63,557 bases of DNA, filler included, from Dugesia japonica (GCA_001938525.1; 5 parts of 5 records of this genome joined end to end with filler, not necessarily neighbours in it), one strand, 5' to 3'; numbered from the whole stretch's first letter, positions 1-63,557 are shown. The notes: generated by a model from the letters alone, not told the origin. A program made the numbers and translations.

Positions 1-65
<65 letters not shown>
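1..65. repeat. (TAT)n microsatellite
   Basis: Perfect TAT trinucleotide run from window start. Confidence 0.97.
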
Positions 66-67
<2 letters not shown>

Positions 68-2524
68 TTGATCAGTGAACTTCTGTAGTTTCTCCCACAT
101 TTTTCAAAATTTTGTTTTACCATAATTTTATCATCAAAAGTTGTTAAACGCGATATTTAAATTTATAAGTATTAGTTTCTTATGCTTCATGTCAAATTTA
201 GACCTATTTCCTTTGTTCAATTTGTTACGCAATAAAGAAACATGTGTATTAATCCTACTAACAACGAATTACCTGACATACAATTAGAATGTATGCAAAT
301 GGGCACCAAATACGTTTGTCCTTACGAGATAAGGAAGAAAGATTGAAATATGGTAAAGGTTAGGCACTTGGTTACAAGGAACGCGTGTAAGTTTAAGAAA
401 AATTGTATTATTCATTTACAAATAGTGTTATGATTTAAAAGCTGTTGATGATATTGGGAAGGCGTGAAATATGGTTGAACTGTATATAGTTGATTATTTA
501 GGTGGGGATGGAGTAGGTTACACCTTGAACAACGATATACATTATATATAGTTTTCGGTAAAAATTTGTAAAACTAATTTTCTATTTTGACTTCATTTCT
601 ATAAATATATATACTGCAGTACCGGATTGAGATAATCGGACTACAACCCTAGGCGCCAAAATCTATTTAAAAAATTAAATAACTTAAATACAGAAGAAAA
701 GTTTGATTTGCCCTTGATACCAATTTTTTTACATATTAAACGGTATTATTAAATCAGAAAAGTTACAGCTGAAATAGCATAAATCCACAAAACACTAAAG
801 TCTTATGCATTTCTGAAAATGTTTCAAATTATAATATTAGATATTTTAACATTTTTTATAATATTTTTTAAAATTTTAGAAATTTAAGAAACTTTATGTG
901 ACTCTCGGTCAGGAATGTGTCACTTAAGTTCATAAATTAACTTTAAAAACTGGAGAACTGAATGGAGGGCTACGAAATACGAGTTTGCTCGGGTCGCCTG
1001 ACAACCTTACTGTTCCTCTATCTTTGGGCGTATAATATTTCGATAGCATAATTTGTAAATATAAGCCAGAATTAGGATGATGAATGTGAGTATGTTTTGA
1101 AAAGAGAGTTGAAATTATTGTGTGGTTGGTGATCGTTTTTCTTAAGATCTTTTATTTAAAGAATTTTTAATTGTATATGAAAATTTTTTATGACGAATGT
1201 GTATTTTGTTAAATTTTAAATTACGTTTCAAAATAATGAAGTAAAAATATTGTTTTAAGTTTCAATGAAAAATTTAAATAACCTTAAATAAATTTTAAAA
1301 AAACTTGAAAAGCGATCACCAATTAAAACATGGATTTATATTTGTTTGAATAAACAAATAGTGTTTGTTATAGTTTTGTTTGTGAATAAATTTTGCAATG
1401 GAATCGAGTTCTGATATTAATTATCAGATGAGTTCTCCAAACTTATCTAACCATGAATAAATCGACATTTAATATCATTGATAACTTTAATATAGAAGCT
1501 TATTCAGAGGCTTTCTACTATTTTGATTTTTTAAAAATAAATGAAATATCTTTACTAAATCAATGAAATTGAAAAAATTTACTTAAAACTAAAACGAATT
1601 TGTGCCGACATAAATTTCACACATTTAAAGAATTAGTGACACATACGGTCAACGCGAGTTGTTTTTTTATTAATATGGGCGAAAGTGAACTTTAAAATAT
1701 CAGAATGTAATAGATTTCCACACAAAACGTTGTCAGAAATATGAATTAAAAATTAAAATTAATTTAAAATTAAAAATTAAGTTTTATGATGATATTAACA
1801 TGTAGAGTGCCGTAATGTTTTTACTCCCATGGCCACAATATTTTTTCTTTTAATTAACTCAAAATGAAGTCAAAAAATAATATCGCATAGATTTGCATTT
1901 ACTTTTTTATGTTTAATTATGCCTTTCAATCGTGAATCATTTGGCCTAGATTCACATGCACCCATCGTGTTAATATTGGAAAATTTATTAATTTATCAAA
2001 AAATATTTTATTAAATCAGTATTTAGATATTTGGGAATAATTTAGAAATAATGTAGTTCTAATTCACATTTTGACATTTTACCATTTAATCTTGACTTTG
2101 TCAATCCATATTTAAACAAACAATAGTTAAACAAATATTCAAAAAAAAATAGAAACAGAATAATCCATTAATTTAATTAAATGAAACAGTTTTTAATCCA
2201 TCTCCGTAAGACAGACTACATTATTTTCAGTAAACTTTGTTCAGTATTAAATTGTAATTATTGTTCTTGAGTTGTTAATTTACATCAATACGGCTTCCTG
2301 AGCTATTTGTTTTCATAATTTAAATAGGTTGATTCTATCTGAAAATTTTCTTAAATGTTTGCATAGAATGTTGAAATTATTAGTATTTATTACTGATTTA
2401 CACTGAATATTATTTTCTGCAATATTACTGATTATGTTCCTGAATTATTTTATAGAGGTGACAGAAGTCTAACAAATGCACGTGGCATTACACTCATTAA
2501 ACTCATATTTAGAAAAAAGATTAA

Positions 2525-3311
2525 CCCTTTCAACGGGGTAAACGAAAAAAAAAGTTGATCTGAAAAATGCAAATTTTTCATGAAAAATAAAGTATTCTAA
2601 ATAATTCTTTTTACTTTTTTGTTGAGAATATCATGATTTAATACACAAAAAAATAGTCGTCCGGTTATATTTTGGGGGGAGGGGGCTCAAAAAAAGAAAT
2701 TTAAATATCAAAAAATTATTTTTTTCGTAAAAAATTCGATAGTGATTATACAATTATTAGTCATTATTTATGATTTTAGAATGGAGGGAAAGTCATAATA
2801 CCCACCCTTAGCTATGTTTATGACATAACAGGGCTGTCAAAAAAAGATGAAGGCGGATGAAGAGGCAAAAGAAGTTTCAAAAAAAAAATTTTTATTTAGT
2901 ATAATTATATTTATTAATAACAAAATTATATTAATTTACTAAAATATACTATAACAAACTTTTATACTCATTTACTACAATTTACTATAAATTACAATAT
3001 GATAAAATAAATAAACAAACATGTATTTTATTACAAACAAAGAAAATTTTACAGATAAATTACAGCAATATATACTTAAAATTAACATCACGTTTCACAG
3101 TGGCAATGTTTTTTATGTTTTTTTCATATCGTAAATTTCTAAGAAGGGGATTGTACAGAGTGGAGGTTTGTCCAGACAGTCTTTGCAAAAATATGACGTT
3201 TGTTTTCGCTTACAATAGCCTTTACTTTTTTTGCAATTTTTTGGTAAAATTGAGCAAACTAAACAGTTTTTTACAAGCTATGGATTATAGTCGCTTTACG
3301 CGTCCAAAGGG
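2525..3311 (-). mobile_element. Non-autonomous piggyBac deletion derivative
   Basis: TTAA on both sides (2521-2524, 3312-3315). Ends read CCCTTTcaacggggtaaa and (rev-comp) CCCTTTggacgcgtaaa. Minus strand ~3110-3240 encodes CKRKQTSYFCKDCLDKPPLCTIPF, resembling the piggyBac C-terminal Cys-rich domain. Confidence 0.85.
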
Positions 3312-3899
3312 TTAAGCACTGGTTTTTGTTCCGATAAATAAAACATAATATAGCTAACTTGAATTTTCAAATATATGTCTGCAAGCCAATTAGGAAATAC
3401 AACTAAATAATTAAGATGATAAGGTTTAATAAAAAATATCAAGTTCTTACAATAATTTAAAATAAAAATTGTTACTTTAAATTTATAATTAACTGTAGAT
3501 AAATATTCAACAATCAATAATAGTTACAGAGTTCATATTTATTTTAGTATGATTAGAAATTATTTAATTTTAAATTTAAAATAAATCTTGGAATTTAATG
3601 AAGTTTAATTCAGAAAGTAACCTAACTGACGAAGTCCCATCTTGTCATGTTGTAGCGTCAAATTAAAACGAGGTATTTTGAGAAGTTGAGTGAGATCATT
3701 GGAAAGTGTAGCGCTGAACGTTAAATGGAATAACCACGATTTATTAGTGGGATATGTGCAATGAATAGTTTCGGAATAAAATTGATAGAAGTTAACAACA
3801 TTCAAGCTGAATATCTGGGNAAAAAATCACTCCAACAATGATATAAAGAATTATGCTTTAAATGTTTCCAAAAAAAATTCAAATAACAAAACATTTAAA

Positions 3900-5060
3900 T
3901 AATATAATTACGAAATTTGGTGAAATATTTATGGCGTCTAAGTTTGACATAGAACCTACAAAGCAAGTCCTCATGAAATAAAAATATTTGGAAATCCAAT
4001 TGTTTAACATCTCCGAAGATAACCATTGAAATTGGAAAAGAAGATTGGTGAAATGATACATCATTTAATAAATATTGGGTTTATAAACAAATGCAAAAGC
4101 CTATGGAATTCGCGTTTAATTTTTGCGGGAAAAATAGATGGTTTGATAAGGATTTTTGTTGACTATTGACAACTGAATATGATCACTGGAAATTTTTCCT
4201 ATCAGTTATAGATTGCGAGTTATAAGTTATTGGATTGCTTAGTAGATGCAACATTATTTTATTCAATTGATTTTAGACCAGGTATAATTAGCAGAGAACT
4301 GAAAAAATGTAGCGTCGTTTATTACAAGAGAGGGTCAATTGGATTCCGTTCGGATTAGCGGCAGCACCGGAACCGTTTCAAAAAATGATACACCCATCCC
4401 TCACTTAACACGGAAGATAGGTTCTGCTAGATCACCGTGTTAAACGAAACCGTGTTAAGCGAGACTAACAAATATATGCTTTCCAATATGCATTTAAAGT
4501 AGATTTTTTAATGCCTGTTATTGCCAATGCGATTATATTCAGACAATCTCGAAATTTTTTTACTTTTAAAATGGACAGTTATTGTCCAGATATACTTTGA
4601 CCGTTATTCTTAGAAATTTCCACAGCTGTGCACACGTTTGCAAAGCAAGGTTTAATCGAACAAAACTGTTTTCTAAAAACCGTGTTAAGCGAGGGATGGG
4701 TGTACATAATATGTTGGCGAGGTAAATTTTTAAAGGAGATATCGTGTATCTAGATGATATATTAGTGTATGGGAAGTCGATGAAAGACTATGAAATTTTT
4801 TAGAAAAAATTGCAGTAAATATTACACAAATGGAAACAGTGGCATCAGGACAATGTGTGATGATGATTATTGATTGGTTTAGCAAAATTAATAAATATAT
4901 CAGCTGTATCAAAGATAGATGAAAAAATTATTTTTGAAAAAATTTTCAATAAATGAATATAACGTTTCTGGAAACCACAGAGCATATTAACCGACAGAAA
5001 GAGTGTTTCTTCATAAATACCCGTTAGAGAACTTAGGTAAGTTTAATAATAAACAAGAGT
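3900..5060 (+). mobile_element. Degraded Ty3/Gypsy pol remnant (RT and integrase fragments)
   Basis: Broken motifs FVDY*QLN, PFGLAAAPEPFQKMI, VYLDDILVYG (RT) and MIIDWFSK, KPQSILTD (integrase). Many stops and frameshifts; boundaries approximate. Confidence 0.8.
4391..4702. mobile_element. pogo/Tigger-like (Tc1/mariner superfamily) MITE nested in Gypsy RT
   Basis: 23-bp TIRs CACCCATCCCTCACTTAACACGG and CCGTGTTAAGCGAGGGATGGGTG with TA on both sides. An internal CCGTGTTAA repeat is present. Confidence 0.9.
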
Positions 5061-5337
5061 GAATAAATTCGTTAAATTTAAAAAAACTGGGAAAACATTT
5101 TAACTTCATCAATTAAATGAAATACGAAAATTCTTCTTTTATTATAATATTAATTAGAAAACCAAATTTATATTCATTATTAATTTCATTAAATAAATTA
5201 ATATTATTATTTTAACAAATTGATCAAATTTTATGAATGAGATTTTTATTAATTGTTTGAAGTTATTCCTGAAAAACTAGTTTCGTAAATTTATCTCTAT
5301 CATTTCCTTTTCAAATTATCATTTTCCTTGATTTCTT

Positions 5338-5723
5338 ATGCCCGTGATCCACATTAAATCGATGAATGAATTCGTATCTAAATTAGAACAAAATGGTAAA
5401 ATCATTGTCGATTTCTATGCTACTTGGTGTGGACCTTGTAATAAAATCGCTCCATTTTTTGAAAGTCTAAGTGATAATTATCCGAAAATAGCATTTTTAA
5501 AAGTCGATGTCGACTCACAAACCGTAAGTAGTATTTTGTCATTTTATTTATTTGATATCAAATTGAGGATATTGCTAATCTTTATAATATAAATTCCTTA
5601 CCGACTTTTATATTTTTCAATCTCGGATCGCAATTACATACGATTATGGGTGGAGATGCAGATCAATTAGCTAGCAATATAGCTAGATTTGATGCAGAAG
5701 ATACAGATGTAAATTTTAATTAA
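5338..5723 (+). CDS. TXN: Thioredoxin (2 exons: 5338-5523, 5568-5723; 113 aa)
   Basis: VDFYATWCGPC active site and FLKVDVD. A 44-nt intron (GTAAGT...GAG) restores the frame to DIANLYNINSLPTFIFF, containing the cis-Pro motif. Stop at 5721-5723. Confidence 0.95.
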
Positions 5724-6335
5724 TTAATTAAATTTAAAAACTAATTAATATTTTTTTATAAAGAAATTATTTTGAATTACTGATAAGATTAATTATTAAT
5801 TGAAATTTTAAAAAATATCAGAATTAATTGATAAGAACATTTTTTTTTTGTTAAATGAGTCTAAAACAGTCATCGTTGAATTTAGAAGAGTTGTCGATGC
5901 CATAAATTTTTTGTAAAAAAACAGACAACATTTAAATTAAATAAACCAAATATTTTGCATATCAACTTGTAAACTTTTTATTTATCTCTAAAAATAAATA
6001 TTTTGCAACAAAATTTTATTTCTATTCATATTTTTGTTTCATTTTCTAATTTTTAATTTATTTTTATTTTCCCAATAATTATTTTAGAATTTTTAAATAA
6101 ATCTTGAAATAAAATTTTTTATTTTTTTTCAATATATATCAAAATTATATGTAAGAAAATTATATAAAATAATTTGTATTTTATATTTTCAATATTTTTA
6201 TATTAAAATATTAAACAAATAAGTATTTTAATATGTAAAAATAGTCTCAATTGAAAATATACGTTTATCACAACCAACGATTTCTCATGAACAGACACAA
6301 CGCTGTTCTCAATACAAATTAAATTCGATTTAGCG

Positions 6336-6766
6336 TAAGGTGACCAGACGTCCCGATTTTTAACAATTTATACCACGTCTCAATTTTAGAAAGAATGCAT
6401 GACAAGCTACGGAACGGTGGGAGAACGGGAAGGGAATATATTATATTTCACCAAGATTTGAGTTTTATTTTTGTAAATTTTATAATATTAGACTTAAATT
6501 ATAAAAATAATTGTTGAGAACTGATTATCATGACCTTTTAAACAACGACAGTAATCTATCAAGAAGAATTCACTTAAATAAGAAATATGTCAAAGAATAA
6601 AAAAATATATTTTTAAATTGTATTTGTGTTGAAATAAAAAAATATATTAGAATACTATTTTTGCGTTCTTAATTTTTCTTGATCAATATAGACCAAATTT
6701 TTAATCAAGAACTCTCCCCCCGTATCCAGTGTCCTGCTTTACGAATGTTAAAATCTGGTCATCTTA
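6336..6766. mobile_element. hAT (Blackjack-like) MITE
   Basis: TIRs TAAGGTGACCAGA and TCTGGTCATCTTA. Perfect 8-bp TSD ATTTAGCG at 6328-6335 and 6767-6774. Confidence 0.92.
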
Positions 6767-7100
6767 ATTTAGCGTCATTTCATATATCGTCAGTTTAAAA
6801 ATATAATGATGACGAAATAGCGAGAGAATTAATTTATAAAAATTTATGGATAAATTTTTGTATATTGATTACATTATAATCGATATATTTATAGTTTGAA
6901 TTTACCGATGTTTAAAGTTAAATGTCATTACTTAAAAAAATTGTTTTAAAATGCCTGTCTCCTATTTCTATTGAATCATGAGTTTTATTATATTTGACGA
7001 CGAATCGAGAGGTTTTAAATAAATTTTCAGTCCTTCGTCTTTTCGGGGTGACGTTAAATCGAAGTTAACTTGTATCATTTAATCAGAATTTGAGAAACCG

Positions 7101-8114
7101 TTAGCAAGCATCAACTCTTTCTATCCAAGGTTTTACGACAGTGGAAAAAATATTTTGATACATATCCTGATTCACCCTAAGACCTTCCTCAATAGAATGT
7201 GGAGCCATAACATCATTTTCACTACTAACAACGCTAAAAACCATCAGGTATGCTGGAAATTTCGTTTTCATGACTCTGGACACATTGTTAAGACTCACAG
7301 CTAGNCATCTGTTATTTTTCGTATGTTGTGCCTGATCGTGACAAAAATATTTCTAATCTGAAAAAAATCACAACATCTTTGGCTTCAGTGGCTGTTTAAT
7401 CTTTTCCAAAAGTTTCTTGCTCTTCAACAGACGTCTCATTTTCAATTTTTTTTGTTTGAAGCTGTCCTTTCCGCATCTTNNNNNNNNNNNNNNNNNNNNN
7501 NNNNNNNNNNNNNNNNNNNNNNNNNNNNNATGACTTGTAGCCAATATCTTCTTCCATGCATAGTCTTATAGTGCTGTTGCAGGTGGCTTTCTGCTGAGAA
7601 ATCTCACGCATTGAAATGAATGGATCATAGTTAACGAGTTTCTTCACATCTTTACTGAATTTTTGGTTTCTAATTCGCTGTTCTGCGCGATCGTGAGTTT
7701 TTCTGGTACCAACCAGTTTGACGTTAAATTCTGAATCAACCAACTGCTTCCTGATTCTTTGAATTGTTCTCATAGGCAACTTCAATTTCTCACAAATATC
7801 ATTGCTGGTCATTTCGTCGAATATGGCATACACTATGACCTTTCTTTTTCATTCTTCTTGCCACTGAAATTTGTTGAAATTTTGTAATATTTCCANNNNN
7901 NNNNNNNNNNNNNNNNNNNNNNNNNNNNNNNNNNNNNNNNNNNNNNNNNNNNNNNNNNNNNNNNNNNNNNNNNNNNNNNNNNNNNNNNNNNNNNNNNNNN
8001 NNNNNNNNNNNNNNNNNNNNNNNNNTATATATATGCAGCCAATTTTGATATTATTAGATTAAAAGCTTTTGACAAACGATATGTAGCTCTTGATTGATGG
8101 GCTGGCTATCACTG
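7101..8114 (-). mobile_element. Truncated Tc1/mariner-superfamily element, maT (DD37D)-like transposase pseudogene
   Basis: HTH N-terminus (ICEKLKLPMRTIQRIRK), FFSD*K, and VMKTKFPAYLMVFSVVSSENDVMAPH...VVKPWI. Probable TIR start CAGTG at 8114 (minus). 3' end missing. Confidence 0.85.
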
Positions 8115-9788
8115 TCGTTAATAAGGTGGTTAGTTGTCAATGTAAGATTAGTAGCACTAAAACCAATAATTCACCTTTGTTATTGATTTTAAATTCCACC
8201 ATCAGTATTATTCATCTTTACAAACAATAAAATATAATTGAAATTTTTTACGGAAAATAGCACTTAAGAATTAGCCTGTTGTCGACGGATGGATTGACTT
8301 TCAGTAATGTGTAAATAATAAAAATTAACCTGTCATCAATATACTGCCATAAAATGGTTTTTAAATACATACGTTTTGATAGATTCAATATGAATATTTT
8401 TTGAAATTTCTTCTTAAGTGACGAGGAAATAATAGATAAAGTTGGAATGAAATTAGAAAAATCCATCTATTAAAGTGAGAGAATTCAACAGAGAAAAAAG
8501 AGGATCCCAAAAGTGAATTTTGGTACGAGTGGCACGACACAAGGGAAAGAAAATTTATTTTCAATATGAGACTTGATAGTGAAGATGTATTTATAACTTT
8601 GATTATTGTCAGTTTTTATTTATTAACAACAATTAAAACAAAATGCAACTATTTATGTATTAAATTATCATTAAAATTTTGTTATTTAGAACAAATCTTC
8701 AGTTACAGAACCGCCAGCTAAATCAAAGGTTTTATAAATTTATTTTATTTGAAAATTAATTATTTATTCGTTTTCAGCGTTGTTGTCTTGTAATTTGATA
8801 AATGAAAAATAAAAACATTTGTTATCAATATGTTGTAGACAAATAACAATATATATTTCGTTTTATTTATGTAGATTTAGAGGAATGAATTTACAAAGAA
8901 AAGAGAAACCTGAACATGGTTTTTATTTGCAGTCGTTACAATAATTGTTTTAATTGATCATATCAATATTAAGATAGTAAATTTGAGAGAATCAGGGTTA
9001 TGNTTTTGTTCAAACCGAATGTCGGTAATAATAAAAATGACTGCAAATTTCTTTTATAATAATTCTTTTAACCTTTTGTTGCTTGAATGTAATTTGGAAA
9101 GAGATTGTCGAATAAACAAAAATTACATGCCCCTGATGTCACAATTATAAAAACCGTCATATACACAATATTTTAATATTAAACGATTAGTCTCCACGCA
9201 TTTCTTGAAAAATATTTTTTAATACATTTTTAGGCTTTCTTATATATATAAGTATATATAAGTGAATAAAGAATGAATGAAATTGAATAACAAATTGAGA
9301 AAGATAAGATAATTAAATAAAGATTTGACATAAAATAGAAAATCCGAGATCATCCACCTCCACAAGATGAAAAATGTTTAACGATCAAAGATGAAAGAAC
9401 AAAGATAAATACAGACAGGCGAAAGGTATTTAATAAACAGAGACGAAATCTATATAAGGAATAAAAATAAATGAAGATAAATGAAGTATATTTATTGAAT
9501 AAAAATTAATCGAAGTGTGATTAAAGGCACAATCACGAATAAAGATCAATTAAAGTTATAAATGAAGGTGAAATAAATTTAATAAAGGTAACTGAAAACT
9601 GAATCGATGAAGTTTAATCCATGAACCCTAAAGATTAAAGATTGCAAATAGCTGAAGAGAGACGAATTCAAGTACTTTTATAGAAATTCAAATTTTCGAT
9701 TTTGATTTCTCATCGATGAATCATCAAAAATTAAAAACTGTTGACCTTGACGCTAAAACATTTTTTCGGCTAATCAAAACGCTTGAAA

Positions 9789-9888
9789 NNNNNNNNNNNN
9801 NNNNNNNNNNNNNNNNNNNNNNNNNNNNNNNNTTAATTAATTAANNNNNNNNNNNNNNNNNNNNNNNNNNNNNNNNNNNNNNNNNNNN
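9789..9888. other. Artificial contig linker (44N-TTAATTAATTAA-44N)
   Basis: Exactly 100 bp with a six-frame stop 12-mer; identical at four places. Confidence 0.97.
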
Positions 9889-10229
9889 CGTCGGTTCTGG
9901 TTACCAATCTTGATTTTTCTTTTCATTATTTCCTTCTTTTCAATTAATGAATCAGTTCCTTGTTCATTGTTTATTATTTTCGTTGTTTGGAGTACCGCTT
10001 CTTTACTTTGTTGGTTTTTTATTTCCTCGTTATCTCCTGTTGTAGTTCTAGTTCTTTCACGAGTTTTCTAGTCCCATTTTGGCTTTCGTCATTCTTCTCT
10101 CCAACTAGATTATGCCCTTCTTGGGTCTGATTTCTTCATTTTCCTTTCTTATGTAGATTTTTCGAATTTCGTGCTTACTTATGCCATTCTATTTGCCTTA
10201 ATCCGGTGTTTCATCCCAACACAAATATA

Positions 10230-11910
10230 ATAAAAATATCAAATTTAAAAGTAATGAAAACCAAATTATTAAAGAAATAAAGAATTTAAAATCAATCATC
10301 ATCAGTCGAACAGATAAAACAAATAAATTGGTAGCTTTACCTGAACAGACATACAAGGATTTCTTCTCTGAACATCTGNNNNNNNNNNNNNNNNNNNNNN
10401 NNNNNNNNNNNNNNNNNNNNNNNNNNNNNNNNAAATTTAATAAAGAATTGATTAAAATTGCAGGGAAATATGAAAACCGAATAAAATCGTTATTTTTAGC
10501 AGTTAAGTGTCATGAACCAGTTCCATCATCTATGTACTGTGTTCCTAAAGATCATAAAACAGCAATGAATGGAATACCTATTGTCAATGCTTCTGATAAT
10601 CCATCTACATCATTATGCAAACTTATGGCAGATTATTTGAGACCATTATTGAATTTTGTTCCAGCACATTTGNNNNNNNNNNNNNNNNNNNNNNNNNNNN
10701 NNNNNNNNNNNNNNNNNNNNNNNNNNNNNNNNNNNNNNNNNNNNNNNNNNNNNNNNNNNNNNNNNNNNNNNNNNNNNNNNNNNNNNNNNNNNNNNNNNNN
10801 NNNNNNNNNNNNNNNNNNNNNNGAACATACAGATATTCCTGAAATCACCAAAAATGATTTCAAATCTCTTATTAATTTGTGTCTATTTTCTGACAGGATT
10901 TTTTATCGGTGAACAACTTTTTAAACAAAAAAGTGGTCTGGCAATGGGTAACAATTTGTCTCCTATCTTAGCAATAATTTTTATGAACTTCATTGAAAGT
11001 AAAATTATTCTCAAAGCTGAGAAGAAGATACATCTTTGGTTNNNNNNNNNNNACGATATTTTCTTTGTTACTAATTCATCTTTAGAAAATATTTTAGAAC
11101 TAGCCAATAGTATCAATAATAACATTGAATTCCTTTTAGAGAAGTCAATCGACTTTCAGATTCCTTTTCTGGACATCTTAATCCAAAGGAAACTTGGTGT
11201 ATTATTACTTACCCAATTGTATATAAAACCATTTCACAGTGGACATATATTACNNNNNNNNNNNNNNNNNNNNNNNNNNNNNNNNNNNNNNNNNNNNNNN
11301 NNNNNNNNNNNNNNNNNNNNNNNNNNNNNNNNNNNNNNNNNNNNNNNNNNNNNNNNNNNNNNNNNNNNNNNNNNNNNNNNNNNNNNNNATTGTATATAAA
11401 CATCTATACTCAAATACAGAATGTAATAAAATCAAACAAAAGACAAATATAGTAATTAAATTGCCTTTTATTAATGAGAAATGTAGCCAAATCATGCAAA
11501 ATATAATTAAAAAGTCAAACACAATCCAAGAATTATATTTAAAAAACAAGCACCTTTGGGTATCCAATTACAGAAACCAAGACAAAATTTTGTGGTCCCA
11601 AATGCATTTGTGATGGTAGANNNNNNNNNNNNNNNNNNNNNNNNNNNNNNNNNNNNNNNNNNNNNNNNNNNNNNNNNNNNNNNNNNNNNNNNNNNNNNNN
11701 NNNNNNNNNNNNNNNNNNNNNNNNNNNNNNNNNNNNNNNNNNNNNNNNNNNNNNNNNNNNNNNNNNNNNNNNNNNNNNNNNNNNNNNNNNNNNNNNNNNN
11801 NNNNNNNNNNNNNNNNNNNNNNNNNNNNNNNNNNNNNNNNNNNNNNNNNNNNNNNNNNNNNNNNNNNNNNNAGAAGATAAACCTCAGATTAATGTAGTGT
11901 TCAACAATTA
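10230..11910 (+). mobile_element. Penelope-like retroelement (RT, linker and gapped GIY-YIG region)
   Basis: MYCVPKDHK...PIV, KQKSGLAMGNNLSPILAIIFM, W(gap)DIF, IPFLDILI, LYIKPFHSG. 11420-11620 is homologous to the GIY-YIG-bearing copy at 19430-19640. Confidence 0.9.
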
Positions 11911-12496
11911 CAATATTTGAAAAAAATATTTTTGATTAAAAAAAATTTTTATATCAATATCTATAAATAATATGTTTAAAATAAATATATTTATATAAAA
12001 AAAATATAAAAAGCGAAATAATATTAATCAAATATAATATTAATAATATTACTTAAATATATTAATTAGTTGTCCTAAGACGAATTTGAAAGAAACTTTT
12101 AAAAAATTTTAGTTCCAAAAAAATTAATTTTATAATTTTATGTAGAATTAGTTCATTTTTGAATGAATTTTAAAAAAGAAATTTATGAAAAATAACATTT
12201 ATTTAAAATAACATAAATTATATATAAAAAAACACAAAATAAAAATTTTTAAAAATTTTCAAAAAAAAATACAAAAATTTTAAATTGAAAAATTCTAAGT
12301 ATAATATATCTAAAATAGCTAAAAGACTTTTCTGTATTAATTAAAAAAAAAATTTTGAAATTTTTTGAGTTGATTTAAAAATAAAAATTAAAATCCATAA
12401 TTAGAATAAAAAAAATTAAACCAATAAAATTTCGATAAAATTTAAAGAATTGAGTAACAAAGCTCTATTGTATTGAATATATCAAGAAGCGAACAT

Positions 12497-12530
12497 GTTC
12501 CTGAAGAAGACTATTTTCGAAAATTTGAAC
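12497..12530 (+). ncRNA. Minimal type I hammerhead ribozyme motif (PLE pseudo-LTR)
   Basis: GUUC-CUGAAGA-A-GAcuauuuUC-GAA-AAUU-U-GAAC. Helix I GUUC/GAAC, conserved core, palindromic AAUU helix III. Downstream of the PLE ORF end. Confidence 0.7.
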
Positions 12531-12719
12531 CTTTTACAAATAAATTTTATTTTGATCGAAGCTTTTTCTTATTTTAATGAAATCTTAAATTTTATGTGTA
12601 ATTTTTTCACGTGTAATTTTTTCTTAGTGTAATTTCATCTCTGAAATTTTATCCTCTGTAATTTTTAACAAAGTTAATTCCATAAAGTGTATATTTTGAA
12701 CTGATAAATTGAATTTTTT

Positions 12720-14725
12720 AGTGCACACAATTAGTCATAAAGGAATTCAAACTAACGATGATAAAAGTAAACAAAATTCTAGAAACATCAACTCCGGGTT
12801 GTGTTACACAGTTAAGATCCTTTTTGAGACTATACAACTATTATGAAATGATATCAGGAAATAAAAACCTACTCGAATAGTCCAAAGAGGATGAAAGTAG
12901 TTTCCAAAAGCTAAAATATGAATTATCCTAAGCACTAATATTAGCATTTCCTGATTCATTAAAAGAAATAATTTTAGACACTGGTACAAGTTTTGGAACT
13001 ATTGAAGCTGTTCTAAGTCAAAACGATTATAAAAGCGATGAACAGGTTTTGATTCGAGAGTTTTAAATTCTCATAAAACAAGGTTATTGTATAACCAGAA
13101 AAGAACTTTTGGTTATTCATGAATTTTTTATGCATTTCAAGCATTTTTTTAATTGGAAAAGTTTAAAATAAGGATTCGTCATAAAACTTAGACTTATATG
13201 AAAAAACCAACCAATTAGTTTACAGTTTCAAACTTAGTTTGCTAATTTTTCTTGATTTAATTTTGATTTAGAATATCGAAAAAGAACGGATCACTGTAAT
13301 GCTTATGGGCTGTCCAGAATTAACGAAACGCCCTGTACTTAATGTTTAACTAAACACCATGATAGTAAAGGAAATAAATATAAAGTTCGCTTTATAAAGA
13401 GTTTAAATAAAAATATATTTTATGTCGAACATATGGAAGAGTTAAAAAGCAATGTTGAATACTAAGATCAAAATCACGATGGTTACAAGGCTTGGATGAA
13501 ACTACTAATGAAAAGAAAAGCAAATATTATAAAAGTATAGGTAAATTCAAATTATTTAGGAATATTGTAATTAAAGATAATGAAGAAAAGATATTATTAT
13601 TCTCACCAAAATTAGTTAAATACTTACACGAAGAACTATGTTATTTGGGAAGCAAAAAGTTCTTGGAATATATCCGAGAGATATACGTTTGACCTGATAT
13701 GAGAAGAAATATCAAACACGAAATTCAAAAATGTGGAATATTTTCTAAATGAAAAGTCTACACTGATTGAACAAAAGAATTATTATTACCTAGAGAGGAA
13801 TTTGGGCCAATAGAAGTATAAAATTATAATAGATGTCGCCTATTTTTCTGAGTATAAGTCTATATAAAAGTACTTGCTTATTATTATCGATAAATTTTGC
13901 AAACTAGTCCTCTTAGTAAACAAAATAAAACAGCAATATGAGACTTTTTAAAAGAACCATTTAATTTACCGATTTGAAAAACAAAAATCAATCTTATCTG
14001 ATCGGGGTAAAATTTTTGAAGGTAGCAAAATGAACGATTTGTGTGGAAGATTTGGAATTACACAAGAATTCATATCACCTTACCAACTTCAGCCCTACGA
14101 TTTAGCAGAGAGAGTAATTAGAACAGTCAAAGATGTGTTAGTCACTTCAATGAATAGTAATAAGAATAGTTTTACTTGGGATAAATACATTCAGAAGATT
14201 GAATTATCCATTAATGCCACATACCAAAGCGCTGTTAAGAGATCTCAATTCGAAATTCTGTGTAAACGAAAAGTAATATTACATGGATTGTCGGGAAATG
14301 AACTTGCTAATCATAAAAAGGAGTTAATGAAACAAAAGTAGAACTAAAACGAGTTTCAAAGGAATTGAGAAAGTAGGAATCAGATACAATATGTCACAGG
14401 CAAATCTTAGTTGGTGAAAAAGTTCTTGTATAAAAAGAACATCATAATGTTCATAAACATAGAGACAGATATGAAAGTCCGTATACGATTATTAAGTTCT
14501 TAAGTTTCACAATTGTAATTATTACGAGAATAATTGTTGGACTTAACCATTGATCGTTTTATAGAATTCATTTAAAATAAAAGCTTTGATCAAAATTTAG
14601 GTTTTAATTATTGATATTGGATAACAATTTCGACCTTGTCTTCGTCAGGAATTGACTTTTTAAAAAACCAAAGTCAAGACAAATTGAATGGCTAAAACGA
14701 GTTTCAATTTCAATGGAGAGGGACA
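12720..14725 (+). mobile_element. Degraded Gypsy pol 3' half (RNase H, integrase, putative PPT)
   Basis: LAFPD..ILDT, GYCITRKELL, IIIDKF, ILSDRGK, AERVIRTVKD, ESPY, RQIEWLKR, then purine tract GGAGAGGGA at ~14714. Same family motifs as 42321-45680. Confidence 0.85.
14508..14657 (-). repeat. Solo hammerhead-bearing PLE pLTR-like repeat inserted in the Gypsy integrase tail
   Basis: Minus strand reads AATTC-CTGACGA-A-GAC-AAG-GTC-GAAA...TTTTGATCAAAGCTTTT...CGATCAATGGTTAAGTCCAACAATTATTCTCG. Confidence 0.8.
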
Positions 14726-17028
14726 TTAGAAAATAATGATTATTTAAAGAGTTAATTTTTTTAAAATAATACAAATTATACTATTCTTAAATAAATCACT
14801 AATATTAATGTTGAACCTTTTTACTAGAATAAAGTAATAATGTAGGTATAGTGAAAAGCCTAGGAAGACTGTTATGCTCTTGTTAAGTCAGTACACTGAT
14901 AATACTATTACTAAATATGGAAAACCAAAAATTATTAAATTCCAAAAGTCAACCAAAGCAGTGTAAATTGACTAGTTCAATTAGTTCGTTGAAAGACAAG
15001 AAAATGATCTCTCATGGTTTATTATAACATTAAAAACATTAGTTGTTACATTAATTTTATTATTAATACTGCAAAATATATTAAATATCTCAGTACTCAC
15101 AAGAGACAAGTAAAAAGGAAATATTTACTAGGTGTGCTAAATAAGATATGCGATCAATATGGATTTCTCAATGAAGAAACAGATCAAGTCGTGTCTCCAG
15201 CTCCAAAGCTGTTTGCTTTGACTTTTGCAAGAAAACTTGTATCGGCACCATACGCGTTAAATGTGTACAAATTGTATGACTGAAAAAAATTACCAAAAAA
15301 TGGTTTTAATCCATTGAATTTGTATTGTTTTATAAATTGAAGTTTTCGGTGTTAATAAGACATTTTACATGAAAAAATTATTAAATTTGATTTATATTAT
15401 TATTGACGAACAAAATTCGTTCTTACTCGTTAAATGTTTGTGTTTTTAAACTCATTATAAGTGGTAAATTAGTTATAAAATAAATAGTAACCCAAATAAA
15501 AACGCCACATACACCCCGCCAGCAAAGTTACAAAATTTGGAGTTTACGTATACTCGATTATTACTGAAAAAGATTTTTTTAAAAATCTACATCATTCTTT
15601 ATTCAAACTCTTATACTAGATTTTAAACTTCACACTTCATAAATTGGTTGACAACCCATTGCAAATCTGTCATTTCGAGATTCGGAAAGTACTTGAGAAG
15701 CGAAAATTTAAGAACGCTAGAAATTTTAAACAATTTCAAAGTTTTTAAACTTAAACTTTCTCGTGGCATATCGCTTGCCCGACAGTGATCTTAATCAATT
15801 AAAAATTGATAATTAAAGTTCTCTCATTCAATAAAATTATTCTTCATGGTTATTCTATATTACACTATTTAACAAATCCAATTTGAAGTTATAAGAGGGT
15901 CAATTATACTTTATCAAAGCTAAATGTTTAGTAATTGAATTTGTTGCCAACTCTGCTATATAAAGAAAACTTGAAGAGAGGAGAATGCTCTCAGTTTCCA
16001 AATCTTGGCTTTCTTACAGTAAAAATTTAACATTTTGACATTCTGATCTCAACTAAAGATATCAAAATATTTTTCAATTTATGTTACCCTATTATGTGGT
16101 GGATCCTTTAACAAATAGACCTACAAACTCAAATCAACTCATAATAATAAAGGAGCAACTTATTCAACAAATTAGAGAAATAATCTACCAAAATAAATTC
16201 CTTTAAAACATTATTCTGATAATAAGTCGGTTAATTTAGTTCTTTGTATTTAATGAAACAAACAAATATTTAATTAATTAATTAAATTTAACTAACAAAT
16301 ATTTTATTTAATTTGCGTTAAAAACAAATGCGAAAGTATTTTATTTTATATTTATAGAAAATATACGATAAATAAAAAGTATTTTAAAGTGCTAAATTTA
16401 AGTATTACTTACAATTTTAACTTTATGAATAATTTTCTTATCCTTTCTTAGTGGTACATTTATTCGATCGATTTTTATTCTTAATGAATTGAATTTTACA
16501 AATTGTCAAATCAATTTAGTTTTATTTAAAATTATTCTAGCACTTGAAATATTCAATTATTTTATAATTCAAAAAATGTTCATTTACGCTGTTAATTATT
16601 TCCTCAAGAAAAATATTTACCAATGAACAACAGGAGATAATTACTGATTTATTGATTAATTAGAAGTATCGGATTGATTGAATTTCTTATTAAAAATATN
16701 NNNNNNNNNNNNNNNNNNNNNNNNNNNNNNNNNNNNNNNNNNNNNNNNNNNNNNNNNNNNNNNNNNNNNNNNATTAGTAAAAAATAAAACATAAATAACA
16801 GTATATGTAGAAGATATTTAATTCAAAAAAATTATTTTTATTCAATTTAATTTATACATCTGGGTTTTAATTATAAAACGATCAGAGATGATAAAAGCGC
16901 TTTTAATATTCCTATCACGTTCTCAACCAACCCCATCAATCAATACGAGAATTGATTAGGTCAATGAGAATAGAGGAGGAATTCCGTCAAATGCATGAGG
17001 TCAATAACACAACATCGCCATAGAAAGA

Positions 17029-17575
17029 CTATCGATCAGATTGGAATAATGAGACCATATCCTTTACCCTACATAGGGTGGCTGATTCGGAATTTGCCAA
17101 ATTATTGTTATTATTAGCATTATTTGATAGTTCATTGTTATTAAGAGATTTCGTTTGAGAACTGGTATTCGTTTTTATTCGATCACTCGATGCTGATTTC
17201 GTTTTATCGAACATTTCGATTTTGAATTGTGGCAATTGTCTGGGCGGTTTGATAGGTGGATATGAATCATCTATTTTTGATTCTATTTGATCTTCATCAT
17301 TTTTGGTTTTAATGTTTTCTAGTAAACAAGGTGTAGGGGGAATGGTTTTTTTCCTTCCGGAGTTAGATTTTTGGATAAGAGAATGTGGTTTACCAATGTA
17401 ATCAATGGAATTTGATTTGTTAATTTTTCGTCTGATATCACAATTACTGGTTGATGATTTAAATGAATAATGTTCGTCTATTGATGCTGCTTTATTATTA
17501 TTTTCGTTATCAATTGAACACATTTCAGGCTTGTTTTTATCTCGTTTTGTCAATTTTGCTGATGCTTTAAAGAAC
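17029..17575 (-). CDS. PLEKHG1: PLEKHG1/3-like RhoGEF, terminal exon
   Basis: TTTAG acceptor at 17576-17578 is phase-compatible with the exon ending at 22266 (KR|FFKASAK). Low-complexity tail ends RVKDMVSLFQSDR*. Confidence 0.7.
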
Positions 17576-17757
17576 CTAAAAAATAAAATAAAGTATAAAG
17601 AATTTATTTCGAAAAGTACACTTGTTATAATAATAAAAAAATATCGGTGCTAATAGATTATCGATTTCTCTTATTTATACTGTTAAATTGATCTATCAAA
17701 CATGAGTACTTGAATTATCTTTGACTATTATTGCCACATTGTTAACTATTGATGGTA

Positions 17758-18098
17758 CAGGAAGACCTCTACTTTAGAACCTATATGCTTTAAAACCTCT
17801 CTAATTTAGAATGTCTTTACTTTGGAACCTCTATACTTTAGGCACTCTATACTTAAGAAACTCCTTAATTTAAAACCTCTCTACTTTAGAACATTTATAC
17901 TTTAAAAATTATATAATTTAGAACCTCTTTACTTATTAATCTCCTTACTTTGATACCTCTTTACTTTAGAAAACCTCCTGACACAGGAAAAAAGAACGCG
18001 CCTATCAATATAATTATCAAAATATTTTATTAAAAACCCTCTACTTTAGGATGTTTTTTGAAACGGATTTTTAATCGTGAAGTAAGGAAGTTTTCAGG
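17758..18098. mobile_element. TA-flanked pogo-like MITE with ~16-bp tandem subterminal repeats
   Basis: TA|CAGGAAGACCTCTACTTTAG start, about a dozen degenerate ACCTCTCTACTTTAGA units (17764-17975), and an imperfect inverted end AAGTAAGGAAGTTTTCAGG|TA. Confidence 0.65.
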
Positions 18099-19429
18099 TA
18101 GAAATCAATCGTAAACTATTGGAAAATCAAAGAATCATCAAATTAGCAAATGAATATGCTGCTAATTGTAGACGTAATCAATAATTGTTGTATTTGCATC
18201 ATTGTTCATATTATAGTAATAAACATGATCAGTAATATGAGTAAAATAAAATCTCTTTTGTGAAAGGATATAACAGATGCACACAGATAAAATGTATATT
18301 ATCAACATTAAAATTAACATCATAATATTTTATTGAATTTAAATATTTGATAAGCCATGATAAACGCATTGTATGGTAGGGATAACATTGGCTAGTAATG
18401 AGATCAAATCTGAGTCATTAACAAGCCAAATCAATTAACTCCACTTTGAATTTTTCTCTAAAGCACTTGATTTACTTCTAATCTTTTATATTTACATTGC
18501 ATTGCCATAACAATGATGATGTTTATTTGAATTTATATTTCAAATGGAATTTTATTAAGCAAAGCATTTATCTTATCAACTTTTTCCATTTTCTGTTTTA
18601 TGGAGTTAATCGATTTGACAAATGAGCAGCACTCTTACATCAAATTGTATTAAAATACTGATTATTATAGAAAGAATTACCATGCCCTATAAATTATAGT
18701 TTACGATGTCACGTAGCATTATTTCAAGATTTTAGAACAAAGACGATATTGTTATTTCAATGATGTTGTTATTACAGATAAATATTTGTGGAATTAGAAC
18801 TAAATGCGCAATTGTAATAGATCAAGCCTAATATACAATTCACATAATTGTTTAACACAGACAGTCTAATATGATCATCACAAGAACAAAATATAGATTG
18901 ATTGGACAAATTTAGTATAGCTGTATAAAAATGAATAAAATATAGAATAATTTTACGATTTCAACTGTGAATTATTTGGGTAAATTCTTAAGTAAACTTC
19001 CTCTGATGAATATTTTAATAATTTTTTTTATTTTCTTAAGTATTAAATATTTCCATCTCGAGAAGATTCGGTTTACCTGAAGAGATGCAATCATAGATAA
19101 ACCGTTGGAGATTAAATAATTATTAATTATTCTATTTAATGTTGGCTAATTAGAATTGTCAGAAAATAAAATTTTGTCGGTGGGATATTTTTTTAGTTGA
19201 AATAAATCTAACAAAATGCAATTTATTCATTAAGTTTCCATAGTGAATTCTAGTAACTAAGAAACTTGTAAAAATAATGCTTAAAAGAAACTTGACTAAA
19301 AAATCGATTATAAATAAGCATAAAAATATTAAATGAAATTAACTGTGTTATAAATAAATCCAATAAATAACCGATTATTTTAATCACTGATAATAGCGAA
19401 AGAATGAATTTAGAAAAACAATAATGACT

Positions 19430-20125
19430 CGAACATAGAATTTAATAAAATCAAACAAATTCGATAATTAAATTACCTTTTATTAATGAGAAATGTAGCC
19501 AAATTATGCAAAATATAATAAAAAAAATCTAAACTCAAACATAATTCAAGAATAATATTCAAAACGTAAGCACTATTTGGGCATCCAATTACAAAATCCA
19601 ATATAAAGCTTTTGTGGTCCCAAATGCATTTGTGATGGTAGAAATATATGCAATAAAACAAATATCACTTATATATAAAATAACATGCTCCTTATGTAAG
19701 GATACATATATAGGAGAATCATGCAGAACCATCCGAACAATAATTAAGGAGCATCTCAAACAGCAAGAAAGCGAAGCCTTCAAACACTTTCAACACAAAC
19801 ATAATATTTCACCGGAATAACATCATATAACATGGAAAACATTAGGAACAGGCTTAATTTCTATACTTCACCAGAAGAAACATGGAGAATTATTAATCAT
19901 AGAGGATAAACCTAAAATCAATGTAATTTATAATAATTAAAATAAATTATCCGAAATTGTTCAATGAAATTTCAATTAAAGAAATTGTGAATTTTTCTAA
20001 TTTGGGTTGGATTAATCAAAAATTTAAATTCCTGAACAATACAATAGTCGAAAATTCGGATAACTATTAAAAAAGAAAAAAAAACAAAACATCATTTTGA
20101 TCGAAGCTTTTAATTTGATGAAATT
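19430..20125 (+). mobile_element. 5'-truncated Penelope-like element: GIY-YIG endonuclease plus pLTR with decayed hammerhead
   Basis: IYKITCSLCKDTYIGESCRTIRTIIKEH. AUUC-CUGAAcAAuAC-AAUA-GUC-GAA-AAUU-C-GGAU at 20028-20061, about 95 bp after the ORF end. Confidence 0.88.
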
Positions 20126-20891
20126 TAATAATGACTGTATTTAAAATAAAACTTGTTGAGTATTATTATAAAACATTAATGTTACGATTTAACAGATGAC
20201 ATCGATTAACATTGATACATAATTATAAAAAATATATGACATTAATATAAAAATCAATTGACATTTTATGACAAAATAAGTCATTTAAAACCCAAGATAT
20301 TTAAAATTTTGACAAATTTTCATTTAACAAGGTCACAAAAATTACTGCACCATTGTTAATAATTTTATTTCCTATTATTATTTTATTAAGCACCGAATTC
20401 AAACAAAAATATATTGAAAAGAATTTAAATATTAATCCAAACACATCAAGAGTTTGAAAGTTTTCAAATATTCTTTTATAAAAGCGTTTCTATTATTAAT
20501 TTTATTGATTGACTTACTTATTTCATTGAATTAATTTTAAAAAATCTGATTACTTATCTATTTATTTATTAATTATATAAATAAGCATAAGTAAAATTCT
20601 CAAAAGAGATCCACTGTCTGACCATTTAATTCGAATATTTTAAAAATGAAACGGAAAACTTCGATAATTAAAAGAAATAAAAAGAATAAATTAAAACTAA
20701 ATGTCCCGATTTATACGGAGGTGATTATAAATATATTTCAAATTTTATCTGAGTTTACTTCTTTTAGTGGAGAAAATTCAACTTTAATCAATATTCCACT
20801 TCTATTTTGCAGAACTTTAATTCATAATTTCTAAATTTTGAGTAAGATTTTTTCTTGTTTATATGGGTAGTATTTATAGAAAAAAAACATG

Positions 20892-21041
20892 CATTAAAAT
20901 AAAAGCTTCGATCAAAATTTGTTTTTTTATGTTTTTGATAATAATTCTAATTTTAGACTTTTCTGAATTGACTTTCCTGACGAAGACAATTTCGATCAAT
21001 GGTTACGTCCAACAATTATTATCGCAATAATTGCAATTGTA
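20892..21041. repeat. Rearranged (inverted-junction) copy of the hammerhead pLTR repeat
   Basis: A minus-oriented segment AAAATAAAAGCTTCGATCAAAAT...GAATTGAC is joined to plus-oriented TTCCTGACGAAGAC and CGATCAATGGTTACGTCCAACAATTATT. Confidence 0.75.
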
Positions 21042-21479
21042 TAAAATAACATTACTAATGTTAGGCGAGTTTGGAGTAATCATCGGATCATCAATATCAA
21101 AATTCAACTCCATAGAAAAATTTATTCGAAAACAAAACTATAAACATATATTTGCTTTTTTCAAAAAAATTTAAAAATTCATATTTAAAAGCGAAAATAA
21201 TAAATATCATTTTAGCATGTCAAATATTTTAATTTTCAAATTTTATTACTATCAAATTTTAAAATACACTAAAATTTAAATAAAAATTTGACTTTAATAA
21301 ATTCCGGTTTAAAACACAAAAAATTTAAATCTGTTTTAAAAAACTATCTTATAATTAAAATTCATAAAAGTTTTCAAATTTAAGAGGTAAAATTACAATA
21401 TTAAAAATAAATACAATACAATAAACAAATTAATTTATGGTTTTTTAATAACATTTTTATTGGGTAATTAAAAAAAATA

Positions 21480-21690
21480 CTGTTATCAATAAATTTATTA
21501 TATTACGAATTACACAAATTTTAGGTTTATATTTTTGGATTAATATTGCATCATTATTTTTCCTGTTAGTTGCTAAAATGTAACTAGTTGTTAGTTGTGC
21601 CAATTTTATATAATAATGTTCCGGTGATATTTCGTATTTTGAAAATGTGTTCTTTAATTTAGTGTTCTTTAAATGTTTTTTGTTATGGTT
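21480..21690 (-). mobile_element. Penelope-like GIY-YIG C-terminal relic
   Basis: KHL...ISPE...RKNNDAILIQKYKPKI resembles the PLE endonuclease end (EA.LI...KP.IN). Confidence 0.5.
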
Positions 21691-21697
21691 ACAATAA

Positions 21698-21712
21698 ATC
21701 ATCATCATCATC

Positions 21713-21771
<59 letters not shown>

Positions 21772-21821
21772 NNNNNNNNNNNNNNNNNNNNNNNNNNNNN
21801 NNNNNNNNNNNNNNNNNNNNN

Positions 21822-21866
<45 letters not shown>

Positions 21867-21912
21867 TATTATAATTATAATTATAATAATAATAACAATA
21901 ATAATAACAATC
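21698..21912. repeat. (ATC)n(AAT)n compound microsatellite
   Basis: Direct reading; includes an N gap. Confidence 0.95.
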
Positions 21913-22265
21913 ATAGTTATATTATTATTAAAATATTTATTAATTATAATTATTTAATGTTAATTATATAATTATATAATTATTTAATGTTATTATATAA
22001 TTATTTAATGTTAATTATATTATATAATAGTGTTAGTTGTCACCAAAAAAGTCATGAAAATATTTTATATGAAGTATAATGGTTAACAACAATGAAAACT
22101 CCAATATTTTACATTACCTTATACAATTAAAATATTCAAATGGTAATTATACGATAATATTCCGCTTTATAATGTTGAGAAGAATAAAATATATTTAATT
22201 AAGAATAATATTTTATANAAGAATAATATAAGAATAAAATATTTCAAATATTTAATATAAATCAC

Positions 22266-22924
22266 CTTTTAACGATTCCCGGTTTTTGATCCGTTTCAAA
22301 CAGAGATCCCCAATCGCTATTACTTCTTGTTGTTTTAGATTCACGCACACTAGAAAATAGCACTTTTTTTCTATGAGAATTATTATTATTGAATTCCTTC
22401 GATGTTGATGAATTAGTATCGATACTACTATTGAATGAATTTGCTTTAGTACAGAGTGAGATTCCATAATTACGATCCATCGATGTGGTCTGTAAGCAAT
22501 AGAAATGTAGTTATAAATGAATTTCTAATTTAACCTTGAGTTTATGGACATTATTACTATTGGTGCTATCACTTGCCACTGAATCTAAGTCAGCGTCGGA
22601 ACAGAGGGATGCAAGTTCCATTTCTCCCAGAAGAACGCTGGAATTATCAGAATTTTCATGCATTTGTTTTAGAGGTTGAAAAATTTCTTTTATATCATTA
22701 GTAGTAAGTCTAGTTTTATTCCTCGATTTTTGGATAAATGGTTCATATGCTTGTTCTTGATGACTAAATGGTTGACCATTGTGACTATAGAAATTCTCTT
22801 CGTTTACGTCAATCATAATTGATCGACAATCAATATCATCATTAACACAATGTTTCCTAGCTGACCATTGATATATACTTGGATCACGATAATTGGTCTT
22901 AGATTCCGACTTGATAGCGCCGAC
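22266..22924 (-). CDS. PLEKHG1: PLEKHG1/3-like RhoGEF, internal exons (22535->22924 into gap; 22266-22489)
   Basis: Open frames joined by a 45-nt GT..CAG intron at 22490-22534. Donor at 22265 is phase-matched to the last exon. Confidence 0.72.
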
Positions 22925-24621
22925 NNNNNNNNNNNNNNNNNNNNNNNNNNNNNNNNNNNNNNNNNNNNNNNNNNNNNNNNNNNNNNNNNNNNNNNNNNNN
23001 NNNNNNNNNNNNNNNNNNNNNNNNNNNNNNNNNNNNNNNNNNNNNNNNNNNNNNNNNNNNNNNNNNNNNNNNNNNNNNNNNNNNNNNNNNNNNNNNNNNN
23101 NNNNNNNNNNNNNNNNNNNNNNNNNNNNNNNNNNNNNNNNNNNNNNNNNNNNNNNNNNNNNNNNNNNNNNNNNNNNNNNNNNNNNNNNNNNNNNNNNNNN
23201 NNNNNNNNNNNNNNNNNNNNNNNNNNNNNNAATAATAAAATAATAATTGTGAGAAAAAGAAAGAAATAAGAGCTTTATTAATTTAAAAAATAAGCACGTT
23301 AATTTAATATGTACATGAAATTGTTTAAATATTGTGAATTAGTTTGGAGTAGAGTTGTTTCTTTTAAAATTTTATTGTGAATTACAAGAACCTAAATTTC
23401 AGGAAACTTTCAGTTAGTTGTTATTTATTGATTTATAAAGAATATTGTTTTTGTAATCATTTTGTAACATCTTTTATAATCAATTTTGGTAATTAAAATT
23501 TTGTAATTGTTATTAAGTTCATAATTATTTTCTAAACATTTAGTCATTTATTTTGTCAAGTAGATTACTAATAGATTTGTTATTCTATATATTTGATTTA
23601 CTCATTTGTGTTTATTTTATTTTTAATTGTAATGATGGAATTAGATTTTAATCAAGAGGTATGTAAGCCTCACAATAATAATTGAATGTGAAAAAAACAA
23701 TGGAATATATTAGTATAAATTATTGCATATTCTGTTTATTAAATATTCATCAGAACAGGCAAATATTTCTAGAAAAAAAGAAGATCATCGGTATTACAAG
23801 CAAAACTGTAATAATGTAAAATCATACATTCATTAATGTTTAATCGTCACAACCTTTAAATTATATTAAATATTTTATCTAATACATTGATATGACCAAA
23901 TTAATTTTTTGTTATAAACAGAAAATAGACACATGAAATATTGAAGGTTTATGTTTTACTTAACATAATGTTATTTAAAAGGGCGTTTTTAAACAATATT
24001 AATAAATTCTACAAGAATCTATAATTGATTATGTAAGATTATTTTAAAAACAGGTTACGATTATTTTCATCTCAATTGAAATTTTCCTTTGAAATATTTT
24101 TCATGTAAATAAATTGAAAATAATTAAGTTTAAAAAAATGATTAACAAATATTAATTCTTTAATTATAACTTTGAAATCAAATAAGTCTATTAAAAATTA
24201 ATTAAAAAGATTTATAAAATAATTAAGACATTATTTAAATAATCTAAAACACTACGTTAGTTACATCTTCTGTCAGAATAAGTCCATCACAACAGCAAGT
24301 TAAACATCACTATCAATTTCAGATATCACACATGGTCTTTAGTCTTCCTTCCGCATGTCACAAATTGCCACACCTTCTTAGACCTGCTCCCCCTCTTGAG
24401 CGTGACGTACTTTATAGACGGCTCCTTACCAAAAAATGAAAACGTAAATTATCAATGATAAAAGAAATTGGATTCACATGAGAATTATTTTACTAATAAG
24501 GATATTTATAATTGTGATTTGTTGGAAATTTTATGGTTGAATCAGTTTAAAAGTGAAAATATTAAATATCAAAATAGCAAGGAATAGACATTAAATGATA
24601 AAATTAAAACAATTAACTTAC

Positions 24622-25218
24622 CATTATGCTTATTATCTAAAAGAATTCGTTTAGCACGTTCGGAAATTGAGTCGTGTTCATATGAACTGATTATAAGTTC
24701 TTTAATCATTTTACACCACATTTCTTTCTCTTGGGCATTTATTACTTGTAGTGTGACTTTATTTTTATTATCAGTGGTATCAACTACGTGAAATTCTAAC
24801 GGCTGTTTAGGAATATACTCAAACAACATCATTTCCTTGCACTAAATCACATTACGAACTAATTTAATAACTATTAGTTATTTACTTTTATAACTTGCCT
24901 GATGTCCCATTTTCCGTTACCTAAACGTTTTGCTAGTACCAGCGCATTTTCACATAATAATGTCAATCGAGAATTCTTGCATCCAGGAACTTTTAATTCA
25001 CCATCAAGGAACGGTTTTCCGAGAATAGGACAATTAAATAATGCGGATTCATATAATTCGTCGATCAATTTTAATCTACGCAATTGGTCTTCTCTTTCAA
25101 TTTGCCTTTCATTGATTCGATTTGCTACCTGAAGCATGCTGTCTAACGCTTTCAAAAGTGATTCTACAATTTCGTCGGCATTTTGATGTTGCATTAATTT
25201 ACAACATTGAATGAGCTC
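24622..25218 (-). CDS. PLEKHG1: PLEKHG1/3-like RhoGEF, DH end and PH domain (exons 24886-25218, 24622-24841)
   Basis: ALDSMLQVANRINE (DH helix 6), LGKPFLDGEL, AQEKEMWCKMIKELI (PH terminal Trp helix). 44-nt intron. Confidence 0.9.
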
Positions 25219-28200
25219 CTGTGAAGAAAATGATTCAGTTAATATATTACACAGGAATACTCATAATTTGTGAGTAACATTAGAATTAGATCATATTCAG
25301 TTCAATGAGCAAATATTTGATTTGACAAAAAATGATTAATGATTGCACATCATTAACAAATATTGTTAACATATTTACATTATTTATTTACACGATTTTT
25401 TTAAATTGATATTTTATAAAAGAAATATTCAAATCAGTTTGGATATAGAAAGTTTATATTTAGTGGACACTGCCTTATAGAATACTATGAAATGACAGAT
25501 TAAAAAAAATAATGAAAATAATTTTATCGTAATTACATAATCATATAAAATTAGATTAAAGTTACTAGTCGGGGATTACTTTTTACATAATTCCTTCTTT
25601 ATCTATATAAGAACTTGTCGATAGTCAGTTTGCCTCCACTAAATAAGTAAATTATAGTTATTTAAATAAAGACAATTTAGCAAATAAAATTCCATGAAAG
25701 TTTTGTATGGTTTGCATTAACATTTACTGTGAAAAATAAAAGTGCTCGATGACCCTGGTGCATTTTATATAGTACAATATATGATCAAATAAAAATTTAA
25801 AGCCTTCAAAACTTGATGTGCACTGTAAGTGTGTGTTAAAAAAGCAAGTTAAATTTTTTGCGTGATTGGTGTTTAAAAGAAAGATTTAAAGTTTTGATAA
25901 ATAAATAACAAAAATTTATTTTAAATGATAAATTAAAATTTTCAGTAAACGGAAATTTATTTTAATTTTAAATAAATAAATAAAATTGTTTGAAATAAAT
26001 TAAATTAAAATTATGTTAAATAAATTAAGTTTCAATTTCAAAAATTCAAAAATGATGATTGGATAAAAAAGTAAATTTTTAATAAATAAAATTTTCAAGG
26101 TGAAAGAAATTGCTTAAATTTTAAATAAATAAATTACAGTTTTAGATTTTGAAAAATGATCACCAATGAANNNNNNNNNNNNNNNNNNNNNNNNNNNNNN
26201 NNNNNTGTTGGTTATAGTTTTGATTTTCAATAAAGTGTTGTAATGAATTCGAATTTTGATATTAATGATACGTTGAGTTTTCCAAAGTCAACTAACATGC
26301 ACTTTAAAAATAAATATGGCAATTTAGATGCTGATAATAATTTTAAAATTTTGAAGTTGATAGAAATCATACATTTCCAAATTTTTAGTTTAGTGAAGTT
26401 GACTAACAACTATATAGCTTATCCAGTTTTTGTACTCAATTAGTGTTTATTAGAATTTATAAGGCTTAAAATGATAAAACTGTTACTTGATAATGAGGTG
26501 TAGACAAAAATAAAACTAATTACATTTCAAATGACGTAATTTCTGAAAGGATTGTTTATGAGTTTGGATATTTTACGGCATGTAATTACTGATTTGTTAA
26601 ATCTAATCAAAATAAGTTTAATTTCTAAAAAGCTTTTCTCTGAAACTAGCAAAAAGTCTTCGGCACTTCATTGAACTCTTAAGCATTAACTTAATTAATA
26701 ACTATCAATCAACTTTAAAGTGTTTTAATACATTATTTAAGCATTTCTTAATGTATTCCATGTAATGATGTTTATATTACCTTTATATAAATTGATTTTC
26801 AATTAATTAGATTATTTTTAAGATTGATTTAGAAAGGAGAGAAGAAAAGGTTTTAGTGGTGTAAATAGTTGAAAGGGTTAAAAGCCATTATATCAGATAG
26901 TAAAGACTTGTTTTTGAATTCAAAAAATACAAAATCTGTAAAAAATTTAAATGGGTTTTATAATAAAAATTTCTACAATTAATAAAACCAAACTTTATCA
27001 AATTTTCAGAAATGAATTTTAGACTTTTAAACCAGCTTGAAAAGAAAACATAAATTGAATAAACTGAATTTAGTTTGAAATAAATTTATCAAAGTTCATA
27101 AAAATAATCAAATAATAATTGGCTAATTAATTAATAATAATTAACAATCAATTAATTATTAATAATAATTAATTAAAAATATGCAATAAAATAGTTAAGT
27201 TTGAAATAGCTTCAATTGCTAGTTATAAAATGCATAGGGAAATGATTACAATTCCAACTTAGCAAGATCATTTGTCATAAATACCAAAATATTCAGTCTT
27301 AAAAAATTCTTAAAAGACTCCAATGTTACAAATATTATCAAATATAAATAATACTTTCAATAAAAATTATTAATTATTTGATTTATAATGAGATACTAAC
27401 AAAAAATTAAACCAAATCTTGTATAAGAAGCAAAACAGAGTAAAACATCGATTTTGTGATGACACAAAAATCTCACAAAATTTTTCATGTTTATAATATC
27501 AATGTCATCCGTTTATTAATATTAATATAATCGTGCAGCATCTCTTTATTTTACCGTTTTAAAATTACTATTTGTGATATAAATAGTAATATAGAATAAA
27601 TATTTATTAAATACTATGAAAAAATGACAAAATTTGCATAATAATATCGATTATGGTTCAGTGAGATTATTACGGTAGTCTAGATTATAGTATAATGATG
27701 ATTTCATAAATATTTTGTTGTCCATAGTATAGGTGTAACACATATTTTGTGGTAAACGTGGTCACCATATTATATTAAATTTATTCTATACATANNNNNN
27801 NNNNNNNNNNNNNNNNNNNNNNNNNNNNNNNNNNNNNNNNNNNNNNNNNNNNNNNNNNNTTACTTTATCATACATACATACAATCAATAATCTAATTTAT
27901 TTACACTAACAATGAAATATGGTTATCTAATTAATTCACAGATAATGATATTCTTATGATTTTTTTAATAAATTTATGAATAATATAAGATTGTTTGTTA
28001 TTGTACTTTCAAAATTATAATTTTGCATCAAATTGAAATTAATTCAACCTCAATAATGTATGAAGAAATAACTTCATATTTTATTAGCAAACCTATTACG
28101 AATTTGCAATAAACTTTTAAAACATAACTCGAAAGATAATTGGAAATCCTTTCCTATAAATCAATATTTCAAGTCTTAAATTGTAAAACGATAAAATGTC

Positions 28201-28389
28201 AAGAAAGATAGGAAGGATATAAACAAAAAAAAACATCTGTATATCAAGATTTGGAAAAATGTCTAAAAGTTTATACTTTTTGTTCAGTTTTAGTAAATTA
28301 AAAGGCTTATATCAATTGATTTTTTTGTAAATTCTTCTCAGAAATTCTAATTTTTAACAATGGTCTTCTTTAGGGATTTATTTAAAAAA

Positions 28390-28541
28390 ATTCCTGAAGA
28401 AAACCATCTTTAAAATTTCGTATTGCTAAGAAAACATAAAAAAATACATTATTTTGATCTAAGCCTTTTGATTTATTAAACTTTAAAAAAATATCAATGT
28501 TTAAGTCCAACAATTGTTCTCGCAATAATTCTTGTTATTGT
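28390..28541 (+). repeat. Solo decayed hammerhead pLTR-like repeat
   Basis: ATTCCTGAAGAAAAC...TTTTGATCTAAGCCTTT...ATCAATGTTTAAGTCCAACAATTGTTCTCGCAATAATT. Confidence 0.72.
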
Positions 28542-28659
28542 AAAACTGTTTGTTCATTGTTCAACTTCATTTGTTTTCTAGAAAATCTAATTTTTCTTCA
28601 ACTAACAATTGGAAATACTTTATTCAAAAAGGGGATCTATAAAAATTATATCACACCAC

Positions 28660-28736
28660 AATTATTCTATTTCCTTAATAAAACATTTCGACAATCGATA
28701 CAAACCGATAAAATCATACGGATTTATCAATTTCAG
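28660..28736 (-). repeat. Intronic partial duplicate of RhoGEF exon sequence 29981-30057
   Basis: 77-bp direct repeat with only a handful of mismatches (CGACAATCGATACAAACCG.TAAAATCATACGGATTTATCAATTTCAG). Confidence 0.9.
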
Positions 28737-29741
28737 ATGAAATACTGAATAAATATGATAAATCTTGTAGATTATTCCATCATTAAGTTAAAATCAAAAT
28801 TGAATTTAAACCAGCAAATAATATAAAATTTGTCATATTAAATCTATTAGTCATAATTGACCAGAATCACAAAATGAATCATATATTTACATAGCACAGA
28901 AACCGTAACACTATCTAATAATTCGATTTGAAAATATTAAATAAATATTGAATGATATAGTAAGACAATAAATAAATTGTAATTTTTTTCTCCTTCAATA
29001 ACAAGAGGATTAATCAAAAATGGAAAAGAAATATTTTAATAGTATCTTATTAATTTATTATATGAAATTTAAAATGACGTTTCTGTTCACGATAAATGCC
29101 AGACAATAACTAAATATTTGGCACATTAGAATAAGATTGTTTGAATATTTCTCAAAAATTGATAAATCAAATGTATTAATAAAACAAGACAAGCATATTA
29201 CTCATTATTACAAACTAGCCTTTTGAGTAATACAGTTAAATCCAATTGTTGTTCAAACCACAATGGTCAAACTAAATGTCAAATTCAACTGAATGAATCC
29301 ATAAAGTTGAATCGGAATGCGGTATATTTAACCCTTTGTTGCCTGAGATAAGTAAGAATTGAAAATTCACGACTTTTTAAAAAATAATTTCATTTTAGGG
29401 TTCAATATAGACTGTAAATATTTTTCAATTTATTTTATTTTTTTTTCTTTAATTTTTTTAGGGTTTTATATGCGATTCACGCATAGTACTCAGATGTTCG
29501 TATATTCAAATGTAATTCACAGAAAATTATATAACAAAATCATTTGAAAATCAAAAATCTCCGGAACAATTTTTATTTTCAATTAATTTTATTTATTTTA
29601 ATGAATCACGGTTTAATTATTAATTAATTTTTGTTAAATGAAAATTAATACACTTAGTGTAGTCAATATTTTTTATTTTATAAAAACCTGAATAAGTATA
29701 GAGAAGGTAATAATTAGTTATATCAATAAATTGAATGTTAC

Positions 29742-30073
29742 TTTGAGTAGTAGATGATATCTCAAAATTCTTTGAACGGGTTTAAGAAGGAATGTACTAA
29801 GGGGTAACTGGTGTCCTAATTGTATTTGGCACTTAATAAGGCTTTGCCATGTGTAGGATGAAGTGGTTTCCATATGATGTAAATGCTTGACAGACCTGAA
29901 CAGAAAAGTAGTACGTGAAAACCAATTTATTTTAAACAAACTGTGTATAATTTGTACAATATTCGGAATAAAGATTTTCGAATTGTTCTATTTCTTCGAT
30001 AAAACATTCCGACAATCGATACAAACCGCTAAAATCATACGGATTTATCAATTTCAGTTTCTCCAGGAAAACC
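29742..30073 (-). CDS. PLEKHG1: PLEKHG1/3-like RhoGEF, DH domain exons (29942-30073, 29742-29895)
   Basis: LYSEYCTNYTQSV and LGHQLPLSTFLLKPVQRILRYHLLLK, the DH CR3 motif typical of the PLEKHG1/2/3 family. 46-nt intron. Confidence 0.92.
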
Positions 30074-31599
30074 CTATAAATAAATAAAATTGAATATTTG
30101 ATAAATTATAATTGATTTTTCAGTTATTAAAAATTTAGTTTATTTCAATAGCATGACTTGAATTTCAAACAATTCAATAAATGCAGTGGGATTTATCAAT
30201 ATTAAAAATATCAGCAATCTATGAATGTTCTTGTAACTAAAAATACATTTAGTAGCAGAACATGCGAACAGATATTGTTGATTGAATGAACTGGTATTTA
30301 TGTGAATTGATTATCATCACTATATCATTTAGTTACTCCACCTCCCCACTCACCATTCCAAAGTCAATATACATGAACAAACACAAATAAATAAAAAATA
30401 AGCTTTACTGATTTGCATAAATAAAATCGTTGCTCATTAAATCAATAATCGGCGTCTTTCATAAGACAAGCATNNNNNNNNNNNNNNNNNNNNNNNNNNN
30501 NNNATTCATCATCTCAGTGGAATGGAATGATAATTTGGATATTTATGTCAAATTAATAATGTCAATCAATATAATTTTAGGCATGTCGACAAACGATTTT
30601 TTCACGATAAATATGTTGATTGTAGAATTTTTCTAATGGAAAATGTGCATTTCTCAGACTATGTAGTATGGATTTGAATGATAATGAATTTCAGTGATAA
30701 TGAACGATTACTATTGACTCGGTACCATCCGTCAAAAATGACGGTTTGTAAATGAAATTTTAATAGTCAAAAATTTCCACAATGGTCTGAAAAAATTACA
30801 AAATTTTAAATATTAACAAAAATAAACTTAAAAAAATTTATGATAATCCGTTAATGCTATGTCGTTAGAATACCAAGGGTGTTGAAGAACCTACTCTTGT
30901 AGCTTTTTGACAATAAAAAATAAAAGTATATGTCTAAAATGCTGTTTAATTTATTTTTTTTAATTTATTGTTTAATTTGGCATTGCATTTGTAAAAGCTC
31001 CAGGATTTTAATCAAATTTATTAACATGTAAAAAATACTTAGATTTTGTAGACCACAAAAATGGATTTTAAATAAATGTTATTTTACAATAATATAACAA
31101 ATTTTTAAACAAACTACAATTTGCAATAAAATCAAATCCAGGAAAATTATCTTACAAACAAATATGTTCAATGAAATTAATAATTAAGCTTCGAGTTATG
31201 TAATTTTAACAAATACTAACGTTTATATTAATAAGAAATTGTGTTGATTTACAATTTATTTTTTTTCTCTATAATGCGTTTGATTTGAAATATTTTTTAC
31301 TGGTACTCTTTCACAATTTTTTATAATTTGATCCAAAACTTTATTACATATTTGTTATAAAAATAACAGTCAATTTAAAATTTATTTATTTGTGTCACTA
31401 AGATATTTTCACTTTATCATAACTTCTAAAGGTTTATTTACATTAAATTTTTATATAAAAATAAAGTTTGCATGAAAATAACAGTTATTTAAACTTTACA
31501 TTTATATTTCTATAACTTATATGAACTTTGAAATAATTTATATAACCTTCATAACTCGAGCGTTACAGACAAATTTACATACATACCGACGTATAAAAT

Positions 31600-31638
<39 letters not shown>

Positions 31639-31651
31639 AAATGTGTGTGTG
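31600..31651. repeat. (TA)n(TG)n microsatellite
   Basis: Direct reading. Confidence 0.92.
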
Positions 31652-31781
31652 ATAATAAAAGCAATAGTTACAATAAGAAAGCATTGTTTGCAATATTACA
31701 AAACATGAAAATTCCAAATATTCTTTATCAATAATTAGAATCGATATTTATTTTAACTTAATTAGCAAATAATTATCTTAC

Positions 31782-31873
31782 GAATGAAATTCACGCAGAT
31801 CCTTCCAGTTTGAGAATATGAGTGCCACTTCTTTGTCACCCATAAATAACGAATTTGACATTTTCAAATAACC
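31782..31873 (-). CDS. PLEKHG1: PLEKHG1/3-like RhoGEF, DH exon (gene 5' end lies beyond the contig break)
   Basis: CAG|GYLKMSNSLFMGDKEVALIFSNWKDLREFHS|GTAAG; DH IFxN...FH motif; phase matches the next exon. Confidence 0.88.
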
Positions 31874-32409
31874 CTGAAAAATAAATTTTTAGTATCAACA
31901 AAATATTTATAATTTATTAATATTTAATCATTAATAACCCTTCAGCATTCAAATATAAAAACTGGTGTTAATTCTAACAGACATTTTGCTGGGGGGAAAT
32001 AATTAATGGTATTAGAAAATATAAAATATAATAAATTACAAATTTCATTACAAACCCAATTTTTCATGATAACTGAAAATAATTATATTATTCGTACAAA
32101 TGACAAAATTTTAAATAGTATTCTATCTTTGATTGTTTATTTATTGTGTGAAATGAGTTAGTAACAACATTTTCTGTACCAAAATAAGAAGGTATTTCTA
32201 GAAAAATTTTGATAAAATATACAATGAGAATCATTGTCTAGAAAATAGAAAAAAATTATTATTTTATACTAATGCATTAACCACTTAACCCGTAAATAAT
32301 CAAAAATACAAAAATCATCCACCCTTTCACCTTTTTAATGNAGGAATATCTAATAGAATTTCACTACAATAAATGCACATCCAGGCACATTTAACTACAT
32401 CGGTTTCCT

Positions 32410-32560
32410 ATACAATTACAAAAATTATTGCAAGAATAATTGTTGGATTTAACCATTGATCGCATTAATAAAGTTTCAATAAAATAAAAGGTTTAGATTT
32501 ACTGAAGACTATCGTCAAAAATTCGGATTGCTAACAAAACAACATCGGTTCGATTGCTTA
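32410..32560. repeat. Rearranged copy of the hammerhead pLTR repeat
   Basis: Minus-oriented AATAATTGTTGGATTTAACCATTGATCG is joined to plus-oriented TGAAGAC-TATC-GTC-aAA-AATT-C-GGATT. Confidence 0.72.
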
Positions 32561-32823
32561 TATTATTTCAAAGAAAAACTATTTCATATATTGATGTCTT
32601 CATTAATCTGGACACATTACATTTTATTTGGTTCAACTTGAAAAAATAAACTAGTTAATAGATTTTTTAAAAAAATGTTAATGTTTTTAAAAAGATTAGT
32701 TATTCATAAAAGCTTTTTTATTAAAAATTAAAATTTTAATCAATATACTTTTGAAAAACTGAAGAGGTAATAGAATTGTGGTTTTATCTAATCAAAAGAA
32801 ATTTATTATTGTGACAATGATAT

Positions 32824-32923
32824 NNNNNNNNNNNNNNNNNNNNNNNNNNNNNNNNNNNNNNNNNNNNTTAATTAATTAANNNNNNNNNNNNNNNNNNNNN
32901 NNNNNNNNNNNNNNNNNNNNNNN
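32824..32923. other. Artificial contig linker
   Basis: 44N-TTAATTAATTAA-44N. Confidence 0.97.
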
Positions 32924-34246
32924 TAATATATATATAATTAAATATTATATTATTAATATTTAATATATAACATTTAATATAATAAAAATATTTAAAATTG
33001 ACTTTTTAGTTAATTTGGATGTTTGATAAATTAATGATTTGATGCGTTTTCATACAAAAGATTAAACAATTTGGTGATTTTCATGAAATTTTTGTTTTAA
33101 TTCTTTGAAAGTTATTCTTGGATTCTCTTCAACATACTGCTCCATAAAGACATGGTATTCAGCAGAAATTATGGATCTTCTCCTTTCACAACGTTGTTTT
33201 TCGTTTTCTTGTTGATTGATGCATCGGTAAGCGGTGGGTATTTTTACTCCTAATGTATTTTTAAGTGATCTCAGTCTCCATTATTATTATATAATGTACA
33301 AAGTTGTTTTTTATTTAATAAAAATTGAAGTTTATTTCAACTTCAAATAAATTATTCCCGATGTGAACATGTTTATTCTCAATTTGAAATTGTTTATTCC
33401 CAATTTGAAGTTGAAAAGGTATAGATCAGCTTATACAGACAAATAGAAACCCAGTTCATTANNNNNNNNNNNNNNNNNNNNNNNNNNNNNNNNNNNNNNN
33501 NNNNNNNNNNNNNNNNNNNNNNNNNNNNNNNNNNNNNNNNNNNNNNNNNNNNNNNNNNNNNNNNNNNNNNNNNNNNNNNNNNNNNNNNNNNNNNNNNNNN
33601 NNNNNNNNNNNNNNNNNNNNNNNNNNNNNNNNNNNNNNNNNNNNNNNNNNNNNNNNNNNNNNNNNNNNNNNNNNNNNNNNNNNNNNNNNNNNNNNNNNNN
33701 NNNNNNNNNNNNNNNNNNNNNNNNNNNNNNNNNNNNNNNNNNNNNNNNNNNATTGATTAAATTAAAAATAAATATTTAACATCTGTAAGAATAAGAACTG
33801 TCAAAAAGTTTAGTTTGATGGATTGATAATTGCGTTGAATGTTTACGTGAAATACACGTGAATTAATTAAATAGATAAATCTATTGAAAATAAATTACGT
33901 TTTATACAATTGTCAAATACGTAAGATATGTACTTTGAAAATTAAAATGAACTTTACAATATGTAATTAATGAATAAAGTCAAAAAAACTTAATATTGTC
34001 ATTCATAAAAATCTNNNNNNNNNNNNNNNNNNNNNNNNNNNNNNNNNNNNNNNNNNNNNNNNNNNNNNNNNNNNNNNNNNNNNNNNNNNNNNNNNNNNNN
34101 NNNNNNNNNNNNNNNNNNNNNNNNNNNNNNNNNNNNNNNNNNNNNNACCAATAATTTTACAGCCAATGTAAACTGAAATTATTTTCGTGTAGTTCTAAAT
34201 CAAGAATGTTTAATTCAGTCCAACACATATTTTAGATTTCTATGTA

Positions 34247-34598
34247 TTAGGGTGAGTCTTTAAATTGTGGACACTTTTTTGCTTTGTATTGCATTCGAAA
34301 AAACTCATCAGTAAATATCATTTACATATTTATTGTTATACATCAGATCTATGGCACATTTCTAGCATGGAAGAACCTTTGTAAATCTAGAAAACGTGGA
34401 AATCAAGTGTCGTAAATTTTGAGTCTAAAGAAAAGGGATGTTATCGTCGTGGAATAGGAACTTGCACAACTTTGATTCAATGTGTTGAACATAATGGCGT
34501 TTATTTTGAAATATTATCTTTTTTAGTCGTTGAGTTATACATGTTGAAAGTTTNNNNNNNNGATTAAATGCACCCACGAACTTATGATTCATCTTAAT
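34247..34598 (+). mobile_element. Short mariner relic
   Basis: TA|TTAGGGTGAGTC start, C-terminal YRRGI...QCVEHNG motif, and a right end CACGAACTTATGATTCATCTTAA|TA. Confidence 0.55.
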
Positions 34599-34884
34599 AT
34601 GTATTGACTATTACTGTTAATTAATATCTACTAAAAATTTATTTAAAAACTACCGCTTCACAATCGTAATATAAAACGACATTCATTAATTTAATTAATT
34701 TCATTTAACACTAAATAAATTAATATAATATATCACAATTACATTTTTGTGTAAGTCAGAAGTTCCAAAATGTTCATCACTCTTGTTCGAAATGTTATGA
34801 ACGAATCAGTAAATATAAACCACTTTTAAAAATTTTAGTTTTAGCAGTAAATTTAAATTCATACAGCAAATATAAACTTCATAC

Positions 34885-35020
34885 CATCCTGGATTTTCAA
34901 ATATGTTTCTAGCAATAGGAGCAGGTGTGATGCAATTATTATATCCCATACCAATATATGAACGCCATACTTCATTACGATCCGCGATCCTTCTAAGGTT
35001 TATGATTAACTCTCCTTCAG
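34885..35020 (-). CDS. GLDC: Glycine dehydrogenase (decarboxylating) P protein, exon 3
   Basis: EGELIINLRRIADRNEVWRSYIGMGYNNCITPAPIARNIFENPGW with TAG/GT boundaries. The rest of the gene is lost in gaps or at the contig end. Confidence 0.95.
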
Positions 35021-35117
35021 CTAAAAAAATAATATATCATAATACATGCTATTTACAAATTCCAAAAAGTTTTCATGAATGTAATGATTTAAACTTCATG
35101 ATAATTATTATTAATAC

Positions 35118-35259
35118 TGCTGATTTTACTCAGAAAACTATTATTCTCAATTAAAAATTTTTTATTAATTATAAATAATTTTAATAAGCTTAGCAAAAAT
35201 TATTAATAAAATTTAAAAATTTTTAATTGAGAATAATAGTTTTCTGGGTAACATCAGCA
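35118..35259. repeat. Long inverted repeat (hairpin/palindromic MITE-like)
   Basis: ~44-bp arms TGCTGATTTTACTCAGAAAACTATTATTCTCAATTAAAAATTTT and its near-perfect reverse complement. Confidence 0.9.
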
Positions 35260-35482
35260 AGACTTCAGATTTTTTGATTCCAAATTTCGTAATTATGAAA
35301 TTATAAATTTGCAATAATTCTATTAACAAATATTTTATTTTTAAAGTATTTTTATTTTAATATTTAAAAATTATGTTAATTAAAATTTTTGAATATTTTA
35401 AATTAGTATTTTTTTAATTTTAAAAAATTTTAAATAATTAATTATTAAAATTAATTGTTTTAGGAAATAAAATTTCAAAATA

Positions 35483-36449
35483 TTAGGCAGTCCAATATGA
35501 AATTGCGGATTTTTAATATAAAATTATTCTTATTCAAAAATATTCAAATGCAATAGTTGTTATAAAGCGCTATATTCGTATTTCCCATCATTGAAAAAAT
35601 AAGCATATAAATTTAAAATTGAATTTTTTTTAATTTTAAAGATATTACAAAAGAACAAATTCGAGTGTCTTGTATGATTTTTAACTGAATCCTATAGCAA
35701 CGGAGGGAAGTCGCAACATAAAATCGGCATAGAGTGAAAACAGAGTAAAATAACGTACAGCACAATTTTAGATCAAAAGATTTCAAGATGGTGACATGAG
35801 CTTGGAAAACATAGATCGGTTACTCGGTTAAATAATGGTGAATTGAAGGCAACTATTGAAGCCGATACTCGTAAAATATTTCGAACAGTCAAACATTTGC
35901 ACAAGTGTAGTGTTTATTCAAAGAAGATGATTATTACTATATGGTGGTCTATGGCTGGATTAATTAATTGACTTCTTAAACCTGATGAGGCTGTTACTGC
36001 GCAATCATACCGTAAGGAAATTAATATCACGCACGAAAGGCTGCTTCAAAAACAGCTGGTGCTTGTAAATTGAAATTGGTCAACGTTAGATCACATGTGT
36101 ATCGATTAACCGTACACAAATGGCATGAATTAAAGTATGATGTTTAATCTCGCCCACCTTATTCGCTAAATCTTTCACCATCAAATTATCACGTGTCCAA
36201 GTATATAAATGCATTTCTTACCAATGAGATCTTCTGCGACCTAAGTGCCATTCAAAAATGACAGCTTAGTTTTTCGAATCAAGAAGTCCTACATTTTATC
36301 AAAAAGGAATCAATAAATTAAATCATAAAATTTGCAAAAGCCTATTAACAGCATTGAAACATATTTTGATTAATAAATTTATTTAGCAACTCTTTATGAT
36401 TTGTTATTCCTACTGTTTAAATTCCGCAATCTCATATTGGACAAACTAA
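35483..36449 (+). mobile_element. Internally deleted mariner element in GLDC intron 2
   Basis: TIRs TTAGGCAGTCCAATATGAAATTGCGGA and TCCGCAATCTCATATTGGACAAACTAA with TA TSD. Relic motifs KRFQDGD, ITIWWS, PPYSLNLSPSNYH. Confidence 0.9.
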
Positions 36450-37075
36450 TAAAAAATTAATTTACATTATTAGTTAAATTTAAAGTCACACAAGTCTCCA
36501 TAAATTGTTTATTGATTATTACAAGTCTTTTATTAAAATTAAAAATATGAAATAACATTTCACAAATTTNAAACAAATAATCCGAGAAATCTTAAAATAT
36601 TTNTCAAAAATGTTGATTTTTTTAAATACCAAAATACTTTTATATTTAATTATTTTTAAAACTTAATTTTACCAAATAATGTTTATAATTTTATAATTTA
36701 ACATAATATAAATATCGACTTTAATTTTAAAATACCTTTATTATTTTTTAAATCTATTTTTTACAAAATAATTTTTATAATTTTATACTTTAAAATTTTG
36801 AAATACTTTTATTTTACGATTATTTTTTTTTTACGTTTACAAAATAATTTTTATAATTTCATAATTTTGTCTAATTTAATATATAGACTTTATTCAATTA
36901 ATTTGTACTTATTATAAATTATTTTTTTATATTGAAAATTTTATTTCCTGAATCAATTATGAAAATTAATAATTTAAAAATAATAAATTTCATAATTTAA
37001 TAAATCATTAAATAGACTTAAAATTTCAATAAATTAAAAATCGATGAACAAAAAAATTTTCATTAATTATTCAAG

Positions 37076-37110
37076 TAAATCCATGAAGACTGTTGTCGAT
37101 AACTTGGATC
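37076..37110 (+). repeat. Highly decayed hammerhead pLTR copy
   Basis: AATCC-ATGAAGAC-TGTT-GTC-GAt-AAcT-T-GGAT matches the family consensus with a 2-nt core deletion. Confidence 0.5.
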
Positions 37111-37348
37111 TCTAACAAAAAATTAAAGAAAATCTTGATTGGAAATTAGATTAAAAATAATTTAATGAATATTAATCCTAAATTTAAAATATTAAGAAAA
37201 TCATTAACATTTTGCAACAAGAAAAATAATGGAGTTTTATTAAAATTTACAAAGAAAATTAAGAAGAGTCATGGTAGCTAGGTCCGCCTGATCGGCATTA
37301 CAAAAACACATATTTAACAGATTGAAATTTTTTACTTACATTAAAACA

Positions 37349-37487
37349 CAGTTCAACCTCTAAAATTTGCTAATTCTTTTATTATATTTTTGTAAATTAT
37401 TTACGTATTTTACAAGAAAATATTATCTCAAAAATATGCTAAAAATATTCGGACACCAAAATGAGCAAATTTTAGATGTTTAAACTG
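37349..37487. mobile_element. Small pogo-like MITE
   Basis: TIRs CAGTTCAACCTCTAAAATTTGCT and AGCAAATTTTAGATGTTTAAACTG|TA. Confidence 0.7.
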
Positions 37488-37696
37488 TACATGTTAAATA
37501 TGTATTTAATTCATTCTTTTAACTACAAGTCACTACATACATAAATTAGCAAAGGGTTCCTGGGAAATTATTTATTTCGTTCATGCAGCAAGACAAAAAT
37601 AATACGTGTATTTATTAATGAAAAATAAATTTTAATGAGTTATAATTTTTTTGATAGAACAAATTTGAAAAATTATTATTTTAAATTAAAACATAC

Positions 37697-37775
37697 TTAA
37701 AGGATCACTTAATTTTATGAATTTCTGACATTTGATAGATTTTGGAATGGTCAATTGTATCATTTCTTTGAAGGA
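37697..37775 (-). CDS. GLDC: Glycine dehydrogenase, exon 2
   Basis: CAG|SFKEMIQLTIPKSIKCQKFIKLSDPL|GTATGT; phases match exons 1 and 3. Confidence 0.9.
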
Positions 37776-39162
37776 CTGAAATGAATAAAAATATCTAAAT
37801 ATACATTAAATGGTAATTATGTTGTCTTAGTTCAATTTTCTACTTTCTTTATTAAATAATCATTAACACCTTACAAATCATTACCGAGATATCTCATGGA
37901 TTCTCCTTTTCGAAAAGAAAAGTTAACCGAAAATATAATAGAAATTATCTTTATGGAGATAATTATGATATAAATCACTTTATTTCACTAACTGATTTTA
38001 TTAAAATAAATAGTTAAATTTTCTCGATTTTTTTGGATATTTTATCTTCTTCAACTGTATAAGAAAGATTTCATTATTACAATGACATTGCCAATACTCA
38101 TACTAAAATTTATGTAATACTCGGAAATGGACAAATGAAAATTAGCATTATGGTTAATTTAATGTCAAAGATTTTTTACATAAATATTGATTCAAATTGT
38201 TAACTAATTTACTGTAATATGAACTAGAGTAATGGCCAAAAAATAATACTTTTATGCCACTGTGAGAGCATAGAAGTTACTTATTTATTTCTGAGAACAT
38301 TAATTTCATAAAAACAAATTTTAGCACAAATTAATCGTTATTTTTCTAAAAGAATTTTGTACTAGTTATTCTGATAAACAAAAAGGTCAGCAAGCAACCT
38401 TTCTAAAGAAATCAATTATTATCAGTTATTATGCTGAAAAACTGAAAAAAAGTTAATGTAAAAACTGCGTTGTTTTAAATTCTGAAAAATAAACTAAAAA
38501 CTACTAAAATCCATTTATAATTAATCTACGTCACATATCGTTAAATTCATATTTAAAAAATGCCAAAACGTAATCCAGGTTTAGAATTGCATTGGTGGAC
38601 TTTGAATTACAAAAACCCATCAAAAATTTTAAATTTATTGAGTTAAATTAATAATAAATATTTAGACAAAATTTATCAAATCATTTTAGCATATTAGGCT
38701 TTTATAAATAACTTTAAATAAAATTCCTACATGTTGAAAAAAATTAAGTTTTATTTAAATATTACTGTTAATATTTAAATATATATAAGAAGTCGATTAA
38801 ATCAATACAAAATCAAATCAAAAATTTTCTGGAATTTATTTAATAATTTGATCGAGCTTTGTAATTATTAAATACAGGTAAAACTTGATTTTTCATTTTT
38901 TATTTCTTCGCTTTTAACATAAAACTATAAATTATGACGTCACAATTATATATGAAATCATTTCTAATAAACTTTAAAAGTAAACTCAATCTTTATAACA
39001 CGAAAAATTACAAAATACTTNTTTCTATTATGTTTAAACATCAAAATTATGTTTAATGTAATGTTTTTGCAAAACTGCAACAAAATATAAAAATAATTTT
39101 TAAACGTTTCTAAAATACAAAAATATATAATTTGATTATTTACGTTAATTTATTAAATTTAC

Positions 39163-39378
39163 CTTAACTCCAATCTTCTCTAGCATTAATTTTTTATCTG
39201 ATTCAGAAGGACCAATATGACGCCTTATAAATTCGAATTTTTGATTTGTAAAACTATTTCCGTCACATAATGTTCTGTTAGATATTGACAAATATAATTT
39301 TGAATTTTTATTTAAAATTTCCAATGATTTTCGAAGTCTTTGATTAGATATAATTGACTTGCCAACAAACAAAGCCAT
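39163..39378 (-). CDS. GLDC: Glycine dehydrogenase, exon 1 (with mitochondrial transit-like peptide)
   Basis: Basic N-terminus then FIRRHIGPSESDKKLMLEKIG, the GcvP N-terminal motif; GTAAAT donor. Confidence 0.93.
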
Positions 39379-40283
39379 ATTTCAAAATAAAATAAAGTAC
39401 AATTAAATCAGTGTAAAATAAAATTAATAGTCACATGACTGAATTCAGCTGTATGCAGCCAATAGAATAATTATTAATCCATGACAAATTATTTCTTGAA
39501 TCTATATTTAAATTAATGCTTAATTATTAAACGTATTGATGGCCATAAAAATTATAAAATTATATAAGTTCTATTCAATCGAATAATATTAATTGATTAA
39601 TTATAAAATATGAAATAATTTTCCTATTTCAAACGGTTAATGAAGAATACACACTAAACTGTCAAAAATATAAGTATTTAACAAAACAAAGAAGTCTAAT
39701 AGTTGGAATGTACAATAGAAAATATGTTGAATTTCATCTAGAAAAATTTAGAAATTTTGTAAAAATAACAAATTTTTTCTTTAATAAATTAAGATACAGA
39801 ATTATGGAGAAAAATTTCAAGAGTTGAAGAATATGTAAAAAATATAAAATTCTCTCCCAGTGCGTATACATTGTTGAGACCTACTGCAATATACGGACTC
39901 AGAAGCTGAAATAACGTGGTGCTAGAAGACAATATGCATATTTGCCAGTACCAATACAAAGAGGTTTAAATACATATTGATGACCATCAGAAAATNTGAA
40001 CTAATTTATTTTGAAATTTATCAAGACTCAGTTACAAAGTCGATATATCAACATCTTTTAGATCAAGAGTTGTTCAGATTCAGTGACGCGTTTACGTATA
40101 AGTGCGATCGAACGAAAAAAAAATTTTATTTTTAAAAAAAACGTGAATTTTGACATAAATAACTTATTGTAACTTATTAGCATTCACAAAAATAAAAATA
40201 TTTAACAAATATATTTAATAAATAAATATATTTAACATACCATTTATTTAATTTCCATAAATAATCTTTTAATCATTAAATTT

Positions 40284-40535
40284 TAATGGGAAGTGTGGAT
40301 TTCTATTTTCGAAAAAAGTTTTGTGATTCTTGGTTTTATGCTGGACAAGCAAACTTAGATCTTCCCATTAATCATCTGTAGCCGCTGATGTTTATCAGAT
40401 TTAATATCTGTCAATGTAGAAAATCCTTGTTCAACAGATAGGAAGAACCAAATGTCATCAAAGCTCCAATAGATCTTGTGCTTAATTCAGAATATTGATT
40501 ATGGAGGGAAATCCAGAACGTTGATAATTTCAGTT
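40284..40535 (-). mobile_element. hAT (Buster/Charlie-like) transposase C-terminal relic
   Basis: FWISLHNQYSELST...TFGSS..EQGFSTLTDIK...CLSSIKPRITKL...SH*. Confidence 0.75.
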
Positions 40536-41758
40536 CTGAATCTAGATTCTAGAATTTTTTAAAAATTTAAAATCTTTTATGGCACACAGTTTGTGAGACA
40601 CTGATTTATAATAATACTGTTATTTGCTATGGGATATAAATACTCAATTCTAAAAGAACAATTACGGTGAGAAATCAACCTCAGAATGGTAAACATGAAG
40701 AATAACGAGTTTGTGAAACATTTATAAACAATGATATTTTAAAAAATATAACACTAGTTTTGTACAAGTCAAGTAACTGGTTGAATTACTATGTTAGTTA
40801 TAATGCTGTTTTTTATTATTTTCACCATCTTCTTCGTCAACCAGATATGGAACAAACTTAGACATCTTTTGCTTGATCTACACTGTCTAACTCTCGACTT
40901 GTATCTTGTGCTCCACCTGTTGATTTTTTTTAACATGAGCTGTGGTGGTAGGAACAGGTGAATGCAGGAGATATTGCGAGACTTGTGCGAATAATCCCAC
41001 CGGTTCATTGTTTCTTCTCTCATATTCCTTCTCAATCTACATTATCTAGTTTATGTGCGCGGTGTTTATTCGATTTATCTCCTTTTCCAATTCTCTAATT
41101 CGGCCATATTTGATATAAGCAGGATTTGCAGGTAAATGAAGCAATAAAACTGTTCACACTAATAATTTAATTATTGATAAGTTAAATGTTTTTGTAATTA
41201 TATAATTGATCAGCAGCCAAATGAATTTATTAATTTTGTTGGGCTTCGAGGTTTTTGATGTTATTTCAAAGTTTATTTCTCGTTCTTATTAGCGTTTAAT
41301 CTGCTTTACTTTATTACTATTTAACCTATAGAGGTAGATACCCCGAAAGCCGGCAGAAATTTGACAACAAAACATGTATTGTTCATCTACCCCCTGGTTC
41401 ATGTGGACTATGCTGTATCCCATCCTTGAGAAAGTCGCCTTGTTGTTGTTATTGCTCAGATTCATTTCGTTAGATTTTAAGTCTAGTTTAGGTTATAGTC
41501 AGCATTAAATTATTTACAAACTTTACTAGTTAACACTGAAAGGCTGAAATTGGATTTCATTTGGAAAACATTTTATTATTTTTCTTAATTTTCATTTAAA
41601 CTTTAAGACCAAATTTTCGCTCACTTTTATATATTAAAAAGTTTAACTTTATTATTCAATAATTTTAATTTATACTTAAACAAAGTATTTGCTTATTTCA
41701 ATTTTTCATCAATAATTTAAATCTCTCTTTTAAACAAAAGATTTTAAAAATAAGATCA

Positions 41759-41858
41759 NNNNNNNNNNNNNNNNNNNNNNNNNNNNNNNNNNNNNNNNNN
41801 NNTTAATTAATTAANNNNNNNNNNNNNNNNNNNNNNNNNNNNNNNNNNNNNNNNNNNN
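41759..41858. other. Artificial contig linker
   Basis: 44N-TTAATTAATTAA-44N. Confidence 0.97.
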
Positions 41859-42328
41859 ATTTATCAAATTTTAAAATTTAAGTAAATTAGGGTTTCTGAC
41901 AATTATATTTGAAAATAGAATCAATTTAAAATCTTACGGAGTAAATCCCGAACCTCTCACATGTTTCGTTTTAGAGAAGGTTAACGTGCTAGATTAACGT
42001 GGTAGATTTGCGAATGCAGAATTATCTCGAAATTTTGTATTTGTCAATGTTTCATTGGTGCAAAGATTTTTGGAACATTTTATTGGATTTTTCTCTTTAT
42101 GAATTTGATGTTTAGTGTGTATGATTAGCATATATAAACGAATATAATTTTGCAAAAATTTGCCAAATTGGTCGAAGATTTATCTTTTAAATATTGGTGT
42201 TTTTTTGTTTAAAATAAAACTTTGTGGATTTTCGAGTTTGTATTACTGTGGATAAAGATTTTTTTTAAGTTGGGTAATCGATTATTTACGTCTATTCTGT
42301 AGACGCACTTCAATTTAACTTTGTGGAG

Positions 42329-45300
42329 TCAGCGAACCCAACAGAAACAAGAATTGAAAAGATTTGGTGTCGTCTTTGGTGCCGTCTTCTCTGCTACTTG
42401 TTGGTTCCAGTTTTCCCTTGTTATTTTTTTTCCAAAGATAAATTCCACTGGACTGGTATTTAAAGATTTTTGCCACGTCGAATTTAATGCAAATTTTATT
42501 TCTGGCAGTAATTCAGCCCAATCTGTACTCTTTCTGTCTTCTAATGTTGCATTTAACAAATCCCGTACTTCCTGAACTGTCTCTCGATTTGCCCATTCGT
42601 ATTATGGTGCTACGGCCTCAAAAAACATAATTCTACGTTCCATCTCTTGGAAAATTCGTCCATTGTCTTCGATTCGAAAAACCTCCACAGTCCACGTGAA
42701 TTCGCATTGGACAACCAAACTTGAGTAGCCAATTATGCAAAATAACTTTCTGGATTGTGTTCTNNNNNNNNNNNNNNNNNNNNNNNNNNNNNNNNNNNNN
42801 NNNNNNNNNNNNNNNNNNNNNNNNNNNNNNNNNNNNNNNNNNNNNNNNNNNNNNNNNNNNNNNNNNNNNNNNNNNNNATATATCTGTGAAGATCTCTGTG
42901 GCTTGTACTTTCGCTGTTTCTTCTTTGGTTTTTACAGTCAAGACTTTGTGTTTCTGACATGCCTATGATGCGCTTATGATTTGTCTGATCTTTGTCTTCA
43001 GATTCTTTATTTGATATCTGTCCTTCATATATTGGAACACCNNNNNNNNNNNNNNNNNNNNNNNNNNNNNNNNNNNNNNNNNNNNNNNNNNCACCTTTTC
43101 CGGACCCACGTGTGTGAGTAGTCTATGCGTCTTCTGAATAGCCTCCTCGGCTTCTTTCTCTAACACTCCTTCTGTGTCGCTATACAGGTCATTCTCTATT
43201 ACATTCAGCCTCCGCGTTCTAGGTTTCTCTAGTTTAGCTTCTTTGTGTTGGGTTTGACATTGTACGCAAGTCTCGCATTCTGGTCTTGGCACCATGTCCG
43301 CATTACTATGTAGTTCCCCCTTTCGATATTCGATACTCATGTCCAGGCTGTTTAGGAAATTTAATCAATTTTGAAACTGCGCTGTGATCGGTTTCTTCGT
43401 AGATAACATGAATGATAGTGCCTTGTGGTTTGTGCGTAGCCGGAATTTTCTACCGTATAAATGATAATTAAAATGTTTACAAAAGTAAAATTTGGCAAGA
43501 AGTTCCTTCCTTGTCACGCAATAGCCTCTTTCATGATTGTTTAATGAGTGTGACCCGTATGTTATCACCCTCTCTCTGCCATTGACATCTTTCTGCGACA
43601 AAACTGCTCCTTTTGCGCCGAAACTGGCGTCTGTATCGAGGGTAAAATCTTTTATAAGGTCCGGGAATCCCAAAACTGGGCTTTTAGTAAGCCCCATTTT
43701 TAAATTCTCGAATGCTTCCTCTGCCATTTGATTCCAGTCTAGTTTTTTGCTAGTCCATCCACAATCCTTTCTAGAATTCCTGCTGTTTCCGCATATCCTT
43801 CTATGAATTTGCGGTAATAATTGCAAATCCCTAAAAAGCTCCTTAAGTTTTTTATGCATTTCGGCTTATTATAATTTTTGATAGCATCTATTTTCCCCGG
43901 ATCTGTGTATATTCCTTCCTTGCTGATAATATGACCCAAAAATCTTACCTCTTCTCTCAAAAATTTGCATTTTATTGGATTGATCCTCAGCCCTGCTTCT
44001 CTAATTCTACCCAGTACCTGTTTGAGTCTCTCATAATGATTTTCTACCTTATCGGAAAAAACCAGAATATCGTCCAAGTAGACCAACGCACATTTAATAT
44101 TGCCAATAACCTGGTTCATGATCTTTTGGAAAGTACCCGGCGCTGCCGCTATCCCAAAAGGCATACGATTAAAACAGAATTGACCTTTTTTGGTCGAGAA
44201 TGCTGTCTTATTCTGGGATTCTTTGTACAGTTCTACCTGGTAATAGGCATTACCCAGGTCAATTGTACTAAATAATCTCGCCCCTCCAAGCTGGTTCAAA
44301 AGTTCATTCACGTTTGGTATCGGAAATGCCGGTCTCTCGGTCACCGCATTAAGTTGTCTGAAAACCAAACATAGTCTTACCTCCTGTTTGTCCTTCTTCC
44401 AGATGCAAATTATTGGCATATTTCATGGGGATTGGCATTCTCTGATGATTCTGTTCTCGTATAGATTTATGATGGTCTCCTCAATTTTTGCTTCCAAGTT
44501 CATCGGTTGTCTGAATGGTCTAACATTGATTGGTTTGCCTGTTGTTCTGATCACATGTTTTGCCAGGTAAGTCCGTCCGATATCCCAGTTGTCGGCCATA
44601 AATTCTTCTTCATACGCTTGTATGATGTTTCCTAACGCTGACTCTGAATCTATTTTCAAGGCTTCTAACGCTACCCTTGCTCTTTTGCCATGGCTAACAC
44701 GTCTACCAAATTTTGCTTCTANNNNNNNNNNNNNNNNNNNNNNNNNNNNNNNNNNNNNNNNNNNNNNNNNNNNNNNNNNNNNNNNNNNNNNNNNNNNNNN
44801 NNNNNNNNNNNNNNNNNNNNNNCTGGGGTCACCGATCTGACTATAATAAATCTAACCTTCTCCAACATGTCTTCAATCTTTACTTTCATCGTCACTTTGC
44901 CTATCGTCTCCAATTTACTATCATTAACGCATCTCAGTTTTCCTCACAATTTTCGATCTCTATGTCTTTCAACTTCTTTACTTTATTCCAACTCATCCCA
45001 CTTATTTTGGCTCCTGTATCTAAAAGACACTCAAAAACCTGTCCAGCCATCTTAACTGTGACGCTGGGTCTCCCCTGCATTTTGTCGTAGTGTTATATCG
45101 TTGCTGACACGTCTGCAATTACTCCTATCGCATCGTCGTCTCTTTCTTCCTCTGTCCCAAAGCTTTCTCTCTTCAAAAATTTATATACCTTCTCTGCCAN
45201 NNNNNNNNNNNNNNNNNNNNNNNNNNNNNNNNNNNNNNNNNNNNNNNNNNNNNNNNNNNNNNNNNNNNNNNNNNNNNNNNNNNNNNNNNNNNNNNNNNNN

Positions 45301-45680
45301 NNNNNNNNNNNCTCCAAGCTTGTCGTGTCTTCCTGGTCTTCTGCATGTATTCCGTTCATTCTATAATTTCCGCCCTGTGCTCTGTTTCGTTGTCTGTGAT
45401 CGTCCCGCTCCAAGTTGTTACTGCTGCAAAGTCTCTGTGTGTGACAATCTACCGTGTAGTGTCCTTTTTTTCCACACTTTGCACACTTACTATTTCGACA
45501 AAATCTACGAATGTGCCCTGCCTGTCCATACATGAAACACTTTGGTATTATCTCTGTTCGGGCATTCTCGGCGGATGTGTCCCATCTTGTGACACGACCA
45601 ACATTCTATCTGGCTGATTTAATTTTCTCTGGTAGTGTTCCTCATAAATGTCCTGGCCTGGTTGCCATGTTAACTTGATT
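42329..45680 (-). mobile_element. Ty3/Gypsy LTR retrotransposon internal region (gag CCHC, PR, RT, RH, IN), disrupted, no LTRs seen
   Basis: CAKCGKKGHYTVDC knuckle; FLDTGA protease; MPFGIAAAPGTFQ and VYLDDIL RT; LDTDAS...YCVTRKELLA RNase H; FGCPMRIHVDCG and WAELLPEIKFALNST integrase. Stops and frameshifts present. Confidence 0.96.
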
Positions 45681-45956
45681 ATAATCCGAAGACAAATCCA
45701 TAAAATATATTAATTCAAAAATATAACTTATCTGAAAAACTGAATATTAAAACAACGATATTAAACATTAATTTGATATCATTTATTTTAATTCTGATTT
45801 TCAATTTTAAATAATATTTCATAGCTATATTATTGTGTATAGAACTATTGGTATAACTATAATATTGGTGTTATCAAAATCATTATAACTCATTACTAAA
45901 CTCACGCATTGTTGATTTGTCTTGGCCAAATCCCTCAAGGTATCTCAACATATAAT

Positions 45957-47257
45957 TAGGGTTTAACACGCGAATATATTCGTCTTATACTTTTTGAATA
46001 ATTGTGCAAATATCTAGTATTCGATATTCGAGTACCATTTATCATTAATCAGTGAATACGAGTAGGTTCATGATTCAGCTTTAAAAATTTATGCTTTAAT
46101 TTTTTAAGAGATGTTGCTACTTAGGTTAATAAATTTAATGAATTTGAAAATGGTTAATTATTTGTTGAAAATTAGGAACAAGACCACCGAATTATTCTTC
46201 AGCCAAATTATGACAAGGCAATAAAAGAAATTCGAAAAGTTGTGGATTTTACCCACAAAAAATAGCATTTAACAGCAACATCTGAATTTAAAAGGAAATT
46301 AGTTTAATAAGAGATATTAAAACCAGATTCTCTTGAAGCTATGGTTTATTTATCATGCTATACAGCTGTATAAAAATCNGTCTGAATTGAATGCTATTGC
46401 TATTGAAAAGATTCAAGACAATAATTTGACTACTCTCAAAGATATGTTAGCAATTCTGTCTCCTTTAAAAGTTGTTGTTAAACCACTTAACAGGGATGAT
46501 ACCACATTACTAACTTACGAAACCATTCTAAAATTTTAATGAATAAGTTGCCAAAAGGACACTCTAAACTAGCTTAAATTTTTAAGAGGTTTTATTCAGT
46601 GGTATAAACCAGAGAAGACATAAATCGATGGTATCACTTTTTATATTTTGTCTAATTTATCTTCATCAGAAGAAAATACATGGTTTCCTTATTCACCAAT
46701 AAACGTGACATTAGCATACGCCGAAGAACTAATAAAACAATTATTTCCAACAGAAATAACTGAACAATAAAGTAATGGTGAAGAAGGTGCAGAAATTTTA
46801 TGTATTCGCGCCGAACATGAACCTGAACCTACACATAGATTACTCTCAGTTTCCGATGAGATGAATTTAGTAATACAAAAAAGCCAATATTCTACAATGC
46901 TTATTAATGGAGATCATTTTAATTTTTTAAGCAAAGAATTTCAAATTTATGAAGCCACTGGAATAAGATCTAGAAATATTGGATATAATATATAATGGCC
47001 TTCTAACAGTGAAGCCAACTTGAGCCAAGAGCAAACGAGTATTTTCAATATCCGAAATTGTGGTGTCAAAATTAAGAACCAGAATGAAAAACGAAACTAT
47101 AAATACTATTGTATTTTTAAAGAGTTGTTTTCAATCTCATTTATAAATGAATAATAAATAAATNATTTTAATGAATAAATGATTTTTTAATTTCATGTTT
47201 TTAGCATTTTGTTAAATTATTTGAATATCCGAAAACCACGAAAAGTGTTAAACCCTA
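45957..47257 (+). mobile_element. hAT DNA transposon, internally deleted
   Basis: TIRs TAGGGTTTAACAC and GTGTTAAACCCTA. 8-bp TSD CATATAAT/CAGATAAT (7 of 8). Dimerisation-domain relic VKPT*AKSKRVFS...KLRTRM...IVFLK. Confidence 0.92.
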
Positions 47258-49090
47258 CAGATAATCCTCCATAACAAGATATTCGTGTGAGTACTATTGC
47301 GCCTTATTTGATAATTTAAACAGGAAATTCTAATAATAATTTATAACATAATTATCTCAGTTAATGATTTTTAATTAAATACATAAAATGATTAAGGAAT
47401 ACAATTTTTCAAGCTAACTAAATTCTCATTATTTTAGTTACATGTCATAGTAAGGTTAATTGCTTAGTAAATAATAGTAAATTAATTACCCATAGCCATA
47501 ATTCTCGAATAATAATAATAATAAATGGTAGTGATGGTAATAATAATTATTTTAAGGATAAAATGATACGTGACAGTCACCATACCCCAAAATATTGGAA
47601 AATAGTGACAACCATGACAATGGTCAATTTAATTTGAGTAATAATAACTATGATACAAATGATGATCATTAAGGAGAGCAAATAAGTGGTTAATAAGGTG
47701 TTCCAGACAGGAATAAGAATTATCAAACAAATAAATAATTCGTTTCACGAGATACCAAATAATCCACGAAGTAATTCGAAATATTAAGATTTAAAAAGGA
47801 GAATCTGGATCTATAAAAGCCAAGGAGAGAAAGATTTTTATTAGCGAACAAGAAGATGATCAGTAATGACAAAGATTATGGAGTCGTTGACAAATAATTT
47901 AAATCGACTCAATAACTTACAAGCTCGATCCGGATATTGCAACAAACCAAAGCAAGTATTATAAAAGATAAGAACATAAACCAAAGAAATACGAACATGC
48001 ACTCAAACTACGGGCTGCAAGTCAACGACTCTATTTCAAAGATCTAGATATGAATAGTAGATTTAAATCTTTAGGGGTTTAACTGAGTCATATAATCTCA
48101 TGACATTTCCTAAATTTTAACTGTTCTAGTCTAACAATTAGATCTACGTAAAATCCATCTCTTATAAGTGAAATTCTAAGGTTATTGGTTTCTTTGTAAA
48201 TGTTGGGAATAACCTTTTATAGGACGTTAAATTAAATTAATGACTGTCATAAAATTATGAAAGTTAAAATGTTGTACATACACCCTTGTGTTTAACTAAA
48301 ATGAAAGATAATCGTAAATCTGATTGACTAAATAAAGTACATTAAACGTTTCTATTTCCGATGGATATCCCTTAGCAAAATAAGTAACAGTAAAGGAGGA
48401 ATATCAGAGAAAAACCATTATAAACCTCTGAACTTTGAGAAGTTTAAGATAAGATTACAGAACTCTCTGGGTAACAAAATTGTTTTAACAGCGTTTATTT
48501 ATTTTTTGTATTAGTATCCAGAACTAAAACTACTTCAATAAAAGTATTACAATAAAAAGTCCCACTGCACAAAAATTATCAGATAAAATATGGGAAATTT
48601 AGGTGATTCACTGAATCAAGAAATATATTACATAATTCATTAATAATATACATACGGGGTACATTAATCACAAAATGCATACGTGTCAAATCAATCTTTA
48701 ATATTGAGAAATATATCCTTTACACATTTGGTATTTTCGTTAAAATTTATTTTGAGAAACGGTTTAGATGATTTTTTATAATAATTTTTAAAAAAGAACT
48801 TCTCAATAACGGTCTTGGTTTTGGAACGTATTAAAAATGTTAACCGGATTTTAAAGGACATTCGAACGATTAATTTAATGAAATGGAAATATTAAATATA
48901 CTAAATGAATAAGAAAATAATTCTAAATGAAATATGAAATTTAAAAATTAACTTTAAAACAAAATTTCATATTTAACTTATTATTAAACTTTCAATAAAA
49001 TTTAATATAAAGTAATGTAATTTTAATGTAAAGTAAATTTGTTTGTTTAATACAATATTTATTTAAAAATTTAAAATATTAAATTTTATC

Positions 49091-52000
49091 ATGAGTTTTC
49101 TTGAATCTCAAGTTTCTGATTTATCAAGATTTGAAATAGGTTTATCTAAATTAGAATTAGATATTATTAATTTATTCCATAAAATTAAATTACATTTTTT
49201 AAAATCAAATCCATTGAATTATGATTATTTAGTAGCGCATTTACATAATTGTATAAAATTGTTTAATGACCTGAAAATTGATTCTGTACAACTTAAGAAT
49301 AGTGTCAAATCACTTTTTGATGATAATTTTACTCATTTCTATTACGATTTTGTTGAAATTATGGAAAAAGTAACATTTAAATTTTCAAATGCACTTTATA
49401 TTTTTTAGATACAGAAAGAAAACTGTAGAGTAGATATAAAAAATATGCTTTTGAGTACTCGTGATGTTAATTTTCGAGTTCGTAAAGACTTAAAATTTAC
49501 AATTCTCAATGATGGTGGTCCTAGTTATAGAATTTTACCTTCTGATTATAACCATAAAACGTGTAGTGGTCGTGTTCATTTAACCAATTGCAGTGATTGC
49601 TTGAATAACGATTACATATGTTTTCCTTCGATGATATCTGAAGATACTTCTGCTGTATCGTCAAAGAAAAATATGCACGAGGAACAGATAAATAAACTGG
49701 AAGATGAAAGATATGAAGTTGACATGTTTCAAGAAATAAATAAATATGCTCTAAAGCATTTATGTGAAATAAATAAGAGAATGGAAACTATGTCAAAAGA
49801 GGAGAAGTTAAAATTCCAACTTGATGATAGTATAGGTGGCTCATCTGCTATTTTAATGAGAAAAGCGATATTTAGGTACGTCTAACCTTAAGATATTATT
49901 TAAAACAATGAATAATAGAATCTATGGAGATGCTACTGATAATATGATTGAGGGCCTCAAAGTTCGACCAAAAATGGCAATTCCTTTAGTTATAAGTAGA
50001 ATGCAGGAGAAGGCAAAAGAGTGGAATCAAATTCATTCAAAATTTAAGATGGTGTGGGAAGATAGGGCTAACAAACATTATTGGCAGTCTCTTGATTATC
50101 AAGGAGATTGGACTAAACGCGATGCTGTATTTTTAAAGCGCTCTGTCTTTTTTTCGCAAATCGACAGCTTATCTAAAGTAATTTTACAAAATTCTTTCAA
50201 TTCCATGATAAAAGTTTAGGGATTTCTGACAACAAGTCGTAATTTTTTAAACAGTGATTTTGTTAGATTTTTATCTAAAACTGATACAAACTTTGTTTAT
50301 GACCATATGGTTCACACACAAAATATTCCGAAAGGAATTTATGGAAATATATTAGAAACGCCTGTTAATTTTCAATCATTAATAGGTCCTCATTTAACTT
50401 TGTTATTTCCCGCGGAATCAGAATTATTCGGATCTAATACTGGTATTTCTATGAAAGACATAATTGAAAATTCCAATAAATTGATAATGAATCAAATTCA
50501 TTTTCAAAATAATTTGTCTAAGGAAGATAAACATTTGCTTTTTAATTTTGTATATTCTTATAAAATTAATAATTATTTACAATGTATATTAGTTTAATCA
50601 GATTGTTGGTTATTTTTTTGGCACTTCTGGTATTAATATTTCCAATTTTATGGATGATGTGAATAAAGAATCAAAGGACAGAAATCATAATTCTACACCT
50701 TTGGATAGAAAATTCAAATGTAAAAGAATACATAATGATAAGGACGATTATGTAATTATTTATTTTACGATTATTATTTATTTTACGATTAATTAAAGGT
50801 CATTGAGAATAAAAGTTTGAAGATGAGTGATGGTACAAAATCACACAATTATGAAATACGACCAAACCCATTAAAATACAAACTTATGATTGGAAATTCT
50901 TACATGTATTTGATTAATTAATTTATAGATTTATTTTGTTTAGGTACACATTTCTGAGACTTTTTCATGTTTTAATTGATAGATTATCAGTTCTTAAAAT
51001 TTATAGTAGTAAAACATTTCAAGATGATAATGATTTGGATGATTTTATTGGTAAGTACTTATTTTATCAAAATACCAAGCTAGAATTTTCTTGCAGAAAA
51101 TGGCTCCAATGAGGAAAATGATTGTTATAATAAAGTATTGAAGATATTGATTGATAATAATGAATTAAATTCTGAAGCATCATCGACTATTGACAATAAG
51201 ATTCGAATCTTGTATAATACAAAAACGTTTTTATGGCTTACAATACCCAGAATTGTCCAACAAATTGTGAAAGTATCACAACAAATAGTGTGTACCGGCT
51301 TGGAATCTAGTAAAGATCTCTTGGATATTTATTATTTTCATTCAAAGTGTGACCCAAGGTAAATTCTATATCTTAGATAATTTAAATTAGTTTTAAAGCG
51401 GAACTGGAGGCTTGATGACTAATCGAGAACTGTATTTACCACAAGAAATTAAATACGTTAATGAATCGATTGATTTTTGTATTAGCCAAGGATTGCTTTG
51501 CTTTCTTTTTGTTTTTTTTAGACAAGAAGGTCGTTTATTAATTCAAATGATAGATACAGATAGTATGAAAAAATTTAATGGATCTTCAAGTACTTTAGCT
51601 TATATAAATTATTTTATTAGTATGAATAGATGCATATTCTGAATGTGAGTCGCCATCTCCTGATTTCTTAAAGCCTATGCCTGAAAACATTCATCAGTTT
51701 AGCTTAAATTTATATGGGAAAACATTAGAAGAAATTTCAAAAAATAAATCTTGTCAATTATTTTTGACGAAAAATTTAAAAAGAGGAATTCGTAAAATGA
51801 CTGATAATCTTTTAAATTATTGGAAATTTCGGTCTATTAGTCGCAATTTCCCATCAATGGAAGAAGTTATAGATACATTCATAATTTTCTAATTTACTGT
51901 TTTAGATAATTTATATGAAAAATAAAAGCAATATTATGGATTGTTTATCAAATCCGATTAATGAAGTCTTTTTAATTTTTTTTTGAAAAATCTGATATCG

Positions 52001-52232
52001 TTTTTAGCTTTATAGAAGTGCATTCGTCGGAGCCGGTGACATTTATGATTCCTTATTTAATAAAAATCTTAAGGGTTTAATGAAAAATGGTTATTTACTT
52101 AAAAAGAATGCTTTTTCTAAAAAAGTCAGTAATTCATATTTTTTGATGTGATAATTTTAAAATTAGAAGTCACCGAAAGTTAATACTAAAAGAACACTGG
52201 AAGAAATTCTAAATTGCTTGAAAAGTGTTTAA
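49091..52232 (+). CDS. SIN3: Sin3-like corepressor (single PAH3-like domain, HDAC-interaction domain, Sin3_C), multi-exon with mini-introns
   Basis: GPSYRILP...CSGR...LNNDYICFPS..SED...KKNMHEEQINKLEDERYEVDM (HID), AIFRIYGD, YWQSLDYQG, GNSYMYTFLRLFHVLIDRL (Sin3_C). GT-AG introns at 49370-49408, 49876-49918 and 50178-50219. 3' exons less certain; AATAAA follows the stop. Confidence 0.88.
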
Positions 52233-53394
52233 ATTGTATTTTTATTACAGCGAATAAAAATTTCTAATTCAACGTTTTGTTTTAAATTTATAAAATTAAT
52301 CAGTTTTTATACACTTTGAAAATTTTATAGAAAGTCGAGTTACTTTTGCTGTGCTAATGAATTTGTTGATAATAAATGTAATTTTTTTTAAATACTTCAT
52401 GGATTTATAAGTTAAAGAAATTCTTATCAGTTTATCAATGTGTGTGTCTAATAATGATATAAGTAGTATTTCATTATTTATGATAAAGGTTTATATATAC
52501 AGTTTATTTGACTGAATCTCCAAATTCATCATCTTCATACATAACAAGTTCTTCAATCAGTTCACAATCTACTTCATCTGTTACTTCAGAAGTGTCTTCA
52601 GATTTCAATGAAGTGGAAAGAATAATAGAAGTTTAATTTTCTCTATATATAATGAATAATGATAATATTAAGGAGTATTTCGTTAAGAAACTAACAAAGT
52701 CACATAGAATTTCGAATGGTAATTTAACCATGAAAACTCGCTTGTTAAACAAATCGGAAGTTGCAGAATATCCATTGAAATGCGAAAAACGCCACATAAA
52801 AAATTTTATTTTAAAATCTAAAAGTTTTAATTTTTCCAGTATTTATGGTAAATGTTTGATTAATTTTTTATACAATATATAAAATGAATTATGAAGTTAT
52901 TAATTATAACTATTTCCGAGTCGTTGAGTTGCATCTCAAAGGTTGTTTTGCATTCAAAATAAAATTACATTTAACAATTGAATATTATAAGTTAAATTAT
53001 TTTAAATGATAATGTGGTTCACATTTCATTTCAAATGTTAATTTTCCTTACAAATTCAATTTTGGAAAATTTTGTTTTTCGTGTAACAAATTTGCGGTTA
53101 CAAATAGAAACTAAACCAATTAAATATTTGATTTAATTAACTGATTTAATCAAGAAAACTTAGAAATATTTTTAGGAGGGTGGTTTTACATTTTTGTCAA
53201 AATTTTTGTATTCGTTTACTAACATAAAACGACGCCAAGTATTAAATGACGTCATTAGTTGATTCTTTAAAGTAAGGAGACAACGTATGGAACTTTTAAA
53301 TTATAATAATAATAACATGAAAATCTTTATACCAGTCTGCTGAAAATTTTCTGTAGAAAAACTTATAATTCTGTCCAAAATGTCGCTCATTCTG

Positions 53395-54600
53395 GATAAT
53401 TAGCCTGGTTTCGTGATTGCATTAAGTATGTGATATTCTCCACATGGACGAAGAGTTCCATCTTTCTTTTTGACAATTACAAGTGGTAAAACCTATTCGC
53501 TGTTAATTGGTTGAATAATATCCTGAGTGATATAATATTTGATTGAGAACGGTTCCTCCTAATCTACAAACTCTTTGTTTTACTAGTGCTCCGAAAGTTT
53601 CTATTCTTAGACAAGTTTGATTTTCAGTACTCATAATATTGTTCTGTTTTCTAAGAATGCATTTGTTGTGGCAATCTACAAATAATCTAAACTTTGACAG
53701 GAAGTCAGATCCTAAGATTAGTCGGCGTACTTCAGCAACTGTGAAAAGCCATGTGAATGTTCCTACAATGCTTGGAATATATAATATTAATTTTCTCTCA
53801 CCAAAACATCGATTTCTACATTGTTAGCAGTAGACATGTCTGATTTTTATTATCTGGCTGGAATAGTTGAATAGAAACAATACTAATGTCAGCACCTGAG
53901 TCCACTAAAAATTTATATTTTAGTTTTTCTGAAAAAACTGGAACTTTGAAGATCGTATTTATAGATTGCGACGACTTTGGTTTGTCTTGGATCTCTTAAA
54001 TTTTTATCATTATCCTGATTCCTTCGTGCTTTAATAGAATTGAGAACTTCTTGAGTTGAATTCACTTCTTCATGGCTTTTGATAATAGAGTTGAGAGAAT
54101 GGGATTCTATTTCTAAATGACAGTCAGCTAGCTTGGCTAGCTAATTCAGATTTTTAGTTTGGTATTGTACCAAATGATGCTGAATATTGATTGACACTGA
54201 CTGCATAAATATGTGTCTGAAAAGGTTTGATGTTTCTGGATTTTCATCAGGCTGCTTAATTTTGAAGAATTGTGTTAGCTCCAATAGAGTTTGAGATGGA
54301 CGCCTGTAACAAACCATTTTTGAATTTGTAAGCCAATTGATTGCCTGAGTCATAAACATTGACGTTTTCGCTAATATGGTATGCTTTAAATTTTCATTAG
54401 GATCATTAGAATGCGAATTTAAATCATATGAATCGATTTCTATTATATCTAGAAGAAAGCTAGTGAGCAGGTGAAAATGCTTTGTCTTTTAATTGCGAAT
54501 GTTGGATAATTCGAAACCTGCATCTACTTGTGTGAACCAAATGATCGGATTCGGAAAATAATTCGGTATTTTCACCTGAACGCGATTTTGTTTTTTGCTT
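53395..54600 (-). mobile_element. Degraded Gypsy gag-protease-RT start (distinct family)
   Basis: VKIPNYFPNPIIWFTQVDAGF (gag), RRPSQ, FLVDSGADIS and ILGSDFL (protease), PLVIVKKKDGTLRPCGEY (RT). Confidence 0.85.
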
Positions 54601-54942
54601 CTGACACCATTGTAGTTAATATCAAATGACATAATTTGAATGAAAAAGAATCCAAATAATTTGAAAAGAATGTATTTCAATAAAATATTTGATAAAAATA
54701 TAAACAAAATTAAATAAATATTTAATATATTTAATTAATTATTTTGTGAATGTAATTTTGAAATTTAATTAGATGTAGAAATGAATTCGTGATTATTAAA
54801 AATTCATCATCTTCAGAATCAACAAACCAATTTTCATCATCTCATTTCTCTTCAAAATTGATATAATCTCTTTCTTCTTTGATGTTACTTGTTCTATACA
54901 TTTAATATGCTTTATTCATCTACTTTCTGTCTATTTTCACCT

Positions 54943-55042
54943 NNNNNNNNNNNNNNNNNNNNNNNNNNNNNNNNNNNNNNNNNNNNTTAATTAATTAANN
55001 NNNNNNNNNNNNNNNNNNNNNNNNNNNNNNNNNNNNNNNNNN
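54943..55042. other. Artificial contig linker
   Basis: 44N-TTAATTAATTAA-44N. Confidence 0.97.
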
Positions 55043-55084
55043 ATTCAGAATTTCATAAAATTAAATAAATTCGTATTTGAATTA

Positions 55085-55190
55085 GTCGCCATTTTGATGG
55101 TCGCCATTTTGATGTAGTCGCTATTTTGATGGTCGCCATTTTAAAGTAGTCGCCATTTTGAACATCGCTATTTTGAAAGCGCCATTTTTG
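55085..55190. repeat. Tandem array of seven (GT)CGCCATTTTG units
   Basis: 15/17-bp units GTCGCCATTTTGATG(TA); the core matches the YY1/Pho motif CAAAATGGCG. Confidence 0.85.
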
Positions 55191-55208
55191 CCTTATACAG
55201 TGATATTA

Positions 55209-55700
55209 TTATAGGTTGAACAAAAAGTTCTTAACGAATTTTAAACAAAAATGAAAAAAAATTGTAATAAATATTTGTGTATAATTAAAAATATAATTTC
55301 CATTATTTCTTTTAACTGGCATACATCTTCCTTATAAGCGATCTATACTTCTCGCAAAAAGTCTGTATTTATAGTAAAAGAAAGCCACAGAATCGATTTA
55401 ACATCACGGGGATCAACGAATGATATCTGGCACAATTAATTTTGAAAAGATCGAAATTTGAAGTAATACAATGGAGTCTTGTCAGTCGACTAAGAATTTC
55501 CCATCCTTGTTCGTGTGTCATCTGCTGTGCTTTTTTGCAGTATGTGCTTTAGGATTGTCATGGTGAAGAACACCCTTTCTGTTGGCTAAAAAAAGATATT
55601 TTTTACTTATTATTTTGATAAACGAGTCAGTTGATTACAGTACATATCGGTTGTAATTGTTTCGCCAGGTGGCAGCAATTAAAATGAATGGATTTTCGAT
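55209..55700 (-). mobile_element. mariner 3' relic
   Basis: LPPGETITTDMYCNQL, VLHHDNPKAH, GWEIL; TIR-like ATAGGTTGAACAAAAAGTTC. Confidence 0.75.
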
Positions 55701-55964
55701 TTAACCAAAACAATTTCTTTAATTCATTTCAATTCATGTAAATATTCTTTATAAATGAGTGTTAAAAATTGTTGATGGTAATGAATAAATCTTAATTAAC
55801 CTCGAGAAAAATTATCATTATGGACATAAATTTTGTAATTCTTATTTTAACAAAATTATCGTAATTTTTAGAATACAAATTAAGTCTATAGTTTAATAAT
55901 TTATGAAAATTTTATATTTTTGATTTTTATTGAATTACTTTGATTAATACTTTTTCAAAAATAG

Positions 55965-56279
55965 ACACACAATTTTGAGCATCTTGATAATATAAGAAAA
56001 ATTACAAAAAGCTTTGGAAATGCTATTGCTAAACTTGTGTTTGATATGAAAGAATCTGTAGATTCTTTAAAACAATTTTATAGATCATTTGATAAAGAAG
56101 AAATATTCCAATTATGGGCTGAGTTAAATAAAACAATATCTGATTATAAAAATGATTCTTTTCCTGAAGCTGTAATGGAAATTCCTGATAATACCAATAA
56201 AATAAATGAAAATCAACTTATTGATATTGATCCAATAACTCCGCCTAATAGAACCTCTACTCCACCTGGAAAGACAGTA
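55965..56279 (+). CDS. FCHO2: FCHo1/2-like F-BAR protein, exon (end of F-BAR)
   Basis: TAG acceptor; EHLDNIRKITKSFGNAI...EEIFQLWAELNKT resembles the FCHo F-BAR terminal helices. Donor position ambiguous (56277 or 56280). Confidence 0.65.
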
Positions 56280-56536
56280 GTAGGTTTAAATAGTTATTAA
56301 TTTTTGTTAATTCATTTTACAAAATATTTATTATTCGTTTACAACTATTTTATTCCTTTCAATTATTAACTTATAATCAAAAATATAAAAATTGAAATAC
56401 AAAAATGACATTAAATTAAATTTTTTTTGATTAACTTATAAATACAAATACCAGATCTCTAATTGTGTTTTACCTCGAGAAAGTTTTGAAAATTAACATA
56501 ACTAATCAATTTACTCATCGAAATGGACATCTAATA

Positions 56537-57720
56537 ATAGTGTGTTCCATAAGTTCGTAGCCACTCAGAGAATTCTTTTTTTTGATTTATTATTCTGTCA
56601 CAATCATGAATTATTTTGCAAATAAATGTATGTTTGATATTTTTATCGTATATTTCGTGTTCATATTTATTTTTCATCAATTTGAATTATTCGTGTCATT
56701 TTTCAGTTAAAGAAAATTGAAGAAATATTGCTTTTAGTGCGTTAATTAGATTTCATTGGTAAAAGGGACTAAGTTCACGAGCTACATTCGCCGAAATTTG
56801 TGCCATAGAAATTGAGGAAACCGTTGGCTATGCAGTAGTATTGATTTGTTTTAAACACTTCAAGAGCGGAAATACTAGTCTTAGTGTTAAATCCCTTTCA
56901 GGAAGTTCAAAGACTCTGAAGCCAGAAGTCTTACACAAAACCGTAGAACTAAAGTACATAGATTATCCGATGGACTTGGAACTTCAAAACCAGTAATGCA
57001 TGGTCACCTAATCCTCGAGAAAGGGAACAATAGTTGTCGAATTGTACCACATGATTTCACTCTTGTGGAAGTTTGCTATAAACTGATTATCAGTCCCCAT
57101 GACTATAGTTTCATCAAACAAATTGTCATACCACAATCCTGATATGAAAAGATAGCAGTAGGAATGTGTACAGTTGATAGGACATGTCATCAAACATAAA
57201 CAGTTCGAATAGAAGATTATATTATGCGCTTGGTGGAACTTTGAAGATTTGTTGCACCTCTATTTGATTCCAAACGCATGTGGAATTAATAGCCGAAATT
57301 TACTCTGAAAAACTAGAAAGAATGTATGAAATTCTGTCCAAATGCTACCCTTCTCTATTCAACGATGGACAAGTTCTCAAACCACTCGTCAGAACGTTGA
57401 AGACCTATATGGCATCTAATTTTTACCCCCATTCAACCTACAGCCAGCACTTAACATCTTCTGATTACTGTCTGTTTATGTCAATATCGCTTTTATTTCG
57501 AGGTTGGCAGTTTGAGAATATTCAGCAGGTTGAAACTAAGGTTCGAAAACTTTTCGATTCTAGTCGCATTGTATCACCGCGGAGTTTTGAAATGGTATGA
57601 GCGATGGCAAAATCCATGTACCATAATAGATTTTATTTTAAATATTAATTATGTTGGTTTCTTTGTATGATTTTTTTTATTTTGTCAATGAAGTATCTAT
57701 GAAATTATAGGATATCACAT
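56537..57720 (+). mobile_element. Degraded mariner element in FCHo intron
   Basis: Imperfect TIRs ATAGTGTGTTCCATAAGTTCGTAG and CTATGAAATTATAGGATATCACAT. Motifs KHFKSGNTSL, ILCAWWN, HSTYSQHLTSSDYCLF. Confidence 0.85.
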
Positions 57721-58117
57721 TAATTTGTTTAATATTGCATATCTATAGATATTTAATTTACTTTATTTATTTCTTATGAACTCATGACCATAATATTTGT
57801 TATATATGTATTACAACTTAATTACTCAGTTATTAGCACAATTTAAAAATAAAATGACACGTAAGCGTAGTAATAAACAAATATACCACATTGACTGTAT
57901 TTAATGGTTTATTATCAATAACAGAAGAAATGTGGTCTCAATAAAAAATCAAAATTTTTCTACTAGTATTTTTATTGAAAAAAAATTTTTTCTTACAAAA
58001 TTAAAAAAAATTTTCTAATTAAATACATAATTGAAATTTCTTTATTGGATTTGTTAAATATATACACTGTATTACATACCCATCATTATTATATACTCAA
58101 TCATAAGCCATAAAAAC

Positions 58118-59100
58118 CAGACAAATCGACACACGACAATTCGAAACATAGACAATTCGACACAGACAAATTGATACATATTTTTGATAATTTAAAATTT
58201 TTTAATATTTTTTATTATTTATGATAACTTTTGCTGGTAATTATAATAAGTCATTTGGTATAATTTTTAATACAATGTATTTTTTGGTATAACTTTTACT
58301 GTATTTTAAAATCCTTTAATGGTTATAATAATAATAAAAACACTAAATATAATCAAAGAACATGTTTATTAACATTTTATAATATCAGCAGTTATATTAA
58401 CTGTAAATAACAATAAAAATTAAAATTTACATTTTACAATTTGTACAAACAATAGTATTATGAACCGAGCATATGTGTTTCTTAAAAATGGAGTATAGCG
58501 TATTATATTTATTGTCTTGTGTATGGACATATATGGAATCTTTTTCTTTTCTTCTTTTGGCTATCCTTAGTTGGAGGTTCTAAGGTTGATGTTGGTAGCT
58601 CAAATTTTTCTTCTTTATTTTGTTGATTTATTTTGCTTTATTTGATCTGAGACTTGAAGGGTGTTTAGTCGTTTCTTTATTTTCTCAAAANCTAGTCTAT
58701 TACCCAAATTCTTTAGAATTGTTCACCGATCAAACATTTTCTTCTCCAATTAATTATTTTCTTTGTAAATTATGTATAAATTTATGTCTATTAAATTAAA
58801 GAGATGGTAAAACATAACTTGCGACCACTTTTTAGTTCTTTTGTCAACACATAATATTGAAAAATAGTAATATTGGTAATGATTATTTGCGACCTAATTT
58901 ACCAATAAACCTATCGCTTCCATAAATACGATATTCATATTGTCATCGTTTTACTTTGACCTCTAATTGTCGTTACGATCAATTAGAGGTTTTCGGATAT
59001 AATTATCGTTAGGGCGAGTTGTGGTATCACCGATTGAAATCTTTGCAATGCAGCCAGAGTATTATTCTGTATAATCATACCACTAGTCTAAAAGTTCTAT
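58118..59100 (-). mobile_element. Possible Mutator-like element relic with GACAATTCGACACA subterminal repeats
   Basis: Four ~15-bp repeats at 58120-58180; weak minus-strand motifs (VNNSKE, KHPS, GCIAKI). Confidence 0.35.
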
Positions 59101-59698
59101 TAAATAATGTAGTGAATATAAAGTTTATTGAAATTAAAATAAATAGTAAAAGTCGGTACTTAGGAATGGATGACACTTAGTGACGTTCAAATATCTTAAC
59201 AACCTTTACAGAATATTTTTGTTTAATGTTTTACGAAACAATTTTTTTACAAATTTGAATGACTCGACATGAAAATTTAATTATGAATTATTATAAATTA
59301 TTTATCTACTGTTTTAAAGCAGTTATGACAAATTTTGAAGAAATATTTTAAATCATCTATAAGTAATTCTTTAATTAGTGAATTAATACGAAGTAATGAA
59401 ATATGAGTTATGTTTTCAATGCCTGAANTNTTAATAATAAAATACGATATTGAATTTTTACAGTTACTATAGACAATTTGGTTTAAAGTTTACTTCTAAT
59501 TTAGTTGGTGAATTAAAAAATTATATTCTTTTGTAACTAGTTAACAAAATGTATGGCGCGTTATTATTTTATATTGGAATTAGTCCCGTAACCCGTCATA
59601 AATAAAGGAAGTTAAATAAATTCCAGTATAATAATTATATTATGATTATATGTATAAATTTAAATAAAATGAAAAATAGTTAATTTATCAACATGCAG

Positions 59699-59945
59699 AA
59701 GAGAAATTTAGAATCACGAAAAATGTCTCATAATGTAACATCAAGTGGGTGTAATGTTACAGATCAAGATATTCCAGATTCAATAAATCAGGATTTGGCT
59801 GTAAATCTTAGAAATAATGAAAAACCTAGCATTCAAAACATTAAGAGTTCAAAAAAGAAACGGTCAATATTTTCATCTTTAATGAAATTCAAATCTACAA
59901 GTAATCTTCCTGATGAAGATGATAAATCTGTAGAAAATGAATATG
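59699..59945 (+). CDS. FCHO2: FCHo-like gene, exon (linker region)
   Basis: CAG acceptor (phase 0) and G|GTAAAA donor (phase 1) match the neighbouring exons. Confidence 0.6.
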
Positions 59946-60215
59946 GTAAAAATTTTATGTTAATTGATATTTATTAATTACTAAAATTTACCAACATTTA
60001 ATAATTACCAAAATTGTTACTATATCTTTNNNNNNNNNNNNNNNNNNNNNNNNNNNNNNNNNNNNNNNNNNNNNNNNNNNNNNNNNNNNNNNNNNNNNNN
60101 NNNNNNNNNNNNNNNNNNNNNNNNNNNNNNNNNNNNNNNNNNNNNNNNNNNNNNNNNNNNNNNNNNNNNNNNNNNNNNNNNNNNNNNNNNNNNNNNNNNN
60201 NNNNNNNNNNNNNNN

Positions 60216-60259
<44 letters not shown>

Positions 60260-60282
60260 TATTACTATTATTACTATTATTA
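60216..60282. repeat. (ATT)n/(ACT) microsatellite
   Basis: Direct reading next to an N gap. Confidence 0.93.
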
Positions 60283-60668
60283 GTTAATAAATTTAATACA
60301 AATACAAGTTGTGTTAATTTAAAAAGATATATATTCATAATATTCAAACAAATTAACTCATATCAACATTTCCTATAAAATAATTCATATAAAATAACCC
60401 ATACCTGTGAAACTCGAAAATAAAAATATAATGGATATCTCCAAATAGTATCACTATCCAAATAATATCACTATACGTGACCGGGGGTTGGTGATACAAT
60501 TTAAATAGGCTCACGACTAAAATAGTATCACCAATTTATTCAAAGCATTTTCACTGTTGCAAGCCATATCCCATTCTGCTTAATTTATAAGGAAATCAAT
60601 TAAATAAATAATATTTCTTCTCTCTAGCATTAAGAAAATAAATAAATAATCGATTTTAAAATTTTAAA

Positions 60669-62150
60669 ATGGGTAAACGAACATTTTCAATTGCTTTTAA
60701 ATAAGGAGTTATTGAGTTTATGCTACAAGGCAAGACATGCTATGCTGCAAAGAAACCTATCGAAGCCAAGAATGAAGAAATATACGATCAACCGATGTTT
60801 CAACAGTTTAGAAACAAGGACAGGTTTACTGAACAAGCTTCATCAATGAAAAGAGCTCCTTGTTCAGGGAAGAAAACTAGTCTTGGATCTATGGAACACA
60901 TTTTACATGATGAAATCAATGATCTCAGAATATGAAAGACGAAAGTTTCTCAAGGATATATTCATGACAGTGAATATTCATGCAATGAATTCATATAGTT
61001 TAAGAATGGGTCAATATCTACTTGGTTATTAAAAATCAGAAATATATCATCCGCATAGCGTTCATACACTAGTGGCTTATTTCCAATAAACATGTCAATC
61101 TATTCCTTAATATTTACCAAAAACAAAGAAGCTAAAGTAGGAGCAAGAGGTGAACNCATAGCAACTCCATCAACTTGTTTGTACAATATTTAAATAATAT
61201 TTTATTGGTAAAAAATATTTCTTTTGGTAAAATAATTAAAAATTAAGCTAAGAGCCACTGAAAACTGAATTATCGAATTCATGAAAAGAAACGGGTTCAG
61301 TCTTAGGTGCACCACCAATTTGAACACTTTATCGGACATTGAATTAATTGCACGTGCTGTTAGATATATGAAATATTTGAAATCTTGTATTGTACATTTA
61401 AATATTCAAAAAACTTTAATTATGGATGAAAATCAGTTGGTATTTTGAGGATGCAAGAATAATCCTGTTGATTTATTCGGTGCATGTTATATTATCATGA
61501 AATCAACTGGCTTTAATTCCATGTAAGTCACAGTAATAATTTCTGTTTGGACACATGTTAGAAAGGCAATTCCATTAGGAATACATTAAGGCAAGAATAG
61601 ATGAATCATTTATAAACAGAGTCGTGTGCCACTCAGTCAAAATCTTGGGTCAATCAATAATTAATTATAAAGTGGATTGACTATAAGTTTCCTATGGTTG
61701 ATGTAAGCAATTGTAAATTTATTGTTTGAAATTATAGTCGAGTACACATAGGCCAACAAATTAATGATCATTGTATTAAGTGAAAGATAAAGATGATCAT
61801 CATTCCATGTGGTTTAACACTATATCTTCAAACCTGAAATATGGGAATTTTTTGCTCATTGAAAGATTTGTAATTTCTGCGCATTAATGAATGGGAAAAC
61901 TATGAATTTGTTGAATATGCTAAAAATGGCAATCAAGGACCACCAGCAGAATCTTTGGTTAATTCGTGGGTGGGCGAGTCTGGGAATGAAATGAAGACTG
62001 AAACTTAACAAAACTCAATAATATCACCTGGTTTTGGTTCAAACTATGAAGACTGACATAAAGCTAAACATGACGTATATGGTAGAAAATTATGTGAGAC
62101 ATGGTCTACCTCAAATCCAGAAGGACAACTCAATAATGAGTTTATTCTTG
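60669..62150 (+). mobile_element. pogo-like transposase pseudogene split by a PLE fragment
   Basis: MGKRTFSIAFK*GVIEF (DNA-binding start), FMKRNGFSLRCTT (CENP-B HTH end), LIMDE..YFED, MKSTGF...VTV (DDE_1). Confidence 0.75.
60930..61190 (-). mobile_element. Penelope-like RT fragment (second PLE family)
   Basis: YKQVDGVAM.SPLAPTLASLFL...YERYADDIFLIF...FLNYMNSLH. Confidence 0.85.
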
Positions 62151-62781
62151 ATAAAAATGACTAATATAAGGAATTCAAATCTTAGATGACGATGAATAAA
62201 GTTTTAACTATTGAATATTAATTGAAGTATAAATATCATAAAATTGTAAATACTGTTACTGTTGTAAACAGAAAATTTACTTTGGCAATGAATTTACTTG
62301 TTTTTTCTTTAAGATTTCATTTTGTAAAAATGAAAGCACCAAATAGTATTACTTCCCAAAGGTCAAAATCTTTTGGTGACACTATCAATTATTTTAAAAA
62401 TATCATTTTTAAAAAATTTGTTTCAGTATAGAATTTAATAATATATTTTTAATATATATGGTAATAAATTCAAAATTATATCTTAATACATTTAATTAAA
62501 TTTCAATACAAATATACATGCTTATAAAAACATTTTAATATATACACACATTTCCAAAAAAATTAAAACAAATTAAAATACAATTTTCGAAATACGAACA
62601 TTTGTATAATCCGTCACTTCTGACCAGGTCCCATTTTTGGCGATTTATACAGACTTTACTGTATATACTAAATCATTTTAAAGATAAATTTTAATATATA
62701 ATAATTTTAATGTACTCTATAAAATTTAAAAATTTCGTAAGGTAATGTAATTTATTTTAATAAAAATTTTAATTTTTTCAG

Positions 62782-63277
62782 AAGAAAATTGGCAGTCCAG
62801 AAATAATTTAAATGCAAATGTTTTAGTGGACGCAGAAGGATATATTATCAGAGAACCGATTGATGATATTCGAAGACTTTCTGAAAGTTCTTCTTCCAAT
62901 TCAAGTTTTGAAAAAAGAATGAAACCTTTAAAAAAAGTTAGACTTTTTTCATAGATAACAAATATTTTGGTCAATAACAAAAGTTGAAAATTTAAATATT
63001 TTTCCAGCTTAACATTAAACCTATTACTGAAATAATAAAACCACCGGATACGGATTCAGAATTAATGCAAGCTGCAATGCAGTTGCCACTCCCAAAAAGA
63101 GAAAAAGATAAAATAGATGTTTCTAAAAGAATATCTAATTTACAAAGATCTGTGAAACCAGTTTCAAGTTTTATGAAAGATAAATTATATCGACGATCAA
63201 TGTCAGTTTCAGAATTAGAAAGTTTGAGAAATGAACTGGACTCCGTTGTTGATAATGAGACAGAAAATAGTGTTGAT
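62782..63277 (+). CDS. FCHO2: FCHo-like gene, exons 62782-62936 and 63008-63277 (continues beyond window)
   Basis: VDAEGYIIREP (cf. FCHo VDEEGYSIKP), Ser-rich tract, then KLNIKP...DSELMQAA (cf. FCHo linker IKP...DEL). Canonical splice sites are in frame. Confidence 0.72.
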
Positions 63278-63557
63278 GTAAGTGTTATTGTTAACTCATG
63301 AGTCTAGATCTAATTTACTTTTCATTTTCATGTTTTTACATTGCATTTTCTTCACATTAAAAAGTATAAATTTCTTTAAAAAATATATTAAATTTTTTAA
63401 ATTTACAGTTAAAAATGTACGTGAATTGGAACTTAACATGATATGAATGAGGCATACTTTTTTCTTTAAACATTAAAACTGAATTTCATTTTATGTACGT
63501 TTTCCAAAATTTTAACTTGAAACTAATTCAGTAAAATTTATATATATATTTTTATAT

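What the first reader, a model, noticed from the sequence alone, without database searches (positions are those of the whole stretch)
12497..37110. Dispersed ~150-bp repeat family encoding a minimal hammerhead ribozyme (Penelope pLTR / retrozyme-like unit)
Seen: about seven related copies (12497, 14508 minus, 20028, 20975, 28390, 32503, 37076). Their consensus is AUUC-CUGANGA-A-GAC-(3-4 nt)-GUC-GAA-AAUU-C-GGAU, followed by TTTTGATCGAAGCTTTT and CGATCAATGGTTAAGTCCAACAATTATTCTCGCAATAATT. Two copies sit downstream of same-family PLE ORF ends and the rest are solo. Established: PLE pseudo-LTRs carry minimal type I hammerheads whose palindromic helix III forms in dimers. Inference: this is an unannotated ribozyme-bearing family at roughly one copy per 9 kb here, possibly amplifying non-autonomously. 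No single copy is flawless.
Basis: partly seen in the sequence, partly recalled or inferred. Interest (0 to 1): 0.8.

Follow-up and report, generated by a model that had tools for sequence, protein, structure and literature searches.

The report
Penelope retroelement ends with hammerhead relics
The repeat is real, but it is the end piece of an abundant Penelope-like jumping gene: a minimal hammerhead ribozyme motif of a kind described in 2014 plus the first 17-19 codons of the element's own gene; every copy here is damaged, and it is likely not a separate mobile family.

Summary
Observation confirmed and extended: 10 related arms at 7 loci, not 7 copies. The motif fits the published minimal type I hammerhead of Penelope-like elements (PLEs); 0 of 9 arms that overlap it are intact. 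The unit is therefore a PLE pseudo-LTR plus tail. Three loci are ORF-less head-to-head pairs flanked by 9-12 bp direct repeats. Arms stop either just before the ATG or at codon 17-19, which fits published two-site internal reverse-transcription initiation. No head-to-tail monomers were seen, no arm starts at the cleavage site, and no RNA ends piled up there, so the retrozyme or independent-mobility reading is not supported. About 54,000 contigs per DNA-type run were laid, nearly all on family sequence; their loose ends show helix III AUAU against AAUU in window copies, both palindromic. Cleavage was not tested. New member of a known kind.

The parts
10202..11920 (+). PLE remnant 1: 5'-truncated, frameshifted RT-linker-EN ORF, partly N
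   Evidence: tblastn to P0001 aa 268-739, HSPs 52-83% identical; stop position
12493..12585 (+). pLTR arm; best hammerhead in the window (C3 at 12501, H17 at 12526; one helix II mismatch; helix I GUUC/GAAC); stops just before the ATG position
14506..14664 (-). 159-bp pLTR+tail insertion into a multi-copy host repeat; C3 at 14648; 7-nt deletion removes the cleavage site; ends at codon 19; no target-site duplication
   Evidence: empty-site joint 14505-14665 in 6 and 4 contigs and 1 and 15 RNA reads
19430..20126 (+). PLE remnant 2: linker + GIY-YIG end (stop 19938-19940), 3' pLTR with hammerhead (C3 at 20032; G8 and G10.1 changed), ends just before the ATG position
   Evidence: exact 10-bp direct repeat at 19420 and 20127
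20891..20972 (-). short arm of inverted pair (core deleted, 3' half of hammerhead kept)
20973..21042 (+). long arm of inverted pair (core, internal deletion, ORF codons 2-17)
   Evidence: flanking repeat 9 of 10 at 20881 and 21043, background 6.4%
28287..28383 (-). short arm of inverted pair (C3 at 28373, 3 deviations)
28384..28544 (+). long arm of inverted pair (C3 at 28394, decayed; ORF codons 3-19)
   Evidence: flanking repeat 11 of 12 at 28275 and 28545, background 1.2%
32406..32497 (-). long arm of inverted pair (leader + ORF codons 1-17, no hammerhead)
32497..32541 (+). very short arm of inverted pair (hammerhead with 3-nt deletion and G12 changed)
   Evidence: exact 9-bp flanking repeat at 32397 and 32542, background 1.5%
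37075..37139 (+). old decayed arm
   Evidence: E 4.4e-5 with a profile that excluded it

Best explanation
The repeat is the pseudo-LTR plus tail of an endonuclease-bearing Penelope-like retroelement: a minimal hammerhead motif, an AT-rich leader and the first 17-19 codons of the element's RT-GIY-YIG ORF, and the short copies are likely dead by-products of that element's own reverse transcription. Shown: homology of the last block to the ORF start, adjacency to an ORF end within one insertion, head-to-head pairs inside 9-12 bp direct repeats, two classes of 3' end, and decay of every window copy. Inferred, by analogy with Poseidon of Anolis (PMC11167929): the protein nicks both strands of AT-rich DNA and starts reverse transcription inside its RNA, either just before the ATG or about 55 nt after it. 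Starting in the downstream pLTR of a tandem transcript would give 5'-truncated ORF copies (19430-20126). Starting in the upstream pLTR would leave only about 160 nt to copy, giving solo arms, or two arms joined head-to-head when both nicks prime. The templates were likely uncleaved RNA, since arms keep sequence 5' of the cut site. The hammerhead of intact elements is predicted to cleave weakly, as a dimer or with protein help (about 0.55, untested).
For: [quoted passage not shown] It is 72% identical to the window RT piece and 63 of 88 residues identical to the EN piece. Its residues 1-19 match 4 of 4 long arms at 75-78%, and the match stops at residue 17-19. Four other arms stop about 5-11 nt before the ATG position, read by eye from the alignments. 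Flanking direct repeats occur at 4 of 7 loci, with background 0.35-6.4% each. In the lay, contigs continue from the 20028 arm and the 20.9k short arm into the ORF-start block (joints 14554/14557 with 20124, 7 and 7 contigs in X1; 20892 with 20993, 12 contigs in X1). Two of the 15 listed joints are head-to-head junctions from other loci (14660 with 20928; 14665 with 20094). The EN region is itself very abundant: bin depth 417k against 10.7 for single-copy contigs. Loose ends at 14627 (295 and 312 contigs, agreement 0.75 and 0.72) read GAA-AUAU-C-GAAUU, restoring a palindromic helix III and a 5-bp helix I. Published matches: in Adineta PLEs the pLTR holds the first 12 codons, 22 with the tail, with inverted pLTRs and 8-10 bp TSDs (PMC3846280 passages); opposite-strand min-HHR pairs are described in PMC4209133.
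Against: No full-length element was seen as DNA; P0001 has no context and may come from a sister family or species. 0 of 9 arms are intact; CUGANGA is exact in 5 of 9 and GAAA in 3 of the 8 that carry it. Covariation among window copies is weak: 79% of cells paired, 4 pairs with double changes, 21 of 500 shuffles as high, with 2 of 7 rows misaligned. The hammerhead fold is thermodynamically disfavoured: monomer probability 0.005, dimer -1.2 against MFE -14.6 kcal/mol. One frequent contig variant reads GUAU-G at helix III, which is not palindromic (table 5c). The 159-bp insertion has no TSD, and TSD windows were placed after seeing the sequence. The distance between the two end classes (about 60 nt) exceeds the 30-40 bp tail in the literature. 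Per-position conservation of the core genome-wide was not shown, because 422 rows of the difference table were cut.
Confidence: 0.88

Rival explanations
1. The short units are an independent non-autonomous family (retrozyme- or SINE-like) derived from the pLTR, re-amplifying from their own transcripts with PLE protein in trans.
For: ORF-less arms outnumber ORF-linked ones (8 of 10 in the window). Summed contig depth over the leader/tail is about 4.5 times that over EN (174k against 39k single-copy units; rough, not a copy number). The unit is present in RNA-seq on both strands (X22: 270 sense, 193 antisense). A 2026 preprint derives tandem retrozymes from pLTRs (10.64898/2026.07.22.740005).
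Against: TRF finds no tandem array of the unit among 50 rows. No head-to-tail joint appears among the 15 listed of 880. None of the 8 ORF-less arms starts at the cleavage site. The three pairs differ in length and junction (152, 258, 136 bp), as separate events would. Units stop at the presumed RT start, and in Anolis Poseidon the RNA needs about 55 nt beyond that point to be used (PMC11167929).
Confidence: 0.08
2. The hammerhead resemblance is a non-functional fossil or a coincidence of AT-rich sequence; the block is kept only as promoter, leader or protein-binding sequence.
For: No Rfam hammerhead hit; no intact copy; unfavourable folding; no RNA end pile-up at the site in 2 runs (table 6); helix III is all A-U.
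Against: It matches every feature of the published consensus at the expected pLTR position. Descriptor hits fall on family copies far above shuffles. Helix III switches between two palindromes (AUAU, AAUU) and helix I among AUUC/GAAU, AUCC/GGAU and GUUC/GAAC. Known PLE hammerheads also cleave poorly alone and show no RNA-seq ends (PMC11167929).
Confidence: 0.04

Closest known systems
Minimal hammerheads (min-HHR) in pLTRs of metazoan Penelope-like elements (Cervera and De la Pena 2014, PMC4209133; main text parts 1-2 of 4 and supplement parts 1-2 of 3 read)
   Same: CUGANGA, extra nucleotide before G10.1-C11.1, GAAA-NN'-U-H with no loop 3, 4-5 bp helix I, AT-rich flanks, mostly solo copies, opposite-strand pairs. 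AUAU-type (Nematostella, Schmidtea, Latimeria rows) and AAUU-type (Crassostrea row) helix III and a 3-bp helix II (C. briggsae row) are all in Fig. S3.
   Different: This sequence family was not among the Fig. S3 rows read; helix II is at the short end of the range; density is about one locus per 9 kb in this window.
Adineta vaga Penelope pLTR + tail architecture (PMC3846280, passages read)
   Same: ORF start inside the pLTR/tail, head-to-head inverted pLTRs, optional tail on one arm, 8-10 bp TSDs, solo pLTRs.
   Different: Here three TSD-bounded inverted pairs have no ORF body between the arms, and the two end classes lie about 60 nt apart rather than about 31.
Poseidon of Anolis carolinensis, internal RT initiation (PMC11167929, parts 1-2 of 4 read)
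   Same: Genomic ends at fixed points inside the ORF start, downstream of the hammerhead; uncleaved RNA as template; no RNA-seq ends at the cleavage site.
   Different: There the ATG lies in helix II and the RT starts are at +111 to +118; here the ATG is about 70 nt past the hammerhead and ends are near -5 to -11 and +51 to +57.
Non-LTR retrozymes (PMC7229834, passages read; bioRxiv 10.64898/2026.07.22.740005, part 1 of 5 and passages read)
   Same: Short unit with a type I hammerhead, related to a pLTR.
   Different: Retrozymes are head-to-tail tandem repeats, mostly with canonical hammerheads, giving circular RNA; here the motif is minimal, the pairs are head-to-head and the unit carries ORF codons.

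Membership tests
PLE minimal hammerhead | CUGANGA core, then one extra nucleotide, then G10.1-C11.1 | tested here: met
   core exact in 5 of 9 arms; extra A in 5 of 5 full-length parses; G10.1-C11.1 intact in 12501
PLE minimal hammerhead | GAAA followed by a self-complementary 15.2-16.2 pair, U16.1 and H17 | tested here: met
   AAUU-type in window arms; AUAU-C in the loose-end majority of 295 and 312 contigs; one frequent variant breaks it
PLE minimal hammerhead | Helix I of 3-5 bp with compensatory variation | tested here: inconclusive
   three pairing variants seen, but few rows; 21 of 500 shuffles reach the double-change count
PLE minimal hammerhead | Self-cleavage as dimer or with protein | not testable with these tools
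   folding disfavours the active form; no end pile-up in 2 RNA runs
Rfam hammerhead families | Covariance-model match | tested here: not met
   no hammerhead family listed in 3 scans
EN+ Penelope-like element pLTR/tail | Single ORF with RT and C-terminal GIY-YIG | tested here: met
   P0001: RVT_1 E 7e-7, GIY-YIG E 2.8e-4 just under the cutoff; window remnants match it
EN+ Penelope-like element pLTR/tail | Hammerhead-bearing repeat downstream of the ORF and ORF start inside the repeat | tested here: met
   C3 lies 92 bp after the stop at 19940; 4 of 4 long arms encode residues within 1-19
EN+ Penelope-like element pLTR/tail | Inverted head-to-head arms, tail on one arm, short TSD | tested here: met
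   3 pairs, each with one tail-bearing arm; direct repeats at 4 of 7 loci
EN+ Penelope-like element pLTR/tail | Full-length element flanked by two pLTRs | not testable with these tools
   no genome held; no DNA context for P0001
Non-LTR retrozyme | Head-to-tail tandem monomers | tested here: not met
   none in the window; none among 15 listed of 880 joints
Non-LTR retrozyme | Circular or unit-length RNA | tested here: inconclusive
   standard RNA-seq only, one run oligo-dT, 6% and 25% of the runs read; no such joint or end listed
Hydra clade of PLEs (PMC8557442, section 11) | DKT motif and CxCX5C linker | tested here: met
   both present in P0001, P0003 and P0012
Hydra clade of PLEs (PMC8557442, section 11) | CCHH motif absent from EN and divergent RT4 | tested here: not met
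   P0001 keeps CxxC and two histidines in EN and an ordinary-looking RT4, judged by eye; no tree against named clades, so the clade is unplaced

The most novel reading that the evidence does not exclude
The ORF-less, TSD-bounded head-to-head pairs, with one arm ending at codon 17-19 and the other before the ATG, are a genome-wide fossil record of two-strand, two-site priming by a Penelope protein. At tens of thousands of loci they would allow the integration geometry to be read directly from one genome, and some pairs may have become a self-propagating palindromic mini-element. The driving element may also be an unplaced lineage mixing Hydra-clade and Nematis-like motifs.
Probability: 0.2. Interest if true: 0.5.

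Novelty: new member of a known kind. Interest (0 to 1): 0.25.

Why it matters
It adds one more genome flooded with PLE minimal hammerheads and explains the dispersed 150-bp unit without a new element class. The useful part is mechanistic: two discrete 3' ends, TSD-bounded ORF-less inverted pairs, and 5' ends upstream of the cleavage site are what internal reverse-transcription initiation on uncleaved RNA predicts, so this family is a large natural data set for the open questions of how PLEs integrate and what their hammerhead does.

Tried and rejected
No own genome was held, so there is no genome-wide BLAST or covariance model. Rfam: no hammerhead hit in 3 scans. Exact hammerhead patterns found 0 matches in viral contigs and 0 in metagenome contigs. 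The search for related loci with P0001 gave 2 loci at 27% identity, not used. A homologue search with the 91-aa EN piece found 0 of 19 candidates; the RT piece found 11 of 272; the representative search gave 129 unnamed hits, used only for a motif comparison of six of them. No listed holder was on record as RNA; two raw RNA runs added by species label were laid instead. The column-majority fold is discarded because one voter row was offset by two bases; one search is used. A MITE reading was rejected because the arms carry PLE coding sequence and are unequal. A TSD linking remnant 1 with the 12497 arm was not found (best 9 of 10 in T-rich sequence in wider windows). Lunse et al. 2017 was not held and is known only through a review passage (PMC6765202); it may list closer variants. 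Two short family peptide motifs were absent from the PMC8557442 supplement text. A search for Penelope + non-autonomous + head-to-head + target site duplication returned 1 general review; that does not show the pairs are undescribed. Supplements of the bioRxiv preprint were not seen. Earlier-findings look-ups by sequence and place were empty. The host species was not identified.

Full report
1. Observation. The window is 25% GC with 2,700 N, and no genome is held. Self-BLAST, nhmmer and motif scans recover all seven cited places and three further minus-strand arms. A profile from 8 arms finds the two arms it was not built from at E 2.8e-9 and 4.4e-5; the best control hit in a reversed window and 5 shuffles was E 0.079.

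2. The hammerhead motif. Parsed by position, the arms read helix I (4-5 bp), CUGANGA, A, GAC, a 3-4 nt loop, GUC, GAAA, two self-complementary bases, U, H, helix I'. This is the published min-HHR consensus (PMC4209133; main text parts 1-2 of 4; supplement parts 1-2 of 3), whose Fig. S3 already holds AUAU and AAUU helix III and a 3-bp helix II. Descriptor hits exceed shuffles: 1 against 0 at up to 1 deviation and 2 against 0.03 at up to 2, over 30 shuffles. A looser Cervera-type descriptor also finds only 12501 at up to 1 deviation, with no shuffle control. None of the 9 arms that overlap the motif is intact: CUGANGA is exact in 5 of 9 and GAAA in 3 of 8; 4 of the 5 GAAA defects hit G12, which sits in a CpG. 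Pair counts on 7 rows are only suggestive (79% paired; 4 pairs with double changes, 21 of 500 shuffles as high; two rows misaligned). Rfam finds no hammerhead. Folding disfavours the active form, in line with the low or protein-dependent activity reported for PLE hammerheads.

3. Genome-wide view from reads. Laying two contig sets and two raw RNA runs on 14400-21100 at 80% likeness placed 53,931 and 54,378 contigs. Bin depth is 982k over the 14508 unit and 417k over the endonuclease region, against 10.7 for single-copy contigs in X1. Scaled, that is about 174k, 62k and 39k single-copy units for leader/tail, hammerhead core and EN. The tool states these sums are not copy numbers, so I take them only as very high copy, plausibly 10^4-10^5. 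Loose ends before 14627 (295 and 312 contigs) show that the 14508 copy has lost 7 nt and that its relatives mostly read GAA-AUAU-C-GAAUU, a palindromic helix III and a 5-bp helix I. Of three distinct bridging sequences listed there, two have AUAU and one has GUAU. A joint skipping exactly 159 bp (14505 to 14665) is the empty site in other copies of the host repeat, with no duplication. RNA covers the unit on both strands (X22: 270 sense, 193 antisense), while the neighbouring gene exon is strand-specific (45.8 against 0.62). Table 6 lists three end pile-ups, none at a cleavage site. Tables were cut (422 differences, 865 joints and 4,424 loose ends not shown).

4. What the unit is. The RT remnant at 10893-11252 retrieved P0001, 843 aa and 72% identical, with RT and C-terminal GIY-YIG matches and 63 of 88 identities to the EN remnant. 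I had noted the possible ATG before this search, from the Adineta pLTR layout (PMC3846280 passages). Four other arms stop about 5-11 nt before the ATG position (by eye); the 32503 arm stops earlier and 37076 is unclear. Remnant 2 plus the 20028 arm lie within an exact 10-bp direct repeat. The three inverted pairs lie within repeats of 9 of 10, 11 of 12 and 9 exact bases, with background rates of 0.35%, 6.4%, 1.2% and 1.5% in 2,000 random window pairs; 3 of 7 loci show none, and the windows were set after inspection. Each pair is therefore likely one insertion made of two head-to-head pLTR arms with no ORF body.

5. Mechanism. Shown: anatomy, homology, ends, flanking repeats, abundance and decay. 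Inferred from PMC11167929 (parts 1-2 of 4), where a PLE protein cuts and extends both strands and starts reverse transcription at two internal sites on uncleaved RNA: the two end classes are two RT starts; priming in the upstream pLTR yields only about 160 nt; priming from both nicks yields the inverted pairs. Seven of the 8 ORF-less arms (12497 counted as ORF-linked) begin a few to 16 nt upstream of the core and none at the cut site, so cleavage did not define them. Copies ending at the RT start would lack downstream ORF sequence that the Anolis protein needs, and would likely be dead on arrival.

6. Comparison and verdict. It works like, and meets the tested features of, the pLTR/tail with min-HHR of EN+ Penelope-like elements. 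It fails the tandem test for non-LTR retrozymes (definition from PMC7229834 passages, and the 2026 preprint). The clade is unplaced: DKT and a CxCX5C linker resemble the Hydra clade, but the CCHH residues are kept. Earlier scan notes on other genomes reached similar verdicts; they are leads, not support. New member of a known kind; interest 0.25.

Noticed in passing
window 21502-21681 (-), 22429-22617 (-), 60977-61186 (-): Further PLE fragments of more distant families: an EN end at 41% and an RT piece at 34% to P0001, plus a weak EN hit. No hammerhead was seen in the 330 and 260 bases printed downstream of the first two.
   Followed up: partly
P0001, P0003, P0012: Motif mix of DKT, CxCX5C linker and retained CCHH, between the Hydra clade description and Nematis-like elements.
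   Followed up: partly
window 19947-19955 and 20054-20062 (+): Nine bases just after the stop of remnant 2 are exactly complementary to the cleavage-site region of its hammerhead; could be an alternative, inactivating pairing or chance (seen).
   Followed up: no
window 13459-14750 (+) and 42300-45600 (-): Gypsy-type LTR retrotransposon remnants: rve E 0.004 and RVT_1 E 3e-32; the first appears to be the multi-copy host of the 159-bp insertion.
   Followed up: partly
window 49067-51889 (+): Long run of ORF pieces separated by single stops, part of which resembles Sin3 corepressor sequence (recalled; Pfam gave no such hit for the one piece scanned); possible retro-pseudogene.
   Followed up: no
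window 35118-35259: 142-bp palindrome, 86% self-complementary, MITE-like.
   Followed up: no
window 1335-1451, 21060-21175, 26206-26296: A second dispersed repeat family, about 79% alike; one copy abuts the 20.9k inverted pair.
   Followed up: no
window 5332-5589 (+), 34809-35036 (-), 7104-7848 (-), 33065-33280 (-): Thioredoxin exon (E 3e-17) and glycine cleavage P-protein exon (E 1.5e-13); Tc1/IS630-like transposase remnants (weak Pfam hit E 0.046 for one, the other recalled).
   Followed up: no
window 11921-12492: About 570 bp of very AT-rich spacer between remnant 1 and the 12497 arm; Adineta Pen1 elements have a captured spacer before the 3' pLTR, but no TSD links the two here.
   Followed up: partly
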